From assembly GCA_965285935.1 (NCBI GenBank), contig OZ260666.1, positions 14,632,001 to 14,696,000 on the forward strand: 64,000 nt of DNA. The letters are read 5' to 3'. The notes under the pieces are model-generated. The model was given only the letters and a program-made list of their open reading frames with translations, did not search any database and was not told the origin of the DNA. This DNA comes from Ophelia neglecta (lineage: Eukaryota). Shown here piece after piece: positions 1 through 64,000 of this stretch; within the stretch, counting starts at the first letter, position 1, and every line of letters starts with the position of its first letter. Both the position numbers and the translations under genes were made by a program.

Positions 1-444
1 AAAGATTTGGTTGAGAAGGGCGCAGATGTCAATTTCCCAGGATGTAAAGGCAAACCGTCATTAAACTGCGCAGCCAAAAATGGTCATTTAGATGTAATAC
101 GGTATCTTTTAGATAAAGGTGGTAATATAAAGGAGGTAAATGAATTTGGTCAAACTCCACTGGGTTCTGCTGCAGAAAAAGGACAAATAGGAGCAATGCG
201 AGTTTTTCTTGATAAAGGCGCCGACCTAAATCATCCTGGAAGTTCTGGTCAACCCCCACTTCACTGCGCAGCAAAGAAAGGGAAGCTAGACGCTATACAT
301 CTGCTTTTGGACAAAGGCGCCGATGTGACCATTAAAAATAAATTGGGACTTACTTCAGTTGAAGTAGCTGCAAATGTAGGTCACTCAGAATGCGTTGAAT
401 GTGTCGTTGACAAAGGAAGTACTATTCCTCACGCTGCCAACTAG
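1..444 (+). pseudogene. 3' end of an ankyrin-repeat array, upstream copy of the second ankyrin array of gene C; 5' part lies outside the window
   Basis: 33-aa ANK repeats (KPSLNCAAKNGHLDVIRYLLDKGG, QPPLHCAAKKGKLDAIHLLLDKGAD). Nearly identical to 38391-38834. Coding status cannot be settled here, because the counterpart lies downstream of a stop and a frameshift. Confidence 0.7.
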
Positions 445-2850
445 TCCCGCGCCACTGCGGTACGTTGATGTGATTGTAAAACTGCACTTTGACAGCCCTT
501 TGTGGGAACTTTATCACCATACTCTTGTTGTGTATTGTGGCTTAACAGTAGAGTCAAGAGGAAAAGCGATACCTTTCAGCATTCAAACTGGCTTGGTTAT
601 GCACAGGTGTTGGTTATAAAAAAGTCTTCTATCGCATTTTTTGGGCATACCTTTTTATTACAGGATGTTAATGTCATTGTGTATCAGCAGTAGGATAAAA
701 CATTATCATAATTATGATAATTATATTATTATATGCAAGGCGTTGTTTGCACTAACCTCCTTTTGTGTTCTCTTTGTAGCAGGTGGATTAAAATATAAAA
801 AGCGTTAATTCTCCGAAAATTGAATTTGTAGCTATATTTCAAATACACATGCCAAAACCTAATATAGCCCATGTTTATGGACATTTGAAAAGGCGAGCCA
901 GTATTTGCTATGGCACCAAAAATTGTTTTTTGTTTAAAAGATACAGAAAAAATTGCGTTAACACACAACACCTTTGTGTGTGTAATCTTCGGATCTACAT
1001 CGATGTGACTAGGATATGAGCCATAATGCCATAATTATCTTACTGTAATGTGAAGAGAAAGAGCAATAAGAATAGGTTGTCGCTTCCAAACAGGATTGGT
1101 GTTATACAGCTCTACGTTATATACAATTTGTAGCTTTTTAATAATGGTACAACTTTTATGTTCGCGTGGTACCGGAATATTTTGGTATGATGAGGCGTTT
1201 TGTGTACTATATGATGTAAAGTGTTTAATAGTAGTCTATATTCTTTTGTCTTTGTATCACCTTCCGTCTGGTATGACGAGCGATGTTGCGTTTAAAATTT
1301 CTTACTTCGTAAGATGCGCTGGTGTCACAGGGTGATGTTGCTATGCAGTGTCACTGCCCTGTTAACACAACATTCAAACAGTTAACTTGCTATAACGGTT
1401 AGATTTTGTTGTTTGCTTGCTTATAAAAGGGGGATGGAAAGTTCCTGGTTTAATCTACATTATTTATTTGTTGTAGTTCCTTAACCTAGGGCTTTTGCAT
1501 TAGACTTCATATTGTGAGCATGAATATGTGTATATTGAGCCAATGTAACGTCATATGCCCGGTGTGTTATCCTATATGAAATAAACCATTTATTGCACTA
1601 CTATTTTAAGTATGGTATTTACTATTTTTAGAAGAAGAAAAATAAAACCAATGAATGATTATGTTTATAATTTTCGTCGTCTTTATGAACTGGGCATAAA
1701 ATTAATGCACTCATCCTAGCAAGGGATCACGTGATACAATATTAATCGCCACTAATTGTACTTTTATATAGTCGATATGCAATAATGTGGTGGTGTGATG
1801 TTTGTGGAGGGCAATTCCAATTCTTAGTCATAATCATACCAATTCAAGAGCATAGTTTCGGCGTGTCCAGGTTTTTCATAGTTACCGCAGGAGTAGCTTG
1901 TTATTTTGTGCATCTGACCTTGAAAAGATAGGTCTTGGTCAAATTTGACAACACGAAAAATTCCCTTAGAGAATTAGCTCTTTGAAATGTTAGAATTAAG
2001 TAATAGTCTTAATAAACGAGGCCTCTACACTCGGCGCTGTGTGCGCTGTATGCCTGCCCCTTGAGGAAAACAGGGAGCGGTGTGCGACCGAGGCCAGGGA
2101 TGGGTTTTGCTAAGGTTCTCCAGCAGCGCCGACAGCACAGTGCCGAATACAGGGACTAAAATAGACACAAGACAAGTTAAGGACGTGAAAGATCCTTATA
2201 CATTGAAGAGAAAATTGGTTTTAAATCCCAGTGACTATGCCAAAAATGTTAACTTATAAAGTGAACCAACTCCGTTTTTATTGTAAATGAACACGTGCAT
2301 CTGACATATATGATATTACATCAATATGAAACAGATGCGCAAGGCGCCAAGCCCTAGGATGAGCGGAATATTTCACTTAAATTACGCATTATTATGCAGA
2401 ATATATTTTTCCATTTATTAATTAGGATTCTAGTAAAAATCACTGAGAAAAAAATGTCTTTTCAATGGTGGGTTTTGTGATCGATCATAGTCCCTGTAGC
2501 TGTAGGACTATATTTAAACCTCATATATTGAACCCCCACACCCAAAAAAACATCTTTCATCTCAATTCGTGAATGGAAATTCCCTGGAACATTTCTGACT
2601 TTACGTTAGCTGTCTTTCGTGAATAAAAAAGACTGTTGACATTAAAGCCTACTTGGCAATTGCTCATTTGTTCAGAAGTCGACTATTGTGCATGGAACTC
2701 GTAAAAATGTGACAATGGGATAGAAGAAATTTGCTATTTAAGGGTTATAAAGTATCAACCTCACTGATTTCTAAATGAAAGTGCTACCGGTGTAATGCAT
2801 TCCACGAGTTGCCCAGGAATTCATTGATACTTCTATATTACAAGGTACAT

Positions 2851-2990
2851 GCGGAGTGGTTAGGGTGTCCGCCTTGCAAGTGGTAGATCGGTGTTCAAAT
2901 ATCGATTGCGTCAAACCCAAGACCTAAAAATAGGCATTTCTGGGGTATAACTAGGACTGATCTACTCTTGCTCATCGGTGACGGGAAGTC
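2851..2990 (+). mobile_element. Degenerate tRNA-derived SINE head (copy at ~42201-42340)
   Basis: A-box-like GCGGAGTGGTTAG and B-box-like GTTCAAATATC, followed by GTCAAACCCAAGACCTAAAAATAGG, which resembles the conserved central domains of invertebrate SINEs. No complete cloverleaf. Confidence 0.55.
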
Positions 2991-4400
2991 AAACGTTACT
3001 CTGTCACTGGACGCTTTCCATTTAGTGCCGCACTCCCTAGTTTTGCAGAGATGACTGTTTAGATATTTGAACACCGGCCTATGGTTTTCTCTTACTTTAA
3101 TCACTTTTGTACATTTAATAGCGCTAAAATGATCTCAATCCCGGCGACACCAGAGCGCCCGCCACCCCACAGCGGACCCCCAAACTTGCCTACACCATTT
3201 ACAAAGGAACTTTATTAAGACGCTTCTAGAACCAAATTGACTGATACCTTGCGTCGTACATACTTAAAGATCAAAGAAGCAAAGTCTACGAGACTTGTAA
3301 TTATTGTTGTATTCTTAAACTCAACATTGTAGTACAGGTAGGTACACGACAATTGCAAGGAGTAAACAATCGTGGTTCAAATATACCGAAGATGAATGCA
3401 GTACACGTAAGTATATATAGGTACACATACACGTAGATAAATCGTAGTCTAAAGCTACACAGTGTAGGAGCAGATTTACAGTGTACAGCTGTGTAATCAT
3501 TCATAGTTAGCCAATGCATATTGAGCAATTACGCAGCAATAACACAATCACGTGACTGAAAATTACCCGTTCGGTTATTGCCAGTACACTGTATGCTTCC
3601 ATACTGTGACCTAGTAGGCCCACAAAGCTTTGTAGTAGGCCCACAACGATGTTCCCCGGGGCAACGTTGTGCCCCGGTGCACAAAGTCGCCACAGGCAAC
3701 GTGGTGGCGTACTATGTCTATTCACCGATTTATTTGGCATCTCTAAACATTAATAAATCATAAGATTACATTTACAGCTTAAGCGTGATTATGTGTTCTA
3801 TTCTACCAACTGTTTTCTGACATGAAATTTATTCTTCTTCACCATGGTGATTATCGCTCACAGCAGACCTCAGATCAAATACCGTTGACATTTTAATGCT
3901 TATATATTTGGAGCTACGGCGACCAATAACATTGTATTATTCAATATTCATGGAATTAAAATGCTCTGAACTTTTAAATTGGTACACTTTTGCAGCCTTC
4001 TCAATTTCAATTTCTATGTGTGCCTACTTGCTTTTTGTACTACATGTGAATCCAGGGGAATAAAGTAGCTGAGGAAAGGTCTTGTTGCTTGTCATATTGC
4101 CAAAAGCTTCATACTTAAAAAAAACCTCAATTGACAATTCTTAAATGTTATTTTTTCAGTCATAGAACATGATGATGGGTTATATTAAGGTACGATACAA
4201 ACTTATAATTATCTTCAATTTAAATTATCGCCCTTCAAAGGAAAAGATAATGAAATTCATTACATACGACGCCTAAACACATACTTAGTATATACTAAAA
4301 TAAAATGGGTGCATGATCTTGCCCTCACTACTTGAAATAAATTGTTTATGGCAATATAAGGGGTATAAAAAAACATCTGAAGCGATAATGGCCTAATAAT

Positions 4401-7400
4401 CTAATCGCCGTTTTCGTACCATTTATAGGTCATTCGAGGTCGGTCGTGTTTCGGCTGGGAAGTGGATGTGACCATACATCTCATCTTGAAACCTTCCTGC
4501 TCGATTCGTGCTTGAACTGGTTCTCCTGTACAATCCAAAATATTCTAATTGTGTACAATGTTTTCAAAATCAGTTAATAGACTTACAATTGTATAGATAT
4601 AGTGATGAACACTACAAGGTTTCTCAGTTGTCTAAATGCTATGTATAGACGACACTAAGGTATCGATCGCCAAATTATGTTCTAATGCTTAACGAATGAA
4701 AACATCATTGCATGACAATGTCTGCTAAAAAGTAAGACTACCTACCCCATACAGAAACAGTACCGTTTGTTACCACTTGTTCCGACTGTTTACATGTGTA
4801 CACTCCTGCGTCCTGTAAGGTGACGTTTATCAAAGTAAAACCAAATAGGTCAGCACTGCGTTCAACGAACCCCTCAAAGACTTTCTGTGTAACATTGACT
4901 GAATGTTGATAAGCCGTTTTATGTATTTTATATTTGGACAAGTGGAACATTTTCAAATTAAAATTGTCTTCGCATTTCAAAGGCCGAGCAGTGTCTATAT
5001 CTAGAAAGCTCCAGCGAAGCGTGGCGTTTCCTGTTGTATAACTGCAGTTTAAGCGTCCGTCTGAAAGCGGTGGTAATAATGAGACTACATACATTTGCGA
5101 CTATGTGTTTTTTTTCTGGAAGTGAGCGTAATATATATAATAAATTTATAATTATTTAGAAACAATTGTACCCACAAGTTGGCACCGGTTATGATATACA
5201 CAAAGGCGTTTAATAGTTAACATTGCTTTTTTTGTTCAAATGTATATTTATATACCTCCAGATTGGGTGGTCCCAGCCAAATCCGGTGGGCCCTGCGTGA
5301 AATGTTCAGCCGACAAAGTCGTTTCCATTGCTTGACCTACAAAATTTTATAAGCTATACTGATACATTGCACTCGTGCTTTTCAAAATGACGTCACCTGT
5401 AGCAAAACTTTATTTTGCGACTTAGATCGGCTGTGTAAATTTGAGCGACTAGTTGATGGTTGTCGCATTGACTAGCTCGTTTTAAATGTTAATATTACAA
5501 AGCTCTAAGTTTTTTTCGCGACATGGTGCCACTATGAAAAAAAAACTCGATGGCTCAATCTTGGTGCCTATATACTAACAGAGTGGATACCTGGAATATA
5601 AACAATTTTTAGTTAGCAAGGCTAATCTTTATGTCGCTCCGACTATAACGAGCTTTACTGAGGCACTGGTCGTAGTACAAAATGGTGAATTTGTCCACCT
5701 ATGTATGTAATGATTACAGATGAATCTATTCCCAATTCACTAATGAAAAAATGGCTTTTACTTGGCTTACTCTCTGTAACGGAGCCCGTTTCAGTGAATT
5801 TTTAACTTAAAGATTGTGAGTGGATACCCGACAGACACAGCTAAACATTAAACAATTCTAGTCCATTAAATTGACCACAAATCACCAGATACCTACAGCA
5901 TCAGGCAACAAACATAAGAATAATAATTTAAGATTGATATAACATGTGATGAGTAGTATTCAAACCATTTTCCATGACGCGAGCTATAACACTAAACAGT
6001 GGGTCAGTAGTAAAGTAGAGCAGCGATAAAATATGATCAAGGGGATCCTAAGATGAACAAAGCCGTTTCATTGTGGTGAGATTATGGATAAATCTTTTAT
6101 CTCTAAAACACATGACCAGAGCAGAAGGAAGTCCCGACATACTAAATTGTGAGTGGGTTTCATATCTCGTTAATATTGTAACCGAACATTATCAGTATGA
6201 ATCAGGTTCTCATGGCGCCATGTCATATGATGAGAGTAGGTTGCCTAAAGACACTGGCTTCTTTTGCTGTCTGGTTGCTGAAATAATGGCAATAAGACCG
6301 TACTACACCAGTCTGAAAGACAGTCATCGATTGTACGTTGACTAATCCATTGAGTTTTCAAATCTTAAGAAATGGTCCACGATCTGCAATTAACTCTGTT
6401 ATTTACCATATTTTTTGAACTTTTTCTGATGATTTCACTGTGATAGCTTCGGAAAAAGGATGATATATGGGCAAAATTTGCATTAGGATCAGTGGTTTTG
6501 ATGCAAAATGGGACAATCGTTATGCATACAGTTGTCAGAATAAGAAAATATATGACACAGTATAGAGCAATACAAAGTAAACATGGTGGATTATATGAAC
6601 ACGGATGGTATGAATACTAAACCAGGTTAACGAGAGATATGGCCCCGTACAGCATTAGAAATTGCAACACTAAATGTACGCTATCTCCTTCTATTTACAC
6701 GACCTAAATACGACAGGCCTGTCGGTTGACACGTGTTATTAAGCAGGATATACAACAACAGTGTATTTATTAAGTGGATTACCAGCTGTTCATGCTGGTG
6801 AGTGGGAGATTAGAGATACTTCAATATACTCCGCGCTTCATAGTTTATATTGGGATCAAATTAAGCGGACAAATCTAGGGCAATATATTTACTTTAAAAG
6901 AATTTCAGCACATATATTATGCACACGACAATTGCATATTTTGGACTTGACATAAATGGCAAAATGTGCCGCAAAACACCTAAACTGATAAAGAGATGGC
7001 ATTGGCAAGACGCACAATGATAATGTGCCTAGTGTACTTACTTTTCGAAAGAACATTTTCACGCAGCGTAAAGAGTATCACTCCGATGAATACCAGTCCA
7101 GCAAGCGTTGACGTGATGATGAACCCAAAGGTTTTCCCCCTTATCTGACATCCTGGCCATCTTCGCATTCTGTACTCTTCCGATTCTCTTGATGGCTCGC
7201 CTGCCTCATAATCTGTACAAGGTTGGGTAGCAATCTCCAAAATGTTCAGGGGTATGGTCTCCGTGCTCATATCCTTACCCTCGATTGTGGGCAAATTGTG
7301 TTCATCACGCGATGTCCTGGACTCTTTGATCACTGTCGCTGAGCGATCAGAGTTTGGTTTAGACCGTGTTAAATGCGGATGTTCCTGCTCTTCTGAATGA

Positions 7401-8293
7401 ATATACGTAGTCCCTTTGTTCGAACAGTCAGAGGAGTCGGCAAATCTTGGCATTCTGTTTCCTGGGTCTTGGTCCAGTTTTTTTGGTGTTAGTACTGAAA
7501 AATGTACCATAGGGGAACTTTCCAATGTATGTTTACATTGTGTCTGATATTTGGATCCTTCATCAGTAGTATTAGGACAAGTGGTCTTTGCCGCTACCGA
7601 TTTTACCGCTGTGCTTTGCTGCCCATTGGTGTCCATGGAACCATCTTCAGGACCCAAGGAGCCCTTATCTTGGTCCACACCCCTCAATGCCTCCTTTGAA
7701 TACTCTCGCCTTTCCGATGAATTGATGACAAGAGTATTAGAAACCAGTCCGTCATACCTTCCTATCAATCCACTCTTTTCGTTTGACGGGTTTTCTTTGG
7801 ATCGAAGGTAGTTCTTCGGATCGTCCGATGATATAAGCCCAAGTTCCGAGATGTCAGTGTTTTCTACTTCAGCGTCCTTTCGCCCTTTGCAAGGGTCATT
7901 GGTGGTTTTCACATAAGTTTGTTCTTGGCGATCAGTGTACGCTTCATGACTACTATGTACTACGGGTCTTGGGTTGCTTACTTTGCAGAGGAGAGCAGAT
8001 GATTCCTCTTCATTTGTACAATCCTCAGGCCAACTGTTTTCTACGGGAATTTTGTTGCCCACTGTTTGTAGAGTAGGCGTAATGTTTGTTTGAGGGAATG
8101 GACCATATACAACAGTAGGTCTTTCAGCGAATACATCATACTCCTGCTCGTTTAAGATGGTCGGTGACAGTTTATCTTCAACTCTGCCTTTCTTAATGCT
8201 CATGGGTACCACTTGGTCTTCTAAAGGTGTTGGGGTTCCCGGTCGTATGCGACCTACAAGGTCTGGCAAGGAAAAACGATTCACTTTATCCAT
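4401..8293 (-). CDS. Gene B1: putative type II TM Ig-superfamily protein, ~590 aa (cytoplasmic tail, TM, stalk, 1 Ig plus half Ig, stop)
   Basis: Exons complement(8293..7042, 5336..5256, 5060..4746, 4525..4401), all GT-AG phase 1, 1773 nt in total. Start MDKVNRF is inferred. Single TM FGFIITSTLAGLVFIGVILFTL is preceded by basic residues. Ig motif FTLINVTLQDAGVYTC. The last exon stops at WYENGD*. Confidence 0.75.
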
Positions 8294-9280
8294 TTTATCG
8301 AGGGATATTTTTCTGCATAAACTAAGAAGACGTTTTCTATCTGCATTAGCAGCACAACAATAACCCGTCTGACTCACCTACTGCTCATATCGAGATATAC
8401 AATGTCAAATAAGTATGATATCCTTAACCATTTTGGTAGCATTTATTGTGTCATTTTGGTAACTGATGTAAATATATTAATTCTTGGGTTTCTCCAAAGC
8501 GTCGGCGCAACTTTTGCGATAAGCCGACACATTTGGATATAAATTATATATTTTCACCAGGCCATCATACCAAGGTTGACTCAATCCCCCGCCATTCTAG
8601 AAGAGATAACAGAATGCGTAATTATTGATAATAATTGAGCAAAATATGTGTCAACATAATAGCTAATGGGCCACACAGAAACTAATGGCCAGGTCACTGC
8701 GAACGTATGGGGTCCGACATTTTTTCGAATAACATTCTGTTTAAGTTCTAGTCGGAGTCTAGCATAGTTAGTGTTGACCTATAAATGTTCTCGTAATCTC
8801 GCAATTAGGGAGGATAGTCAAGGATGTCGGAAAAGATAGTTGGGCATGTTCAAAGAAATGTTTACTGGAGCTCCCGAATGTGACTACTGGTCCCTTCTGG
8901 AAGCTTTGGAGTTGTATTCCAGGAAAAAGCGGTTTGTAGGGAAAGGCTTATGAATCATAATGAACATATTCACTTTTAGCCAAAGTCACTGTACGTCGAA
9001 CAGAGTAATTATCTTAGAACATAGTAATTATCTCTATCGCATTATGTAGCTATGTTAAGATTAATGGACGTTTGTAGGTAAGATCTGTCAGTATTATACC
9101 CCCTTAGTATTACGATAGTAAAGCTATATGAGATAATATCTATTCGTATGGTGAATAAATTGCAATAATAAGGAGCATCCAGGCACGCGTGGCGATGTCA
9201 TGTCGTTTGTAGCACAACACGCTCTTCTAGCACTTAAAAGTTCAGATAGTGTCAAAGTACACATGTGTCGCCTACTCAGT

Positions 9281-9336
9281 GGAGCTTTCCATGTTTTCGT
9301 CATATGATAAACAAGCTTACCCGTGGAAAATTTTCC
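9281..9336. promoter_or_regulatory. NF-kB/Rel-like sites in the B/A divergent spacer
   Basis: GGAGCTTTCC (9281-9290) and the perfect palindrome GGAAAATTTTCC (9325-9336); the palindrome is retained at 48930-48941. Motif match only. Confidence 0.35.
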
Positions 9337-10280
9337 ATGATTTTAAGCTCGTTTATTATATGACCGTTCCTTGGTTACAGTAATAACCGTTGGGGAACGA
9401 AACACATGTGGACTGCGGAGAGACACCAGTAAGAAAATATTCAGTTTTTATTGATATGCATTGAAACTAAATACGCTTTATCACCTCCATATAAGCTATG
9501 AAGATAAGTCCACTTTATTTGCAGGGGGGGGGGGGGGGTGGACGAGAAATGTAATTAAAACACACATAAAACTAGCAAAGGTCTTCTTACGTTAAGCTTG
9601 ACCCAGACTAACAGGATTTTGCACGGCCAGTTGTTAGGGTTTATAAATATATATATGTCATGCTTATATTACGATAAGGAACGGTCTTATGGAAAAAGCC
9701 AGTCGATAAAACGTGACAATCACTAATTTGTACGAATGAAATATTGATGTTTATTTTTTTTCGTGAGATATAACTATCACGAAAGATAGTGTTAGTGTCC
9801 TGATTAGAAATGATTGATTTGGTAAATGTTCCAAAGGTTTATATATTGTGTACTTAGATAGGTCTAGGTACTACCATGTGGCAATTTTTGTGTGATATTA
9901 TTGTGTGTCCTTGATACTATAAACTACCATGTTTATTACCATGACTTTGCAATGTAATCAGTTTGTGGTCTGTATGTAAACTATATACCTCATTTGTGAA
10001 TACAAGCAGTTGAACCGAGCGCACTTTAATATTGACAATTAGTTCAATGACACTTATTTCACCCAGTCGGGTACCCTTATTTGATAAGCCTACTATTAAC
10101 ACAGTTTTGGTAATTCGAGGGCAATAACGATCTTCACATGACGTTGATTGTTGCTTTATCAGTCCTTATCAATGTATGGTATTTGAGTTAGCAATTTAAT
10201 GTTAGCTTACACTGTTTAATTGTACACTTCAGATACCATCTCTGTTGACTTCTGCGGATTATGTATTTAAAACTACGGTT

Positions 10281-13200
10281 ATGATGGCTCGCATGCATTT
10301 AACCTATGCGTTGGTGCACTTGCACCTGCTTGTTACATTGATCAAAGGTTAGTTAATTTCCATAGTTTCGACTTAGTTACCACATATGTCCTGCACCTCA
10401 GCTTGTTGAGCTTCTTTTCTTCCTCGTCGCTTAACATTGATCAAAGGTTAGTTAATTTCCATAGTTTCGACTTAGTTACCAAATATGTCCTGCACCTCAG
10501 CTTGTTGAGCTTCTTTTCTTCCTCGTCGAAAACAATTTTTTCTGCAGCTAAGTAGTAAAGGATTAGGTAAATTATTAGGATTCAAAAGACCAACTGCGCT
10601 CCTTTCGTTGCAGATATGTTCACTTATGAATGTTCATTGTATGACTCATTTTTGTCGATTGGTGTAGCACAACTTGAAGATGGGCTTCCTATGATATATG
10701 TTTGTGACCTATTTTGTGGGTGTAATCCCCGAGGTACTAATAAAAGAAATGTACGCCTTCCCATCTCGAAATATTGACACAAGGGTTCCGCCTGGCCTTC
10801 TCTTTCGCGGCCATAATATATTTTTGACGAAAATCGATATTCTGCATAACCCTTTGATTCTTCATGCCAATATAAAAAAATAGGGTCATTTTATGTCTCT
10901 GTATAAGGTCTAGTTCAAAAGTTATGTGTTTAACTGATATCGCTATGTCTGCGGAGTGTCCACTCCCTTTGTTTCAAACAACTTTTGTACCTAATAATAC
11001 TTCACCTGTGGACTTATACTCAATTCTAAGTTTAGGTTTTAATGAATTTGTATTATATTGAAGCCGGGACACAAATCTCACGCACCATCCATGTTTGCGA
11101 AGGCGACACAATGAAGGTCAGCTTTGATTACCCGCATGGAAGGATGGGGGAAGCTACCTCGGTGCATGTAGAGCAGATAAAACCTATAAGCAGATACATT
11201 ATATATCAAGATTGGAATGAAAAGCCAACACCTGATGATGAGAGGGCGTGGATAGTTTGGAGAAAGACAAGCACTGGTGAACAAATCGAGGTAGGAATAA
11301 ACCACATAACTCTGTCTGATGAGGGGAGTTACGTTATTGATGTTTACTCGGATGGCTATGTGGAAACATATATTTTCTCAGTAAAGGTTTTGAACAACTC
11401 TGGTGAGTAGTTTTTTAATCTAGTTTCTGCTTTTATCTAGAATAAAATATAATAATTAATAACATCTCTCCCCACTTTCCCATATTTATATACATATATA
11501 AATACCATTCTACATCCATTTGGATGAATATTTTAATAAATATTTTTTCAATATTATTTTGTCAGTTAAATCAAATTCCAATTTTGTTGCACACTTTATC
11601 ACACTCAGTCTGCCCTGACCCTAAGAACTTGAGGCATCCGACAATCTCCTACAGACAGAAACCATCCTCTATAATACGTTTATACAACAAAACGTTGGAG
11701 CTCCGTGAACCAAGCAATGTTACACTGTTAGTGGACATACCTGCAGGGCATCCTCCTGTAATATGTACAATAGCCACAGATAAGTCTCAACATACTTGCA
11801 ATGGAAAGGTCAACATGACTTTCCTGTGTGAGGCTGAGCTCTTCTTGATATCGTCGGAACAGGAAATAAGAATAACCTTACATTTTATTGCTTACCGACC
11901 AATGACTACTAAGTTAGTTGCATTCGTCCTGGGTAAGGTTAATATTTGCATTAATAAATTTCTATATAAGATTATAAGGATTGATGGTACATTTTTACAT
12001 AGATAACGTGATAGACAAACGTGCCGCTTTAAACGACAAAGACTGGGGTGGAACTAATAACATAACACCATTGAAGATGCTACATGAAATCATATATTGT
12101 AATTAACAGAACATGATCTTCTGGAAGGCACGGAAATCAGCAAAATAAAAAATGAACATGATAAACCATCACCAGCAGTATATACTGCACGGGAGACCAA
12201 GGCAGCTCAAATGACCATTGATAGCGTTCTTGTGCTTGGGGGTTTTGTTTGCTTGTTCCTTGTCATCGCCCTTACGGCAGGAGCTCTGGTGGCACACCAT
12301 AGATGGAGAAAAGAGAGAGAACAAACCAGTGTGGATCGATTCGAACCTCCACGTACCGCGGCACAGGAAGAGGTACACCCCTGTCTCACCTTTCATACGA
12401 CATTCAAATGATACTTCTACTGTTCTTAGGAACATTGTAGTATTAATTCAACACCTTAGTATTAGTTGATAAATCATTTGCAATTCACTTCCACGATTGA
12501 ATTCATCGCCAAAAAAGCATCCTATGAACTATTTGATAGTGTTGTCCAAATAGTTTTTTTATTAAGGTTTAGTTTAGTAATGAATCATCAAAATCCATAT
12601 TTCTGTGTTGAAACATGCATAAGCATACATTCAATTCAGCCTGTCGTATCTCAGACAACGTTTTACCTTGTTTTCTTTTCACCACATGTTTACCTTCTGT
12701 ATTTGGTTAGATCGAAGAACGCCAGAATCTAGTCACTAATGACATGGACAAGCCAATCGCCTCAGCAGGTGATTGTTCCGTTTCTCAAATCATGGGTTCT
12801 GTAGACTTTAATACGGTACGAATCAGACTCCACAAGTTTCTGTTTATTCATTCTTCTACCATTAAAATAGTCTTCACGCCTGCTTTTATCATGAAATCTT
12901 AAAACTTGGTAATTATAATTTGTTCTCCTATTTCCGTCTTCTTCATGTCATAGATCTTGCCAAATGAAGGATTTTCTCCTCTACACATCGCAGCTATGGC
13001 CGGAACTGTTGATGAAGTAAAGCGCCACTGTAGGGATGGTGCTGACCTAAGTGAGCTTGACCCAATGAGTCGGACTGCACTGGCTGCAGCTGCTCGCAAT
13101 GGACATATATCTATTGTGCAATTTCTCATTGAGAAAGGCGCTGATGTCAATCACCCGGGCCCAGATGGTTTTCCCCCGGTAGCCAGCGCGGCAATTAAAG

Positions 13201-13928
13201 GTCAGACAGATGTAATCACTGTGCTATGTGAAAATGGCGCTGATCTCCGAATCATGGATAAAACTGGAGAAACTGCATTACACTACCCCTCCATTAAAGG
13301 AAATGTCAAGCTTATCAGCTTACTTTTGAGCAGAGGAGCTGATTTGCAAATATTGAATAAGCATGGACAAACACCACTGGGTTCTGCCTCAGAAGAGGGT
13401 CAGTTGTTAGCTGTAAAGTATCTCATTGATAAAGGTGCCGATATCAACAGGCCAGGCTGCAGTGGCAAACCCCCATTACACTGTGCCGCCAGGAACGGGC
13501 ATATAGCAGTCATACACTATCTTTTAGATAACGGCTGTGATATACACGCTTTAGATGACCTAAGTCAAGCCCCGCTTGGAGCCGCAGCTGGCAAAGGTTT
13601 AGTCGAAATAATGCGAAGTCTCATTGGTAAAGGAGCAAGTGTAAACCACCCTGGAATGTCTGGTCAACCTCCATTACACTGCGCAGCCGCGAAAGGACAA
13701 CTAGGGGCGATACACCTTCTCATAGAAAAAGGCGCAGATGTCCACATGAAAAATAAATTTGGCCAAACGGCAGTGGAAGTTGCTGCCAGTAAAGGTTTTA
13801 TTCCATGCGTGGAAGGTCTCATTGACAAAGGGGCTGCTGTTCCCCAGCCGGAAGTTGCTAGCCAGACAGACATACTAACCACTGTTGTGTTATTGGGGGA
13901 TTGTACTGCTGTTTGGAAGAATCATTAG
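10281..13928 (+). CDS. Gene A1: type I TM receptor, signal peptide - 2 Ig-like domains - TM - 9 ankyrin repeats, ~690 aa
   Basis: Exons 10281..10347 (MMARMHLTYALVHLHLLVTLIK), 11064..11402 (V-like, ITLSDEGSY), 11609..11932, 12110..12372 (TM VLVLGGFVCLFLVIALTAGALV), 12711..12815 (phase 0/0, possibly a cassette exon) and 12954..13928 (9 ANK). Phases are 1,1,1,0,0; 2073 nt; no internal stop. Confidence 0.85.
10335..10528. repeat. Local tandem duplication (~95-bp unit, 99-bp period) including the signal-peptide exon donor
   Basis: ACATTGATCAAAGGTTAGTT...TCCTCGTCG occurs at 10335-10429 and 10434-10528. There is a single unit at ~49918-50010 in copy 2. Confidence 0.9.
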
Positions 13929-16900
13929 AAGGAAAGGATGTCATATTATGATAATTGTGTGAACATCTAACTGAAATGCCTATCCAGGAGAGGACCAATT
14001 CCAGGAGGGGACCACTTGAGACTCAAACAACCATCCTATGAAAATAAAGGAATCAATGTGATATGTTTGTGAGGGCTTCAGTATACAATTTTTGGTTCCC
14101 TAACCAAATCGGGGGAAGTTTGTTTAGTCAAAAAAAAACTAGTACGTTTGTGGAGCCAGTCGCTAAACGGTTTGCACCGCATTCAATCCCCACTGGCTGA
14201 TGTAAAATCCTTACCACGCCTGTGACCACCAAATGCGAATACTTGATTAAATCTTCTAAATTGACAGACAAATATTAGTGTATTAACCTAAAATGTTAAG
14301 CCTCATGTTGAAGGCAGTTACCAGAAACACGATTTGAGCATATTTCCTATATTGTCCAATAAGTACTCAGACCGCAGGCCGGGGGAATATTATATGAGGA
14401 CAAAAGTAAACTGTAGAGGCTATACAGGCTTTTTTACCCTAGTAAGACGACCATTTTTGACAACGATTTTGTGTGCTCTGTATGCTGGATATCCGCTACT
14501 GTCTGTTCTTAATATTTTAACAACTTTTTTGAAATGGGAATCGATTAGGACTAATCAGGCCAACGACGATGATTCTTCCTTTTATTACTTCAGACCGACG
14601 AACAGTTATGCCAATGTATAACTTTGAAAGGCAGCAGGATGTTGTCTTGTAATAATCGGATCAAGTTATCTAAAATAAAACCTATTTAGTCACGTACCTT
14701 ACTGTTTCCTTTTTTCACATCGACATTATTCAATAATCAATTGTAGCATTATATAAACAGTACTAATTCGTTGTATATATTTTGATCAAGTACAAGCTAT
14801 GGCGCATAGATAATATGGCCTGCTTAATACAACAATGAAGAGAAGCATAATAATATATGTGTTCTTTATCTTGTGCAGCAGTTCATGTCAAATGGTATGA
14901 AGAAGTAAATGGCTGGCCTCATGTAGGATATGGCACTATGGCATTGATATTAGTTTAACCAAATATGCACACATACATGGACACAATTGTACAAACCAAG
15001 CGGATTAAAAAACCCCGAAAACTACGTAAACTTACAACGCGAATTAAACCCGCATTGTGCCATCTGCATTTTAGTATCAATTAAAAAAAATCTGTAATAG
15101 TTTAATGTCTGTAAGTTGTGTTGATTGAGTAGTAACATTTACCACCAAAAGCAAACTGCTATCAACATCATATCGTGCCTAGTACAAAGCATACATTACA
15201 TAGTTGTTTCCATGGCCATCATCTAAATTGACAAAAAAATTATACAATTCTGCATATAGCAGAACACATATATTTAGTTTTCATTCATATTTATTCACGA
15301 ATGGGTTATTCAATGGTTATATGTTATGGGTGATACAAGATCATTGCTTAAGTTCAAGGAAAAATAAACTTTTGTCACGAATCTTACCAGTTTAGATATT
15401 GTTGTCTTCAAATGGTATGCGTAATCACGATTGTACTGCCAACAACTCGCGCACTGTAACGACATTACAGAGCACAAAAGGTTTTCTTGAACGTAATTAT
15501 GTCATATAAAAAGTAAAATCATTCAATTAAGTTAGGTGGTATTGCCGCTTAGGTGGTATAAGAGCAAGTGGCAGGCGTTGGAAAATTACACAATATTTCT
15601 TACTAATATCCCTGAGCAGTAAAGATACCCAACCATCATTGGCGGTGAATAACATACCTACACACACTGGGACAACACTACCAAAGTGGACTGGTCGCAT
15701 AAGAGTGCTTTCTATGTATAAATATACCCAACAGTCAAAGGAATGTAATATGACATGTATACGACACTGTTACATTATTACTTTACCAATGTGGATTTTT
15801 CGGATGAGTCTATTTTCTTAAACTGAGAGCAGTGCTTTCAATACATATGCCAGATACGTCTGGGAATGTGGCCCATAGTCTTCATGGCATCATTCTGCCA
15901 CATATAAACTATTGTTTTGTCAAGCCATAGTAGCACCCGTCAGATTCTTTATCAGAACACGGTGGAGCAATCATTTCATCAAAAAATTAAACCGCTCTCA
16001 CTTATACATGTAATCCGATATTTGAGGTTTGTCTCCTTGACTTATTTGTTGCTGCCAGGAATAAGGCGTATATTTTCTCTTCAACGGAGGATATGCTATA
16101 AACCTCTAATTATTAAAATGTAGTAATATTGTAATATGAAAAAAAATAATTATGATAAATTAATAATTCCGTTAAGCAACGAAAAGTGAAAAGTAATTAA
16201 GAAGCTACGTGTTCGAGAAAGTGCCTAGCATTAACTGACAAATCAGTCCTCAAATCGGAAATTGTGTTTTTTGGATAAAATGCCACGTCGTATGAAATAG
16301 TAAAAGCGATTATGAGACCTACTGTGCCTGTAAATGCATCTTGTAAATAGATATATGCAATGCTCAGAAACATATTTTGTGCGTTTAAAACGGACATCAG
16401 CATTTTAACAAACTTCATGTACGAGTCGGAAGAAATATCCTACTGTAAATAATGTCGAATATACTGGTGTGTTCTTTTGTTTCACTTCCCCTTGTTTAGA
16501 ACTCCGTATATCGTATATCCTTGTAATTTATATACAACAACGTACAAGGATGTCCAAATCACATATCCAAAGTATGCTGCTAGTGTTAAATATCCACAAT
16601 CAAATATTTCGAGCCGTCTCCCCTAAAGTTGAGCAGTTTCCAAAAGAAAACAAGCAGTGACGTAGGTATATTATAAAATAATAGTGCTGAATGTGGAGAA
16701 TGGCTATTAACATACTACTTACATACAGGGCAAACAGTACCCAAATGCGCTGCCCTGCGACATAACAATACAATTACCCTTTTACGATCAATAAGACCAA
16801 CCGCTCACTGTGCACTCAGTAATAAATCTAAACAATCAGCGCCGTGCTTAATACGGGTTATACCCAGTCCCCATACCATCACGTTTTACTATAAATGAAC

Positions 16901-18628
16901 AACATCTACCAGACTAATACATACCACCCAAGAGTCAAGTAGCTTGCTCGGTATCATCCCGATTCATTAGCTACAGACAGTGAATGAAAAACGTTGCATC
17001 AAGGTGTAATTTATTTTATTTTATTAAGGCTTGAAAAATACAAAAGTATCAGTGGGAAAATACTGAGAATATGAAGCGCTAATTATATCAGTCAAGTAAA
17101 ATACATAATATACAGTTACAGTCATACAAGCAAACAGACATGTACCGGTAGATAATTGCAAAAATACGCAAAAAGTGATAAACAAAAACGCTGAAATGAA
17201 TGAATTGAATTACTCAAGATAACAATAATAATCTGTTTAATTTATTTGATAACTGTTCGAATGGTCTCGAAAAATCATGTGGCAACGCCAAGTCAAGCTA
17301 CACCATCCCACTGTTGCTTAATCGCATTTTTTACAAGCGAGGGCGAAAGATTGTAAGAACATGTAAAATATATGAAGTCGTACAGTAATCATTGAATATA
17401 AGATACGTGTCAATTCTACGAGCTTTACTTGGACTACATGAACGCAGATAATCAGATGATATATGTCATGCAAAATAGTAAATACTTTAAAAGAAAGAAA
17501 AATGGAATGGATGAAATAAGATAGGATTATAAGCATATATACTCCATGCATTCATTCATTAATATCAATAACCAGCTAAAATAAGCACGTGGTGCTATTA
17601 CCTTAGCAACGCAGCATAAGCCAGTTTAAACTAAAAGGGAACTACATTTTTTAGTCTGAATATGCAGTGATTCAAAATTTCGGATTCATTTGTTTGTAAA
17701 ATTAAATTAAAACAACTATCATGTATTAATTTTTTTTGATTATAAAAAGTTAAAATTAAATAAGCATGTATACTCTACGTTAATATTGATACAATAATAC
17801 CGATAATTAACTAAAATATGCATAGAAATTGAATGTTCTGAAATTACTTTTACTAGTTACCTATCAAAATAGACCGCTTACGCTTCAACGGTAATTACAA
17901 ATTCATTGGTTGGTAATTGTTATGACGCATTTTGGGTTGTAATGTCGAAAGTCGTTAGCAACTATGTATGAACTAAAACGCGAATATAAAATAGGGAGTG
18001 GATCATTTGCGAAATTTAGTAAATTCAAAGCTAAAAGGTTCTTGAGCATAACTTAACTAACACATTACGTAACATAGGCGGAGAACAGTTGTATATATGT
18101 ATATAAGTAAAAACTTCAAATACCCATACTTAAGCATAGCGCGCACATAATGACATACTTAGCCTTCCTAGTACTTCCTACAGACTGGGATGAAATCCAG
18201 TTGCAATTCGAAAGGTATTGCAAGCAGGAAAGTAGCGACAATGTAATGCTGTAATATTACCGAGTCGTTGTATAATATACGGAAGCCAAAGATATAAGCT
18301 AAGGAGGCAACTTAGTATCGGATACTTTGAACATGAATTGCAGATTAACCATATCCTAACCTTACGCTCAGTGCATGCCACAGCGGCAAAAAAACCGCAG
18401 CTTGCACATTGCCAAATACAGCTATATCACCATACCAAGGTAAATTACCTTACTCCACTTCCACCAAGCTTCTAAGCACAGTTTCATGCATGCTTTGGTA
18501 ATTGTGTTTTGACTCAGCAAACTAAGTTGTTAAATTGATGTGCTTTACGTGGAATTTAAGCCAATGCACAGGCGAAACAGTCTTTTATCTTTCGAGAAGT
18601 GATACCCGGTCGAAAGTTCAACCACTGT

Positions 18629-21600
18629 TTAAGCCAAGGTAAATATGGTTTCATTTTTTTCGGTTATTGAAGAATTCGTAGATCCTTCATCGCTGACATC
18701 GGGTGAACCTAAGTTAAATATTTGTAAACAATGCTAAAAGTTCAAAAATATATTACATTGCTTTCCTAATATAGTACTTATCTTTGAAATATACATTTTT
18801 CGTGGATTTATGTGCCAAAATATCTAATGTATCTAATGAAGAATCGTGTGCCTCTTTAACCAGTTGGTCGTCCGGGTTATATCCGGTCTGATCAATATAC
18901 ACTAAACAATAATGTTTTGACAATAATATATGGATATACTTACAAATTATTTCAGGCAAAGCTGCTGTGCTGTTTGACACGTCACTCCTGACTCCAAACT
19001 CGTCTGCCAGAGACACCAGACACATCAGCGACTCGGTACAATCAATCACAGTGTCATCAATGTGTACGCTTGTTCCGTTTGTCTCTTGTGACTGCTCTCG
19101 GGTCTTGGAACCATTGGTGATGATCATCAGCGTAAGTTGTAATGGACTAGGCAGCTCCGAAACGCTACAATTAATCTTGTACGTTGTAGTTGGGTACACT
19201 GCTTGTACTTCAATAACATGTATATCAATCTTCGGCTTAGGAATATCTAAAATAAAAAGGCAATAATTATTGTTTCACTAAAAATGATAGGTTATTGTCA
19301 TACAAGGACAACAACTTGATTACAACAGAGTATGGCAGACTGATTCTGTATAGTTTATCATTGTTGAATGATCGGGCTGAAAAAGAATTGTAGTTATACC
19401 TACATGGTATTTCATTTGCTCAGAAAAAACACCTACTAATGAATACGTAACATGGGTAATCAGTATTTACCTTCTGGGGACATAAAGAATGCTTTACTTT
19501 GCCCAGACGAATACGGGGAATCAACTTCTGTGCCTTGACAGGAATAATGGTTATTGCCAGCTTCTTGCCAATATTCAAGTGGCGCGGGCAAATAGTACTA
19601 CTTACTCTCAGCCTCCACTTTCACATTGTTTCGGTACCACGAATACTGCATCCGAGGTCGCGCATTTTGTGGCTCGGATGTTGATATAACGTCACATCTC
19701 ATCTTGAAGCCTACTTGTGTTACCTTGGCTCGCTGAGGTTTCCCTAAAAAAAACAGAAAATATATGGCGGTAAATAAAATTAATCTTGTAGTCGGAAACC
19801 ACCTGCTTTAGGTTTAGTTTGAATATACAATGGATCAATGAAACAACTTTGTTTAGCAATTTTCGTTCATAAAATACAGCAATAAGCCAATTTGACAATT
19901 TACGTTTTAATATGGTAACGGATAACCAACTTTTATCAGTCACTAGCATCACAAATAATAATGAAATAATGTTTATAATAATAATAATATATCAATTTGT
20001 CACAGTATCAATTGATATATCCTACCCCATATGAACACGGTGCCGAGGGTCATAATCTGTCCTGCCTGTTTACATGCGTACTCCCCTGCGTCTTCCATGG
20101 TGACATTGAGCAAGGTGAAGCCAAAAATGGCGGCATCTTTATCAATAAACAATCTAAATATCTTCTTCGTTTCATTTCCGGGGTCGTCAATTGCAGAATT
20201 GTGCGTCGAGAAGTGAAGCAGATGGAACATTGTATGGTTAATATTGTCCTCACATTTCAACGGACGATTGGCGTCCGCGTCGAGGAAATCCCACATCAGG
20301 GTGGCATTGTCCCCGATCTTACTGCGACTGAAGTGGCTTTCTTAAAACAAACGAGTACGAAAATATCAGTATATTCTTGGAAAAACTTCAAAACTCGCAT
20401 TAGGCCAGCATGGAAAGACTAAACATTTGCTAATTATTTAAGCGAGCAAACCTAACAGGAAGTTGTTCATACTAAAAAGAAGTAGAGGACATTCGCATGA
20501 CCCTCTGACCGTCATAAATCACGACGATGATATTTTCAATTACCGAGCTTTAACCACATTAAAGGTCTTTTCCTCCAATTGGTATAGAAACTTACCCTTG
20601 ACCTCCACCAAGTAGGTAAAGTTACGCTCGTCTTGGCTGCACATGTAGCTCCCCGCATCTTGTTTTGTAACGTTCAACAAAACCATTGTAAACGAATCAT
20701 TGATTGGAACAACACTGTACCTCTCATCCATATCTACGGTGCCATAGTCAACGCGTGATTGGGAAACGTTGAAGATATTTTCGCCGATGTTATTGAAACA
20801 CACGCTGGTACGGCTTGGATCAGTAGAATCAATTTCCCAATGGATTGAAGCATTTCTGCCAACATATGCCACTAATATGTCAAAATCTGGTTTTTCTGAA
20901 AGGTCAATAAGATTAAATAATCAGAGTTTCGATATACATTTTAATCAAGCCATGCGCTACTGCATTTTACAATAAGATCAAATGTGCGCTTAAGGAGTAG
21001 CATAATAATCGACGTGAAACGACATGTAATATGCTCTACACATTTGTTTAAATTCCAGAAGCACGCTTTATATGACATTTCTTTTGAAAACATTATGTGT
21101 TTATATGTTCATTATAACATTAGGGGTAATTTCATTCGAGCTATTAAATTATTCAAGTTATGCTGCTATGACAAGAATTTCATTTGTTTGATAATTTGTT
21201 GCCAAGAAAGATGGCGGCCGGCGGATCTACAGCTTTGGCACTATTATCGGCTTTACACTAGAAATGATGATAAATTGAAAATGGGAAACGGCGAGATCCG
21301 TCCACATTGTGTGCACATGGGGACTTGTGTCAACTAGACCATCGTACATTTCACTCGATAAAACATTGTTGTTGTTAGAAGGCGAACTTATTATTTGAAA
21401 TTACTGTCAGGATGCCCACAGAAAAAAAGCTGACTAAATTAACAATATTAATAAACTGTCGGTTCGCTGAATTCTTCAGCCGTGAATATTTACACAAACA
21501 CGATAGTAATTATAATTAATGTGGTTTAATTCTGCTACTTTATTAAACTTATCAGCCAGACTTTCAACTTGACTCCGTTAGATCAGTTTGCTCCTCCCCC

Positions 21601-24600
21601 ACGTGCCGTTATTGCATTGTCTGAGGCACCCAATTTTTAATTTTTAAAGGATAGAAATTGCAATCTGTTAAGGAGCTATTATGTACTATTTATATCTTTC
21701 TATTTAATCTGCTAGCATCACAATTAATGCCCAGCGAGGTGAACACAGCGAATCGCCCGAGCCAATTGAGCGCATACGTGTAATAAGGGTAACGGCATGA
21801 AATGCATGCACTTTAAAAGTTAGAATTGTTCAAGTATTAAAGTGTTTTTTAACCTTACCTGTTACTTGACTGGAGAAGATTGTACTGTAACTGGCTGTTG
21901 TTAAAGGCTTTGCTGTGGTCATCGGATGTTTCCCTTTGGAATGAAACACACGTATTAGTGGCCGGAAGCACATCACGTTTAACCATTATAGTAGAGTAGT
22001 AAAGTATTGGACACTACTCTATTATTTGCTATTACAAAGACACCTAACATCTTTTATATTTCCAAGCATCTTGACTTGTTCCTTAGATTGCAGCAGCAAA
22101 CTTTAGCTTGCCAATTTTTGAGACATCGTTTTCAATATTTTGCCGACTAACTTCAGCTGCTCTTATGGACATTCTTTCTATGTCGCTTAAAATTGAAAAA
22201 AAAAAACATTGAGCGAAATGCGAAAGAGGGCTACGAACGGACGGGCCCTTTTATTCTAAACTCAATTCCTAACAAAAAGACGCATGAAAAATAATGGGTT
22301 TGAACGCCAACATTTCTCAGCCATGTTTCTCTGTTGATGTGCAAGGGCAATTTTCTGATAATGGTCGGACTAAATTTAACTTCGACTATTTATAAGCCCA
22401 AATAGAAATAATTGCATGAAACAATTATACACGGAATTATACTACTAAATAAAATAATCTCTGGTAATCTCTCTGACAACCAAAAAGGGAATAAAGTCAA
22501 TTTGATATACCGTATAAAGCAAAATAGCCATTAGGAGCATGCTGCAAATGGCAAATAGATAAAGTAAACATGTAACGTATTTTTAAACTTACAACTTAAC
22601 ACCCGAAATTCACGTAGTATCCAGGTCAATACTACCACAACTACCACCCCGACGAGCGCTGCCGTAGCGATGTATCTCAGTAATGTCCCGTTGACCCGAC
22701 AACCTCTCTTTCCACCTATGATTAGCTTTTCGTATTGGTTTGATGTCCCTTGCGCGTTTAATTCAATGCCTTCAATGCGATCGATAGGGGCTTCTTCCAA
22801 AGTTTCCAAACACACGATGTCAACGTCCATGTCTGCATCCTCGATACAGGAATAGATGTGCTCGTCCGCCGAGCTACGGCTGCCGCCATTTGTTGCCCGT
22901 ATGTTAGATTTCTCTCCACGACGGGTGGTCTTGGCTGAGAGGGGCTTTTGTGGTATTTCTGTATATGGATTTCTGTTTGCCCCGCTTTTCCTATGAGGCT
23001 TACCGGGAGATGGTTCAATTCTATTCCCGCGATCGGGAGCATGTAAATGGGGTTTAGGTGCATGCTCAGAATCTGTTGGAGCCAAATCAGCTATCTGGTG
23101 TACTAATGATTCCCTCATATCCATTCGATCAGAGACATGAGAGGGTGAACTCTTTTGAACGGAATTTTTATGGCCATTATTTTTGGATTTTCCCTGGCTT
23201 CCTAAGTGAATTTTGACATCTCTCGGGGATGAATCCCTGGATTTGAAATATTCTTCCTTTTTACCTAAATTTGAACAGTGTGGTTTGGGAGGAACGGCTG
23301 ATTCGATGGAAGCCGAATGTGTAGAAATTGCCCAGGGGCGAGTGTCCACGGTTGTAACGTCTCTTTCCGATCCAACTGCGGTACTTTCAAATATCTGGCT
23401 AGTCTTTTTGGGTTCCTTCAGGTCCTGTAATTCGCGGTATGTAGTGGGTGTTTCTAGGATTGATTCCTTTGGGGTAGCCGTTACTTTCCTTTCTGCAATG
23501 GGGGAATTTTCTTGACGCTGACTTGGTACAAAAGTCATCTGAGAGCGAGGCACCTTTGGGAAGTGGAAATAATCCGATCTGTCATCGAGGGCGTCATCAT
23601 TGGCTTTAATGTTACCTGTAGCCCACTCGTCCGTCGTCAGACTGGCCGTGTCGGAGGACCCAGTTGAAGAACCATCCTTCACAGTAGCTATTTCATTGTT
23701 ATGGCTGTATTGGTCCTTTTCAAGCTTTACCCCGGTGTCCTCATGATGGTGATCATTGATTGGAGGAGTATCTCTGGCTTTGAGATAATTCTTGTCCAAA
23801 TCTGAAGACTTTGGCCTGGGACAGCCGGTTGATTCGGGTGGTTTGATGGCGACATGTGCATTAGTTGAATGTTCACCATTGTCATTCACCAAAATCCTCT
23901 CACTACGAGGCACGTCGTTGAAATGAAAATAATCCTTTCGAGTGTCCAAAGCCGTACGTCCTTCTCCAGCGCTGCCAGAACTTTTCAGAACCTTTCTTGT
24001 TGGAATAGAACCCTTGAGACCTTGACCTTTTCCACTGATCGTGTGTTTTTCTATGATGGGTTCATTTTTTTTAGCACCACTGCCTGCTTGTTTATTCCTA
24101 ATTTCAATATTAGGCTTTTCTGTACCTGGCGCTTGTACCAGAGTCATCTGACTGCGGGGTACATGAGGGAAATGGAAATAATCAGACCTTTCATCTGGGA
24201 AGCCATCCTCGGGTCCAATGTTAGCCGCAGCGCCGCGGTCCGTCGTCAAGCTGCCCGTGTCTGAAGACCCAGTTGAGGAGCTATTGTCCACATCGGCTAT
24301 TACCAGGTTAGGGACGCTATATTCATAATTCGCCCCGGTGTTCTGTTGATGGTTAGAATTGCATCGTGGAGCTTCAAGGGATTTCCGAAGTTCGTCATGG
24401 TTGCCTATATCTGACGCCTGTCGCTCTGGAGAATTGGTTAAACCAGGAGTTGAGAGGACGGCAGGAGTCGGAGTTTCATCATTGACCATAATCATCTCGC
24501 TTCGAGGTACTTCCTTGAAGTGAAAATAGTCCTTACGAGTGTCCTCCATAGTTGCAAGTCCTTGGTTTGATATGTCCTCCGTTTCATCACCGATAGCCGC

Positions 24601-24837
24601 CATCCAGTCGTCTGTCGTCAGGCTAGCTGAGTCCGAGGACCCTGTGGTGGAGCCATCGACCCTGTCAATTTCATCCCCAGCGTTGCTATATCCTGTATTA
24701 ATTCGTAGATGATCCTGGCATTGTACGCTAGGCTCGGCTCCTGTTTGTTTTGGACTGGTTTCAAGGTCGTCGGTTTGGTGATTAGGACTCGAGTGGTCAC
24801 CTTTGCATGGCGACGCAGACTTTTCCAACGCATCCAT
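18629..24837 (-). CDS. Gene D1: putative type II TM protein with a ~720-aa repetitive tail and 4 Ig domains; in-frame TAG in Ig3 (truncated or null allele)
   Basis: Exons complement(24837..22593, 21933..21859, 20895..20596, 20340..20026, 19743..19471, 19246..18944, 18708..18629), all phase 1, 3591 nt. TM YIATAALVGVVVVVVLTWIL. Many N-x-S/T sequons C-terminal to the TM. TAG at 19600-19598. The terminal exon is the least certain. Confidence 0.78.
23530..24660 (-). repeat. Coding repeats in the D tail: 4x DxRxDYFHFxxVPRS and 3x STGSSDxxSLTTD
   Basis: Read directly from the translation. Higher-order period of about 200 aa (~600 nt). Confidence 0.9.
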
Positions 24838-27027
24838 GCTTAAGACCAAACTATAATCTGAGAAATGATCCTGTGGAACAATATAGTGAAGCCTCCATCG
24901 GATTTACAACTGTTGAGCAGTTTGTCCTATATATATATTGACCTCTAATTCAAATTGAGGAAACTTATTTTTAGCCTTATCTAACTTGGCTATATGTACC
25001 CGGATGAAGAATGATCTATGTTTGCCATCGTTATCAAATACACCAGAATTATGGATAATAACCTGTGTTTTCTTTCCAATTATATCTAATTATTGGGAAG
25101 TCATGGGGCTGCATATTCAAATATAAACATGTAGGAGGAAGCATATATTGGACAATTTTCAAAAATGTGCGTTGTACGTGACCTTTTAATATACGATAGC
25201 TTCGAAGATAATCGAGCATGACACAGCCTCAGGTCAAATGCAGGTCAAACCTGAGGCCCAGTTTATACAAGAATTTCTAATGATTGCTCACACTACGCAT
25301 CTCATGCTGAAACTGCGCATCATGAATGAGCATGCAGCATACTGATATTTTGTCATATATCTCATATGTATAATACTTAAGGTTCCGCGCGTGTGCACTG
25401 GTGCGCGCTGCTCGCGCGGGTTTTCTTTGGCGTCGAGGAAGGACCACTCTATTCGCTGCTTCTAAACATACATCATGATTCAGTGTAGACTGAAAGTCCC
25501 ACTAGGGTACTACAGCCGTGTCAAAATAACACGTGACACTCTGATAACGCCTAAGTTAGCGCTCGCTCTGTTTCGACTAAGTGCGCAGGAGCCATGGCGA
25601 TAAGCGTGCAGGATACGGCAGGGCTATTTGGTGGTGAGGAAAATCTTGTCAAGAAAGGCGAAAATGCCGGCAAAATTAGGGGTAGCGTGAGATTTTAGTA
25701 ACACGGAGTGGTTCAAATTCATGCATTAGCTTCTGGGGAAAATGTTTGTGTCATCATATGAGTCATTTACCGAAGGGCGAACACAGTTTCTGCGATGTGT
25801 GGCAATCAGTTGTTGATTTGCGAAAAATGCTTATTACACTTGAAAGCTAAAATTTATGATTAATACTAAACACTCCATAAGCATGTGTCTCAGTTAGGGG
25901 GAAAGTAATCGGATAAATTATTTTAATAAGGTTATAAACGAGATAATATTGTGAGAGGGATTCATACAACCGACATAAATTGTACTGAACCTCTGACGAA
26001 TGATCGCCATATATTGCTAAAGAAACCTAATCATTCACGATGTTACACTTTTGCAGTCTACTCGGCCCAACTCAGTAGCATCCCATAATTTTTTGTGATG
26101 ACAATCTAGAGCCTTCCTCGCAGAATATACCGCGAGCGGAGCACCCCTGTGAAAAGTCTCCGAGGGACTAATCTTAATTCTACGCATCGATATCAGAACA
26201 AAGTCTTATTCAATTCAGATGAACTAGTAAATGTGTAACTATCTTACAAAGTTAGCGTGTAAGCCAGACCCTTTATCAATGTGACCATCATCAAGAGTTT
26301 CTTCCTGACTGAAACGCGACGCAACCGACGTCAACTGTTTCCACGCGTTGCCACATGGGATAGCAGTAGGGGACAAAAATGAAAGTAATGGCCGACATAA
26401 TATTGAATCTGCGACATCAGAATGTTGTCGGTGCCGATTTGCCGCTACCAGATGTGAAAGAAAACAACCGAGTTGATTTTTAAAACAATGGCTGGCCTGC
26501 CGAGGATTTGCACTATTTGCCTGCAGTTCTAATGTATAGTCGTTTAAGTTGAGATCAACATACATGGCTGACACGAGCTTGACCCAAATAAAACTTTTTT
26601 GCATCCGCTTAGTGGTTTTATGTACTTGGGATACATTTAAACAAAATGCATGACAAAATCATCCTGCTGTTGGCGCAAACAAGCATCAGATGATATATGG
26701 AGTGAAGCTAGCACATGCTGGCTACAGGCTTGGAAAGAATGATACACTTTCAGTATTATCAACCGACACCGCCATTAGGTCGCTGATATGTTGCTTTTTA
26801 CCATAGCCCTAGTCGCAGTACCGGCTAGACTAGGCAATCACGGTAAACTAAGCGCACACTATGTTTTTTGGAGCAGTCCGTTAACCCCCCCCCCCCCCCT
26901 ATCCCACACAAAGTCTTCCCACTACATACAAAATGGAATAGCCTTGAACACGACACAAGCTTAATGTCTCATTTGTTGTCGCAATTCCTGATACTTTTCG
27001 CATTATTTTTCATAATTGCGAAGACCA

Positions 27028-27069
27028 GGAAAATTTCCACGTCACAAAAAGTTCTGCATGGGATTTCCC
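27028..27069. promoter_or_regulatory. Paired NF-kB-like sites with a CRE half-site in the D/C divergent spacer
   Basis: GGAAAATTTCC (27028-27038), ACGTCA (27039-27044) and canonical GGGATTTCCC (27060-27069). Motif match only. Confidence 0.4.
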
Positions 27070-30000
27070 TACTCTACTAGTAGTAACACTTATTTACGAA
27101 ATCGCATGGTACGCAACATTTTCCAGCACACGAAAGATTCCTGGTTCACAATAACTTAGATTTATTTAATTGTTTAATAAATGCTATGCATACTGTAGTT
27201 TACGCCCAGTTTGTATTCATCTAAAAATATTTAACCCACGCCCCAGCAGTAGTTTTAGAATTATCGGACAGTGTAAGTCGCTCGAGAGCAACATAAGACC
27301 GAATACACCACGTCTTAATACAGCAGCTGTATTTAGATGCGGTGTATATCTACAACACGTCTGATTATTATTATTTCCTTGACTTCGTTGCGCTTTCAAT
27401 TATTTTACACGTATTGGTATATTTCACGGTAAACCTTTGATATAGTCGTGCCGCAGAGTGGCAACTTACTATACTACTTAATTCTATATAGTCATATAAT
27501 CATCAGGCATGCAATAACCGACTCTTAGGCTCACATGGGATTTATTGGCCTAATTAGCCAATATGAGGTCTACTAATTACCTTTTCTGCATATTTGTGGT
27601 TCACTAAAACCTTATAGTTATGGTTAAAACAGGTAAACCAGAACCCTCTCAATTGGAATTTCGTTTTTTATCTTCCATTAATAGTATTCATGTACTATAC
27701 TCTATGCAAGTTGAGTCATCCCGGAAATTAGCCATATATATCTACCGCTTCTGATTCTAGCCCGTTCTGGTTCTGAGTAGTACGGTTATATCATCAAAAT
27801 GGCATCACATAGGGATTCAGGTTAAACAATGATCCTGTAGCTGTTCCTGTAGCAGCGCCATTGAAAATGAACGATTTGAAACATAACTATGGAGTGTATG
27901 ATCGCCTTATCAACTTGAACATAATCATGCTAGGGCAACGACAAAAAATGCAAGGTCTACTTATGTTTTCATCCAGGCGTTAGGTAAGACTTGACAGGCA
28001 GAGTGACTTCTCGTGAATTAAAATTAACTATCCCCACCACACGCAATCCAGGGTTTGCATACTGAAATAGCATTGCTTTTTATTTCTAAGAAGATGATAC
28101 ACAGAATGAGGGGACATGCATCCCAACAGGATATAAATATTCATCATCGCCCTTGCCGAATGATTCAAGAGAGTTCAAGCAAATAATTATTAACTATTAT
28201 TGGCGGCGGCATATTTATGTCAGTTATCCCATTATGTCTAATTATAGCGACTGTGGTGATGTGTCATATACATAAACGCAGGAGGAGAGAAAACATTATA
28301 TTTAGCTACAAGACCGGAGCTGACTAACTTTCAAAGATAGGTAATCACCCGCTCACTACCCCAGGTTTTTGTAGATATATTGACCTTAGCTAATCAGACC
28401 CGCGGGAGAACATGCACTGACCAGCCCATTGTCATAGATACACATGTCATCGCATTTAATTGTTGGTGATGGGGAATGAAGTGGATGCAAACCACACCAT
28501 GCCATGTAAAATGCCTCGTTTATCTCGGCTTGACCATGAAATTGTGAGGGTACATAGCCAAGAGATAATAAGCCTGTCCCACAAATGTTTCGCTGTTCCA
28601 TGTGTCTTTGTACATTAACCTATTCTTTATGATGCGTCAAAGGATGATTTGTCATAATCGTAGTTTAGTTGAACTGATTTGTTTCTTACCTTCAAGGACA
28701 AACTTTCCTTTGGGTTCATTGTTAATAAGACTTTTATTGATAATGTGAACCGAATTGGCCTCTCAGTAGCAGACCGATAAAGAGATGTGCATCCATGATT
28801 GTGACTTAATTTACTTTAATGCTAATGTATATAATACAATTGGATAAAATTAACAATGTTTCTATATTTGAATTACACTGCTCTGCCGAATATACATATT
28901 GTTATTATATATATATATAGGACCTATCTACTACAGCAAATGAATATAGCACGTGGATATCGCTATATCCGCAGCAAGCGCGCTATATCCACGAGATCCT
29001 TTAGCTCAGTAATCCTATATTGAGGATAATTGCCAATAACATCACATGATTACGGATAGCGCGCATCACTGCACACGCGCAATTTGACTTAGATCTCTGA
29101 TGTACTGACACAAGTCAAATGGATAAGCTGCCATTGCCCTGGCTCAATGAGGTGGCCCTTCTATGTGATACACAACTGTAGGTACAAATGCAAATGACGT
29201 ATGTCTACTGTCCACTTCAGTTGTTCAAGAAGGTAAGTGCTAAAATGTTATATCATATACAGGCCATATCAATTAGGCCAGGGTGCTATAAATATATTTG
29301 TGCACATTCTATTCGAGATTAATACTCTGTTAAACCGAATTGTTAACAAATTCAATAAATCGAAAGTGTGTTATTGTCGTAAATTTCCCAGCAGGATTGA
29401 GTGTTGAGTTTCCTCACTTGCAAAAATGAATCGTTGCCAATAGAGTCCACTTCCATTTTGACTATTTACCGCTATAAACTTGATCGATTAAGACACATTG
29501 AGCTCCCTCATCCTTGTTTACTTGATCGGCAGATCACCATGCATACTTGCCTTTGAATGTTGAGTGTATGATGGGAAAACGAACATTTTAAATATAAATT
29601 TTAAGCGGTATATAGTCGCCGGGATCTGGGAACTAAGTGATTCTACCTGAGGGGTCAAGTTCCAGCCTTGAAAATAATTATTTGCCGAAAAAAAGTGTGA
29701 TGTTTTGAAAATCGGATAAACATCGCTTTTCATTTGATGATTTAGAAAGGATTCACCAATAGTACATAGCGATCTTTTTTTTTATTAATCACTATATTTT
29801 TAACACTTTTTTGCAGGTATATTTAGCCCAATTTTCCTTTTAAATTGCTATGCACACTTTCTGTTTCTAGTATAGCCATATCATTCAACTATTTTGGGTG
29901 GATGAGTATGACGAATATACTGATAGTGAAAGTTAATCATGCGGGCAGCGCAAATAGTACATTTATTTTTTTTTCAAATAAATTATATGCTATTTCTGGC

Positions 30001-31868
30001 ACCGTAAACGTTATCAATTAAGGAAATTGTAATCCCCTTCGTCATAATCATGACAAATCTCTTCCACTTTCTTTTTCATTTGCATATTATTTTCCTGAAC
30101 ACTGAAAATGAGGTAAATCTCCAAGTTTGAATCTATCTGGCCCATTGATATGGCATATTACAATGATAATCAATAATCAAGTATAATCAATTATTTAGCT
30201 CTAATACCGTCTAATAGAACCGTCAGTTGCAAGCATTAACATCACTCTTCAGTTCTCTAGCTAAGTGATCAATATATACATTTGGCTTTCCCAGGGTGAT
30301 AGGTCACATGCATCGGTTGTATACTGATATAGCAGTGCATGCTGTAGATTCAGGCTTTCAGTAATACAAAATGACACTGATTCATTTTAGAGATTAAACT
30401 TTATATTTCAGAGTGATGGAGATTTAATGTCCTGAATTTCGTTGGAATTCGATGACCTTTTATATCGGTCTTATTTTTCAAGACTAATCCATTTGTATGC
30501 TCACATTTAAGACAAAGATTTAACTACGATACCCTCTCCCAGGAAATACCTTAAACTGTCTTACGTATCTGTAGACCATTATTAGCGCACCTATTCAGGT
30601 TGTGAAAACCCTATCACGAAGGACGGGCACCTTGGACCATTGTATTGACCAAACACTACAAGTTAAGCGTGTCCATTATTATGTCATCTAAAAAGAAACC
30701 ACATGTATAACTGTACTATTGATTTGGCATTGACCGATGTGTCATAGAAAAAAAGATCTGTCACTCACTTGTGGGTATTAAGTTTAAGAAGGAATTGCTT
30801 AAATATATATCAAGAGGATTGATTGGCAGAAAATATAAGCAAGGGGTCTAATGATGGCCTTTTATTTGATCTTAACGTCAATATCTGATTCCAATTGGGG
30901 AGATTAATCATCCGATGCTGAAATGATGTACCGAATGCATATTGTTAAATCACATCCCTAATTTTCCTTATTGACTTGTGTCATAGTGTCTTATATATAA
31001 TAATCTCTTCGGTAAAAAAAAATTATCTATTTCCCTTAAAAATACTTCCAAATGTTTAATTTCTGTAAAATTAAGATTACACTGTGACACCCATTGTCCT
31101 GCTCAGTACAGTAAAAAACAATTCTTAATTACATTTAACGATAGCAATATAAATTAATTTTCTATTTCCTTTCCAAAATAATGTGCCAAAGCCAATATAC
31201 GAAAATAAACTGCCCTCGTGTAAAGCCTGGCCTAAAGATTTTTTTAAAGGAATTAAGCAAACAGAACTGTCATCCCTCATTTATTTTGTTTAAAAAGGGT
31301 CTGGAAACACCATTTTATATTAAAATCAGATTATAAAATTGATGTGCCTCACTGTCTTGAGAATATTTGGGAAAAAAATTCTGGTTCATCGATTTGGCGC
31401 TTCCGAGTTGGCAATTCGGGTTTACTTGTTCATCCTCTACTACATTTTTATGTACACAACTACGTCATAAGGAAACGTTTAAATTAAAAGTCATAGTAAG
31501 CAGTTGGCAGGTTTGCTTTTGCTTACATTTTCTCGTGTGTGTACCACCTGTACGAATCACTAATTTCTGATCTTCCTAATCAATAATATTGCATTTTCAG
31601 ATAATCAACGTGTCATATTTCTCATATAGTAATATTTTTCATCAGTTGTACGACGTAGCTCTGAACGCTCGGCAACATATAAAATAATGCCTGTTTTCCT
31701 TTATATAACAAATTACAGATTCCTTGAGAGAATTAAATTGGCAGAGGTGACGTTAGCAAGCTAGCAAACATGAAACTTATATCATGTGTATTATCTATGG
31801 TGTTGGTTCATTCCCACACAGGCGTTGCAATTGACGGTAAGAATATGCTCCTTCTTGAGATTTCTGAA

Positions 31869-32076
31869 NNNNNNNNNNNNNNNNNNNNNNNNNNNNNNNN
31901 NNNNNNNNNNNNNNNNNNNNNNNNNNNNNNNNNNNNNNNNNNNNNNNNNNNNNNNNNNNNNNNNNNNNNNNNNNNNNNNNNNNNNNNNNNNNNNNNNNNN
32001 NNNNNNNNNNNNNNNNNNNNNNNNNNNNNNNNNNNNNNNNNNNNNNNNNNNNNNNNNNNNNNNNNNNNNNNNNNNN
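31869..32076. other. Assembly gap (208 N) in intron 1 of gene C
   Basis: Run of N. Confidence 1.
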
Positions 32077-32577
32077 AAACCTTCTCATTTCATCAAGGTT
32101 TTTGCACGCAACTTGACCATTTGATCTCCATTATTTATCAACACTTGTTTTGTTTACAGTAAGACGCCCTGGCCCTGTGTCTGTCTGTGAGGGTGATGAA
32201 GCCAAATTCCAGGTGGATTTCCATCCAGGAATGATGGACACATTAAAGTCGGTACACGTTGAACAGGTCTCGCCGAAGGCAAGATACATCCTATATAAGA
32301 ACCGGAACGAAAAAACACACTTGGATGAGCCAAGGGCCTGGCTTGCCTGGAAAAAGATAAGCAATGGAGATCAACTTGAATTCCTCATTCGAAACATAAC
32401 TGTATTGGACGATGGTATCTATGAAATATATGTATATTGGGGAACAAAAGTGATGGAAATAAGTGCCATAGTGAATGTGTTTGGTTAGTCCTCGAGAACA
32501 ATTACAAAACACTTTATTGAGTTACAATAATTAATCAATCTAACGATCCATCTTTATATATATATATATATATCATC

Positions 32578-32703
32578 AATTCTTTTGTCACTTTCAACGA
32601 ATTGTATAATTGGGGTAATTATATATATATATATATATATAATTACATAATTACCCCAATAATTTCCCCAATTATACCATTAGTTGAAAGTGACAAAAGA
32701 ATT
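32578..32703. repeat. AT-centred inverted repeat (hairpin or cruciform)
   Basis: AATTCTTTTGTCACTTTCAAC ... GTTGAAAGTGACAAAAGAATT are exact reverse complements. Inner arms TATAATTGGGG / CCCCAATTATA surround an (AT)n run. Confidence 0.85.
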
Positions 32704-34763
32704 AATGAAACCAAAGAATCATAATGTAATACATTGAGTCACACTCACACTATATTTGTTTTCCTCATGTTTTAAAATCTGGCATGGAATCGGTGTAAAT
32801 TCGAAGTTTAGTCAATTTATTAAAGAATGTTAAGGCGCTATATGTTATCGCACAGATAGTATTCACCTATTGCTGGATATGGATTTTGTACTGATACTAT
32901 TAGAAATGCTATAACAATGCTTGGAATGGATCTAACATGTATTAGACACTAGGCGAGACCGGCGTACCAGCAATGAGAAGGGAATACATGTATCTCAGTA
33001 CGTTTTGAGAAGAGGGAAAATTACGATGATTGAGACAACCATAATTTCAGTGATAAATGGGTCAAACTACCTTTTCTTCTAGAAAGATTATATTTTAGTT
33101 TATATATATTAAATTGTTTGGCTAACCTTAACTACCATATGCGAATTTGCTCAACGTCACATGTTAGTAACCGGATTGTGGTTAAAATGAAGATATTTTA
33201 CATCGTTGGGGTTGGTTGAGGATGGATATTGAATGTCTAATAATGCCCGGCACCATTGGTTCCACTTTTCTATTATTTCATAATATTAAACATAAAAAGG
33301 CATCTTCGATCTGTGCCTACTGCTTGTATAGGCGAATGATATAATTATCTTCTGGACATGGTTTGCGACACAATAGACCTAAAATAGGACATATTAAGTA
33401 TATACCATGCATGTCAATGAAATGTCTCCATTGAATACACCGAATTCATGTTATGTAATCAATTCGTTATCCATGTTTTGTAGGCTGCCCTGACAGAGAA
33501 TGGCTGATGTACCCTCCAATCTCCTATGGATAAAACACATCCGCATTCACCAGTGTATACAATGACGGCCTGGAAGTCAAACCAGGTAATGTGATCCTCC
33601 GGGTGGATATACCGGCAGCCAATCCGCCAGTCTTCTGCACCGTGTCCACCGTGTCAACAGCACAGCCTCACTGCATGGGACTGCCAGACATAACTTGTAC
33701 CTTGTCCAATGGCAAGGCACATTATCACTGCAGAGGAACAACACATATGACATATATGTGTGAAGTGGATCTTCAGTTTGATGTTGCCAGGGAGGACCAG
33801 ACTATAAACGTGAGCCTGTCATTTATCGCATATGGAGCAAAGACAACCCAACTACGTGTCCACGTCAAAGGTTAGTTAGGTCGTATAAGAATCGTGTGGC
33901 GTTTTATAGCCCTAGGCTGAAAGAATAACTATGAAAAGGAAACTCTCTGACATTTGTATTTTGCACTATTAATAGTCAAACTATTGGAAGTGTGTATGCC
34001 ATATTCATATTGCAACTTGTATTCACGTTACTTAGCATACCTAGTGTTCTTTTCATACAGGCACATTCATAAGATCATTTAATGCTTTTCGTTCATCAGA
34101 GGAAATTATAGAAGAAGTGACGACAACCATCGTATCTGGACAAGAGCATCCCAAAAGCACAAAATCAACGCCGGCAACTGTAATTACCATTGTTGTTTTA
34201 GTTACACTGGCAATAATTGGTGTTTTAGCCGCGGTGTCATACTATCAGCTAAGACAACAAAAAGAGGAAAACACCAACCGAACAGATGTAGAGGTAACAA
34301 CATACATTATGATGGCTTGCTTTTGATCAAATTTAAAAGTCCTAATAAACAAAGAGTTCGACTAATGTTTCATTTCAAATATGATATAATAAATAAAGGA
34401 AAGAAATAAAGTAAAAAGAAACGGGAGTTGATACCCGGCAGAGAAAGCAAAATTATTAATTCATTAAATCGGTAGAAAATCAGCGGGAACCGACTGCAAT
34501 TACAAATCAATCTAGGGCCTACACTTTGAGTACTGCCATATTTGAACTTTTTATAAGTGTATTTTAAGACAGGAAATGACCTACCTGGTGCCATGTGCCG
34601 ATAAACGCTAAAAATATAAATCCTACCAATAGAAACACTCACATTATACGAACAAAATAGTTGCATTATTTCGACATGGGCATTATGATGCCTACGGCAA
34701 ACGTTTTCAACAGATAATGATTCGTTTTAAGGACCACAATAATGTACTTTTGTTCTCTCATAG

Positions 34764-35404
34764 GGTAAAGCAACCGAGCCACTTGTTCCTTCTGTGCAAA
34801 GTACAATTAGGACCCCAACGGAATTTTTTTTTCTTCTCTGCACATTGCGGCTTTTAATGGTGATTTGGCTGAGAAATGAGAAATGGCCTTGATTTACAAC
34901 TGTTAGACAAAACGGGTCGGACGCCATTGGTTGCTTATGCTCGAGAAGGTTATATGAGTATTGTCCGGTATCTCATTGAAAAGGGTGCTGATGTCAATTA
35001 CTCAGGTATTGGAGGATACCCATCCTTATCTGGGGAAGCCATTAAGGGCCACTTGGATGTAATAGAAATATTATGCGAAAATGGCGCTGATCTACAAACA
35101 CCAAATAGTAATGGAGAAACAGCTTTACACTACCCTGCCATGAAAGGAGATATAAAGACAATGCGGGTTCTTTTGAATGGAAGAAATGCTGATATTCAAA
35201 TTCTGAATGAACGCGTACAAACGCCGCTTGTTACTTCTTAAGTTGCTGTCACACTTTAGCGTATAGAGCTAACGTGTGTCTGGCGTATTGAAAAATTGGG
35301 TGTACGTTCGCGTAAGTTGCCATTCGTTCGTGACACGTTTGACATAAGGTCTTTGGCAGCGGTTAAATCGCTCAGTGACCACGGTGCCAATGTGGACCGG
35401 CCAG
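34764..35404 (+). pseudogene. Decayed duplicate of the gene C ankyrin exon (cassette 1)
   Basis: The acceptor and ~130 bp of upstream intron are homologous to those before 36943. Begins GKATEPLVPSV, frameshifts in a T run and stops at TGA 34890-34892. ANK homology continues in ORF 34876-35241, is interrupted by an ~105-bp insert, and resumes at 35348-35404. Confidence 0.85.
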
Positions 35405-36103
35405 TATTTGCTATATCGCCTTCAGTCTGGTATGACGGACGATACTGCGTATAAAACTTGTTACTGCGTAATATGCGCTGGTGTCACACGTGCTGCTGCT
35501 GTGAAATGTTATCTTCAAGTTAACACAACATTCAGACAGCTAACTTGCTATAATGGTTAGATTTTGTTGGTTATTTGGAACCGGACACAACAATAATGTT
35601 TTATGCCTTAGCCCCCAGGGGCAAGGTAGCTGTTCAGTGGGCAGGCTTTACTTGGCACCCGCCTTCCCTTGCGCTGATTAACAAATACAATGTAATGCTC
35701 CTTCTAATGCAGTGATTAACTGTAGTCTCCAACCATCCCCACTCCTTGGACTTGATTGGTTGGTTGTTTGTGGTTTTTCGTGACTTTCAACACTTATATG
35801 GCCATATCGCCACGTTGCCTACTTGAGGCAGTGGGCTCATTGCCCTCTTCGTGGATTTATTTCAGTAAATACCAGACCAAAGATGTTGCTAGAATGATGC
35901 GTTCCACTTTAAGAATTAAGCGACATTCGATTCCAAACTGTTAGAATTACAAAACAATCAAATGCCTTAACACTTTGCATTGTCACATTTTAAGCTTTCT
36001 TTTATCAGCTTCATGCCAATGAAAATAATAATGTTGTACGAAGCATATTCTCATTCTTTTCGTTTCAAGTCGCACACTAATATTTTCTTACGTTTTCTCC
36101 TAG

Positions 36104-36610
36104 ACAGAGCAAAACATCCCTCTTACTCATCCAAAAGAACCTATTCTGCCGAAGCCGGAGGAGGATTTTTTTCATCTGAAAACTGGGGCTCCGAACGCTG
36201 ATTTAGATGAGGTAAAGCTTTTGTGTCAAAACGGTTTTGTAAACAAAAATTAGAGAAATCGGTTGAACTATAGTCGGTGCCTATGAGCGCACAGGTTATA
36301 TTTCATTGAAAAGGACGGTGATGTCAATTACGCAGTTCCCGGAGGTTACGCCGCCTTATCTGGGGCTGTTTTCAAAGGACACTTGGATTATAGATCTATT
36401 GTGTAAACATCGCGCCGAACTACAAACAGCTTGTAAAGATGGATAAACCATTTTATGCTAACCTGCAGTGAACAGAGCCGTAGAGGCAGTTCGGGTTCTT
36501 TTGAATGAAGGCGCTGATAATTTAACTCTAAATACAAACGCTGCTTGCCATGATTTTCGAAAAGATTATGTATTGACTGTTAAATGGCCCATTACCAAAG
36601 GTGCCAATTG
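36104..36610 (+). pseudogene. Older decayed duplicate of the ankyrin exon (cassette 2)
   Basis: A phase-0 acceptor gives TEQNIPLTHPKEPILPKPEEDFFHLKTGAPNADLDEVKLLCQNG...*, which aligns to the start of the intact exon. Downstream DNA resembles ANK repeats 2-5 with indels. Confidence 0.7.
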
Positions 36611-37908
36611 TAGACATGCCATACTAGAAAGGCATAATCAGAATCAGAAATATCTCTATTTTGGCCATTCACGAATATATACATACAATAAACGATCACA
36701 ATAAGCTTTACAGACATGAAATGAACAGGGTGACCCTCACTAGGGCTGCTGTGCTGCCGCTAGCGTGGGGGCCACCTTCTATATAATAGAAAGTCATTAT
36801 CCAACCAAAGGAAACACTCATATTATACTAACAAAGTGGCTGCATTATTTCGAAATGAGCATGATAATGACTACTGTAAACGTTTCAAACAGATAATGTT
36901 TCGTTTCGAGCACCATAATAATGTATTTTTCTTCGCTCATAGGGTGCAGCAACCGAGCCACTTGTTCCTTCTGTGGACAAAACTATTAGGACCCCAGCGC
37001 AAGATTTTTCTCCTCTTCACATTGCGGCTTTGAACAATGATTTGAATGAGGTAAAGCGTCTGTGTAAAAATGGCGCTGAACTAGAAGTATTAGACAAAAT
37101 GGGTCGTACGCCACTCGGTGCCTCTGCTCGCGAAGGTCATACGTGTATTGTCCGGTATCTAATTGAGGAAGGTGCTGATGTCAATTACTCAGGATCCGGA
37201 GGTTACCCAGCCTTATCTGGGGCGGCCATCAAGGGCCACTTGGATATAATAGAACTATTGTGCGAAAATGGCGCTGAGCTTCACACAACAGATAGTAATG
37301 GAGAAACAGCTTTACACTACCCAGCCATGAAAGGAGACATAGAGACAATGCGGGTGCTGTTGAGTAGAAATGCTGATATTCAAATTCTAAATGAACACGG
37401 ACAAACGCCGCTTGCTATTGCTTCAGAAAAAGGTCATTTGCCAGCTGTTAAATGGCTAATTCGCCAAGGTGCCAATGTAGACCGGCCAGGCAGTGAAGGC
37501 AAGCCCCCGTTACACTGCGCGGCTGGGAAAGGACGCACGGAAGTTATAGAATGTCTCTTGGATCACGACGCAAACATACATACAGTAAATAAATTCGGCC
37601 AATCACCGCTTGGATCTGCTGCTGAGAAAGAGCAAATAGAGACAATGATAAACCTCATCCAGAGAGGCGCCAGTGTTAACCATCCGGAAGAAAACGGCCA
37701 ACCTCCTCTCCACTGTGCAGTATATAAGGAGGAACAGCTGAAGTCACTGCGGCTTCTCTTGGACAAAGGTGCAAACGAGGTCATGAGAAATAAAAACGGT
37801 CTTACTCCAGTTGATGTCGCCCGTAAAAATGGACATTTGCAAGCAGTTGAATGGTTAATCGACAAAGGTGCTTCTGAAAAACAGAGCAAGGCAAGCACTC
37901 AGTGTTAA

Positions 37909-38834
37909 AGCAAAGAGGAATCGAATGAGTCCAGCCCAGCGCTAGTATCCATTTCTTTGAATGAAGCAGCCTCAGCCGGAAATTTAGATGAATTGAAGCG
38001 TCTAATCAACCATGTGCTTATCCACTTCCACTTGATGAAATATGTCGGACCACACTTAATGATTCTGCTCGCAATGGACATACCAGTATTGTCAAGTTCC
38101 TCATCGAGAAGGGCGCTGATGTCAATTACATAGGATCTGATGGATTTCCTCCGTTACCTGGAGCTGCTATAAAAGGGCAACTGGATGTAATAAAATTACT
38201 TTGTAGAAATAGAGCGAGTCTACGAAACATTGACAAAAGTGGCCAAACTCCATTACATTATCCAGCACTTAAAGGAAACATAGAGGCAATGCAGACTTTT
38301 CTGGACGAAGGTGCTGACAAAGAAATACTAAATAAACAGAGAGAAACGCCACTTGGCGTCGCATCTGGTAAAGGTCAACTATTGTTTGTAAAAGATTTGG
38401 TTGAGAAGGGCGCAGATGTCAATTTCCCAGGATGTAAAGGCAAACCGTCCTTAAACTGCGCAGCCAAAAATGGTCATTTAGATGTTATACGGTATCTTTT
38501 AGATAAAGGTGGTAATATAAAGGAGGTAAATGAATTTGGTCAAACTCCACTGGGTTCTGCTGCAGGAAAAGGACAAATAGGAGCAATGCGAGTTTTTCTT
38601 GATAAAGGCGCCGACCTAAATCATCCTGGAAGTTCTGGTCAACCCCCACTTCACTGCGCAGCAAAGGAAGGGCAGCTAGACGCTATACATCTGCTTCTGG
38701 ACAAAGGCGCCGATGTGACCATAAAAAATAAATTGGGACTTACTTCAGTTGAAGTAGCTGCAAATGAAGGTCACTCAGAATGCGTTGAATGTGTCGTTGA
38801 CAAAGGAAGTACCATTCCTCACGCTGCCAACTAG
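37909..38834 (+). pseudogene. Second 9-repeat ankyrin array directly after the gene C stop codon
   Basis: In frame after TAA 37906-37908 it reads SKEESNESSPALVSISLNEAASAGNLDELKRLINH. A 1-nt deletion follows near 38014, then a frame open from 37992 to 38834 holds the remaining repeats. Confidence 0.8.
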
Positions 38835-41800
38835 ACCCGCGCCACTGCGGTACGTTGGTGTGATTGTAAAACTGCACTTTGACAGCCCTTTGTGGGAACT
38901 TTATCACCATTCACTTGTTGTGTATTGTGGCTTAACAGTAGAGTCAAGAGGAAAAGCGATACCTTTCAGCATTCAAACTGGCTTGGTTATGCACAGGTGT
39001 AGGTTATACAAAAGCCTCCTATCGGATTATTTGGGCATACCTTTTTATTACACGATGTTAATGTCATAATGTATCAGCAGTAGGATAAAACATTATCATA
39101 ATTATGATAATTAAAATATTATATGCAAGGCGTTGTTTGCACTAACCTTCTTTTGTGTTCTCTTTGTAGCAGGTGGATTAAAATGTAAAAAGCGTTAATT
39201 CTCCGAAAATTGAATTTGTAGCTATATTTCAAATACACATGCCAAACATAATATAGCCCATGTTTATGGACATTTGAAAAGGCGAGCCAGTATTTGGTAT
39301 GGCACCACAAAAAATGTTTTTTGTTTAAATGATACAGAAAACAATGCGTTATCAGACAACACCTTTGTGTGTGTAATCTTCGGATCTACATCGATGTGAC
39401 TAGGATATGAGCAATAATGCCATAATTATCTTACTGTAATGTGAAGAGAAAGAGCAATAGGAATAGGTTGTCGCTTCCAAACAGGATTGGTGTTATACAG
39501 CTCTACGTTATATACAATATCACATTAATAATACGAAATATGTTTTTTTGGCCGATTGAGCAACCATTTAAAATGTTGGTACATTTGTAGCTTTTTAATA
39601 ATGGTACAACTTTTATGTTGGTTTTGTGCCGGAATATTTTGGTATGATGAGGCGTTTTTTGTACTATATGATGTAAAGTGTTTTTTAGTAGTCTGTATTC
39701 TTTTGTCTTTGTATCACCTTCCGTCTGGTATGACGAGCGATGTTGCGTTTAAAATTTCTTACTTCGTAAGATGCGCTGGTGTCACAGGGTGATGCTGCTA
39801 TGCAGTGTCACTGCCCTGTTAACACAACATTCAAACAGTTAACTTGCTATAACGGGTATATTTTGTTGTTTGCTTGCTTATAAAAGGGGGATGGAAAGTT
39901 CCTGGTTTATTCCACATCATTTATTTGTTTTTGCATTAGACTTCATATTGTGAGCATGAATATGTGTATATTGAGCCAATGTAACGTCATATGCCCGGTG
40001 TGTTATCCTATATGAAATAAACCATTTATTGCACTAGTATTTAAAGTATGGTATTTACTATTTTTAGAAGAAAAATAAAATCAATGAATGATAATGTTTA
40101 TAATTTTCGTCGTCTTTATGAACTGGGCATAAAATTAATCCATTCATCCTAGCAAGGGATCACGTGATACAATATTAATCGCCATTCAATTGTACTTTTA
40201 TATAGCCGATATGCAATAATGTGGTGGTATGATGTTTGTGGAGGGCAATACCAATTCTTAGTCATAATCATACCAATTCAAGAGCATAGTTTCTGCGTGT
40301 CCAGGTTTTTCATAGTTACCGCAGGAGTAGCTTGTTATTTTGTGCATCAAAATTTCCTTAGAGAATTAGCTCTCTGAAATGTTAGAATTAAGTAATAGTC
40401 TTAATAAACGAGGCCTCTACACTCGGCGCTGTGTGCGCTGTATGCCTGCCCCTTGAGGAAAACAGGGAGAGGTGTGCGACTGAGGCCAGGGATGGGTTTT
40501 GCTAAGGTTCTCCCGCAGGGCCGACAGCATAGTGCCGAATACAGGGACTCAAATAGACACAAGACAAGATAAGGACGTGAAAGGTCCTTGTACATTGAAG
40601 AGAAAATTGGTTTTAAATCCCCTTGACTGTGCAAAAAATGTTAACTTATAAAGTTAACCAACTTCGTTTTTATTGTAAATGAACACGTGCATCTGACATA
40701 TATGATATGACTTCAGTATGAAAAAGATGCGCAAGGCGCCAAGCCCTAGGATGAGCGGTATATTTCACTTAAATTACGCGTTATTATGCAGAATCTATTT
40801 TCCCATTTATTAATTAGGATTCCAGTAAATCACTGAGAAAAAAATGTCTTTTCAATGGTGGTTTTTGTGATCGATCATAGTCCCTATAGCTGTAGGACTA
40901 TATCTAAACCCCAAATATTGAACCCCCACACCCAAAAACATCTTTCATCTCAATTCGTGAATCGAAATTCCCTTGAACATTTCTGACTTTACGTTTGCTG
41001 TCTTTCGTGATTAAAAAAGACTGTTGACATGAAAGCCTACTTGGCAATTGCTCATTTGTTCAGAAGTCGACTATCGTGCATGGTACTCGTAAAATGTGAC
41101 AGGGGAATAGAAGAAATTTGCTATTTAAGTGTTATAAAGTATCAACCTCACTGATTTCTAAATGAAAGTGCTACCGGTGTGTAATGCATTGTAGAAAAGC
41201 TTTTGCAAATTACTCGTATAGACTTGTGTCATTCAGTATAGCATCCACTATGGTACAATAACAGATGAATCCACAGTCCCTTTTTAATAACACCGCCGCA
41301 CTCAAACACGTTTAAATCATTATCCTATGAATTTTAAGTTTCTGGTTCATGGACAGATAAGATCTGGACTGATATCCATGCTTGATTAAATAGCATGAAT
41401 GGTAAGATCAGTAGCAGTATCTTCTGGTTCTTCATTGTTTGGTGCAGTTGTAGATTGGTTATGCTGTAATAACCTGGATGGCTACATGTCAGGGTCACAT
41501 GTTATAACTAACTCTTGTGGTTCTTCACACTCCCCAGAAAAGTTTTCATGGTCAGCGTGGTTTTCAAACTGATGAAATAATTCTGAAAGATTGGATGGAG
41601 TTAAACACGATACAGGGTCATTTACAATCATGGACGATATATCTCTTTGATAACTTTTCTGTTTTCTAGCAATTTTGGCCTGTTTTGTTTGCCGCCACAT
41701 CTCCTGTAAAAGAAGGTTCACTTTTAGCAGAGATTCATTGCTAATTATCTTTTATTTTCAATAAAAAGGTAGTTAAACATTGAAAAGTTTCCTCATTATT

Positions 41801-43942
41801 TAATTAACGTAAAATTTGATAACTCACCGACCTAAATTGATTAATGTTCCAACTTCACAGTGGGTTATCTCGTAGTATGGACATGGACCAATTATTGCAG
41901 GTAGCGTAAAAGTTAAGAAACTGACGAGTACGGATTAAATCTGTGTACAATTTATTACAAAAAATAAGGTACTAAGTGGGTTCAAAGTGCAAAATGACAC
42001 TGATATGGATGTGCATATTGGTACAAATACCTCTATATCCAAACAGGAATTATTATTTTTGGTGAAAACAGCCAATATGCTTATCTAGCATTGATTAGCA
42101 AATATACTTGCCACGCCTTGGACTGGAATACAAACAGGGAAAGGACCAAACAGTGTTTGTGGCCAGGAATTCTTTGATACTTTTATAATACAAGGTACAT
42201 GCGGAGTGGTTAGGGTGTCCGCCTTGCAAGTGGTAGATCGGTGTTCAAATCTCGATCGCGTCAAACCCAAGACCTAAAAATTAGCCATTTCTGGGGTATA
42301 ACTAGGACTGATCTACTCTTGCTCATCGGTGACGGGAAGTTAAACGTTTATTCTGTCACTGGACGCCTTACATTTAGTGCCGCAATCCCTAGCTTTGCAG
42401 AGATGACTGTTTAGATATTTGAACACTTGCCTATGGTGTCTTCTTACTTCAATCACTTTTGTACATTTGATAGCGCTAGAATGATCTCAATCCCGGCCCG
42501 CCACCCCACAATGCCAAGCCGTACCCATCCATTGGATAAACATGACGTCAATCCCAGTGACACAAGAGCGCCCGCCACCCCACAGCGGACCCCCAAACTT
42601 GCCTACACCATTTACGAAGGAACTTTATTAAGACACTTCTAGAACCAATTTGACTGATACCTTGCGTCGTACATATTTATAGATCAAAGAAGCAAAGTCC
42701 ACGAGACTTGTAATTATTGTTGTATTCTTAAACTCAACATTCTAGTACAGGTAGGTACACGACAATTGAAAGGAGTACACAATTGTAGTTCGAATATACC
42801 GAAGATTAATGCAGTACACGTAAGTATATATAGGTACACATACACGTAGATACATCGTAGTCTAAAGCTACACAGTGTAGGAGCAGATTTACAGTGTACA
42901 GCTGTGTAATCATTCATAGTTAGCCAATGCAGATTGAGCAATTACGCAGCAATAACACAATCACGTTATTGCCAGTACACTGTATGCTTCCATACTGTGA
43001 CCTAGTAGGCCCACAACTGCTTTGTAGTAGGCCCACAACGATGTTCCCCGGGGCAACGTTGTGCCCCGGTGCACAAAGTCGCCCCAGGCAACGTGGTGGC
43101 GTACTATGTCTATTCACCGATTTATTTGGCATCTCTAAACATTTATAAATCATAAGATTACATTTACAGCTTAAGCGTGATTATGTGTTCTATTCTACCA
43201 CCTGTTTTCTGACATGAAATTTATTCTTCTTCACCATGGTGATTATCGCTCACAACAGACCTCAGTACAAATACCGTTGACATTTTAATGCTAATATATT
43301 TGGAGCTACGGCGACCAATAACATTGTATTATTCAATATTCATGGAATTAAAATGCTCTGAACTTTTAAATTAAGCCTTCTCAATTTCAATTTCTATGTG
43401 TGCCTACTTGCTTTTTGTATTACATGTGAATCCAGGGGAATAAAGTTGCTGAGGAAAGGTCTTGTTGCTTGTCATATAGCCAAAAGCTTCATACTTAAAA
43501 AAAAACCTCAATTGACAATTCTTAAATGTTATTTTTTCAGTCATAGAACAAGATGATGGGTTATATTAAGGTACGATACAAACTTATAATTATCTTCAAA
43601 TTAAATTATCGCCCTTCAAAGGAAAAGATAATGAAATTCATTACATAAGACGCCTAAACACATACTTAGTATATACAAAAATAAAATGGGTGCATGATCT
43701 TGCCCTCACTACTTGAAATAAATTGTTTATGGCAATATAAGGGGTATAAAAAAAACATCTGAAGTGATAATGGCCGTTAAAAGTATTAAGCTCAATCCCT
43801 TGCACTATCATTAATCACACCCCGGTGACCTGTGAGGATCGTAGTAGTTTTCCATGGTAGTTTTCCACAAACCATGGCAGAGCACCAGCGAACTCACAAC
43901 AAAAAAAGTAATGTTATTTGATTATAAGTGTGTATTAACAAT

Positions 43943-46900
43943 CTAATCGCCGTTTTCGTACCATTTATAGGTCATTCGAGGTCGGTCGTGTTTCGGCTGG
44001 GAAGTGGATGTGACCCTACATCTCATCTTGAAACCTTCCTGCTCGATTCGTGCTTGAACTGGTTCTCCTGTACAATCCAAAATATTCTAGTTGTGTACAA
44101 TGTTTTCAAAATCAGTTAATAGACTTACAATTGTATAGATATAGTGATGCACACTACAAGGTTTCTCAGTTGTCTAAATGCTAAGTATAGACGACACTAA
44201 GGTATCGATCGCCAAATTATGTTATAATGCTTAACGAATGAAAACATCATTGAATGACAATGTCTGCTAAAAAGTAAGACTACCTACCCCATACAGAAAC
44301 AGTACCGTTTGTTACCACCTGTTCCGACTGTTTACATGTGTACTCTCCTGCGTCCTGTAAGGTGACGTTTATCAAAGTAAAACCAAATAGTTTAGCCCTG
44401 CTGTCAATGAACCCCTCAAAGACTTTCTGTGTAACATTGACTGAATGTTGATAAGCCGTTTTATGTATTTTAAATTTGGACAAGTGGAACATTTTCAAAT
44501 TAAAATTGTCTTCGCATTTCAAAGGCCGAGTAGTGTCTATATCTAGAAAGCTCCAGCGAAGCGTTGCATTTCCTGTTGTATAACTGCAGTTTAAGCGCCC
44601 GTCTGAAAACGGTGGTAATAATGAGACTACATACATATGCGACCATGTGTTTGTTTCGGGAAGAGAGCGTAATATATATAATAAAATTATAATTATTTAG
44701 AAACAATTATACTCAAGAGTTGGCACCGGTAAAGATATATACAAAGGCGTTTAATAGTTAACATTGCTTTTTTGTTCAAATGTATATTCATATACCTCCT
44801 GATTGGGTGGTTCCAGCCACATCCGGTGGCCCCTGCGTAAAATGTTCAGCCATCAAAGTCGTTTCCATTGGTTGACCTACAAAATGTAATAATACTATAT
44901 TGATACATTGCATGCGTGCATTTCAAAATGACGTCACCTCTAGCGGCTCGCCATCTAAACCGAACTGAATGGAACCGTTATTTCCTTTTTATTTCAGCGA
45001 CTAGTTGATGATTGTTGCATTGACTAGCACGATTCACAATGTTAATATTACAATGGTTAGTTTTTTTTCGAAACCTGGTGCCACTATGAAGAAAAATCTT
45101 CAATGACTCATTCTTGGTGCCTATATACTAACAGAGTGGATACCGGGTATATAACCATTTTTTAGTTATTAAGGCTAATCCGGCTTTTGATTAAATGCGG
45201 AGGCGCGGAGCCTTGCGGAGGTAAATCCCCAAATTAGAACAGAGCACTAGACCTATCAAACCTGTCCCTAACCCTTCCCCTAACCATAAAATTAACCCTC
45301 CGTCCTAACCCTTTCCTTGCTGACGATTATATGCTTCATGCCACTAAGAAATACTCATGACCTCCGCCTCCGCATAGCCTCCGCACCTCCGCGTTTAATC
45401 AATAGCCGCTAATCCTTACGTCGCTCCGATTACAACGCACTTTAATGAGGCATTGGTCCTAGTATAATATGATAAAGCACAGTATACGATGAACTTGTCC
45501 CCCTATGTATGTAATGATTACAGATGAATCTATTCTCAATTCGATAACGGAAAAATGGCGTTTAATGGTCCTAAGTTCTGAAACGGAGTGAATTTATAAC
45601 TTAAAGATCGTGAGTGCATACCCGACAGACACAGCTAAACATTAATCAATTCTAGTCCATTATATTGACCACAAATCACCAGGAACCTACAGTTTCAGGC
45701 AGCAAACATAAAAAAAATGATATCACATGTGATGAGTAGTATTCAAACCATTTTCCATGATGCGAGCTATAACACTAAAGAGTGTGTCAGTAGTAAAGTA
45801 GAGCAGCGATGAAATATGCTCAAGGGGATCCTAAGATAAACAAAGCCGTTTCATTGTGGTGAGATTATGGATAAATCTTTTATCTCTAAAACACATGACC
45901 AGAGCAGAAGGAAGTCCCTACATACTAAATTTTGAAAGGGTTTTATATCTCGTTAATATTGTAACCGAACATTATCAGTATGAATCAGGTTCTCATGGCC
46001 CCATGCCATATGATGAGAGTAGGTTGCCTAGAGCCACTGGCTTCTTTTGCTGTCTGGTTGCTGAAATAATGGCAATAAGACCGTACTTCACCAGTCTAAA
46101 AGACAGTCATCGATTGTACGGGGACTAATCTATTGAGTTTTCAAATCTTAAGAAATGGTCCACGATCTGCAATTAACTCTGTTATTTACCATATTTTTAG
46201 AACTTTTTCTGATGATTTCACTGTGATAGCTTCGAAGAAAGGATGATATATGAGCAAAATTTGCATAAGAATCCGTGGTTTTGATGCTGAATGGGACAAT
46301 CGTTATGCATTCAGTTGTCAGAAGAAGAAAATATATGACACAGTATAGAGCAATACAAAGTAAACATGGTGGATTATATGAACACGGATGGTATGAATAC
46401 TAAACCAGGTTAACGAGAGATATGGCCCCGTACAGCATTAGAAATTGCAACACTTAATGTACGCTATCTCCCTCTATTTACACGACCTAAATACGACAGG
46501 CCTGTCGGTTGACACGTGTTCTTAAGCAGGATATACAACAACAGTATATTTATTAAGTGGATTACCAGCTGTTCATGCTGGTGAGTGGGAGATTAGAGAT
46601 ACTTCAAAATACTCCGCGCTTCATAGTTTATATTGGGATCAAATTAAGCGGACAAATCTAGGGCAATATATTTACTCTAAAAGAATTTCAGCACATATTA
46701 TTATGCACTCGACAATTGCATATTTTGGACTTGACATAAATTGCAAAATGTGCCGCATAACACCCAAACTGATAAAGAGATGGCATTGGCAAGACGCACA
46801 ATGATAATGTGCTTAGTGTACTTACTTTTCGAAAGAACATTTTCACGCAGCGTAAAGAGTATCACTCCGATTAATACCAGTCCAGCTAGCGTTGACGTGA

Positions 46901-48077
46901 TGATAAACCCAAAGGCTTTCCCCCTTATCTGACATCCTTGCCTTCTTTGCATTCTGTACTCTTCCGATTCTCTTGATGGCTCGCCTGCCTCATAATCTGT
47001 ACAAGGTTGGGTAGCAATCTCCAAAATGTTCAGGGGTATGGTCTCCGTGCTCATATCCTTACCCTCGATTGTGGGTAAATTGTGTTCATCTCGCGATGTC
47101 CTGGGCTCTTTGATCACTGTCGCTGAGCGATCAGAGTTTGGTTTAGACCGTGTTAAATGCGGATGTTCCTGCTCTTCTGAATGAATATACGTAGTCCCTT
47201 TGTTCGTACAGTCAGAGGAGTCGGCAAATCTTGGCATTCTGTTTCCTGGGTCTTGGTCCAGTTTGTTTGGTGTTAGTACTGAAAAATGTACCATAGGGGA
47301 ACTTTCCAATGTATGTTTACATTGTGTCTGATATTTGGATCCTTCATCAGTAGTATTAGGACAAGCGGTCTTTGCCGCTACCGATTTTACCGCTGTGCTT
47401 TGCTGCCCATTGGTGTCCATGGAACCATCTTCAGGACCCAAGGAGCCCTTATCTTGGTCCACACCCCTCAATGCCTCCTTTGAATACTCTCGCCTTTCCG
47501 ATGAATTGATGACAAGAGTATTAGAAACCAGTCCGTCATACCTTCCTATCAATCCACTCTTTCCCTTTGACGGGTTTTCTTTGGATCGAAGGTAGTTCTT
47601 CGGATCGTCCGATGATATAAGCCCAAGTTCCGAGATGTCAGTGTTTTCTACTTCAGCGTCCTTTCGCCCTTTGCAAGGGTCATTGGTGGTTTTCACATAA
47701 GTTTGTTCTTCGCGATCAGTGTATGCTTTATACCTACTATGTTCAACGGGTAGTGGGTTACCTTCTTTGCAGGGGAGAGCAGATGATTCCTCTCCATTTG
47801 TACAATCCTCAGGCCAACTGTTTTCTACGGGAATTTTGTTACCCACTGTTTGTAAAGTAGGCGTTATGTTTGGTTGACGGAATGGACCATCTACAACAGT
47901 AGGTCTTTCAGCGAATACATCATAATCCTGCTCGCTTAAGATGGTCGGTGACAGTATATCTTCAACTCTGCCTTTCTTAATGCTCATGGGTACCACTTGG
48001 TCTCCTAAAGGTGTTGGGGTTCCCGGTGGTCTGCGACCAACAAGGTCCGGCAAAGAGAAACGATTCAGTTTATCCAT
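43943..48077 (-). CDS. Gene B2: copy of B1 (type II Ig protein, same truncation)
   Basis: Exons complement(48077..46826, 44876..44796, 44602..44288, 44067..43943). Exon lengths and splice sites are identical to B1. Confidence 0.75.
45181..45408. mobile_element. 228-bp MITE with ~32-bp TIRs, 6-bp TSD and internal CCTAAC repeats
   Basis: Left end CGGCTTTTGATTAAATGCGGAGGCGCGGAG versus reverse-complemented right end CGGCTATTGATTAAACGCGGAGGTGCGGAG. CTAATC flanks both sides (45175-45180, 45409-45414). The empty site has one CTAATC at 5622-5627. Confidence 0.92.
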
Positions 48078-49863
48078 TTTATCGGGTGATATTTTTCTGC
48101 ATAAACTAAGAAGACGTTTTCTATCTGCACTAGGTAGCACGACAATAACCCGTCTGACTCACCTACTGCGCATATCGAGATATACAATGTCTAATAAGTA
48201 TGATATCCTTACCAATTTTGGGAGCATTTATTGTGTCAATTTGGTAAATGATGTTCATATATAAATTATTGGGTTTATCCAATGCGTCGGCGCAACTTTT
48301 GCGATGAGCCCACACATTTGGATATAAATTATATCTTTTTACCAGGCCATCATACCAAGGTTGACTCAATCCCCCGCTATTCTAGAAGAGATAACAGAAT
48401 GTGTTATTAATGGTAATTGAGGAAGATACGTGTCAAAATAATAGCTCATAGACCCAACATTAATAAATGGCCAGGTCACAGAGAACGTATGGGGTCCGAC
48501 ATTTTCTTTCTTTTATGTTAGTAACACAATTGAATCATAATGAACATATGGGGGCTAATGGTAATCTTTTGCCATTTTTAACCGAAGTCACTGTGCGTGG
48601 AACAGAGTAATTATCTTGGAACATAGTAATTATCTCCATTTCTTTATGTAGCTATTTTAAGATTAATGGACGTCTGTAGGTAAGTTCTGCCCGTATAATA
48701 CGCCCTTAGTATTACGATAGGAATGCTATATGTGATAATATTTATTCGTATGGTGAATAAAGTGCATTGATAATAAAGAGCATCCAGGCACGCATGGCGA
48801 TGTCATGTCGTTTGTAGCACAACAAGCTCTTCTAGCACTTAAAAGTTCAGATAGTGTCAAAGTACATATGTTTCGCCTATTCAGTGGAGCTGTCCATGTA
48901 TTCATCATATGATAAACAAGCTTACCCGTGGAAAATTTTCCATGATTTTAAGCTCGTTTGTTATATGACCGTATTTGGTTAAATTTACAGTAATAACCGT
49001 TGGAGGAACGAAACACATGTGGACTGCGGAGAGATACCAGTAAGATAATATTAAGTTTTTATTGATATGTATTGAATCTAAATACGCTATTTTAGCACCT
49101 CCATATAAGCTATGAAGATAAGTCCACTTAATTTGCAGGGGGGGGGGGGGCGGGATATGAGTTATGTATGAGATATGTAAAAACGAGAAATGTAATTAAA
49201 ACACACATAAAACTAGAAAAGGTCTTCTTACGAAAAGCTTGACCCAGACCAAAAGGCTTTTGCATGGCCAGTTGTTAGGGTACATAAATATTATAAGCTT
49301 ATATTACGATAAGGAACGGTCTTATGGAAAAAGCCAGTCGGTAAAACGTGACAATCACTAATTTGTACGAGTGAAATATTGATGTTTATTTTCGTGAGAT
49401 ATAATTATCACGAAAGATAGTGTTAGTGTCCTGAGTAGAAATGCTTGATTTGGTAAATGTTCCAAAGGTTTATATATTGTGTGCTTGGATAGGTCTAGGT
49501 ACTGCTATCGAGCAATTTTTTGGTGATATAATCGTGTGTACTTGATACTTTAAACTACCATGTTAATTACCATGCCTAATTCATGAATAGAGTTGGCCCG
49601 AGCGCACTTTGATATTGACAATTAGTTCAATGGCACTTATTGCACCCAGTCGGCTACCCTTATTTAATAAGCCTACTATTAACACAGATTTTGGTAATTC
49701 GAGGGCAATAACGATCTTCACATGACGTTGATTGTTGCTTTATCAGTCCTTATCAATGTATGGTATTTGAGTTAGCAATTTAGTGTTAGCTAACACTGTT
49801 TGATTGTACATTTCAGATACCATCTCTGTTGTCTTCTGCGGATTATGTATTTAAACTACGGTT

Positions 49864-52800
49864 ATGATGGCTCGCATGCATTTAACCTATGCGTTGGTGC
49901 ACTTGCACCTGCTTGTTACATTGATCAAAGGTTAGTCAATTTCCATAGTTTCTACTTTACCACATATGTCCTGCACCTCAGTTTGTTGAGCTACTTATCT
50001 TCCTCATCGAAAACAATTTTTTCTAGTAAGGGATTAGGTAAATTATTAGGATTCAAAAGGGAGACCAACTGCGCTCTTTTCGTTGCAGTTTGTCGATTGG
50101 TGTAGCACAACTTGAAGATGGGCTTCCTATGATTTATGTTTGTAACCTATTTTGTGGGTGTAATCCCCGAGGTACCAATAAAAGAAATGTACGCCTTCCC
50201 ATCTCGAAATATTGACACAAGGATTCCGCCTGGCCTCCTCTTTCGCGGCCATAATTTATTTTTGACGAAAATCGATATTCTGCCTAACCCTTTGATTCCT
50301 CATGCCAATATAAAAAAATAGGGTCATTTTATGTCTCTGTATAAGGTCTAGTTAAAAAGTTATGTGTATAACGGATATCGCTATGTCTGCGGAGTGTCCA
50401 CTCCCTTTGTTTCAAACAACTTTTGTACCTAATAATACTTCACCTATGGACTTATACTCAATTCTAAGTTTAGGTTTTAATGAATTTGTATTATATTGAA
50501 GCCGGGACACAAATCTCACGCACCATCCATGTTTGCGAAGGCGACACAATGAAGGTCAGCTTTGATTACCCGCATGGAAGGATGGGGGAAGCTACCTCGG
50601 TGCATGTAGAGCAGATAAAACCTATAAGCAGATACATTATTTATCAAGATTGGAATGAAAAGCCAACACCTGATGATGAGAGGGCGTGGATAGTTTGGAG
50701 AAAGACAAGCACTGGTGAACAAATCGAGGTAGGAATAAACCACATAACTCTGTCTGATGAGGGGAGTTACGTTATTGATGTTTACTCGGATGGCTATGTG
50801 GAAACATATATTTTCTCAGTAAAGGTTTTGAACAACTCTGGTGAGTAGTTTTTTAATATAGTTTCTGCTTTTATCTAGAATAAAATATAATAATTAATAA
50901 CATCTCTCCCCCCTTTCCTATATTTATATACATATATAAATACCATTCTACATCCATTTGGATGAATATTTTAATAAATATTTATTCAATATTATTTTGT
51001 CAGTTAAATCAAATTCCAATTTTGTTGCACACTTTATCACACTCAGTCTGCCCTGACCCTAAGAACTTGAGGCATCCGACAATCTCCTACAGACAGAAAC
51101 CATCCTCTATAATACGTTTATACAACAAAACGTTGGAGCTCCGTGAACCAAGCAATGTTACACTGTTAGTGGACATACCTGCAGGGCATCCTCCTGTAAT
51201 ATGTACAATAGCCACAGATAAGTCTCAACATACTTGCAATGGAAAGGTCAACATGACTTTCCTGTGTGAGGCTGAGCTCTTCTTGATATCGTCGGAACAG
51301 GAAATAAGAATAACCTTACATTTTATTGCTTACCGACCAATGACTACTAAGTTAGTTGCATTCGTCCTGGGTAAGGTTAATATTTGCATTAATAAATTTC
51401 TATATAAGATTATAAGGATTGATGGTACATTTTTACATAGATAACGTGATAGACAAACGTGCCGCTTTAAACGACAAAGACTGGGGTGGAACTAATAACA
51501 TAACACCATTGAAGATGCTACATGAAATCATATATTGTAATTAACAGAACATGATCTTCTGGAAGGCACGGAAATCAGCAAAATAAAAAATGAACATGAT
51601 AAACCATCACCAGCAGTATATACTGCACGGGAGACCAAGGCAGCTCAAATGACCATTGATAGCGTTCTTGTGCTTGGGGGTTTTGTTTGCTTGTTCCTTG
51701 TCATCGCCCTTACGGCAGGAGCTCTGGTGGTAAACCATAGACGGAGAAAAGAGAGAGAACAAACCAGTGTGGATCGATTCGAACCTCCACGTACCGCGGC
51801 ACAGGAAGAGGTACACCCCTGTCTCACCTTTCATACGACATTCAAATGATACTTCTACTGTTCTTAGGAACATTGTAGTATTAATTCAACACCTTAGTAT
51901 TAGTTGATAAATCATTTGCAATTCACTTCCACGATTGAATTCATCGCCAAAAAAGCATCCTATGAACTATTTGATAGTGTTGTCCAAATAGTTTTTTTAT
52001 TAGGGTTTAGTTTAGTAATGAATCATCAAAATCCATATTTCTGTGTTGAAACATGCATAAGCATACATTCAATTCAGCCTGTCGTATCTCAGACAACGTT
52101 TTACCTTGTTTTCTTTTCACCACATGTTTACCTTCTGTATTTGGTTAGATCGAAGAATGCCAGAATCTAGTCACTAATGACACGGACAAGCCAATCGCCT
52201 CAGCAGGTGATTGTTCCGTTTCTCAAATCATGGGTTCTGTAGACTTTAATACGGTACGAATCAGACTCCACAAGTTTCTGTTTATTCATTCTTCTACCAT
52301 TAAAATAGTCTTCACGCCTGCTTTTATCATGAAATCTTAAAACTTGGTAATTATAATTTGTTCTCCTATTTCCGTCTTCTTCATGTCATAGATCTTGCCA
52401 AATGAAGGATTTTCTCCTCTACACATCGCAGCTATGGCCGGAACTGTTGATGAAGTAAAGCGCCACTGTAGGGATGGTGCTGACCTAAGTGAGCTTGACC
52501 CAATGAGTCGGACTGCACTGGCTGCAGCTGCTCGCAATGGACATATATCTATTGTGCAATTTCTCATTGAGAAAGGCGCTGATGTCAATCACCCGGGCCC
52601 AGATGGTTTTCCCCCGGTAGCCAGCGCGGCAATTAAAGGTCAGACAGATGTAATTACTGTGCTATGTGAAAATGGCGCTGATCTCCGAATCATGGATAAA
52701 ACTGGAGAAACTGCATTACACTACCCCTCCATTAAAGGAAATGTCAAGCTTATCAGCTTACTTTTGAGCAGAGGAGCTGATTTGCAAATATTGAATAAGC

Positions 52801-53366
52801 ATGGACAAACACCACTGGGTTCTGCCTCAGAAGAGGGTCAGTTGTTAGCTGTAAAGTATCTCATTGATAAAGGTGCCGATATCAACAGGCCAGGCTGCAG
52901 TGGCAAACCCCCATTACACTGTGCCGCCAGGAACGGGCATATAGCAGTCATACACTATCTTTTAGATAACGGCTGTGATATACACGCTTTAGATGACCTA
53001 AGTCAAGCCCCGCTTGGAGCCGCAGCTGGCAAAGGTTTAGTCGAAATAATGCGAAGTCTCATTGGTAAAGGAGCAAGTGTAAACCACCCTGGAATGTCTG
53101 GTCAACCTCCATTACACTGCGCAGCCGCGAAAGGACAACTAGGGGCGATACACCTTCTCATAGAAAAAGGCGCAGATGTCCACATGAAAAATAAATTTGG
53201 CCAAACGGCAGTGGAAGTTGCTGCCAGTAAAGGTTTTATTCCATGCGTGGAAGGTCTCATTGACAAAGGGGCTGCTGTTCCCCAGCCGGAAGTTGCTAGC
53301 CAGACAGACATACTAACCACTGTTGTGTTATTGGGGGATTGTACTGCTGTTTGGAAGAATCATTAG
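49864..53366 (+). CDS. Gene A2: copy of A1 (Ig-Ig-TM-ankyrin receptor), intact
   Basis: Exons 49864..49930, 50502..50840, 51047..51370, 51548..51810, 52149..52253 and 52392..53366. Splice sites are conserved with A1. Confidence 0.85.
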
Positions 53367-56300
53367 AAGGAAAGGATGTCATATTATGATAATTGTGTGA
53401 ACATCTAACTGAAATGCCTATCCAGGAGAGGACCAATTCCAGGAGGGGACCACTTGAGACTCGAACAACCATCCTATGAAAATAAAGGAATCAATGTGAT
53501 ATGTTTGTGAGGGCTTCAGTATACAATTTTTGGTTCCCTAACCAAATCGGGGGAAGTTTGTTTAGTTAAAAAAAACTAGTACGTTTGTGGAGCCAGTCGC
53601 TAAACGGTTTGCACCGCATTCAATCCCCACTGGCTGATATAAAATCCTTACCACGCCTGTGACCAAAATACAAAAACTTGATTAAATCTTCTAAATTGAC
53701 ATACATATATTAGTATATTAACCTAATATGTTAAGCCTCATGTTGAAGGCAGTTTCCAGAAACACGATTTGAGCATATTTCATATTGTCCAATAAGTACT
53801 CAGACCGCAGGCCGGGGGAATATTATGTGAGGACAAAAGTAAACTGTATAGGCTATACAGGCTTTTTACCCTAGTAAGACGACCATTTTGACAACGATTT
53901 TGTGTGCTCTGTATGCTGGATATCCGCTACCGTCTGTTCTTAATGTTTTAACAACTTTTTTGAAATGGGAATCGATTAGGACTAATCAGGCCAACGACGA
54001 TGATTCTTCCTTTTATTACTTCAGACTGACGAACAGTTATGCCAATGTATAGCTGTGAAAGGCAAAAGGATGTTGTCTTGTAATAATCGGATCAAGTTAT
54101 CTAAAATAAAACATTTCTAGTCACGTACCTTTCAAACTGTTTTTTTTTCCACATCGACATGATTCAATAATCAATTGGAGCATAATGTAAAGTACTAATT
54201 CGTTTTATATATTTTGATCAAGTACAAGCTATGGCGCATAAATAATATGGCCTGCGTTATACAACAATGAAGAGAAACATAATAATATATGTATTCTTTA
54301 TCTTGTGCAGCAGTTCATGTCAAATGGTATGAAGAAGTAAATGGCTGGCCTCATGTAGGATAAGGCACTATGGCATTGATATTATTTTAACCAAATATGC
54401 ACACATACATGGACACAATAGTACAAAGCAAGCAGATAAAACAAAGCCCAAAACTACGCAAACTAACAACGTGAATTAAACCCGCAGTGTGCCATCTGCA
54501 TTTTAGTATCAATTTAAAAAAAAAATCAGTAATAGTTTAATGTCTGTAAGATGTGTTGATTGAGTAGTAACATTTACCACCAAAAGCACACTGCTGTTAT
54601 CATCATATCGTGCCTAGTACAATGCATACTTTACATATTTGTTTCCATGGCCTTCATCTAAATTGACAAAAAAAATTTATACAATTCTGCATATAGCAGA
54701 ACACTTATAATTAGTTTTAATTCATTTTTATTGACGAATGGGTTATTCAGTGGTTATATGTTATGGGTGATACAAGATCATTGCTTAGGTTCAAGGAAAA
54801 ATCATCTTTTTTAGGCGAATTTTACCAGTTTAGATATTGTTGTCTTCTTATGGTATGCGTAATCACAATATACTGCCAACAACTCGCGCACTGTAACGAC
54901 AATACTGAGCAATTAAAATCACAAAAAAACGTAAAAGTAAAATCATTCAATTAAGTTAGGTGGTATGGCTGCTCAGGTGGTATAAGAGCAAGTGGCAGGT
55001 GCTGGAAAATTACACAATATTTCTTACTAATATCCTTGAGCAGTAAAGGATTCTTCGGATGAGTCTATTTTGTTAAACTGAGAGCAGTGCTTTCAATACA
55101 TATGTGAGCACAATCCTTCTACCTCCTATAAGAGCCTCCGTTCACAATCATTTGTCCAACGTCTGGGTATTTTGACCCTCCTAAATTTGTTGGTGTCTGA
55201 AATACCCTAATATTTACTGGATATAAATCTTCCGAACGATGTCCTGCTCGTGAACCAAAAGCCAAGCCCGACAGCCCGATCTGCAGAGGGAACTGCTTAT
55301 TGCCTACTGTCATTACATTGGTAATAGAGCCATAGGCTTGAATAAAGGCTCAAAATGATGCGCCGGCTCTGCTCTTTAATAATAAAATGTAGAAAAGCCC
55401 ATAAAGCAAATAAGTTCGGTTAGAGGGTAAAACTTATTTTGTAGTTGAAATAAAAAGAAGAAAGAAATAAGCCTTTGTTGTGTGTGCAGTTGAACTTTTG
55501 CAGTGACTCAATAAATTGAGTTATTCAAAATGTTTGTTGCAACAGAAGATACGTCTGGGAACCTGGCCCATGTTTTTCATGGCCTCATTCTGCCACACCC
55601 AATATTGTCTTGAAAGCGACAATTTGCAATAACTAAAAAGTCTCAAAACCGGCTCATCTTCGGGCTTCAGATGTTCCTCTCTAGATTTGCCAACATAAGC
55701 TTTTGTTCTGCCATGCCATAATGGCACCAGTCAGATTCTTAAATAGGACACATTGGAGCAATGATTTCATCAAAAAAGTAAACCGCACTCCCCAATACAT
55801 TTAATCCGATATTTAGAGTTTGTCTCCTTAACTTATTTGTTGCTGACAGGAATAATGAGTATATTTTCTCTTCAACGGCGTATATGCTATAAACCTCTAA
55901 TTATTGACAGGCAGTAATATTGAAATATGAAAAAATAATTATGATAAATCAATAATTCCGTTAATCAATGAAAAGTGAAAAGTAATTAAGAAGCTCGAGA
56001 AAGTGCCTAGCTTTAACTGCCAAATCAGTACTAAAATCGGAAATTGTTTTTTTTTCTGATATAATGCCACGTCGTATGAAATAGGATTATGAAACCGATT
56101 ATGAAACCTACTGTGCCCGTAAATGCATCTCCTTAGTAGATACATACAATGCTCGGAAACATATTGTGTGCGTCTAAAACGGACATCAGCATTTTAACAA
56201 ACTTGATGTACGACTCGGAAGAAATATCGTATTGCAAATAATGTGGAAAATACTGGTGTGTTCTTTTGTTTTACTTCCCCTTGTTTAGAACTCCGTATAT

Positions 56301-58316
56301 CGTATATCCTTGTAATTTATATACAACAACGTACAAGGATGTCCAAATCACATATCAAAAGTATGCTGCTAGTGTTAAATATCCACAATCAAATATTTCG
56401 AGCCGTCTCCCCTAAAGTTGAGCAGTTTCCAAAAGAAAACAAGCAGTTACGTAGGTATATTATAAAATAATAGTGCTGAATGTGGAGAATGGCTATTAAC
56501 ATACTACTTACATACAGCCCAAACAGTACTCAACTGCGCTACCCTGCGACATAACAATACTATTACCCTTTCACGAACTAAAAGACCAACCGCTCACTGT
56601 GCACTCAGTAATAAATCTAAAGAATCAGCGCCGCGCTGAATACGGGTTATACCCAGTCCCCATAGCATCACGTTTTACTTTGAATGAACAACATCTACCA
56701 GACTAATACATACCACCCAAGAGCCAAGAAGCTTGCTCGGTATCATCCCGATTTATTAGCTACAGACAATGAATGAAAAACGTTGCATCAAGGTGCTATT
56801 TATTTTATTTTATTAAGGCTTGAAAAATACAAAAGTATCAGTGGGAAAATACTGAGAATATGAAGCGCTAATTAAATCAGTCAAGTAAAATACATAATAT
56901 ATAGTTACAGTCATACAAGCAAACACACATGTACCGGTAGATAATTGGAAAAATACGCAAAAAATGATAAAAAAAAAACGCTGAAATGAATGAATTGATC
57001 ACTCAAGATAACAATAATAATCTGTTTTTTTTTTGATAACTGTTCGAATGGTCTCGAAAAATCATGTGGCAACGCCAAGTCAAGCTACACCACGGTGGAT
57101 TGATATTTTTCTACCATGCTTAATCGCATTTTTTACAAGCGAGGGCGAAAGATTGTAAGAAAAGGTAAAATTTATGAAGTCGTACAGTAATCATTTAATA
57201 AATAAAGTAATTAGTTAAAAAGAAAGAAACATGTAATGGATATAATAAGATATTGTAAGCATATATACTCCATGCATTAATTCATTCATTCATTCAATTA
57301 CCAGCTAAAATAAGCACGTGGTGCTATTACCTTCGCAACGCAGCATAAGCCAGTTTAAACTAAAAGGGATCTACATTTTTTTAGTCTGTACATGCAGTGA
57401 TTCAAAATTTCGGATTGATTTGTTTGTAAATTTAAATTCACTTAACAACTATCATTTATCAATTTTTTTATTTGTAAAAAGGTAAAATTAAATAAGCATA
57501 TATACTCTACATTAATATTGATACAATAATACCGATAATTAACTAAAATGTGCATAGAAATTGAATGTGCTGAAATTACTTTACTAGTTACCTTTCAAAA
57601 TAGACCGCTTACGCTTCAACGGTAATTACAAATTTATTGGTTGGTAATTGTTGTGAGGCATTTTGGGTTGTAATGTCAAAAAACGTCAGCAACTACGTAT
57701 GAACTAAAACGCGAATATAGGGAGTGGATCATTTGCGAAATTAAGTAAATTCAAAGCTAAAAGGTTGTTGAGCATAACTTAACTAACACATTACATAACA
57801 TAGGCGGAGAACAGTAGTATATATGTATATATGTAAAAACTTCAAATACCCATACATAAGCATAGCGCGCACATAATGACATACTTAGCCTTCCTAGTAC
57901 TTCCTACAGACTGGGATGAAATCCAGTTGCAATTCGAAAGGTATTGCAAGCAGGAAAGAAGCGACAATGTAATGCTGTAATATTCCCGAGTCGTTGTATA
58001 ATATACGGAAGCCAAAGATATAAGCTAAGGAGGCAACTTAGTATCGGATACTTTGAACATGAATTGCAGATTAACCATATCCTAACCTTACGCTCAGTGC
58101 ATGCCACAGAGGCAAAAAAACCCCGCAGCTCGCACATTGCCAAATACAGCCATATCACCATACCAAGGTAAATTACCTTACTTTTCTTCCACCAAGCTTC
58201 TAAGCACAGTTTCATGCATGCTTTGGTAATTGTATTTTGGCAATTAAGCCAATGCACAGGCGAAATAGTCTTTCATCTTTCGAGAAGTGATACCCGGTCG
58301 AAAGTTCAACCACTGT

Positions 58317-61300
58317 TTAAGCCAACGTGAATATGGTTTCATTTTTTTCGGTTATTGAAGAATTTGTAAATCCTTCATCGCTGACATCGGGTGAACCTAA
58401 GTAAAATATTTGTAAACAATGCTAAAAGTTAAAAAATTTATTACATTGCTTTCCTAATATAGTACTTATCTTTGAAATATATATTTTTCGTGGATTTATG
58501 TGCCAAAATATCTAATGTATCTAATGAAGAATCGTGTGCCTCTTTAACCAGTTGGTCGTCTGGTTTATATCCGGTCTGATCAATATACACTAAACAATAA
58601 TGTTTTGACAATAATATATGGATATACTTACAAATTATTTCAGGCAAAGCTGCTGTGCTGTTTGACACGTCACTCCTGACTCCAAATTCGTCTGCCAGAG
58701 ACACCAGACACATCAGCGACTCGGTACAATCAATCACAGTGTCATCTATTTGTACGCTTGTTCCGTTTGTCTCTTGTGACTGCTCTCGGGTCTTGGAACC
58801 ATTGGTGATGATCATCAGCGTAAGTTGTAATGGACTAGGCAGCTCCGAAACGCTACAATTAATCTTGTACGTTGTAGTTGGGTACACTGCTTGTACTTCA
58901 ATAACATGTATATCAATCTTCGGCTTAGGAATATCTAAAATAAAAAGGCAATAATTATTGTTTCACTAAAAATGATAGGTCATTGTCATACAAGGACAAC
59001 AACTTGATTACAACAGAGTATGGCAGACTGATTCTGTATAGTTTATCATTGTTGAATGATCGGGCTGAAAACGAATTGTAGTTATACCTACATGGTATTT
59101 CATTTGCTCAGAAAAAACACCTACTAATGAATACGTAACATGGGTAATCAGTATTTACCTTCTGGGGACATAAAGAATGCTTTACTTTGCCCAGACGAAT
59201 ACGGGGAATCAACTTCTGTGCCTTGACAGGAATAATGGGCACTGCTAGCTCTATGCCAATATTCAAGTGGTGCGGGCAAATAGTACTTGCTCCTCTCAGC
59301 CTCCACTTTCACATTGTTTCGGTACCACGAATACTGCATCCGAGGTCGCGCATTTTGTGGCTCGGATGTTGATATAACGTCACATCTCATCTTGAAGCCT
59401 ACTTGTGTTACCTTGGCTCGCTGAGGTTTCCCTAAAAAAAACAGAAAATATATGGCGGTAAATAAAATTAATCTTGTAGTCGGAAACCACCTGCTTTAGG
59501 TTTAGTTTGAATATACAATGGATCAATGAAACAACTTTGTTTAGCAATTTTCGTTCATAAAATACAGCAATAAGCCAATTTGACAATTTACGTTTTAATA
59601 TGGTAACGGATAACCAACTTTTATCAGTCACTAGCATCACAAATAATAATGAAATAATGTTTATAATAATAATAATATATCAATTTGTCACAGTATCAAT
59701 TGATATATCCTACCCCATATGAACACGGTGCCGAGGGTCATAATCTGTCCTGCCTGTTTACATGCGTACTCCCCTGCGTCTTCCATGGTGACATTAAGCA
59801 AGGTGAAGCCAAAAATGGCGGCATCTTTATCAATAAACAATCTAAATATCTTCTTCGTTTCATTTCCGGGGTCGTCAATTGCAGAATTGTGCGTCGAGAA
59901 GTGAAGCAGATGGAACATTGTATGGTTAATATTGTCCTCACATTTCAACGGACGATTGGCGTCCGCGTCGAGGAAATCCCACATCAGGGTGGCATTGTCC
60001 CCGATCTTACTGCGACTGAAGTGGCTTTCTTAAAACAAACGAGTACGAAAATATCAGTATATTCTTGGAAAAACTTCAAAACTCGCATTAGGCCAGCATG
60101 GAAAGACTAAACATTTGCTAATTATTTAAGCGAGCAAACCTAACAGGAAGTTGTTCATACTAAAAAGAAGTAGAGGACATTCGCATGACCCTCTGACCGT
60201 CATAAATCACGACGATGATATTTTAAATTACCGAGCTTTAACCACATTAAAGGTCTTTTCCTCCAATTGGTATAGAAACTTACCCTTGACCTCCACCAAG
60301 TAGGTAAAGTTACGCTCGTCTTGGCTGCACATGTAGCTCCCCGCATCTTGTTTTGTAACGTTCAACAAAACCATTGTAAACGAATCATTGATTGGAACAA
60401 CACTGTACCTCTCATCCATATCTACGGTGCCATAGTCAACGCGTGATTGGGAAACGTTGAAGATATTTTCGCCGATGTTATTGAAACACACGCTGGTATG
60501 GCTTGGATCAGTAGAATCAATTTCCCAATGGATTGAAGCATTTCTGCCAACATATGCCACTAATATGTCAAAATCTGGTTTTTCTGAAAGGTCAATAAGA
60601 TTAAATAATCAGAGTTTCGATATACATTTTAATCAAGCCATGCGCTACTGCATTTTACTGTTCAATAAGATCAAATGTGCGCTTAAGGAGTAGCATAATA
60701 ATCGACGTGAAACGACATGTAATATGCTCTACACATTTGTTTAAATTCCAGAAGCACGCTTTATATGACATTTCTTTTGAAAACATTATGTGTTTATATG
60801 TTCATTATAACATTAGGGGTAATTTCATTCGAGCTATTAAATTATTCAAGTTATGCTGCTATGACAAGAATTTCATTTGTTTGATAATTTGTTGCCAAGA
60901 AAGATGGCGGCCGGCGGATCTACAGCTTTGGCACTATTATCGGCTTTACACTAGAAATGATGATAAATTGAAAATGGGAAACGGCGAGATCCGTCCACAT
61001 TGTGTGCACATGGGGACTTGTGTCAACTAGACCATCGTACATTTCACTCGATAAAACATTGTTGTTGTTAGAAGGCGAACTTATTATTTGAAATTACTGT
61101 CAGGATGCCCACAGAAAAAAAGCTGACTAAATTAACAATATTAATAAACTGTCGGTTCGCTGAATTCTTCAGCCGTGAATATTTACACAAACACGATAGT
61201 AATTATAATTAATGTGGTTTAATTCTGCTACTTTATTAAACTTATCAGCCAGACTTTCAACTTCACTCCGTTAGATCAGTTTGCTCCTCCCCCACGTTCC

Positions 61301-64000
61301 GTTATTGCATTGTCTGAGGCACCCAATTTTTAATTTTTAAAGGATAGAAATTGCAATCTGTTAAGGAGCTATTATGTACTATTTATATCTTTCTATTTAA
61401 TCTGCTAGCATCACAATTAATGCCCAGCGAGGTGAACACAGCGAATCGCCCGAGCCAATTGAGCGCATACGTGTAATAAGGGTAACGGCATGAAATGCAT
61501 GCACTTTAAAAGTTAGAATTGTTCAAGTATTAAAGTGTTTTTTAACCTTACCTGTTACTTGACTGGAGAAGATTGTACTGTAACTGGCTGTTGTTAAAGG
61601 CTTAGCTGTGGTCATCGGATGTTCCCCTTTGGAATGAAACACAAGTATTAGTGGCCGGAAGCACATCACGTTTAACCATTATAGTAGAGTAGTAAAGTAT
61701 TGGACACTACTCTATTATTTGCTATTACAAAGACACCTAACATCATTCATATTTCCAAGCATCTTGACTTGTTCCTTAGATTGCAGCAGCAAACTTTAGC
61801 TTGCCAATTTTTGAGACATCGTTTTCAATATTTTGCCGACTAACATCAGCTGCTCTTATGGACATTCTTTCTATGCCGCTTAAAATTGAAAAAAAAACAT
61901 TGAGCGGAATGCAAAAGAGGGCTACGAACGGACGGGCCCTTTTATTCTAAACTCAATTCCTAACAAAAAGACGCATGAAAAATAATGGGTTTGAACGCCA
62001 ACATTTCTCAGCCATGTTTCTCTGTTGATGTGCAAGGGCAATTTTCTGATAATGGTCGGACTAAATTTAACTTCGACTATTTATAAGCCCAAATAGAAAT
62101 AATTGCATGAAACAATTATTCACGGAATTATACTACTAAATAAAATAATCTCTGGTAATCTCTCTGACAATCCAAAAAGGGAATAAAGTCAATTTGATAT
62201 ACCGTATAAAGCAAAATAGCCATTAGGAGCATGCTGCAAATGGCAAATAGATAAAGTAAACATGTAAAGTATTTTTAAACTTACAACTTAACACCCGAAA
62301 TTCACGTAGTATCCAGGTCAATACTACCACAACTACCACCCCGACGAGCGCTGCCGTAGCGATGTACCTCAGTAATGTCCCGTTGACCCGACAACCTCTC
62401 TTTCCACCTATGATTAGCTTTTCGTATTGGTTTGATGTCCCTTGCGCGTTTAATTCAATGCCTTCAATGCGATCGATAGGGGCTTCTTCCAAAGTTTCCA
62501 AACACACGATGTCAACATCCATGTCTGCATCCTCGATACAGGAATAGATGTGCTCGTCCGCCGAGCTACGGCTGCCGCCATTTGTTGCCCGTATGTTAGA
62601 TTTCTCTCCACGACGGGTGGTCTTGGCTGAGAGGGGCTTTTGTGGTATTTCTGTATATGGATTTCTGTTTGCCCCGCTTTTCCTATGAGGCTTACCGGGA
62701 GATGGTTCAATTCTATTCCCGCGATCGGAAGCATGTAAATGGGGTTTAGGTGCATGCTCAGAATCTGTTGGAGCCAAAGCAGCTATCTGGTGTACTAATG
62801 ATTCCCTCATATCCATTCGATCAGAGACATGAGAGGGTGAACTCTTTTGAACGGAATTTTTATGGCCATTATTTTTGGATTTTCCCTGGCTTCCTAAGTG
62901 AATTTTGACATCTCTCGGGGATGAATCCCTGGCTTTGAAATATTCTTCCTTTTTACCTAAATTTGAACAGTGTGGTTTGGGAGGAACGGCTGATTCGATG
63001 GAAGCCGAATGTGTAGAAATTGCCCAGGGGCGAGTGTCCACGGTTGTAATGTCTCTTTCCGATCCAACTGCGGTACTTTCAAATATCTGGCTAGTCTTGT
63101 TGGGTTCCTTCAGGTCCTGTAATTCGCGGTATGTAGTGGGTGTTTCTAGGATTGATTCCTTTGGGGTAGCCGTTACTTTCCTTTCTGCAATGGGGGAATT
63201 TTCTTGACGCTGACTTGGTACAAAAGTCATCTGAGAGCGAGGCACCTTTGGGAAGTGGAAATAATCCGATCTGTCATCGAGGACGTCATCATTGGCTTTA
63301 ATGTTAGCTGTAGCCCACTCGTCCGTCGTCAGACTGGCCGTGTCGGAGGACCCAGTTGAAGAACCATCCTTCACAGTAGCTATTTCATTGTTATGGCTGT
63401 ATTGGTCCTTTTCAAGCTTTACCCCGGTGTCCTCATGATGGTGAATATTGATTGGAGGAGTATCTCTGGCTTTGAGATAATTCTTGTCCAAATCTGAAGA
63501 CTTTGGCCTGGGACAGCCGGTTGATTCGGGTGGTTTGATGGCGACATGTGCATTAGTTGAATGTTCACCATTGTCATTCACCAAAATCATCTCACTACGA
63601 GGCACGTCGTTGAAATGAAAATAATCCTTTCGAGTGTCCAAAGCCGAACGTCCTTCTCCAGCGCTGCCAGAACTTTTCAGAACCTTTCTTGTTGGAATAG
63701 AACCCTTGAGACCTTGACCTTTTCCACTGATCGTGTGTTTTTCTATGATGGGTTCATTTTGCTTAGCACCACTGCCTGCTTGTTTATTCCTAATTTCAAT
63801 ATTAGGCTTTTCTGTACCTGGCGCTTGTACCAGAGTCATCTGACTGCGGGGTACATGAGGGAAATGGAAATAATCAGACCTTTCATCTGGGAAGCCATCC
63901 TCGGGTCCAATGTTAGCCGCAGAGCCGCGGTCCGTCGTCAAGCTGCCCGTGTCTGAAGACCCAGTTGAGGAGCTATTGTCCACATCGGCTATTACCAGGT
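58317..64000 (-). CDS. Gene D2: copy of D1 with an intact 4-Ig ectodomain; 5' end lies outside the window
   Basis: Exons complement(>64000..62285, 61626..61552, 60583..60284, 60028..59714, 59431..59159, 58934..58632, 58396..58317). Ig3 is open: KMRCDV...YSWYRN...HYSCQG. Confidence 0.8.

Follow-up and report, generated by a model that had tools for sequence, protein, structure and literature searches.

The locus raises the question of why genes for two kinds of immunoglobulin (Ig) protein, predicted to cross the membrane in opposite orientations, repeatedly lie head to head, and whether the neighbours encode partners. The window, the whole 64,000-nucleotide stretch of DNA that was analysed, probably contains a lineage-restricted cluster of immunoglobulin superfamily (IgSF) surface genes that evolves by tandem duplication and decay. 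The gene models were built ab initio from the window DNA alone, and their splice junctions were all GT-AG with consistent phases.

Organization and duplication of the locus

The genes were arranged in the order C'(+) B1(-) A1(+) D1(-) C(+) B2(-) A2(+) D2(-), exactly the order and strands given in a sequence-only reading of this DNA. The start codons, which that reading had placed about 2.0, 6.9, and 1.8 kb apart, were separated by ATG-to-ATG distances of 1988 (B1/A1), 6933 (D1/C), and 1787 bp (B2/A2). Self-blastn of the window also revealed a tandem duplication that had been missed, with a period of 39.5 kb and an identity of 88–99 %.

1–24308: copy 1 of the tandem unit (partner 38391–64000, self-blastn)
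38391–64000: copy 2 of the tandem unit (partner 1–24308, self-blastn)
1–444, plus strand: C', the 3' end of the downstream ankyrin (ANK) block of the preceding unit (block 3), equivalent to 38391–38834 (96.5 % nucleotide identity)
31869–32076: assembly gap of 208 N, inside intron 1 of C

The copies shared 96.4 % identity over 20.7 kb aligned, in collinear blocks of 88–98.8 %. The identity was very uneven along the unit and was lowest, at 88 %, in the B-A intergenic DNA. Since 1–24308 and 38391–64000 are copies, B1/B2, A1/A2, D1/D2, and C'/C are recent duplicates. The three divergent pairs described earlier were therefore correct in arrangement but go back to no more than two old, independent pairs, which are B-A and D-C.

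The deeper relationships proposed earlier were borne out. A and C were diverged paralogs, with 42–48 % amino acid identity in the V exon and 55–61 % across nine ANK repeats that aligned almost without gaps. B and D were likewise paralogous, with 50–55 % identity in the Ig exon and 35 % over 98 residues of juxtamembrane tail and transmembrane (TM) segment (E 3e-6). The exons described as common to these paralogs were present, namely a 67-nt signal exon in A and C (A1 10281–10347, A2 49864–49930, C 31770–31836) and a 315-nt Ig exon in B1/B2 and D1/D2. Between the old paralogs, B/D and A/C, nucleotide similarity (66–72 %) was left in exons only. The repeated [type II(-), type I(+)] layout was that expected from tandem duplication, in agreement with an ancient duplication of a two-gene unit. 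Such a unit would have duplicated once to give B-A and D-C, and the four-gene 39.5-kb block would then have duplicated recently, or two diverged haplotypes would have been laid in tandem.

A1, A2, B1, and B2 were intact, and C and D1 were disrupted by nonsense codons, a TAA in exon 3 and a TAG in the third Ig exon, respectively. ANK debris lay in the last intron of C and just downstream of its stop codon.

31770–37908, plus strand: C, the A paralog, with nine ANK repeats in E5 and the stop codon at 37906–37908
Exons of C, plus strand: E1 31770–31836, E2 32160–32483, E3 33484–33870, E4 34100–34293, E5 36943–37908
33531–33533, plus strand: in-frame TAA in C exon 3 (CAG at this position in A1 and A2)
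34620–35240, plus strand: degenerate, frame-shifted partial copy of the C ANK exon, in the last intron of C (82.8 % to 36799–37414)
37909–38834, plus strand: second ANK block immediately after the C stop codon (61 % amino acid identity to the A ANK block)

The second ANK block was initially in the frame of C and shifted by one base near 38000–38030. C' (Pfam Ank_2, 9e-43) matched this frame-shifted block and not the coding ANK exon of C, with five synonymous and four nonsynonymous differences from 38391–38834. The N run began 32 nt past the C exon-1 donor and stopped 83 nt short of the exon-2 acceptor. The exons on either side were both of phase 1 and the visible coding sequence was untouched; as the sequence is written, the gap is intronic. 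Similarity of the gap flanks to each other or to other parts of the window was sought and none was found, so the window offers no bridge.

When the two copies were compared, the A exons were far more alike than their flanks, with 7 differences in 1995 exonic nucleotides against approximately 3 % in the surrounding block, which suggests that the A coding sequence is under constraint. The ectodomain was invariant between A1 and A2, whereas 8 of 104 Ig residues differed between B1 and B2, with a pN/pS of ~0.6 that was equal in the tail and the Ig exon. No ectodomain hypervariability was observed between the two unit copies. Because the A ectodomain is invariant while B changes, the neighbours showed no covariation and no ectodomain-focused diversification.

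Predicted architecture of the type I and type II proteins

The A protein was composed of a V-set domain, a second β-sandwich, a single TM segment, and, on the cytoplasmic side, nine ankyrin repeats, the folds encoded by E2 and E3 being predicted from models.

10281–13928, plus strand: A1, type I, 669 codons (open frames, GT-AG, Pfam ANK 9e-65, AF2 and Foldseek for E2 and E3)
Exons of A1, plus strand: E1 10281–10347, E2 11064–11402, E3 11609–11932, E4 12110–12372, E5 12711–12768, E6 12970–13928
49864–53366, plus strand: A2, intact copy of A1 (7 nt and 5 amino acid differences in 1995 nt compared)
10335–10528, plus strand: 99-bp tandem duplication in A1 intron 1 (TRF, 2 copies, 98 %), repeating the exon-1 donor region

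The AlphaFold (AF2) model of A E2 (pLDDT 88.8) contained eight strands in a V-set fold with C' and C'' strands. Its best 50 Foldseek matches were all V-set domains (E ~2e-7, TM ~0.75), led by CD96 D1, CAR D1, nectin-1 D1, MPZ, and Nav β subunits, with antibody V domains also among them. Profile matches of the A/C V exon included TCR V and butyrophilin-like proteins. Exon 2 scored 18.3 bits in A and 19.7 bits in C, below the Pfam V-set gathering threshold of 26 bits, and lacked the canonical B-F disulfide with a packed Trp (the Cys-Trp-Cys 'pin'). E2 of A and C contained a single Cys (in VCEGD in A), and the F strand (GSYVIDVY in A) was free of Cys. The E3 model was an all-β sandwich (pLDDT 80.7) with weak Foldseek matches only, to RhoGDI/UNC119/MSP (E > 3e-3), and E3 gave no Pfam match to I-set or Fn3. 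The tandem 33-residue ANK repeats scored above the Pfam Ank_2 threshold, at 215.8 bits in A and 196.6 bits in C. The nearest solved sequences to the A ANK block were the membrane-binding domains of ankyrin-1/2 (E 3e-102; matches included 4rlv and 4rly).

The B and D genes encoded putative type II Ig proteins with long polar N-terminal tails.

4401–8293, minus strand: B1, type II, 563 codons plus stop (open frames, GT-AG, phases 0>1>1>0)
Exons of B1, minus strand: E1 8293–7042 (polar tail and TM), E2 5060–4746 (315-nt Ig), E3 4525–4401 (half-Ig remnant, TAG 4403–4401)
43943–48077, minus strand: B2, intact copy of B1 (E1 48077–46826, E2 44602–44288, E3 44067–43943)
18944–24837, minus strand: D1, long type II (E5 is the last exon placed; possible last exon 18708–18629)
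Exons of D1, minus strand: E1 24837–22593 (746-aa tail and TM), Ig1 20895–20596, Ig2 20340–20026, Ig3 19743–19471, E5 19246–18944
19598–19600, minus strand: in-frame TAG in the D1 Ig3 exon (AAG at this position in D2)
58632–64000, minus strand: D2, copy of D1 (Ig3 exon 59431–59159 open; ATG past the window end)

The five D2 exons seen within the window were all open. The B Ig exon matched PF00047 (Pfam ig) with 24.4 bits against a cutoff of 21.8 (E 3.5e-5), and the F-strand D-x-G-x-Y-x-C motif, as DAG.Y.C, did not vary among B1, B2, D Ig1, and D Ig2. At the sequence level, the B/D Ig exons can be assigned to the IgSF.

The opposite topologies proposed for B/D (type II) and A/C (type I) agreed with the positive-inside charges, the sequons in the Ig exons, and the lack of a hidden signal exon. 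The net charge on the N-side of the B/D TM segment was +5/+4, against 0/+1 on the other side (+5/0 for the flanks in B1). Each B/D Ig exon contained 4–5 sequons, compared with 2–3 in tails of 416–746 aa. No signal-peptide exon common to both copies was found in the B and D introns by a scan that recovered the signal exon of C and missed that of A, whose signal peptide is weakly hydrophobic. The first exons of B and D could be preceded by further upstream exons. The D tail contained four DYFHFxxVPRS repeats; DYFHFxxVPRS and KNYL[KR] were the repeated tyrosine-containing motifs of the type II tails. In motif scans, ITAM, ITIM, and ITSM motifs were absent from the B/D tails, and FIGQY (FIG[QA]Y) was absent from the tails of B1, B2, and D1.

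Each unit would consist of a type II protein, whose cytoplasmic tail is N-terminal, long, and polar and whose one or more glycosylated Ig domains are C-terminal, encoded head to head with a type I protein in which an N-terminal V-set domain and a second β-sandwich are joined by a TM helix to a nine-repeat cytoplasmic ankyrin solenoid. The CAR/nectin/CD96-like V domain of A would bind an extracellular partner and its solenoid would couple to the cytoplasm. B and D would present their Ig domains outward, with disordered, motif-bearing tails as docking sites. Binding of the A solenoid to the tail of its neighbour, or of both ectodomains to each other, is possible. The head-to-head adjacency is explained by descent alone. 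The co-duplication of neighbours, once anciently and once recently, needs no functional coupling. Given the broken C and D1, D and C may not function as a pair in this genome.

Relation to known systems

The combination, which the earlier reading had not recognised as a described family, matched no described family in protein searches, metagenome scans, and the literature searched. Ig ectodomain, one TM helix, and ankyrin solenoid were not found together among the 1.84 billion representative proteins and the literature searched. The protein searches comprised an exhaustive profile search, with the A/C V exon as its only query, and word-indexed searches, together with two metagenome scans. The word-indexed searches covered proteins of 0.55–1.75 times the query length and were run with queries other than the joined models, so that annotated full-length relatives could be missed. 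The sole relative found in these searches was one 33 %-identical fragment from the sample of another organism, with both ectodomain exons open.

Hydractinia Alr genes are clustered, tandemly duplicated IgSF membrane genes with a domain per exon and many pseudogenes (PMC9546547), and the present cluster resembled them in all of these features. Furthermore, as in Alr, the membrane-distal V-set domain of A was barely visible to Pfam and had no Cys-Trp-Cys pin, and a non-classical β-sandwich adjoined the membrane. However, Alr proteins are all type I, with I-set domains 2/3, an Fn3-like spacer, and short tails that in many members carry ITAM/ITIM motifs (PMC9546547), whereas the A/C tail is a nine-repeat ankyrin solenoid without ITAM/ITIM and nothing in Alr corresponds to the type II partner gene. 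Of the 21 matches in the exhaustive V-exon profile search, 17 were looked up by source name, and none of these was an Alr protein.

The best structural matches of A E2, CAR, nectin, CD96, and MPZ, share with A the type I topology and a membrane-distal V domain; V domains of this type make homophilic or heterophilic contacts. Their identity to A E2 was 8–16 %, and their tails are short, of PDZ or ITIM type, and without ankyrin repeats. The A ANK block was nearest to canonical ankyrins, whose solenoids recognize extended and disordered stretches in the cytoplasmic parts of membrane proteins (L1CAM/neurofascin, channels). Canonical ankyrins are soluble adaptors of 24 repeats with ZU5/UPA/death domains, whereas A has nine repeats fused to a receptor. 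Unlike in ankyrin–L1CAM recognition, the B/D tails had no FIGQY, D having its four repeats instead. A is like Notch in being a type I protein with a cytoplasmic ankyrin-repeat domain, but the EGF/LNR ectodomain, seven repeats, RAM, and PEST of Notch were not found by Pfam.

The NKR-P1/Clr and RRS1/RPS4 genes are tightly linked and encode proteins that function together, and RRS1/RPS4 are divergently transcribed. The likeness to the present locus was one of gene arrangement, including the divergent orientation of RRS1/RPS4, with no domain in common. NKR-P1 and Clr are both type II C-type lectin-like proteins, whereas only B/D are type II here and no exon contained a CTLD; RRS1 and RPS4 are cytosolic NLRs, and no NB-ARC or LRR was found by Pfam.

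Fast-evolving clustered IgSF receptor loci are already known, but both architectures here are unusual. To our knowledge, type II membrane proteins displaying Ig domains are rare. If expressed, the genes would represent a new way to wire an Ig receptor to the cytoplasm and a compact natural case for asking if receptor genes that lie head to head co-evolve. Should the source animal be colonial or symbiotic, the genes could reasonably be considered as candidates for recognition; at present they are a lead only.

Alternative explanations

The recent 39.5-kb duplication could be an assembly artefact, with haplotypes placed in tandem across the gap and B1/B2, A1/A2, and D1/D2 being alleles. The scaffold gap at 31869–32076 separates two halves whose contigs overlap in content, and a divergence of 1–12 % with many indels lies within the allelic range of highly heterozygous animals. 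However, the contig to the left of the gap by itself contained C-type sequence both upstream of B1 (an ANK block) and downstream of D1 (an exon 1), so that at least a C-B-A-D-C tandem exists whatever the join, and the uneven identity along the unit is also compatible with old tandem copies between which gene conversion was patchy. We consider this artefact somewhat unlikely. It is unlikely that each head-to-head pair forms a co-expressed two-component system for immunity or allorecognition, as receptor and co-receptor in cis or as receptor and ligand; such a role is a guess from the domain types only. The divergent arrangement was kept through two rounds of duplication, the paralogs diverged to a similar extent (V exon of A-C and Ig exon of B-D), the topologies are complementary, a gene for a solenoid of the ankyrin type, which binds disordered tails, adjoins one whose product has a long tail with repeats, and the pseudogenes and copy-number change resemble invertebrate histocompatibility clusters (PMC9546547). 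Against this, there are just two independent pairs, and neighbouring genes can duplicate together with no functional coupling between them. In addition, C is disrupted and D1 truncated, the A ectodomain is invariant while B changes at a pN/pS that is equal in its Ig exon and its tail, conservation within the unit is lowest in the B-A intergenic DNA, and known immune signalling motifs are absent. A more specific form, judged quite unlikely, is an undescribed two-component receptor in which the A solenoid would clamp the DYFHFxxVPRS and KNYL[KR] motifs in the disordered tail of the type II partner. The resulting opposite-topology heteromer would pair its ectodomains for self/non-self or partner recognition, with histocompatibility-like unit duplication and pseudogenisation.

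Very unlikely is a division of B and D into a stand-alone gene for a tail-anchored protein (the tail and TM exon) and a separate gene for a secreted protein (the Ig exons). The unspliced first exon does stop 23–24 codons past the donor, ~30 past the TM segment, in both B and D. However, a consensus GTAAGT donor of phase 1 lay at the homologous position right after the TM segment in both genes and fits the phase-1 Ig exons, and the scan that recovered the real signal exon of C found none common to both copies in either intron. That the whole cluster consists of decaying, unexpressed gene relics is highly improbable. Such relics would fit the nonsense codons of C and D1, the debris of ANK exons, and the lack of homologs in protein databases, but A1/A2 and B1/B2 keep open frames of 669 and 563 codons and their splice sites are intact, the A exons are far more alike than the flanking DNA, and the 33 % relative in another organism keeps both ectodomain exons open.

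Gene models and the tandem unit

The window had a GC content of about 0.38 and contained split genes with GT-AG introns, which gave it a eukaryotic look. There was no sign of a human or vertebrate source, and the closest database proteins were no more than 39 % identical. All gene models were ab initio, and every junction was GT-AG with consistent phases. The type I genes, A and C, were composed of a predicted V-set exon, a second β-sandwich exon (E3), a transmembrane (TM) segment and nine cytoplasmic ankyrin (ANK) repeats, and the type II genes, B and D, of a long polar N-terminal tail, a TM segment and one or more C-terminal Ig exons. A1 had six exons and 669 codons, and B1 had three exons and 563 codons.

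Predicted exons and genes (window coordinates, strand, description)
10281-10347, +, A1 exon 1 (67 nt), signal exon
11064-11402, +, A1 exon 2 (339 nt)
11609-11932, +, A1 exon 3 (324 nt)
12110-12372, +, A1 exon 4, stalk and TM
12711-12768, +, A1 exon 5
12970-13928, +, A1 exon 6, nine ANK repeats and stop
49864-53366, +, A2, structure identical to A1
8293-7042, -, B1 exon 1, polar tail then TM, donor A/GTAAGT
5060-4746, -, B1 exon 2 (315 nt), Ig
4525-4401, -, B1 exon 3, stop
48077-43943, -, B2, same structure as B1
24837-22593, -, D1 exon 1, 746-residue tail and TM, donor T/GTAAGT at a position homologous to the B donor
20895-20596, -, D1 Ig1
20340-20026, -, D1 Ig2 (315 nt)
19743-19471, -, D1 Ig3
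19246-18944, -, D1 exon 5, ending in phase 1
start codon beyond position 64000, -, D2
31770-31836, +, C exon 1 (67 nt), signal exon
32160-32483, +, C exon 2
33484-33870, +, C exon 3
34100-34293, +, C exon 4
36943-37908, +, C exon 5

Since D1 exon 5 still ended in phase 1, at least one more 3′ exon is needed, for which 18708-18629 is a candidate. The ATG-to-ATG distances of the divergent pairs B1/A1, D1/C and B2/A2 were 1988, 6933 and 1787 bp, in agreement with an earlier sequence-only reading that had proposed a paired immune or allorecognition system from these head-to-head genes. Rfam, tRNA and Pfam scans of the intergenic ORFs in the window found no further genes and no mobile elements. In A1 intron 1, a tandem duplication of 99 bp (10335-10528) repeated the exon-1 donor region, which was single copy in A2, and a TA-rich microsatellite was located in C intron 2 (~32520-32720).

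When the window was compared with itself, 1-24308 and 38391-64000 aligned as a series of collinear blocks that were 88.2-98.8 % identical. Across 20.7 kb of aligned sequence the two unit copies were 96.4 % identical, and the repeat period was about 39.5 kb. B1/B2, A1/A2, D1/D2 and C′/C are therefore recent copies, and the number of independent repeats had been overstated in the sequence-only reading. The non-redundant content is a single unit of four genes, B(-) A(+) D(-) C(+). The segment 24309-38390 seemed to be single copy because its partners would fall outside the window. The identity between the units was very uneven, from 88 % in the B-A intergenic region (8971-9943) to 98.8 % across D (18550-24308), which suggests patchy gene conversion or differing coalescence times.

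The sole N run in the window (31869-32076, 208 N) began 32 nt past the end of C exon 1 (donor ACG/GTAAGA), and the start of C exon 2 was preceded by a pyrimidine-rich tract and AG. As both junctions were in phase 1, as in A, the gap as written was located within intron 1 and interrupted no visible coding sequence. Comparison of the gap flanks with each other, with A intron 1 and with the rest of the window gave no common sequence, and thus the C signal exon was linked to the remaining C exons only via the scaffold join. Because the contigs on the left and right of the gap overlapped in content, the units may be divergent haplotypes placed in tandem. However, in the left contig alone B1 was preceded by a C-type ANK block and D1 was followed by a C-type exon 1, so that some of the tandem structure is real regardless of the join.

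Predicted domains of the type I and type II proteins

The ANK repeats were assigned unambiguously, with Pfam E values of 9e-65 in A and 8e-59 in C. The nearest sequences to the nine 33-residue repeats of A were the membrane-binding domains of ankyrin-1/2 (E 3e-102). Exon 2 of A and C fell under the Pfam V-set cutoff, and its profile matched TCR V and butyrophilin-like V domains. The AlphaFold2 model of A exon 2 had a pLDDT of 88.8, and its best Foldseek matches were the D1 domains of CD96, CAR, nectin-1, MPZ and Nav beta subunits (E about 2e-7, TM about 0.75). The profile matches and the predicted structure support a V-set domain, which was without the canonical disulfide. Exon 3 of A had no Pfam match and was modelled as an all-β sandwich (pLDDT 80.7, with two of the five models below 50), with weak structural matches to generic Ig-like sandwiches.

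The B Ig exon was above the Pfam ig cutoff, and the DAG.Y.C motif was kept in all B and D Ig exons. The TM flanks of B and D had a net charge of +5/+4 on the N-side and 0/+1 on the C-side. Each Ig exon contained four or five N-glycosylation sequons, whereas the whole tails of 416-746 residues contained two or three. No signal-peptide exon common to both copies was found in the first intron. The charge bias, the sequons and the lack of a shared signal exon there together support the type II orientation. The tails were polar, with no match to a Pfam family and no ITAM, ITIM, ITSM or FIGQY motif. The D tail contained four copies of R[KS]DYFHFxxVPRS[EQ] and three of GSSTGSSDxxSLTTDxW, and it had in common with B only a KNYL[KR] motif and a 98-residue stretch made up of the TM segment and the residues adjoining it (35 %, E 3e-6).

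Duplication and decay within the unit

All exon types were common to A and C, with 42-48 % identity in the V exon and 55-61 % in the ANK repeats. Common to B and D were the TM region, an Ig exon of 315 nt (50-55 %) and a half-Ig exon. This layout is what a [type II(-), type I(+)] unit would give when copied in tandem, so that the old unit duplication proposed earlier is a reasonable inference. This was one event. Between the two pairs, nucleotide similarity was limited to exons (66-72 %), and no residual non-coding similarity that could date the duplication or reveal shared regulatory DNA was found. An inverted-duplication origin, in which the V exon of A and C would be related to the Ig exon of B and D, was rejected (E 0.17).

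Two nonsense codons had escaped the sequence-only reading. Read from the acceptor that is the homologue of the one in A, C exon 3 contained a TAA (33531-33533) in place of the CAG present in A1 and A2. The Ig3 exon of D1 contained TAG at 19598-19600, where D2 has AAG and reads through. The substitutions between D1 and D2, whose block is 98.8 % identical elsewhere, were bunched in the latter half of the Ig3 exon (19560-19612 versus 59248-59300), with TAG and 'QEAGNN' in D1 versus AAG and 'HRASSA' in D2. Either a patch of conversion or a local hotspot could account for this cluster.

Degenerate, frame-shifted ANK exon remnants were located in the last intron of C at 34620-35240 and about 36100-36700, and indicate that exons here were repeatedly duplicated and then decayed. 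Directly after the C stop, a second complete ANK block (37909-38834) continued in the same frame up to a one-base slip near 38000-38030. C′, the 3′ end of an ANK block at the window edge (1-444), matched this second block and not the coding ANK exon of C. Between the two unit copies this block had five synonymous and four non-synonymous differences, a pN/pS of about 0.25 on small counts. It may still be constrained, one possibility being use as an alternative terminal exon.

The last exon of B corresponded to the first 39 residues of the D Ig3 exon (56 % identity, E 1e-16). Its stop was common to B1 and B2, and the copies diverged past it. From these features B looks like a shortened D. An indel of ~160 bp was located directly 3′ of the B stop (4393/4394 versus 43775/43936), and B1 and B2 were unalignable just downstream.

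Possible pairing and parallels with known receptor systems

The two unit copies were compared exon by exon, which, as two copies are no population sample, gives weak evidence. Of 1995 exonic positions, 7 differed between A1 and A2; the protein was unchanged in the V exon, E3 and the ANK repeats, within a block about 3 % diverged. This similarity points to constraint or recent homogenisation. B1 and B2 had a pS of 0.05-0.06 and a pN of 0.033-0.037, with a pN/pS of about 0.6 for tail and Ig exon alike. D1 and D2 were about 1 % different. With A near-invariant, and B more changed but at an equal pN/pS in tail and Ig exon, the two copies had neither an ectodomain-focused excess of replacements nor covariation between neighbours. 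Within the unit, conservation was lowest in the B-A intergenic DNA (88 %). The observation of head-to-head genes was real and carefully made. It is unlikely that they form a functional pair, and their co-expression and a role in immunity or allorecognition are hypotheses.

The locus probably behaves as do other IgSF receptor families that are clustered and evolve by birth and death. Among described systems, the Hydractinia Alr family (PMC9546547) comes closest; it shares one domain per exon, many pseudogenes, a pin-less V-set D1 barely detected by Pfam and a non-classical membrane-proximal sandwich. In contrast to the ITAM/ITIM tails of Alr, the tails here were ankyrin solenoids, and a type II partner gene was present. 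No I-set or Fn3 domains were detected in the window genes, and no sequence link to Alr emerged among the V-exon profile matches whose names were looked up. The resemblance to NKR-P1/Clr and RRS1/RPS4 was limited to gene arrangement.

Both architectures are novel variants inside an already known kind of locus. Full-text searches turned up neither an Ig-TM-ankyrin receptor nor a class of type II Ig receptors, in line with the earlier statement that no described family was recognised. The spliced models were queried exon by exon, and the word-indexed searches covered proteins of 0.55-1.75 times the query length. The D tail exon had zero matches in a collection of 5.8 billion proteins, and a search with an alignment of the B/D Ig exons also gave none. 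The A ANK exon matched generic ankyrin proteins only (<=39 % identity), many of them bacterial, and these therefore gave no taxonomic hint. Metagenome contigs were scanned twice for loci with flanking sequence, as a sign of linkage elsewhere, and none was found. The A/C V-exon profile had 21 matches among 1.84 billion representatives. Those whose names were looked up were generic vertebrate or cnidarian multi-Ig proteins, with the exception of P0006, a 143-aa ORF 33 % identical to the A V exon on a 1141-bp Logan contig (L001) of run ERR14113986. This contig contained a V-like exon (79-510) followed by an E3-like exon (733-1044), in the same arrangement as in A, and the two-domain ectodomain thus occurs in at least one other sampled organism.

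What the first reader, a model, noticed from the sequence alone, without database searches (positions are those of the whole stretch)
10281..13928. Single-pass receptor coupling Ig-like ectodomains to a cytoplasmic ankyrin-only domain
Seen: phase-consistent splicing joins signal peptide, two Ig-like exons and TM to one intronless exon of nine ANK repeats, with no kinase, TIR or death domain. Established: Notch is the classic type I receptor with intracellular ANK repeats but uses EGF/LNR ectodomains, and IkB proteins use ANK repeats to bind Rel factors. Inference: an exon-shuffled receptor whose ANK domain is a scaffold, or is released by proteolysis. No WxP RAM motif is visible, so CSL binding is not predicted.
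Basis: partly seen in the sequence, partly recalled or inferred. Interest (0 to 1): 0.82.

Follow-up and report, generated by a model that had tools for sequence, protein, structure and literature searches.

The report
Predicted Ig–membrane–ankyrin receptor gene
An unidentified, probably invertebrate, genome carries a gene model (two near-identical tandem copies plus an old decaying paralogue) for a single-pass surface protein with an antibody-like outer domain and nine ankyrin repeats inside the cell; I found no described or database protein with this combination, but no transcript shows the two halves are spliced together.

Summary
The sequence-level observation holds. Six open segments at 10281-13928 (+) have canonical GT/AG sites and compatible phases (1,1-1,1-1,1-0,0-0,0). 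They encode a signal-like peptide, an IgV-fold domain (AF2 pLDDT 84; Foldseek CD96/CAR/nectin D1), a second all-beta 4-Cys domain whose fold I could not assign (not shown to be Ig), a strong TM helix with a basic stop-transfer, and one 975-nt exon of exactly nine 33-residue ANK repeats. No other domain is present.

The gene sits in a ~39.5 kb tandem duplication, so an almost identical copy lies at 49864-53366. An old paralogue (dS saturated) at 31770-37908 keeps the same order and phases but is damaged. A short contig from another organism (Logan ERR14113986) carries the two ectodomain exons with the same boundaries.

Every ANK exon frame opens exactly at its acceptor (TAG|) with no early ATG, so it needs an upstream exon; the TM exon is the nearest in phase.

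An exhaustive HMMER search with the IgV exon found one true relative and no ANK-bearing protein. No paper describing Ig-TM-ANK was found.

There is no transcript evidence, so the fusion is inferred (about 0.6). Function is speculative: recognition coupled to an ANK scaffold. It is not Notch- or IkB-like. Interest is moderate.

The parts
10281..10347 (+). Copy A exon 1: start codon and signal-peptide-like leader (22 codons + 1 nt, ends in phase 1)
   Evidence: Translation; donor AAG|gttagt. Same 67-nt length and LVHxH motif as exon 1 of paralogue P. Not run through a signal-peptide predictor.
11064..11402 (+). Copy A exon 2: IgV-fold domain (phase 1-1), one Cys only, DxGxY motif kept
   Evidence: V-set E=0.002, below threshold; pLDDT 84; CD96/CAR/nectin D1, TM 0.77. 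42% identical to paralogue exon; 33% to P0127.
11609..11932 (+). Copy A exon 3: membrane-proximal all-beta domain with 4 Cys and 3 N-glycosylation sequons (phase 1-1); fold unassigned
   Evidence: Conserved in paralogue P and in L001.
12110..12372 (+). Copy A exon 4: stalk, transmembrane helix, basic stop-transfer and 26-residue juxtamembrane segment (phase 1-0)
   Evidence: KD19 2.64. Read-through of the donor would add 12 codons and then TGA.
12711..12815 (+). Copy A optional exon 5 (35 codons, phase 0-0); status uncertain, no counterpart in paralogue P
   Evidence: Two nonsynonymous differences between copies A and B.
12954..13928 (+). Copy A exon 6: nine ANK repeats, a 22-residue tail and stop codon, no intron
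   Evidence: Frame opens exactly at the acceptor (TAG|ATC); first in-frame ATG is codon 15.
14043..14048 (+). AATAAA, 115 nt after the stop: likely polyadenylation signal of copy A
   Evidence: No AATAAA between exon 4 and exon 6 of copy A.
49864..53366 (+). Copy B of the whole gene: e1 49864-49930, e2 50502-50840, e3 51047-51370, e4 51548-51810, e5 52149-52253, e6 52392-53366
   Evidence: e1, e2, e3 and e6 proteins are identical to copy A; e4 has 3 and e5 has 2 residue changes.
31770..34293 (+). Paralogue P, ectodomain and TM part: e1' 31770-31836, N gap 31869-32076 in intron 1, e2' 32160-32483, e3' 33484-33870 (in-frame TAA at 33531-33533), e4' TM 34100-34293
   Evidence: AATAAA x4 at 34344-34405 just downstream of the TM exon.
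34764..35230 (+). Paralogue P, first ANK exon: frameshifted and truncated (pseudo-exon)
   Evidence: 83% DNA identity to 36799-37414.
36943..37908 (+). Paralogue P, intact ANK exon (321 codons, phase 0, frame opens at TAG| acceptor)
   Evidence: Ank_2 E=5e-73; 55% identical to copy A.
38031..38834 (+). Further ANK block directly after P's stop codon, first repeats frameshifted; its duplicate is window 1-444

Best explanation
One gene, present as two near-identical tandem copies, encodes a type I membrane protein. It has a cleavable leader, an N-terminal IgV recognition domain, a glycosylated membrane-proximal beta domain, one TM helix, a short linker and a cytosolic solenoid of nine consensus-type ANK repeats.

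It was probably assembled by exon shuffling. Phase-1 ectodomain cassettes and a TM exon that ends in phase 0 were joined to a phase-0, intronless ANK cassette that is itself being copied around this locus.

Inferred mechanism: the IgV domain binds a ligand in cis or trans, as in CAR-, nectin- or CD96-type adhesion and recognition. This positions or clusters the ANK solenoid under the membrane, where it recruits cytosolic or membrane-protein partners as a scaffold.

The setting is a tandemly duplicating cluster of divergent IgSF membrane genes. That suggests a fast-evolving recognition role (immune, self/non-self or adhesion).

Shown here: exon anatomy, domain identities, duplication and paralogy. 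Inferred: the exon 4 to exon 6 splice, the topology and all of the function.
For: Exon anatomy and topology:
- Open frames, canonical sites and chained phases.
- IgV fold, a strong TM helix with positive-inside flank and nine ANK repeats.
- Four N-glycosylation sequons in the 219 ectodomain residues against none in the more than 380 cytoplasmic residues.

Linkage of the ANK exon to the TM exon:
- In all four ANK exons examined the frame opens exactly at the acceptor (TAG|). The first ATG lies inside repeat 1 (copy A) or repeat 2 (P), so the exon cannot start a protein naturally.
- The nearest upstream exon ending in phase 0 is the TM exon, 470-580 bp away, in both paralogues.
- There is no AATAAA between the TM and ANK exons in copy A, and there is one 115 nt after the stop.

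Conservation:
- Paralogue P diverged long ago (pS 0.65-0.79, saturated). It keeps the same order, strand, exon-1 length and phases.
- pN is well below pS in both ectodomain and ANK exons.
- The ectodomain exon pair, with identical boundaries, exists in another organism.
Against: - No transcript, EST or protein evidence of any kind was available.
- The exon 4 donor (GAG|gtacac) is not strong.
- Read-through of that donor gives a stop after 12 codons, so a short-tailed IgSF protein is possible.
- In paralogue P four AATAAA signals follow the TM exon directly, which is what a TM-terminated transcript would need.
- P is itself damaged: a stop in e3' and a broken first ANK exon. Its collinearity therefore shows ancestry, not current function.
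- Tandem duplication copies neighbouring genes together, so collinearity alone cannot prove one transcription unit.
- No Ig+ANK protein was recovered in any database search that could serve as precedent.
- The related contig L001 is too short to show a TM or ANK exon.
Confidence: 0.6

Rival explanations
1. These are two adjacent genes. One is a short-tailed IgSF type I membrane protein (exons 1-4, ending by read-through or an unseen small terminal exon). The other is an independent cytosolic ANK-only protein whose first coding exon lies between 12373 and 12953 (for instance starting at the ATG inside 'exon 5') or at Met15 of the ANK exon. The two were simply duplicated together.
For: - Read-through of exon 4 stops after 12 codons in A and B and after 10 in P.
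- P has four AATAAA signals 50-110 nt after its TM exon.
- Exon 5 contains an in-frame ATG and is open beyond its proposed donor.
- ANK blocks occur in the locus without an adjacent TM exon, at 38031-38834 and 1-444.
- No Ig+ANK protein was found anywhere.
Against: - Every ANK exon begins at an acceptor with a polypyrimidine tract and a stop codon immediately upstream. None has an ATG before the middle of repeat 1 or 2.
- Exon 5 has no counterpart in P, so a conserved private first exon is not visible.
- Copy A has no AATAAA between exons 4 and 6.
- The phase match (0/0) is kept in both old paralogues.
Confidence: 0.27
2. The locus is not a working gene. It is an unexpressed or decaying product of local duplication and exon scrambling, whose open frames persist only because copies A and B are young or homogenised by gene conversion.
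For: - Paralogue P carries an in-frame stop and broken ANK exons.
- ANK debris lies at 36155-36608.
- A and B are 99.5% or more identical across exons and introns alike, so they give no signal of selection.
- All five A/B coding differences in exons 4 and 5 are nonsynonymous.
- No relatives were found apart from one fragment.
Against: - About 690 codons across six exons are free of stops or frameshifts in both copies.
- pN is well below pS against P in every exon, which shows long-term coding constraint.
- The ectodomain module is conserved in a second organism with intact splice sites.
- A polyadenylation signal sits in the expected place.
Confidence: 0.1

Closest known systems
Notch receptors
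   Same: Type I single-pass protein with a block of ANK repeats as the main cytoplasmic module, close to the membrane.
   Different: - No EGF or LNR domains.
- No RAM WxP motif, NLS or PEST tail.
- Nine repeats rather than seven.
- The ANK sequence is of generic consensus type, with no Notch chain among the 60 best PDB matches.
- Cleavage and nuclear signalling are untested.
IgV-headed adhesion/recognition receptors (CAR/CXADR, nectins, CD96, CD226, MPZ)
   Same: N-terminal IgV domain with the same fold, type I topology, and a glycosylated ectodomain built from phase 1-1 exons.
   Different: - Those proteins have short tails with PDZ, ITIM or ITT motifs, not a folded ANK domain.
- The canonical B-F disulfide is absent here (one Cys only).
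- The second domain is not recognisably Ig.
L1-family IgCAMs bound to ankyrin (neurofascin, L1CAM with ankyrin-G/B)
   Same: An IgSF surface molecule is physically coupled to an ankyrin-type ANK solenoid under the membrane. The best structural-sequence matches of the ANK exon are the ankyrin-R/B membrane-binding domain.
   Different: - In that system the coupling is non-covalent, through a FIGQY tail motif. That motif is absent here; the ANK solenoid would be part of the same polypeptide.
- There are no spectrin-binding or death domains.
- The resemblance to ankyrin may only reflect consensus-like repeats.
Hydractinia Alr allorecognition gene family (PMC9546547)
   Same: A tandem cluster of divergent type I IgSF genes and pseudogenes in an invertebrate. 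Each has one domain per exon, a V-set-like first domain lacking canonical residues, a non-Ig membrane-proximal domain, and alternative or duplicated tail exons.
   Different: - Alr tails carry ITAM/ITIM motifs or are short; none is described with ANK repeats.
- No sequence relationship was detected in my searches.
- The source organism of this window is unknown.
Plant ANK-TM proteins (ACD6, Lr14a) and Kidins220/ARMS
   Same: Membrane proteins with cytosolic ANK repeats used in immunity or scaffolding (for the plant family).
   Different: Those are multi-pass proteins with the ANK repeats N-terminal and no extracellular Ig domain. They are unrelated in architecture.

Membership tests
Immunoglobulin superfamily, V-set | Two-sheet IgV beta-sandwich fold | tested here: met
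   Exon 2 AF2 model has pLDDT 84 and pTM 0.76. Foldseek against PDB gives at least 500 hits at E<=0.001, led by CD96, CAR and nectin-1 D1, with TM up to 0.77.
Immunoglobulin superfamily, V-set | Pfam V-set match above the curated threshold | tested here: not met
   18.7 bits against a cut-off of 26 (E=0.002) for copy A; 19.8 bits for paralogue P.
Immunoglobulin superfamily, V-set | Canonical B-strand to F-strand disulfide | tested here: not met
   There is a single Cys (C11) in exon 2 of A, P and L001. The position after the DxGxY motif is Ile, Ile and Ile/Lys, not Cys.
Immunoglobulin superfamily, V-set | DxGxY motif before strand F and conserved Trp in strand C | tested here: met
   D85-E-G-S-Y89 and W62/W65 are invariant between A and P. 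DEGTY and W are also present in P0127.
Immunoglobulin superfamily (second domain, exon 3) | Ig-like fold or sequence signature | tested here: inconclusive
   No Pfam hit. The AF2 model is all-beta but only pLDDT 66. Foldseek gives no hit at E<=0.001. hhalign against exon 2 gives probability 0.2%. The PDB profile search found nothing.
Ankyrin-repeat proteins | Tandem 33-residue ANK repeats above Pfam thresholds | tested here: met
   Ank_2 215 bits (cut-off 27.3) and Ank 172 bits. Nine repeats sit in an exact 33-residue register. Ankyrin-1/2 in PDB matches at E=1e-101.
Notch | EGF repeats and LNR modules in the ectodomain | tested here: not met
   No EGF or Notch/LNR Pfam hit in any exon.
Notch | RAM region with WxP motif between TM and ANK | tested here: not met
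   No W.P match in the 26-61 residues between TM and ANK.
Notch | Ligand-induced S2/S3 proteolysis and nuclear action of the ANK fragment | not testable with these tools
   Needs cell-based assays. No NLS-type basic cluster was found.
IkB | N-terminal DSGxxS degron, 6-7 ANK repeats and Rel binding | tested here: not met
   No DSGxxS motif, and nine repeats. No IkB chain among the 60 best PDB matches. Rel binding is not testable here.
Hydractinia Alr family | Sequence homology of the ectodomains, with ITAM/ITIM or short tails | tested here: inconclusive
   The exhaustive search with exon 2 found only P0127 as a true relative, but I cannot tell whether Alr proteins are in that library. There is no ITAM, and the single ITIM-pattern match lies inside an ANK repeat. 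The paper reports no ANK tails.

The most novel reading that the evidence does not exclude
The gene encodes a membrane-tethered ANK signalling module that arose independently of Notch. Ligand binding by the IgV domain triggers shedding and intramembrane cleavage, releasing the nine-repeat ANK domain to bind and regulate a cytosolic or nuclear factor (for example a Rel/NF-kB-type protein). That would be a convergent, lineage-specific Notch-like or membrane-bound-IkB-like pathway inside a fast-evolving recognition gene cluster.
Probability: 0.05. Interest if true: 0.85.

Novelty: new variant of a known kind. Interest (0 to 1): 0.48.

Why it matters
If the fusion is real, it adds a new cytoplasmic output module to the IgSF type I receptor repertoire. 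Instead of kinase, TIR, death or tyrosine-motif tails, it has a folded ANK solenoid. It would also be a concrete, datable example of receptor invention by exon shuffling, caught in a locus where the ANK cassette is still being copied and broken.

Together with the neighbouring divergent IgSF genes, it could mark a lineage-specific recognition locus of the kind that controls allorecognition or immunity in other invertebrates.

If it turns out to be two genes, the locus is an ordinary IgSF/ANK gene cluster.

Tried and rejected
- Word search with the ANK exon returned only generic ANK proteins at 40% identity or less. None had an Ig Pfam domain. Only proteins of 178-567 aa were visible, so a ~690 aa full-length relative could not have been seen.
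- Exhaustive HMMER search with the exon 2 profile gave 21 hits. Twenty are generic multi-V-set or unrelated proteins; none matches the ANK exon. One true relative was found (P0127).
- Word search with the exon 3 profile found nothing.
- Exact look-up of six window ORFs found none in the collection. The source genome therefore seems absent from the protein collection, and the organism stays unidentified.
- Word search with the 772-aa neighbouring ORF, run to identify the organism, found nothing.
- Rfam scan of the whole window found nothing.
- A literature search for the run accession found nothing.
- Literature searches for the architecture returned only plant ANK-TM proteins, Notch, TRP channels and the Hydractinia Alr paper.
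- Exon 3 fold assignment by Foldseek (PDB and BFVD), hhalign and a PDB profile search gave no assignment.
- The A-versus-B comparison as a test of selection was uninformative, because introns are as identical as exons.
- I considered that the 39.5 kb duplication might be a haplotig assembly artefact. I rejected this because the duplicated parts are the head of the stretch before the N gap and the tail of the stretch after it, not the two edges of the gap.
Everything was done exon by exon, by reference.
- The N run 31869-32076 was left as it is.
Full report
**What is in the sequence**

The window is eukaryotic DNA with about 38% G+C, short AT-rich introns and one N gap. On the + strand between 10281 and 13928 there are six open segments.

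| Exon | Coordinates | Length | Phase |
|---|---|---|---|
| e1 | 10281-10347 | 67 nt | ends in 1 |
| e2 | 11064-11402 | 339 nt | 1-1 |
| e3 | 11609-11932 | 324 nt | 1-1 |
| e4 | 12110-12372 | 263 nt | 1-0 |
| e5 | 12711-12815 | 105 nt | 0-0 |
| e6 | 12954-13928 | 975 nt | 0 to stop |

Each segment is bounded by AG and GT, and the phases chain. The frame is kept whether or not e5 is used. Exon G+C (0.42-0.48) is well above intron G+C (0.24-0.37).

**What the exons encode**

- **e1** gives a 22-residue leader with a basic start and a hydrophobic core. I judged it by eye only.
- **e2** has a sub-threshold Pfam V-set match (E=0.002, 18.7 bits against 26). It folds with good confidence (pLDDT 84) into an IgV sandwich. 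The best structural matches are CD96, CAR, nectin-1 and CD226 D1 (E about 1e-7, TM up to 0.77). It keeps the strand-C Trp and the DxGxY motif but has only one Cys, so the canonical disulfide is missing.
- **e3** is all-beta with four Cys and three N-glycosylation sequons, but I could not show that it is Ig-like.
  - It has no Pfam hit, and the model is of low confidence (pLDDT 66).
  - Foldseek finds nothing significant in PDB or BFVD.
  - It has no profile similarity to e2 and no PDB sequence match.
- **e4** holds a 37-residue stalk, the only strongly hydrophobic segment of the model (KD 2.64) and a HHRWRK stop-transfer.
- **e6** is nine ANK repeats in an exact 33-residue register plus a 22-residue tail.
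- No exon shows a kinase, TIR, death or other domain.
- The cytoplasmic part has no WxP, DSGxxS, ITAM, FIGQY, NPxY or basic NLS pattern.
- There are four sequons in the 219 ectodomain residues and none in the cytoplasmic part. This fits a type I topology.

- **A second copy.** Window 1-24308 and 38391-64000 are two copies of a ~39.5 kb tandem unit, 88-99% identical. A second copy of the gene therefore lies at 49864-53366.
  - Its e1, e2, e3 and e6 proteins are identical to copy A. There are three residue changes in e4 and two in e5.
  - Across 11403-13928 the copies are at least 99.5% identical in introns as well as exons, while the flanks differ by 2-6%. This looks like a conversion tract and gives no test of selection.
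- **An old paralogue, P, at 31770-37908.** It has the same plan.
  - It has a 67-nt leader exon and an IgV exon (42% identity).
  - It has an e3-like exon (46% over the part after an in-frame TAA at 33531-33533).
  - Its TM exon ends in phase 0, and phase-0 ANK exons follow.
  - Its first ANK exon (34764-35230) is frameshifted and truncated. ANK debris follows at 36155-36608. An intact ANK exon lies at 36943-37908 (55% identity), and another ANK block lies at 38031-38834, whose duplicate is window 1-444.
  - Synonymous differences between A and P are saturated (pS 0.65-0.79) while pN is 0.28-0.45 in every exon. The duplication is therefore old, and both halves evolved under coding constraint.

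**Is it one gene?**

*For one gene*
- In all four ANK exons examined the reading frame opens exactly at the acceptor (TAG|). The first ATG lies inside repeat 1 (A) or repeat 2 (P). These exons therefore look like internal or terminal exons that need an upstream coding exon.
- In both old paralogues the nearest exon ending in the right phase is the TM exon, 470-580 bp upstream.
- Copy A has no AATAAA between e4 and e6, and has one 115 nt after the stop.

*Against one gene*
- There is no transcript evidence.
- The e4 donor is only moderate.
- Read-through of that donor gives a stop after 12 codons.
- P has four AATAAA signals right after its TM exon.
- ANK blocks also occur without a TM exon.
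- Tandem duplication would carry two neighbouring genes together.

I put the single-gene model at about 0.6, two genes at about 0.27 and a non-functional locus at about 0.1.

**Relatives elsewhere**

- A profile of the two IgV exons was searched against 1.84 billion representative proteins. It gave 21 hits at E<=0.001.
- Twenty are generic multi-Ig or unrelated proteins, and none matches the ANK exon.
- The one true relative is P0127 (33% identity). It comes from a 1141-bp Logan contig of run ERR14113986 (L001).
- That contig also carries an e3-like exon 220 bp downstream (40% identity). It has the same acceptor and donor positions and the same first Cys. The IgV plus beta-domain module is therefore a real, conserved pair. 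The contig is too short to show what follows.
- Word searches with the ANK exon and the e3 profile added nothing.
- The window's own ORFs are not in the collection, and a neighbouring 772-aa ORF has no relatives. The organism remains unidentified. V-set exons in phase 1-1 point to a metazoan, most likely an invertebrate.
- The ANK word search could see only proteins of 178-567 aa, so its blank says nothing about full-length relatives of ~690 aa.

**Comparison with known systems**

- The ANK domain's best solved relatives are the ankyrin-R/B membrane-binding domain, DARPins, NOMPC, latrotoxins, TRPA1 and tankyrase. This is the generic consensus type. No Notch or IkB chain appears among the 60 best.
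- Because there are also no EGF/LNR domains, no RAM motif, no degron and no NLS, the protein is not a Notch or IkB family member.
- It resembles Notch only in being a type I protein with juxtamembrane ANK repeats.
- In its outer half it resembles IgV-headed adhesion receptors.
- In its genomic setting it resembles clusters such as the Hydractinia Alr complex (PMC9546547), whose members have ITAM/ITIM or short tails rather than ANK.
- Full-text searches found no description of an Ig-TM-ANK receptor. They returned only plant ANK-TM proteins, TRP channels and Notch.

**Verdict**

The anatomy is real and more than chance. The interpretation as one exon-shuffled receptor is the best reading but is unproven. 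The functional proposals are conjecture.

I rate it a new variant of a known kind: an IgSF type I receptor with an unusual cytoplasmic module. Interest is moderate (0.48). ANK is a very promiscuous domain, the family is lineage-restricted, and the key junction is unverified.

**Limits of the work**

- The N run was left untouched.
- Nothing in the window looked human.
- No step needed referral.

Noticed in passing
window 1-24308 and 38391-64000: Two copies of a ~39.5 kb tandem segmental duplication, 88-99% identical in blocks. The window spans about 1.6 units, so every gene in it (including the one in the finding) is present twice. The layout relative to the N gap does not fit a simple haplotig-overlap artefact.
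   Followed up: partly
window 11403-13928 vs 50841-53366: Within the duplication the gene body is at least 99.5% identical, introns included (introns 3-5: 0-1 differences). Upstream, intron 1 and downstream sequence differ by 2-6% with indels. This looks like a gene-conversion tract. All five coding differences in exons 4-5 change the residue.
   Followed up: partly
window 18753-20872, minus strand (duplicate at about 58441-60560): Exon-sized ORFs of another IgSF gene on the opposite strand. Two have weak V-set/ig Pfam hits and classic DAGxYxC motifs (20540-20872, 20000-20296). A third Cys-containing ORF (18753-19199) has no family. The locus is therefore a mixed cluster of divergent IgSF genes.
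   Followed up: partly
window 22531-24849 and 6980-8377, minus strand (duplicates at 62223-63983 and 46701-48140): Very long single ORFs (772 and 465 aa). They are Ser/Thr-rich, and the longer one has a motif DYFHFxxVPRSxM repeated four or five times. Each ends in a TM helix followed by a likely splice donor. They have no Pfam family and no relatives in the word search. It is unclear what they are or whether they belong with the Ig exons downstream.
   Followed up: partly
window 10335-10528: A 99-bp unit repeated exactly twice (98% identical). It starts 13 nt before the end of exon 1 and so duplicates the exon 1 donor site inside intron 1. Copy B differs in this intron by about 150 nt of indels.
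   Followed up: partly
window 32573-32708: A 50-nt inverted repeat (92% complementary) flanking a (TA)n run in intron 2 of paralogue P. It looks like a small MITE-type insertion.
   Followed up: no
window 34344-34405: Four AATAAA motifs lie within 60 nt, 50-110 nt after the TM exon of paralogue P. Copy A has none in the matching interval. P may make (or have made) a short-tailed, TM-terminated product.
   Followed up: no
window 38031-38834 and 1-444: An additional ANK block starts about 25-120 nt after the stop codon of P's intact ANK exon. Its first repeats are frameshifted but it is open for more than 260 codons. It is slightly closer to copy A's ANK exon (60%) than P's own exon is (55%). 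It could be a dead duplicate, an alternative terminal exon or a separate ANK gene.
   Followed up: partly
L001 1-1141 (Logan run ERR14113986): This is the only true outside relative of the ectodomain. It is a genomic contig from an unidentified organism with the IgV-like and e3-like exons in the same order, with the same phase 1-1 boundaries and a ~220-bp intron.
   Followed up: partly

Follow-up and report, generated by a model that had tools for sequence, protein, structure and literature searches.

What does a dense patch of substitutions mean when it falls in one copy of a tandemly duplicated receptor gene and creates both a stop codon and a consensus splice donor? In the 64,000-nucleotide stretch of the Ophelia neglecta genome that we analysed (the window, in which positions are counted below), two copies of a predicted gene, D1 and D2, differ in this way within their third immunoglobulin-like domain (Ig3). 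The first-pass annotation had read the patch as one hypervariable tract, left by gene conversion or by diversifying selection at a ligand-contact surface, with a possible isoform in which splicing bypasses the stop.

The gene D array and its predicted product

Within the window a ~39-40-kb unit occurs twice in direct orientation, and a genome search found the Ig3 exon of gene D in 12 tandem copies within 14.28-14.97 Mb of one contig, with 91-100% identity among them. The possibility that D1 and D2 are falsely duplicated haplotypes is ruled out by the 12 copies of graded identity and by the mosaic unit.

The gene model, predicted from splice signals, comprises seven coding exons and six phase-1 introns and encodes 1196 amino acids (Table 1); a further upstream exon may exist. 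Since the protein has one hydrophobic segment (residues 723-741), no signal peptide or N-terminal hydrophobic segment, and 15 glycosylation sequons after the helix vs 3 before it, these features point to a type II protein with a predicted N-terminal cytoplasmic region of 722 residues and four C-terminal Ig-like domains. Gene D is in this sense a predicted invertebrate immunoglobulin-type surface receptor. In Ig3, the B-strand cysteine C16, the C-strand tryptophan W35 and the F-strand cysteine C68 that mark the immunoglobulin superfamily (IgSF) are unchanged in all 24 of the family domains aligned. Its structure model (pLDDT 78) is a C2/I-like beta-sandwich with 4w4o_C as best structural match (Z 9.5, rmsd 2.7, 85 aligned), and it resembles the C2-type domains of Fc receptors, CD22, CHIR and LILR in fold only, at 9-22% identity. 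Against Pfam, Ig3 reached Ig_2 at no better than E 0.011. The seven-strand sandwich of Ig4 had no match at E<=0.001, its weak ones being C1-set and one Fn3. The repeats of exon A have the form DYFHF-x-x-VPRS and could be a tyrosine-based docking motif; a related motif occurs in distant members.

Table 1. Positions of the features discussed, in window coordinates
Feature	Position	Strand	Remark
D1 exon A, with four DYFHF repeats and four YxxL/I in the predicted cytoplasmic region, and the sole hydrophobic segment 723-741	22593..24837	minus	
D1 stalk exon (predicted)	21859..21933	minus	
D1 Ig1, V-set-like	20596..20895	minus	PF07686 E 8.6e-5, under curated cut-off
D1 Ig2, V-like	20026..20340	minus	
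D1 Ig3 exon, C2/I-like fold	19471..19743	minus	
D1 Ig4 exon, seven-strand beta sandwich	18944..19246	minus	
D1 last coding exon, ending in TAA, without a second hydrophobic segment	18630..18708	minus	
Sub-patch (a), Ig3 segment of two types spanning codons 53-64 (helix, predicted EF loop)	19551..19583	minus	D1 is of GNN type, common to 6 other copies; 19565 is D1-private; structure model-based
Sub-patch (b), cluster private to D1 (4 of 5 bases)	19600..19604	minus	Equally a 3-nt deletion, a 3-nt tandem duplication and 1 transition
Premature TAG, Ig3 codon 48, protein codon 1027 of 1196	19598..19600	minus	Natural donor follows after 127 nt; two introns lie downstream
Phase-1 GTAAGT, a new donor-like site	19600..19605	minus	U1 duplex -8.0 kcal/mol (natural Ig3 donor, -6.8), by a crude measure
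D2 counterpart of sub-patch (a), RASSA type	59239..59271	minus	Likely incoming conversion tract, maximum bounds ~59201-59272
~500-bp tract in which c14553 is nearly identical to the D1/D2/c14287 clade	19343..19847	minus	Candidate older exchange
Gene C half-Ig3 exon, TAG at codon 41	4401..4525	minus	Natural comparator for the D1 truncation

Outside the array, the genome search returned at least 150 more distant Ig3-like exons (150 of 150 scored candidates; 292 were seen) on many contigs, including C9, C1, C2, C5, C7, C8 and C12, and at the four distant loci inspected a long N-terminal exon is followed by V, Ig3 and Ig4 exons. Homologue searches with exon A and Ig3 gave no matches. An Ig3 profile, for which 10 of 150 matches were examined, picked up generic multi-Ig proteins as well as short unnamed relatives in contigs from ENA, Logan and NCBI. 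In the open literature searched, no type II Ig family of this kind was described, and the predicted family is apparently undescribed and without a named relative among the sequences searched.

In the same ~39-kb unit, the plus strand of the window at 11036-13928 carries exons that encode Ig-like domains and a hydrophobic segment, together with an ankyrin-repeat ORF of 324 aa. This arrangement suggests an Ig-TM-ankyrin receptor that faces the predicted type II genes. Related pieces lie at 32117-38834, and there are several decayed ankyrin copies nearby.

The patch divides into two parts

The approximately 12 substitutions in 54 bp that had been reported are exactly 12 when D1 19551-19604 is aligned with D2 59239-59292, with zero indels, and the flanks are as nearly identical as described, the closest other D1/D2 differences being at 19384 and 20108. 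The premature TAG of D1 and the two translations (D1, ESK*YYLPAPLEYWQEAGNNH; D2, ERSKYYLPAPLEYWHRASSAH) were likewise reproduced. When the D1/D2 differences were placed at random, either 20 of them over 18900-21000 or 40 over 18400-21000, none of 200,000 placements gave such clustering.

Comparison with the other copies overturns the description of the patch as one event. Seven of the 12 changes fall at polymorphisms shared across the 12 copies (19551, 19552, 19554, 19558, 19563, 19564 and 19583), and five are private to D1 (19565, and 19600, 19601, 19602 and 19604). By this comparison of sequences, the patch is two unrelated events, sub-patch (a) at 19551-19583 and sub-patch (b) at 19600-19604. 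The case cautions that, when two copies are compared, a tract shared with other paralogs and a mutation private to one copy can be mistaken for a single hotspot. That all 12 changes entered D1 together, as one conversion tract or one selection episode, would account for their tight clustering and for the match of D1 to c14553 across most of 19551-19583, but c14553 and the 10 other assembled copies are ancestral at 19600-19604. A donor on an unassembled haplotype is possible, and we consider this single-event origin extremely unlikely.

A probable short conversion tract at 19551-19583

The gene-conversion proposal stands for 19551-19583 only, which groups with other paralogs than its flanks do, and falls for 19600-19604, where no paralog has the D1 bases. 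A search for a donor paralog likewise gave a near-donor for the D1 type, c14553, and none among the 11 other copies for the stop/donor bases. Two loop types segregate: seven copies, including D1, have GNN, and five (D2, c14287, c14515, c14893 and c14965) have R-x-S/N-S. The D1 type equals that of c14553 at 7 of 8 sites and the D2 type resembles that of the distant copies c14893 and c14515. Over the 33 bp of the segment, D1 differs from c14553 once and from D2 eight times, and D2 differs from c14893 twice and from c14553 seven times. In the flanks (19343-19550 and 19605-19847) D2 shows 15 and 22 differences from c14893 vs 1 and 0 from c14553. Because the flanks group D2 with c14553 and the tract groups it with c14893, the likely recipient of the tract is the D2 lineage, not D1. 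No exact donor for the D2 tract was found in the assembly, the best being c14893 with 2 mismatches in 33 bp.

The base 19564C is present in D1 and c14553 alone, and 19512T in D1, D2 and c14287 alone, c14553 lacking it. Given these sharing patterns, the ancestor of the clade most simply had the D1 type. An older exchange of 500 bp with c14553 would then have been followed by 19512T, and later by transfer of the short tract into the ancestor of D2 and c14287. This three-step history is the simplest, and we hold it to be right with good confidence; the alternative would need at least one extra conversion. Conversion is general across the gene D array, with identity runs exceeding all 300 permutations in 16 of 66 copy pairs. 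Within 18400-19060, D1 also matches c14515 over ~18480-18720, a second mosaic tract in this copy.

A D1-private cluster creates the stop and the donor consensus

The D1 pattern at 19600-19604 has one match in the whole genome and is present in 0 of the 11 other copies. The three elementary changes into which it can also be resolved all lie within ten bases. No direct or inverted template of at least 6 nt was found within 300 nt of the cluster, leaving a template switch or templated insertion unsupported, and private clusters of at least two changes within 3 nt occur in 8 of the 12 copies. The cluster is likely to represent one complex, error-prone mutation without a donor copy. Among the 648 replacements that alter at least four of the five bases, 217 create a stop, 17 create GTRAG and 3 create both. 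Because a phase-1 GTAAGT placed before the retained AG reads TAG, stop and donor are one coincidence and not two: the stop comes cheaply, and the donor is genuinely coincidental, at a chance of a few percent. Multinucleotide mutation can mimic selection, according to one preprint, when a single event introduces several adjacent and mostly nonsynonymous changes (bioRxiv 10.1101/165969). The D1 change differs from the cases described there in being nonsense and in forming a donor consensus.

The cluster could instead be an error of consensus calling or assembly, as its single occurrence in the assembly and the difficulty of a tandem array of near-identical ~40-kb units might suggest. However, long-read errors are not usually length-neutral changes of 4 of 5 bases outside homopolymers. 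Comparable private clusters occur in other copies (for example, c14332 at 24421-24424), and D1 has 11 further isolated private changes and so behaves as a distinct copy; we regard such an error as highly improbable. Contigs from three runs of one sample have only the ancestral bases at 19600-19604. They give no evidence either way because they also lack 19512T, which is carried by three assembly copies, and 19564C, carried by two; such contigs drop minority variants, and the sample possibly comes from another individual.

Strength and predicted consequences of the new donor-like site

The GTAAGT of D1 interrupts a codon after its first base, in the same phase as the Ig4 acceptor at 19246, as had been stated, and joining the two would by computation remove 135 nt and leave an open product of 1151 aa. 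The agreement of phase is a weak argument because all six gene D introns are phase 1, including the one that starts at the natural Ig3 donor (19470). Donor strength was scored against the 5' end of the host genome's own U1. The new site pairs with seven consecutive bases, and its pairing energy lies within the range of the six real donors (-5.4 to -11.5 kcal/mol, by a crude measure). In U1 pairing it is tied second among 169 exonic GT sites and is stronger than half of the six real donors. Two or three further exonic GT sites, in exon A and Ig1, score like it. The ancestral sequence (59290-59285, minus strand) has a weak phase-1 GCAAGT three bases from the new site, GC-type and donor-like, with a U1 duplex of -4.0.

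The suggestion that splicing at this site rescues D1 through a functional in-frame isoform without half of Ig3 draws on this pairing, stronger than that of the natural donor, and on the open reading frame. It has a precedent in ABCA7, for which one report gives cryptic-donor rescue of truncating alleles at ~10% of transcripts (PMC5563332). The likeness is that in-frame alternative splicing can bypass a truncating change; the difference is that the ABCA7 sites described there pre-existed and were shown by cDNA reads, whereas the D1 site was made by the same mutation and is known from DNA alone. Against rescue, the product would lose 45 residues (46-90) with strands E-G and the invariant Cys68, so that Cys16 would be left unpaired and the Ig3 core residues would not be kept. 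The GT sites of similar strength in exon A and Ig1 are presumably unused, and the donor is absent from the other 11 copies. By our estimate, some use of the new donor is plausible, somewhat short of an even chance. A functional product from it is much less plausible, and rescue of D1 by this route appears very unlikely.

Broken copies, gene C and the fate of D1

Five of the 12 gene D copies are disrupted before the end of Ig4, in four independent lineages: D1 by its TAG, c14609 by a stop in the helix, c14515 by frameshifts, and c14407 and c14768 by a frameshift and a 400-bp deletion that spans Ig3 into Ig4 at a CCATTA microhomology. Three more copies have frameshifts in the last exon. With five of twelve copies broken, D1 is probably one more casualty. 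No other disabling lesion was found in D1, whose branch is too short for power. In c14609 the intron that precedes Ig1 also contains an insertion of ~3.9 kb, and exon A has lost 165 nt in frame. The nearly identical broken copies c14407 and c14768 lie 361 kb apart and D2 and c14287 lie 404 kb apart, which may reflect either a recent large duplication or an uncollapsed haplotype; individual near-identical copies such as c14407/c14768 may be collapsed or duplicated in the assembly.

Gene C, a relative and neighbour of gene D with 10 copies (8293-4401 in the window, minus strand, and 9 others on contig C9), would by prediction encode a type II receptor composed of a single V domain and half an Ig3. 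Its Ig3 stop is at codon 41 in 7 of 8 copies examined (one also has a stop at codon 34) and at codon 36 in the eighth, in which the rest of Ig3 and an Ig4 remnant have decayed, making two independent Ig3 stops in this lineage. The D1 stop lies close to both. Exon A of gene C has no stops or frameshifts in 8 of 8 copies despite 153 segregating changes, of which ~7 would be nonsense by chance, and the V exon is open in the same eight; the N/S ratio of exon A is 0.90. Since the gene C copies examined stay open in exon A although they end within Ig3, a short-ectodomain receptor may, by analogy, be viable.

D1 could on this precedent be a working receptor cut after Ig1, Ig2 and half of Ig3, converging on the gene C form, and a C-terminal stop in a type II protein spares the tail, the anchor and the V domains. 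In animals with junction-dependent nonsense-mediated decay, a stop with introns downstream signals decay, and the two introns beyond the D1 stop would be such a signal. The lesion is also private to one copy, and gene C is itself a predicted gene with the exon A ratio given above. We consider a functional short D1 unlikely. Should truncation within Ig3 prove functional, new receptor forms would have arisen by this route repeatedly.

Variability and selection in the EF loop

Diversifying selection, the other cause first proposed for the patch, is suggested for the loop within 19551-19583 and not for codons 46-48. The other 11 copies are identical at those codons, so the stop/donor bases are not part of a hypervariable surface. 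In the Ig3 model, codons 59-64 connect a short helix to the strand bearing Cys68 and are predicted to form the EF loop, not a CDR-equivalent. Among the seven intact copies (the five broken ones being excluded), 19551-19568 is the most diverse of 6251 18-nt windows (pi 0.24). This was matched in 1 of 2000 column shuffles, which ignore conversion, and an intron window reaches pi 0.21. Loop changes among the intact copies are 10 nonsynonymous and 0 synonymous (p=0.015 vs other Ig codons, p=0.07 vs neutral), a post hoc comparison in which recombination breaks independence. The pN/pS of Ig3 is 1.40 vs 0.34 in Ig1, 0.25 in Ig2 and 0.53 in Ig4 (Fisher p=0.021); against neutrality neither the loop nor the Ig3 domain (p=0.31) has a significant excess, recombination again breaking independence. 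These values suggest, without proving, that selection has diversified the EF loop in the intact copies. Distant family members vary at this loop too and show an indel there, a pattern as compatible with low constraint as with selection. In KIR, the EF loop at the elbow between two domains is used for ligand contact.

Discussion

The locus is probably best explained by a loop moved by conversion, likely into the D2 lineage, and a separate D1-only mutation of five bases whose stop likely inactivates D1. The five-base cluster would have arisen in one step by slippage or error-prone repair, and D1 transcripts would decay or their product be non-functional. The donor would have arisen as a by-product, by accident, and its use would leave Ig3 misfolded; moderate diversifying selection would act on the EF loop in the copies that remain intact. 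Several observations pull against this explanation: the new donor is good by U1 pairing and few of the possible replacements produce one, D1 is otherwise without lesions, gene C is truncated at nearly the same place with exon A open, the D2 tract has no exact donor in the assembly, and the D1 bases are known from the assembly alone. As a whole, the picture looks like ordinary gene-family turnover, with known processes acting in a predicted receptor family, and it cleanly illustrates conversion alongside gene death among clustered receptor genes of an invertebrate.

A more ambitious reading is that the type II Ig family diversifies in two ways, by conversion that shuffles ligand-specifying EF loops and by repeated Ig3 cuts that make V-domain-only receptors (gene C twice, D1 and c14407/c14768), the D1 mutation supplying both truncated and splice-shortened isoforms. 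We think this combination unlikely. Under the favoured account of conversion and a separate inactivating mutation, the lasting value lies in the predicted type II Ig family itself, in which the EF loop marks where to seek ligand specificity.

Among known systems, the Alr genes of Hydractinia are described as clustered IgSF genes with one domain per exon, a V-set domain and further Ig-like domains (PMC9546547). The same account gives 12 pseudogenes in the cluster, many copies cut by nonsense or frameshift changes, and splicing that alters architecture (PMC9546547). The gene D array is likewise a cluster of domain-per-exon Ig receptors with many truncated copies. The architectures differ: Alr proteins as described there have a cytoplasmic tail after the transmembrane helix, several with ITAM or ITIM, whereas gene D would have an N-terminal cytoplasmic region and C-terminal Ig domains. 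With its helix starting at residue 723 and its sequons concentrated beyond it, gene D departs from the Alr order of signal peptide, Ig domains, helix and C-terminal tail. By the patterns of PMC9546547 it has 0 ITAM and 0 ITIM, with four single YxxL/I, and where Alr is described with an Fn3-like membrane-proximal domain, the Ig4 of gene D gives sub-threshold matches to C1-set and one Fn3. No sequence link was found between gene D and Alr. The COX1 of the gene D host, judged from the residues expected in it, translates best under mitochondrial table 5, a protostome-type code, which places the host outside the cnidarians.

Like KIR/LILR, Sp185/333 and plant R genes, as these are portrayed in one review-level account (PMC5103432), the gene D array combines tandem copies, mosaic conversion, a variable loop and pseudogenes. 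It differs in its predicted type II orientation and in having no homology to them beyond the fold. In Sp185/333 pseudogenes are reportedly almost absent (PMC5103432), whereas 5 of the 12 copies of the gene D array are broken.

Follow-up and report, generated by a model that had tools for sequence, protein, structure and literature searches.

A large family of predicted type II membrane glycoproteins with C-terminal immunoglobulin-like domains in the genome of Ophelia neglecta

The window analysed here, a 64,000-nt stretch of the Ophelia neglecta genome, carries on its minus strand two genes of one family, designated D and B. Gene D runs from an ATG at 24837 to a TAA at 18629 and forms one continuous frame apart from a TAG in its third immunoglobulin (Ig) exon; all exon boundaries are canonical and in phase 1, and the internal exons are phase 1-1. 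Exon 1 (22593..24837; 748 codons plus 1 nt) encodes a hydrophilic, acidic, S/T/P-rich predicted cytoplasmic tail of 721 residues, followed by a predicted signal-anchor transmembrane (TM) helix at 22615..22674 (residues 722-741, YIATAAL...TWIL; Kyte-Doolittle 19-residue maximum 2.76). The basic patch KRGCR (22696..22710) lies 8 residues before the helix, on its N-terminal, predicted cytoplasmic side, and the exon ends after 22593 at a phase-1 donor (T followed by GTAAGT, 22592-22587). The next exon (21859..21933) encodes a T/S-rich stalk of 25 codons and is related to the stalk exons of two other family loci, L018 and L027. It is followed by Ig1 (20596..20895; V-like, 5 sequons), Ig2 (20026..20340; V-set fold by prediction, 4 sequons), Ig3 (19471..19743; a C2-like C..W..C domain) and Ig4 (18944..19246; 4 sequons, 3 Cys). 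The last coding exon (18629..18708, with the TAA at 18631-18629) adds 25 hydrophilic residues with 2 sequons and has neither a TM helix nor a GPI-like tail. Gene D contains no second hydrophobic segment, all other segments in any exon scoring below 1.6 (Kyte-Doolittle, 19-residue window).

Gene B has a shorter first exon (7042..8293, with the ATG at 8293), in which 387 hydrophilic residues precede the TM helix (7132-7064). The basic stretch RMRRW..RGK (7171-7133) lies directly before the helix, and the exon ends after 7042 at a phase-1 donor (A followed by GTAAGT). The only V-like Ig exon reported for gene B (4746..5060, phase 1-1) gave a Pfam ig score of 24.4 bits, which exceeds the cut-off of 21.8. 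The Ig3-like exon (4401..4525) is truncated, ending at a TAG after 40 codons, and it does so in both tandem copies. The original prediction had placed about 720 (D) and 390 (B) hydrophilic residues before a single TM helix, with basic residues on its N-terminal side and a T/S-rich stalk and sequon-rich Ig exons after it; all of these features were recovered at the positions given above, with N-x-S/T sequons in gene D numbering 15 after the helix (443 residues) versus 2 before it (720 residues).

The Pfam scores of gene D's own Ig exons fall under the gathering thresholds; Ig1, for example, matched V-set with an E-value of 8.6e-5 and 23.1 bits, below the cut-off of 26 (alignment A4). An AF2 model of Ig2 (pLDDT 81.7) contains 9 strands, and its best Foldseek matches were myelin P0, BTN3A1 IgV and PD-L1 IgV (TM-score ~0.68, E 3e-6), the best matches among solved structures being V-set domains, nectin-like ones included. 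As modelled, the Ig2 exon is a V-set domain. In the family alignment of Ig2 (A2), W16, C29 and C89 are invariant, and Pfam ig and V-set matches were obtained for 12 and 8 of 18 Ig2 exons, respectively. The AF2 model of the intact copy of Ig3 (pLDDT 76) gave weak Ig/FN3-like matches, with E-values of 8e-3 or worse. Ig4 of gene D had no Pfam match and is called Ig-like solely from its cysteine spacing and exon phase. Across the family, the first Ig domains are V-set-like and the third is C2-like.

At least 76 genome matches were found with gene D as query, and profile A1 identified at least 124 first exons of the D type in the 762-Mb genome, about 90 of them with open frames of at least 420 aa. 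In the family, the product of exon 1 begins with 370-720 residues that lack a signal peptide and are not hydrophobic, and continues with a basic patch and one TM helix. Among D-like copies, the exon-1 frame is open over about 770-790 codons in 8 of 10, and the dN/dS of exon 1 is 0.5-0.9. About 20 distant paralogs, spread over seven chromosomes, repeat the layout of D and B, far beyond chance. At 19 of 20 distant loci the TM exon is followed by Ig exons that share its strand and keep their order (Ig2/Ig3, with Ig1 or Ig4 in some), and phase 1 was found at the Ig2 donor in 21/21 loci and at the Ig3 acceptor in 18/18. Exon 1 has no annotated homologue, and this exon type had no match in Pfam, PDB or Atlas. 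Two contigs of another organism (one run, ~33% identity) keep both the position of the ATG and the phase-1 donor. As far as sequence comparison reaches, the family of D and B is known only from the present genome and this one other sequenced organism.

An intact twin of gene D sits 39.7 kb from the copy described above (copy 1), and its Ig3 exon (59159..59431, minus strand) is free of the TAG. Where the Ig3 exon of the twin reads AGGAGCAAG, that of copy 1 reads AGTAAGTAG; the two exons differ at 12 positions in 273 nt, all in two patches ~44 nt apart, and the in-frame TAG of copy 1 (19600-19598) lies within a newly formed GTAAGT. Given this premature stop, copy 1 is probably a truncated or dead member, and neither it nor gene B is, judging from their reading frames, a full canonical member of the family. 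It is a serious possibility, a little short of even odds, that the locus, part of an array in decay, is a pseudogene yielding no functional protein. Besides the TAG, several D-like copies are broken (two with 374-codon frames, one with a TAG and one fragmented), and gene B terminates inside Ig3. However, exon 1 and the remaining exons of copy 1 are intact, as are Ig3 of the twin and the Ig exons of distant paralogs, and dN/dS is below 1. The pseudogene question bears on copy 1 alone and leaves the family architecture unaffected.

The topology was assigned from hydropathy, charge and sequon statistics. The average net charge in the family was +3.06 on the N-terminal side of the helix and +0.06 on the C-terminal side, where the flank counted comprises only about 6.5 residues, up to the splice site; the difference ran as the positive-inside rule predicts in 16 or 17 of 17 sequences. 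Per 100 aa, the Ig exons have 2.18 sequons and the region before the helix 0.74, a difference of about 3-fold (Fisher p = 6e-12). Flanking charge and sequon density both point to an N-in/C-out orientation, and the Ig exons, sequon-rich and with conserved Cys pairs, fit an oxidising, glycosylating compartment. Since a large N-terminal domain cannot be translocated without a signal peptide, and since positive charge flanks the helix on its N side, the tail would be cytosolic and the glycosylated Ig domains would face outward, with the helix serving as an uncleaved signal anchor. The type II topology originally predicted for these Ig-superfamily proteins is thus supported by charge, sequons, the conserved donor, Ig exon order and the motifs of the tail. 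We consider it likely, with a probability of roughly 75%, that the large family including D and B consists of membrane glycoproteins that span the bilayer once in type II (N-in/C-out) orientation, carry their Ig domains at the C-terminus and would act as recognition receptors signalling through the tail. More than 100 genes would then appear to encode Ig-type surface proteins inverted in the membrane relative to nearly all known ones.

The helix might instead be a cleaved internal signal, or the ectodomain might be shed, so that the Ig part is mainly secreted and the tail fragment is retained or released. Most TM helices of the family contain a conserved GG (alignment A1), and residues that weaken a helix in this way promote intramembrane cleavage in type II proteins; the T/S-rich stalk could also be a shedding site. 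This seems unlikely nonetheless, as the segment after the helix, WAL-R/Q-E/D-F/Y-G, lacks the small -1/-3 residues preferred by signal peptidase (alignment A1).

Continuity between exon 1 and the Ig exons bears on a further alternative, namely that two genes are present: the big exon would code on its own for a cytosolic protein with a tail anchor, and the Ig exons for another protein, secreted or membrane-bound, that is always co-duplicated. The joint between the parts is predicted from the DNA; the frame continues 5-40 codons past the donor to a stop, so that an unspliced product is possible, and gene callers gave such stand-alone ORFs on the contigs of the other organism (P0001, P0002). However, a phase-1 donor (GT[AGT][ACG]GT) lies about 10 codons past the helix in 22/22 paralogs and in both contigs of the other species, that is, in 24/24 sequences overall, whereas the codons beyond it are not kept: the residue at the donor varies among family loci, and the frames beyond diverge and stop at differing places. 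This donor fits a T/S-rich stalk exon followed by one to four phase 1-1 Ig-like exons, and the stalk and Ig exons all start in phase 1 without an ATG-plus-hydrophobic leader. Furthermore, the interval separating exon 1 from the Ig exons (19 loci, 45 kb) yielded no signal-peptide-like exon that is conserved; signal-peptide-like matches at two loci were unshared, and one of these (L013) is another TM fragment. With exon order and strand also kept at 19 of 20 loci on seven chromosomes, the two-gene arrangement appears improbable, slightly more so than cleavage or shedding.

The absence of a signal peptide in gene D, as originally predicted, agrees with its acidic and hydrophilic first 30 residues (Kyte-Doolittle 9-residue maximum -0.08), the conserved family ATG and the stops close upstream. 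The big exon opens with an ATG in 21 family members (ATGG in 20/21, giving starts of MD, ME, MA or MG), the ATG follows an in-frame stop by 1-36 codons in 20/21, and no hydrophobic N-terminus was found among the members examined (9-residue maximum 1.21 or less). A search for an upstream signal-peptide exon, set beforehand as a test, found none in these members. In several, an acceptor-like site precedes the ATG by 15-40 nt, which makes an upstream exon probable. However, two members (L020, L029) have no AG between the in-frame stop and the ATG and two others (L018, L027) have an in-frame stop that separates the ATG from the sole plausible acceptor, so that an upstream coding exon cannot be spliced in to these four; in the members that allow a check, which is not all of them, the upstream exon would be non-coding. 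Likewise, a search for a second, C-terminal TM exon found none in gene D, and phase-1 hydrophobic exons within 2.5 kb of the last Ig exon numbered 0 on the sense strand at 18 loci, with 2 in the antisense control. That the proteins are type I after all, through a missed signal-peptide exon that would put the big region outside and the Ig domains in the cytosol, or through N-out insertion of the helix, is therefore very improbable, for although the acceptor-like sites and a gene D frame open for 22 codons before the ATG leave room for it, the four loci just described, the ATGG start, the positive charge on the N side, the sequon-rich Ig exons with their Cys pairs and a sequon-poor pre-TM region with PxxP, YxxL and LIR-like motifs speak against it.

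Within the type II arrangement, the family tail carries a class-I SH3-ligand-like (Y/H)SEIPxRPLPPRP and three YxxI/L motifs (YSEI, EHxYSxI and N-x-YEKL), together with a p62-type LC3-interacting region (LIR)-like S-L-T-T-D-D-W-A-A-I and DYFxF repeats. Gene D has EHIYSCI at 22843..22863 and, 17 residues before the helix, the YxxL motif NQYEKL at 22723..22740; in an alignment of 17 paralogs, E115 of N-x-YEKL is invariant and N112, Y114 and L117 are each conserved in at least 90%. The acidic, S/T-rich Trp motif SLTTDDW resembling an LIR occurs at 24604..24624 of gene D with a second copy at 23623-23643, and an LIR-like motif occurs once in 19/21 paralogs, mostly as S[LM]TTD[DE]WAA[ILV]. No strict ITIM, ITAM or hemITAM was found in the family tails. 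These motifs appear to be of the cytosolic type (PLPPRP, YxxI/L, DDWAAI), their putative functions being assigned by pattern match only. The tail looks like a docking platform that may recruit SH2/SH3 adaptors and sorting machinery, and the most likely working mode would be that of a surface recognition receptor whose Ig domains bind ligand. A part in immune recognition, or in telling self from non-self, is suggested by the arrangement in tandem arrays, the location near chromosome ends and the clustering of variable patches.

Among type II proteins, TMEM106B also has an Ig-related ectodomain: its cytoplasmic N-terminal part is disordered, and its luminal part is a glycosylated beta-sandwich of 7 strands that is related to Ig-like folds (PMC12297828). 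This layout is alike, but TMEM106B is a small (274 aa) lysosomal protein whose one FN3-like domain belongs to another family, and it has no V-set domains, multigene array or sequence similarity to the present proteins. Teneurins, collagen XVII and the transferrin receptor are type II proteins with a long, largely disordered N-terminal intracellular domain. Like the present family they combine proline-rich or YxxPhi motifs, a signal anchor and a large C-terminal ectodomain, but their ectodomains are unrelated (EGF/YD shell, collagen and protease-like, respectively) and they are encoded by single or few genes rather than a family of at least 100 members. V-set-like domains in phase 1-1 exons are shared with KIR/LILR, SIRP, NITR, butyrophilins, myelin P0 and Hydractinia Alr, and classical type I Ig-superfamily receptors are likewise arrayed in tandem, with tyrosine motifs on the cytoplasmic side. 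Their order of cleaved signal peptide, N-terminal Ig, TM and C-terminal tail is, however, reversed here, with no signal peptide, and in the V-like domains described here the first Cys does not precede the conserved W but follows it by 13 residues. The original prediction had also likened the layout to that of NK lectin receptors, and this holds for the layout only: the ectodomain is Ig, Pfam found no C-type lectin domain in the family, sequence homology is absent, tail length is 370-720 residues versus about 40-70, and any NK-like function is hypothetical. What the family shares with Ly49, NKG2/CD94, CLEC-2 and Dectin-1 is an N-terminal cytoplasmic tail with tyrosine motifs, a putative uncleaved signal anchor, a stalk and a C-terminal ectodomain, and the type II C-type lectin-like NK and myeloid receptors likewise form clustered, fast-duplicating multigene families.

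Gene D, on the minus strand, opens with a frame of 772 codons (24849-22531, first ATG at 24837) in which 721 hydrophilic residues precede the sole hydrophobic segment; of 720 residues counted, 111 are D+E, 87 K+R, 135 S+T and 50 P. The predicted transmembrane (TM) helix, residues 722-741 (22674-22615), reached a Kyte-Doolittle 19-residue maximum of 2.76. The 9-residue hydropathy maximum over the first 40 residues was -0.08, indicating that D is made without a signal peptide. Exon 1 ends at 22593 with one extra base (phase 1), directly followed by a perfect GTAAGT. The exons downstream, all on the same strand, comprise a Thr/Ser-rich stalk exon of 25 codons (21933-21859), four Ig-like exons, Ig1 to Ig4 (20895-20596, 20340-20026, 19743-19471 and 19246-18944), and a final exon (18708-18629) encoding 25 hydrophilic residues and then TAA. 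All internal exons are phase 1-1 with AG/GT boundaries. The N-x-S/T sequons number 15 after the TM and two before it, one of which abuts the helix. The original prediction had described this gene as about 720 hydrophilic residues, one TM, a stalk and Ig exons, and its coordinates were correct to the base.

Whether the large exon is joined to the Ig exons was addressed with a comparison set of 20 distant paralogs and their flanks, which share 21-30% identity with D across the end of exon 1. The results showed that at 19 of the 20 loci the TM exon is followed, 0.5-9 kb downstream, by Ig2 and Ig3 exons with conserved strand and order; some of these loci also contain Ig1 or Ig4. A splice donor (GTAAGT, GTGAGT, GTACGT, GTAGGT or GTTAGT) begins at the second base of a codon, about 10 codons past the helix, in all 22 sequences, and past this donor the frames diverge and run into stops at differing distances. 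An apparent G-K/E/T-F/L peptide, seemingly conserved past the helix, turned out to be this donor, where the encoded residue varies between G, C and S. Ig2 donors were in phase 1 in all 21 cases and Ig3 acceptors in all 18, and two paralogs, L018 and L027, have stalk exons related to that of D (H-[PR]-x-x-M-T-x-S-A-T-T-A). Two contigs of another organism, L031 and L032, carry the same donor in the same phase. The intervals from exon 1 to the first Ig exon at 19 loci, 45 kb in all, were scanned for an ATG, a hydrophobic core and a phase-1 donor. Six candidates appeared at two of the 19 loci, against one in the antisense control; those at L013 proved to be a fragment of a second TM exon, and those at L014 were not conserved. 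Taken together, the donor, phase and order data and the leader scan indicate that the Ig exons have no leader of their own and that the TM exon is their sole in-phase partner. From the conserved phase-1 splice sites and the gene order, we infer that the TM exon and the ectodomain exons share one mRNA. At L013, the second TM-end fragment of exon 1 (about 4567-4651, oriented) has its own phase-1 donor and lies between exon 1 and the Ig exons, which may come from another or a rearranged copy.

The alternative of an upstream exon encoding a signal peptide was examined in 21 members. In 20 of them, D, E, A or G comes directly after the first Met of the frame (ATGG), and with one exception among the 21 the ATG lies 1-36 codons downstream of an in-frame stop. 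No AG occurs from the in-frame stop to the ATG in L020 and L029, while L018 and L027 have a pyrimidine-rich ...cag acceptor 14-21 nt upstream with an in-frame stop between acceptor and ATG. These layouts exclude a coding leader in all four loci, and no upstream signal-peptide exon was found. The 9-residue hydropathy of the 21 N-termini never exceeded 1.21, which, with the stops just upstream of the ATG, bears out the predicted lack of a signal peptide. A pyrimidine tract with a cag acceptor 14-40 nt before the start codon was seen in several paralogs (L018:4100-4147, L027:4100-4133) and in the window (24838-24880), a pattern that suggests a 5'-UTR intron or a trans-splice acceptor. An upstream exon therefore probably exists, and in the members that could be checked it cannot be coding. 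No second, C-terminal TM exon was found: no hydrophobic window of 1.6 or more was found in the D exons after exon 1, leaving the predicted TM as its only one, and a search for phase-1 exons with a 19-residue window of at least 1.8 within 2.5 kb past the last Ig exon at 18 loci gave no sense and two antisense hits.

By the established rules of signal-anchor insertion, a region of 370-720 residues that lacks a signal peptide cannot cross the ER membrane before the first hydrophobic segment. The charge distribution points the same way as the original prediction of basic residues on the N-terminal side of the TM: the 15 residues before the helix contain a mean of 4.24 K+R (net +3.06), whereas the stretch from helix to donor contains 0.76 (net +0.06), with the same direction in 16 of 17 sequences. 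The Ig exons were also as rich in sequons as had been proposed, with 2.18 per 100 aa (4,992 aa) compared to 0.74 before the TM (7,707 aa), a threefold difference (Fisher p = 6e-12). Cys pairs are conserved in Ig2 and Ig3, and these together with the sequon enrichment point, indirectly, to a luminal or extracellular C-terminal part. The type II reading came through every test that was run and has strong comparative support, and we give a probability of about three in four to the family consisting of N-in/C-out single-pass proteins with Ig ectodomains.

The Ig assignment is firmest for Ig2. An AF2 model of Ig2 built with 18 paralogs (pLDDT 81.7, nine strands) showed the two-sheet Greek-key beta-sandwich of the Ig superfamily (IgSF), and its best Foldseek matches among solved structures were all V-set domains (myelin P0, BTN3A1, nectin-like 1 and PD-L1; TM 0.6-0.7, about 0.68, E about 3e-6). 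In Pfam, 12 of 18 Ig2 exons matched ig at E < 0.01 and eight of 18 matched V-set, mostly under threshold. Ig1 of D scored 23.1 bits against V-set (cut-off 26) and Ig2 of D 19.1 bits against ig (cut-off 21.8); the Ig exon of gene B, the shorter-tailed relative of D, scored 24.4 bits against ig, above the 21.8 threshold. The Cys...Trp...Cys core and the D-x-G-x-Y-x-C motif of the IgSF are present, as is the organization of one domain per phase 1-1 exon. Ig2 has invariant W16, C29, G85 and C89 and a DAGxYxC motif, the first Cys of the V-like domains coming after the Trp, an atypical position. Ig3 has invariant C16, W35 and C68, and its model (pLDDT 76) gave only weak matches to C2/FN3-type sandwiches (CD22, JAM, CD2 and Fc receptors; TM 0.55-0.60, E 8e-3 or worse). 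Ig3 and Ig4 were essentially unmatched in Pfam, and Ig4 would count as Ig-like only by its Cys spacing and exon phase.

A six-frame search of the genome with the last 267 residues of D exon 1 gave at least 76 matches. With a profile built on its final 160 residues, at least 124 were obtained at E <= 1e-5, and for about 90 of these the open frame measures 420 aa or more. The profile matches fall on chromosomes C1, C2, C5, C7, C8, C9 and C12, and most are no further than 25 Mb from a chromosome end. They cluster at 0.6-23 Mb and 146-148.5 of 149.5 Mb on C1, at 0.3-6.3 and 112-121 of 122 Mb on C2, at 1.7-4.5 Mb on C7 and at 65-71 of 76 Mb on C12. Among the D-like copies of exon 1, dN/dS was 0.5-0.9 at dS up to 0.09 and frames of about 770-790 codons were open in eight of 10; the Ig exons of the distant paralogs are stop-free. 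Outside this genome, an exhaustive profile search of 1.84 billion representative proteins returned only L031 and L032, two short genomic contigs of Logan run ERR14113986 called as stand-alone unspliced ORFs. They share about 33% identity with the best paralog in this genome and keep the arrangement of PLPP-P, xIYSxL, TM and donor, and their tails are much shorter, with 118 and 190 residues ahead of the helix. Queried with D residues 560-760, a word-based search gave no homologue, and exon 1 and the tail matched nothing in Pfam or the PDB (profile search) or in Atlas (feature search). As the tail is unmatched and the two outside matches were called as ORFs only, automatic annotation is likely to split or miss genes of this family.

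Broken copies exist within the family, and copy 1 of D (18629-24837) may be among them. Its Ig3 exon contains an in-frame TAG (19600-19598) created by AGTAAGTAG, whereas the tandem twin copy (Ig3 at 59431-59159) has AGGAGCAAG at this site and is intact. The two Ig3 exons (273 nt) differ at 12 positions, all within two patches about 44 nt apart, a pattern resembling gene conversion or a hypervariable patch. The patches (at 19551-19605 in copy 1, against 59239-59293 in the twin) alter the predicted C'-E region, and one of them makes both the TAG and a GTAAGT in copy 1. It is possible, although we lean slightly against it, that copy 1 is a truncated or dead member. In gene B, also on the minus strand (ATG 8293, TM 7132-7064, donor after 7042, V-like exon 5060-4746), the Ig3-like exon (4401-4525, copy at 43943-44067) reaches a TAG after 40 codons (...WYENGD). 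Both copies have this same TAG, so one V-like domain may be all that B-type genes naturally encode before they stop.

The conserved parts before the TM are short linear motifs of the cytosolic kind. They include (Y/H)SEIPxRPLPPRP, which resembles a class-I SH3 ligand, EHxYSxISDY, and N-[EDQ]-YEKL, 15-20 residues from the helix on its N-terminal side. S[LM]TTD[DE]WAA[ILV], which has the appearance of an acidic, phosphorylatable LC3-interacting (LIR) motif, occurs as a single copy in 19 of 21 tails, and D has two S-L-T-T-D-D-W copies (24604-24624 and 23623-23643) that arose by internal duplication, as did its four repeats of DYFxF (DYFHF). The putative binding functions of these motifs are read from consensus patterns only. 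The consensus for ITIM is [SIVL]xYxx[IVL] and that for ITAM is YxxL/I-x6-12-YxxL/I. The tail has YxxI/L motifs, and EH-T-Y-S-x-I and N-E-Y-E-K-L lie about 40 residues apart; however, the -2 positions are H and N, which is incompatible with ITIM, and the spacing is incompatible with ITAM, so that strict ITIM, ITAM and hemITAM assignments were rejected on consensus positions. A GG pair lies inside most TM helices (V-I-G-G-L-L-W-A-L in the alignment of the last 160 residues) and is missing in D and B; it could be a helix-packing or intramembrane-cleavage site.

The window (chromosome C9, 14632001-14696000) belongs to a genome that spans 762 Mb, nearly all of it in seven large chromosomes. GC content is 33-45%, and the introns of the genes are short and bounded by canonical GT-AG sites. 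About 39.5 kb of the window is segmentally duplicated in tandem (1-24.8 kb vs 38.4-64 kb, 92-100% identity), and each copy carries the two minus-strand genes B and D together with plus-strand genes of Ig-like exons and ankyrin repeats. In the plus-strand Ig-ankyrin genes (10281-13928, 31770-38834 and 50480-53366), V-like Ig exons occur together with an exon of ankyrin repeats that is 323 residues long (Pfam Ank_2, E 9e-65); a search with the ankyrin exon matched generic ankyrin proteins only. One of them stands head-to-head with B, about 2 kb separating the starts, and a run of N (an assembly gap or masked stretch) lies at about 31870-32080 within a plus-strand Ig-like region. D-like and B-like first exons each recur about 12 times over about 700 kb of chromosome C9 (14.27-14.98 Mb), some inverted in orientation and some broken.

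A wider reading can be put together, which we consider unlikely as a whole: that these genes represent an unknown class of animal receptors, part of a polymorphic immune or allorecognition system with type I Ig-ankyrin receptors. Type II IgSF proteins would present variable V-like ectodomains on a long disordered N-terminal tail, which would recruit SH2/SH3 adaptors and, through the near-universal S-L-T-T-D-D-W-A-A-I, Atg8/LC3, and which might be freed if the helix were cut within the membrane at its conserved GG. Their arrays would be large, recently duplicated and near chromosome ends, with Ig-ankyrin neighbours head-to-head with B. Apart from this wider reading, the receptor function and any immune or allorecognition role are what we infer for the family. 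If the type II topology holds, a reverse-orientation family of at least 100 members would mean that a signal anchor can precede Ig ectodomains, and would be an independent case of the NK-lectin-type layout, here made out of Ig domains and beside type I Ig-ankyrin genes, offering comparative immunology a new candidate recognition system.

Membrane IgSF proteins are regarded, nearly by definition, as either type I or GPI-anchored. Lectin-like, TNF-like, collagenous and protease ectodomains are the ones associated with type II topology. The full-text literature searched contained no described type II IgSF family, which does not prove that none exists; the only type II protein with an Ig-related fold that came up was TMEM106B, whose luminal sandwich is a single FN3-like domain from a different family (PMC12297828). 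Like the C-type lectin-like receptors of the NK complex, the present family has a tail, a signal anchor, a stalk and a C-terminal ectodomain and forms a clustered family; however, Pfam scans of its exons found no lectin family. The predicted NK-lectin-receptor-like layout built from Ig domains thus stands as a likeness of layout, and membership among these receptors does not, the lectin domain being absent. In length and in its proline and tyrosine motifs, the tail recalls those of teneurins, collagen XVII and the transferrin receptor. The family has the domains and the exon structure of the classical type I receptors of the IgSF, arranged in reverse order.

Follow-up and report, generated by a model that had tools for sequence, protein, structure and literature searches.

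The window, a stretch of 64,000 nucleotides from the genome of Ophelia neglecta, covers roughly 1.6 repeats of a tandem array whose unit measures ~39.5 kb and contains, on its minus strand, a gene predicted to encode a type II membrane receptor. Among named sequences, those closest to a JNK exon of this genome are the JNKs of Arenicola (95% identity) and Capitella (93%), as would be expected of an annelid. The core of this gene is an open frame of 790 codons (22531-24903) in which two peptide motifs recur, referred to here as motif B (the Tyr motif DYFHF) and motif A (a Ser/Thr cluster). From the N- to the C-terminus the window chain reads A-B-A-B-B-A-B, that is, 3 A + 4 B. An earlier note on this DNA had listed four Tyr motifs and three Ser/Thr clusters, and all of them have been located as quoted, on the minus strand and within this single 790-aa frame. 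The higher-order repeat of ~200 aa described there is likewise present as an internal repeat of ~600 nt (23526-23947 vs 24135-24544) with 66% nucleotide identity between units. Both motifs are longer than quoted, B extending to xxxMIxV and A normally to DWAAIxxEPxY. The term "tail" had to be given up, as the region forms the N-terminal part of the predicted type II protein and not a C-terminal tail. The features of the gene and of its relatives in the window, with the exon joins of the type II gene read from the DNA alone, are the following:

62226..64000, minus strand: next tandem copy of the motif exon, truncated by the window end, with three B motifs within the window
22593..24837, minus strand: first coding exon of the predicted type II receptor, with a low-complexity N-terminal region of ~720 aa, the transmembrane helix and a phase-1 donor (start codon and donor from the sequence)
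24592..24651, minus strand: motif A copy 1 (SLTTDDW)
24484..24543, minus strand: motif B copy 1 (DTRKDYFHFKEVPRSEMIMV)
24220..24279, minus strand: motif A copy 2 (Trp lost)
24136..24195, minus strand: motif B copy 2
23887..23946, minus strand: motif B copy 3
23611..23670, minus strand: motif A copy 3
23527..23586, minus strand: motif B copy 4
22837..22863, minus strand: family-wide Tyr motif EHxYSxIxD
22723..22740, minus strand: family-wide Tyr motif NxYEKL, with a basic juxtamembrane stretch after it
22615..22683, minus strand: single transmembrane helix (predicted signal anchor, N-terminus in)
21859..21933, minus strand: predicted stalk exon, Ser/Thr-rich
20596..20895, minus strand: Ig-like exon 1, V-set-like (Pfam E 1.4e-4, under the cut-off)
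20026..20340, minus strand: Ig-like exon 2 (Pfam E 1.9e-3, under the cut-off), query of the family census
19471..19743, minus strand: Ig-like exon 3 (weak Ig_2 match on the sister copy), with an in-frame TAG at 19598-19600
18944..19246, minus strand: fourth extracellular exon, Ig-like by eye, Pfam support nil
18629..18708, minus strand: predicted last coding exon with stop, from the sequence; second membrane helix absent
6983..8377, minus strand: first exon of paralog B, assigned to the family by profile (E 5.4e-19) but lacking motifs A and B

The V-set and ig matches of exons 1-3 of the type II chain all fall under the Pfam cut-offs and exon 4 has none; one exon of paralog B passes the ig cut-off. 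The motif gene is present in 12 close copies at C9:14.29-14.96 Mb, ten of which contain four strict B matches and two of which contain three. As the earlier note had stated, paralog B lacks the motifs, and the motif profiles give no match to it.

Conservation of motifs A and B

The retention of the motifs against a background of diverging spacers is manifested in the comparison of the two repeat units, in which the motif codons (n=54) keep 85% amino-acid identity vs 30% for 90 spacer codons. At codon positions 1+2 the differences per site amount to 0.07 in the motifs vs 0.44 in the spacers, and the third-position differences between units are equal (motif 0.41, spacer 0.38). Since third positions have diverged equally and protein identity has not, the conservation of the motifs is not merely a matter of recent duplication. 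Pairwise comparison of the four B copies yields 40 synonymous and 20 nonsynonymous codon differences, and in 19 paralogs column conservation reaches 0.79 in A, 0.64 in B, 0.80 in HxYSxI and 0.84 in NxYEKL, compared with 0.39 in the remainder. The motifs are better conserved than the spacers both in the internal repeats and in the paralogs; the feature is real, and purifying selection acts on A and B as protein motifs.

The family to which the gene belongs was collected from a genome search, which returned 66 matches from which 40 diverged loci were taken, and from the Ig-exon census, which added another 40. A profile over the taken loci gives 87 first-exon frames that fall into 34 groups at <60% identity. 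A typical chain contains one A (consensus SSxSSDTxS[LM]TTD[DE]WAA[IVL]TxEP[ED]Y) and one B (consensus D-x-R-x-[DG]-Y-[FL]-H-F-x-x-V-P-x-x-[KQ]-M-I), followed by a proline-rich stretch (RxCPxAP, RPLPPxP or PPIPPR) and then by EHxYSxIxD, NxYExL and the helix. The multivalency of the window chain (3A+4B) is real but special to this subfamily, most paralogs being of the 1A+1B kind. Of the proposal that the region carries multivalent linear docking motifs, the selected short linear motifs in a disorder-like, predicted cytoplasmic region have stood, and multivalency has to be restricted to the subfamily. At C7:4.47 Mb the A-B module has been duplicated independently. Some type II members, including paralog B, are devoid of both motifs, and several such chains are still partnered in the sense described below.

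Genome-wide, the strict DNA pattern of B has 89 matches vs 1 for its control, and that of A has 76 vs 0. Inspection of 13 pattern loci identified six as non-coding chance matches, one of them repeated by 4 further matches, and four as distant single-pass genes or fragments with B and without A. Two of these four distant relatives lack the Arg but have DY(F/L)HFxxVP, and the Tyr is kept in all four. Among 22 instances of motif B the Tyr is present in 20, preceded by Asp or Gly. Outside this genome the family profile matched 4 proteins among 1.84 billion, three of which are plausible fragments; one of these three (P0003) has a B variant in which Tyr is replaced by Asn (RPDNLHF), and the fourth match (P0004) was rejected as a low-complexity false match. 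A word-based search with the motif region returned no homologue, and a metagenome scan gave 9 pattern matches, 0 of which were confirmed. Profile searches of A and B against PDB sequences produced chance-level matches only, and Pfam assigned the 23 motif-B segments submitted to no family at E up to 10. AlphaFold rendered the motif B alignment as an extended chain with one helical turn, a mini-domain being absent.

Predicted topology and motif classes

Across 32 diverged chains of the family, the 15 residues ahead of the helix have a net charge of +3.2 and the 8 that follow it one of -0.1. Ahead of the helix, glycosylation sequons are no more frequent than chance (0.95 vs 0.94 per 100 aa), and in the three Ig exons for which they were counted their density reaches 4-5 per 100 aa. 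An N-terminal signal peptide is absent and the helix is single, its N-terminal flank being positive and the sequons lying C-terminal to it, as in type II proteins. On the basis of the charge bias and the sequon distribution, the protein is predicted to be of type II with its motifs in the cytoplasm, and not in the extracellular location that the earlier note had regarded as fatal to docking motifs; a further coding exon may lie upstream.

ITIM and ITSM follow the patterns [SIVL]xYxx[IVL] and TxYxx[VI], respectively, and an ITAM consists of two Yxx[LI] spaced 6-12 residues apart. The window chain is free of all three, which for ITIM and ITAM agrees with the mismatch noticed previously; among the 32 chains ITIM was found in 5 and ITSM in 1, at or under shuffle level, and ITAM in 1. 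The two conserved Tyr motifs of the family lie ~40 residues apart. Both SH3-ligand class I sites (30 vs 6.3 in shuffles) and Yxx[LIV] sites (77 vs 45.6) are in excess in the 32 chains, whose kinship makes the shuffles overstate the significance. The Tyr after Asp or Gly in motif B presumably favours a phosphotyrosine site, and motif A resembles an acidophilic-kinase cluster. Phospho-regulation of the motifs, as the earlier note had contemplated, is plausible. Of the ligand options for motif B, an SH2-type reader of D-pY-F/L-x-F ranks as the most likely one, though in itself it is still rather doubtful. A literature search for an SH2 consensus found no such publication. The Phe, His and Asn variants would also be compatible with B acting as a phospho-independent aromatic anchor.

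It seems improbable that the motifs are instead signals for trafficking and turnover. In that case B would be a sorting signal of the YxxF kind and A an Atg8-binding (LIR) motif under phospho-regulation, and the receptor pair would be directed to endosomes or autophagosomes. The sorting consensus is contained in B as Y-x-x-F, and an LIR-type pattern occurs in 20/32 chains vs 8.4 in shuffles, a comparison that treats related chains as independent. Furthermore, acidic residues precede W-x-x-[IVL] in 17/21 seeded A instances, all 17 from paralogs, so that the family copies fit the acidic-W-x-x-hydrophobic layout given in PMC7297954. This layout has been abandoned in the window, where the W-x-x-I/L/V core is gone from all three A copies with the Ser/Thr cluster kept and where the LIR motif ([WFY]xx[LIV] plus acidic flank) is consequently absent from them. 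In addition, motif B is conserved over 18-20 residues, which greatly exceeds the length of a sorting signal, and is remote from the membrane.

Quite improbable, too, is the notion that motif B is a docking site for a MAP kinase of the JNK type and brings this kinase to the receptor. A strict JIP1-type pattern has 6 sites vs 0.7 in shuffles, distributed over 4/32 chains, and the variant of P0003 can be counted on the same side; none of the copies in the window conforms to it, and the generic MAPK D-motif pattern, with 152 sites, stays within the shuffle maximum of 155. The R-x-x-x-F/L-x-F of motif B agrees with the loose basic-spacer-hydrophobic-x-hydrophobic consensus of JIP1-class D-motifs in PMC4670726, yet B is longer, its VPxxxMI extension being unexplained by docking, and can lose the Arg, as in 2/4 distant relatives. 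When an annelid-type JNK (P0011) was modelled together with a motif B peptide of 39 residues, the predicted complex had a score of 0.01 and a mark of 0.34, which speaks neither for nor against docking. Several other classes were rejected. A CRIB reading of B is contradicted by the lack of a match to Pfam PBD and by the presence of the second of the two conserved His of CRIB in only 1/22 instances. PP1 RVxF, tankyrase, TRAF2/6, RHIM and JAK box1 patterns do not match the window motifs or have the wrong spacing or membrane distance. A Pellino/FHA reading of A (TxxD) showed no enrichment over shuffles, and a Pellino/FHA consensus of the TxxD kind was not found in the accessible text of PMC11884936.

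Head-to-head pairing with type I receptor genes

The motif gene and paralog B each face a divergently oriented type I receptor gene on the plus strand:

31770..37908, plus strand: partner gene C, head to head with the motif gene; signal peptide exon 31770-31836, IgV exon 32160-32483
33484-33870, ~34100-34294 and 36944-37908, plus strand: further exons of partner C (second ectodomain, membrane and ankyrin, respectively), the second ectodomain exon with an in-frame TAA at 33531-33533
11036..13928, plus strand: gene A, head-to-head partner of paralog B, with IgV, second ectodomain, membrane helix, linker exon and ankyrin exon

The generality of this arrangement was examined by two censuses. A search with the IgV exon of the plus-strand neighbour retrieved 110 type I relatives, and one Ig exon of the type II gene retrieved at least 150 relatives (150 of 305 candidates scored), of which 18 were dropped (13 fragments of one cluster, 4 matches to the other Ig exon in genes that had been counted and 1 duplicate). 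With the 132 type II exons retained, a type II exon lies at most 50 kb upstream of 93 of the 110 type I exons, and all 93 pairs are divergent; strand shuffles, which treat related chains as independent, give a mean of 30 and a maximum of 45. Outside the array 75/89 type I exons are paired. Seen from the other side, a partner was detected for 90/132 type II exons, which leaves 42/132 type II and 17/110 type I exons with none. Three pairs on C5 have their start codons separated by ~0.9-1.0 kb, with a signal peptide at the beginning of the partner. Sequence distances in the type II chain correlate with those in the type I chain (r 0.60, n=51, 0/2000 permutations), also among non-redundant pairs (r 0.26, n=24, 7/2000 permutations), in a comparison in which some type II rows are the first instead of the second Ig exon. 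Co-duplication alone would suffice to produce both the linkage and the correlated distances, which do not imply protein contact. Among recent paralogs pN/pS is 0.56 in the second Ig exon vs 0.51 in the tail, and the lack of an excess of amino-acid changes in this one ectodomain exon counts against a function in immune recognition. A literature search, in which subscription journals were scarcely covered, found no report of head-to-head type II/type I Ig pairs in animals or of motifs A and B. The paired-receptor system is apparently undescribed, with the proviso that the family may have been noted in annelid genome papers.

Self-incompatibility loci offer examples of recognition pairs that are tightly linked, and the two chains could be conceived as a lock and key acting between cells, the type II chain being the ligand or counter-receptor of type I in self- or allorecognition and the motifs serving reverse signalling. 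The strict linkage and correlated divergence would suit such a system, in which linkage would hold matched specificities together, and each chain has a full Ig-type ectodomain and a signalling tail of its own. This reading is nevertheless considered unlikely: the small distance between the divergent genes points to a single promoter and expression in the same cell, the diversifying signal is absent in the exon tested, and ~90 pairs over many contigs are unlike one recognition locus.

Common to the partner genes are a signal peptide, an IgV exon, another ectodomain exon and a membrane exon whose frame stays open up to a donor. A downstream domain on the same strand was found for 33 of the 75 partner IgV exons whose DNA was examined, and these tails comprise 23 of NACHT type, 4 TRAF-MATH, 4 ankyrin, 1 TIR-like + ankyrin and 1 URGCP-type GTPase. 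The NACHT-type group includes 5 remnants without Walker A and two exons that share one NACHT. NACHT, MATH, ankyrin and URGCP-type GTPase were identified by Pfam, NACHT (PF05729) above the cut-off, and the Walker A pattern is present in 17/27 NACHT-related frames, the others being fragments or remnants. A CARD precedes NACHT in one partner gene. The TIR-like tail at C9:11.77 Mb was labelled by eye; its model, with a pLDDT of 39, is too poor for use, and it has no TIR match in Pfam or the PDB. LRR-like short frames were seen by eye after 2/11 partner genes, and an exon scan for them was no better than its antisense control. Ig, membrane and NACHT exons follow one another on the same strand and in the same order, and are predicted from the DNA to be joined in one transcript. 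Among 17 genes of all tail types, a crude splice scoring gave the joint top score in 8 to a complete phase-compatible chain, which runs from a phase-0 donor through a short linker exon to a phase-1 domain exon; this fits exon shuffling of the tails, though it does not prove splicing. Among longer proteins, the partner NACHT exon matched a single distant NLR from fish; an Ig-NACHT fusion was not found there, which is a weak negative.

This diversity of tails bears on the partner that the earlier note had put forward for the motifs, namely the neighbouring receptor with its ankyrin groove. Such grooves accommodate extended peptides, and the amplified 3A+4B chain is indeed paired with an ankyrin-tailed gene. 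However, the partner tails identified for 16 motif-B chains, a count made after removal of one distant mis-pairing, are 11 NACHT, 3 MATH, 1 TIR-like + ankyrin and 1 ankyrin, so that 14/16 of these chains face a tail without ankyrin; conversely, ankyrin gene A faces the motif-less paralog B. Close relatives of the array ankyrin exons are confined to the array (25/28 matches), whereas motif B is found genome-wide. The maintenance of B opposite NACHT and MATH tails, together with the pairing of gene A, renders the ankyrin groove a very improbable ligand. The motif is wider and older than the ankyrin tail and is likely to bind something common to all pairs.

With regard to the state of the pair in the window, the in-frame TAG of Ig exon 3 occurs in this one of the 12 array copies only, and a possible rescuing donor, judged from the sequence, adjoins it. 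Three DNA contig sets from one sample contain only the non-stop allele at this codon, which neither confirms nor excludes the stop in this copy. Where partner C has its TAA, the other 9 copies have an open codon; a different stop lies nearby in one of them. Both members of the pair may be decaying together, or the assembly may be in error; this is a single case.

A candidate two-chain receptor and its counterparts

The head-to-head genes may well encode a co-expressed surface immune receptor of two chains, with type II as the docking scaffold and type I as the source of a swappable output domain. A shared promoter would drive both genes, and the Ig ectodomains of the two chains would assemble and bind ligand. 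Clustering would then permit phosphorylation of the tail tyrosines by a Src-type kinase bound to the SH3-ligand-like, proline-rich stretches, upon which motif B would recruit one common cytoplasmic protein and motif A, as a casein-kinase-type phospho-cluster, would tune recruitment or turnover. The tail of the partner would set the output, by NACHT in most pairs with a tail found, and the step from 1A+1B to 3A+4B would raise avidity in this subfamily. On a wider and more tentative scale, it is conceivable that the ~90 pairs constitute plug-and-play surface immune receptors of one annelid lineage, the tails of which (NACHT, TRAF-MATH, TIR-like, ankyrin, large GTPase) would have been exchanged by exon shuffling. 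As such they would be the animal equivalent of plant paired NLRs, but bound to the membrane, and an outside ligand would directly drive NACHT oligomerisation under the control of the motifs.

Parts of this proposal have precedents. Vertebrate type II receptors and transmembrane adaptors (CD94/NKG2, Dectin-1, LAT, PAG/Cbp) possess cytoplasmic, disordered Tyr motifs and SH3-ligand-like proline stretches. N-terminal Tyr motifs predicted to be cytoplasmic and proline stretches are also found in the type II chain described here, but its ectodomain is Ig-like and not a C-type lectin, and no counterpart of A or B was found. As for the partner chain, AjNLRC4 of the sea cucumber combines an extracellular Ig part, a transmembrane part and an intracellular NACHT, binds microbes and drives phagocytosis, according to PMC8699970 and PMC13133943. 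This Ig-membrane-NACHT order is the one predicted for most partner chains here, a likeness of layout. AjNLRC4 differs in having two transmembrane segments, a linked type II partner is not mentioned in the excerpts of those two papers, and the tail of the annelid chains is swapped among NACHT, MATH, ankyrin and GTPase. Linkage itself is paralleled by plant paired NLRs such as rice Pik-1/Pik-2 and RGA4/RGA5, which, according to PMC10338059, are linked head to head, form complexes, divide labour and have variable added domains. Two different putative immune genes are likewise arranged head to head in the annelid (93/110, same strand 0). Both plant proteins are cytoplasmic NB-ARC proteins, however, whereas the annelid chains are predicted membrane Ig proteins of opposite topology whose complex is only proposed. 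The type II chain has no nucleotide-binding domain, so that a pair contains one NLR-type partner at most.

Most NLRs sense intracellularly, and membrane Ig-NACHT receptors were met in the literature for one sea cucumber. If the proposal is true, a strictly paired family with exchangeable outputs would diversify both recognition and response without gene rearrangement. Motifs A and B constitute two new, strongly selected linear motifs, and their natural variants with 0, 1, 2 or 4 copies are well suited to tests of avidity.

The receptor pair in the window and its array copies

The gene carrying motifs A (the Ser/Thr cluster) and B (DYFHF) has an in-frame stop at window positions 19598-19600, and its head-to-head partner, gene C, has another at 33531-33533, each of them unique to this copy. 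The presence of a private stop in both members suggests that a single pair is undergoing joint decay. Gene C is also accompanied by further ankyrin sequence in the window:

34765-35242 and 36105-36621, two broken extra copies of the ankyrin exon, 5' of the intact one
37992-38831, an additional ankyrin frame past the gene C stop

Among the array copies of the motif gene, two (L200 and L205) are missing the end of Ig exon 3 together with the start of exon 4.

Tails of the partner receptors and further frames

Several domain frames were noted elsewhere in the host genome, those of the first two lines behind partner receptors:

L121:1221-4325 (C8:12.76 Mb), a frame of 1035 codons behind the membrane exon, encoding GTPase domains of URGCP and GBP-like type
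L054:7010-7612, L066:477-1079 and L126:4514-5116, a TRAF-type MATH exon immediately after the receptor
L065:8949-9572 and L191:1927-2301, a TIR-like frame (judged by eye only), then ankyrin repeats

The three MATH loci may represent receptor-TRAF fusions. The TIR-like/ankyrin frames have six more relatives, on contigs C7 and C8. Five partners (L098, L099, L109, L112 and L123) retain the winged-helix/HD2 end of NACHT alone, lacking Walker A, and are possibly decoy or regulatory chains.

Motif B beyond the typical chain and family placement

Motif B is found without motif A in distant genes or fragments (L233, L236, L237 and L238), the last two of which also contain NIY[DE]EIP-type Tyr motifs. 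The A-B module has been duplicated separately at L239 and L240 (C7:4.47 Mb), where a stop codon separates the two units of this 900-base duplication.

Family members apparently cluster towards the ends of contigs C1, C2, C5, C7, C8, C9 and C12, as in the 122-Mb C2, where they lie at 0.2-6.3 Mb and 112-121 Mb. At C2:118.26-118.32 Mb the type II Ig exon is represented by a group of 13 half-exon fragments. Two intronless open frames were also observed in the genome, one diverged and Atg8-like (L172:1396-1839; C1:52.18 Mb) and one with two tandem Rab-like GTPase domains (L185:228-1445; C12:21.10 Mb).
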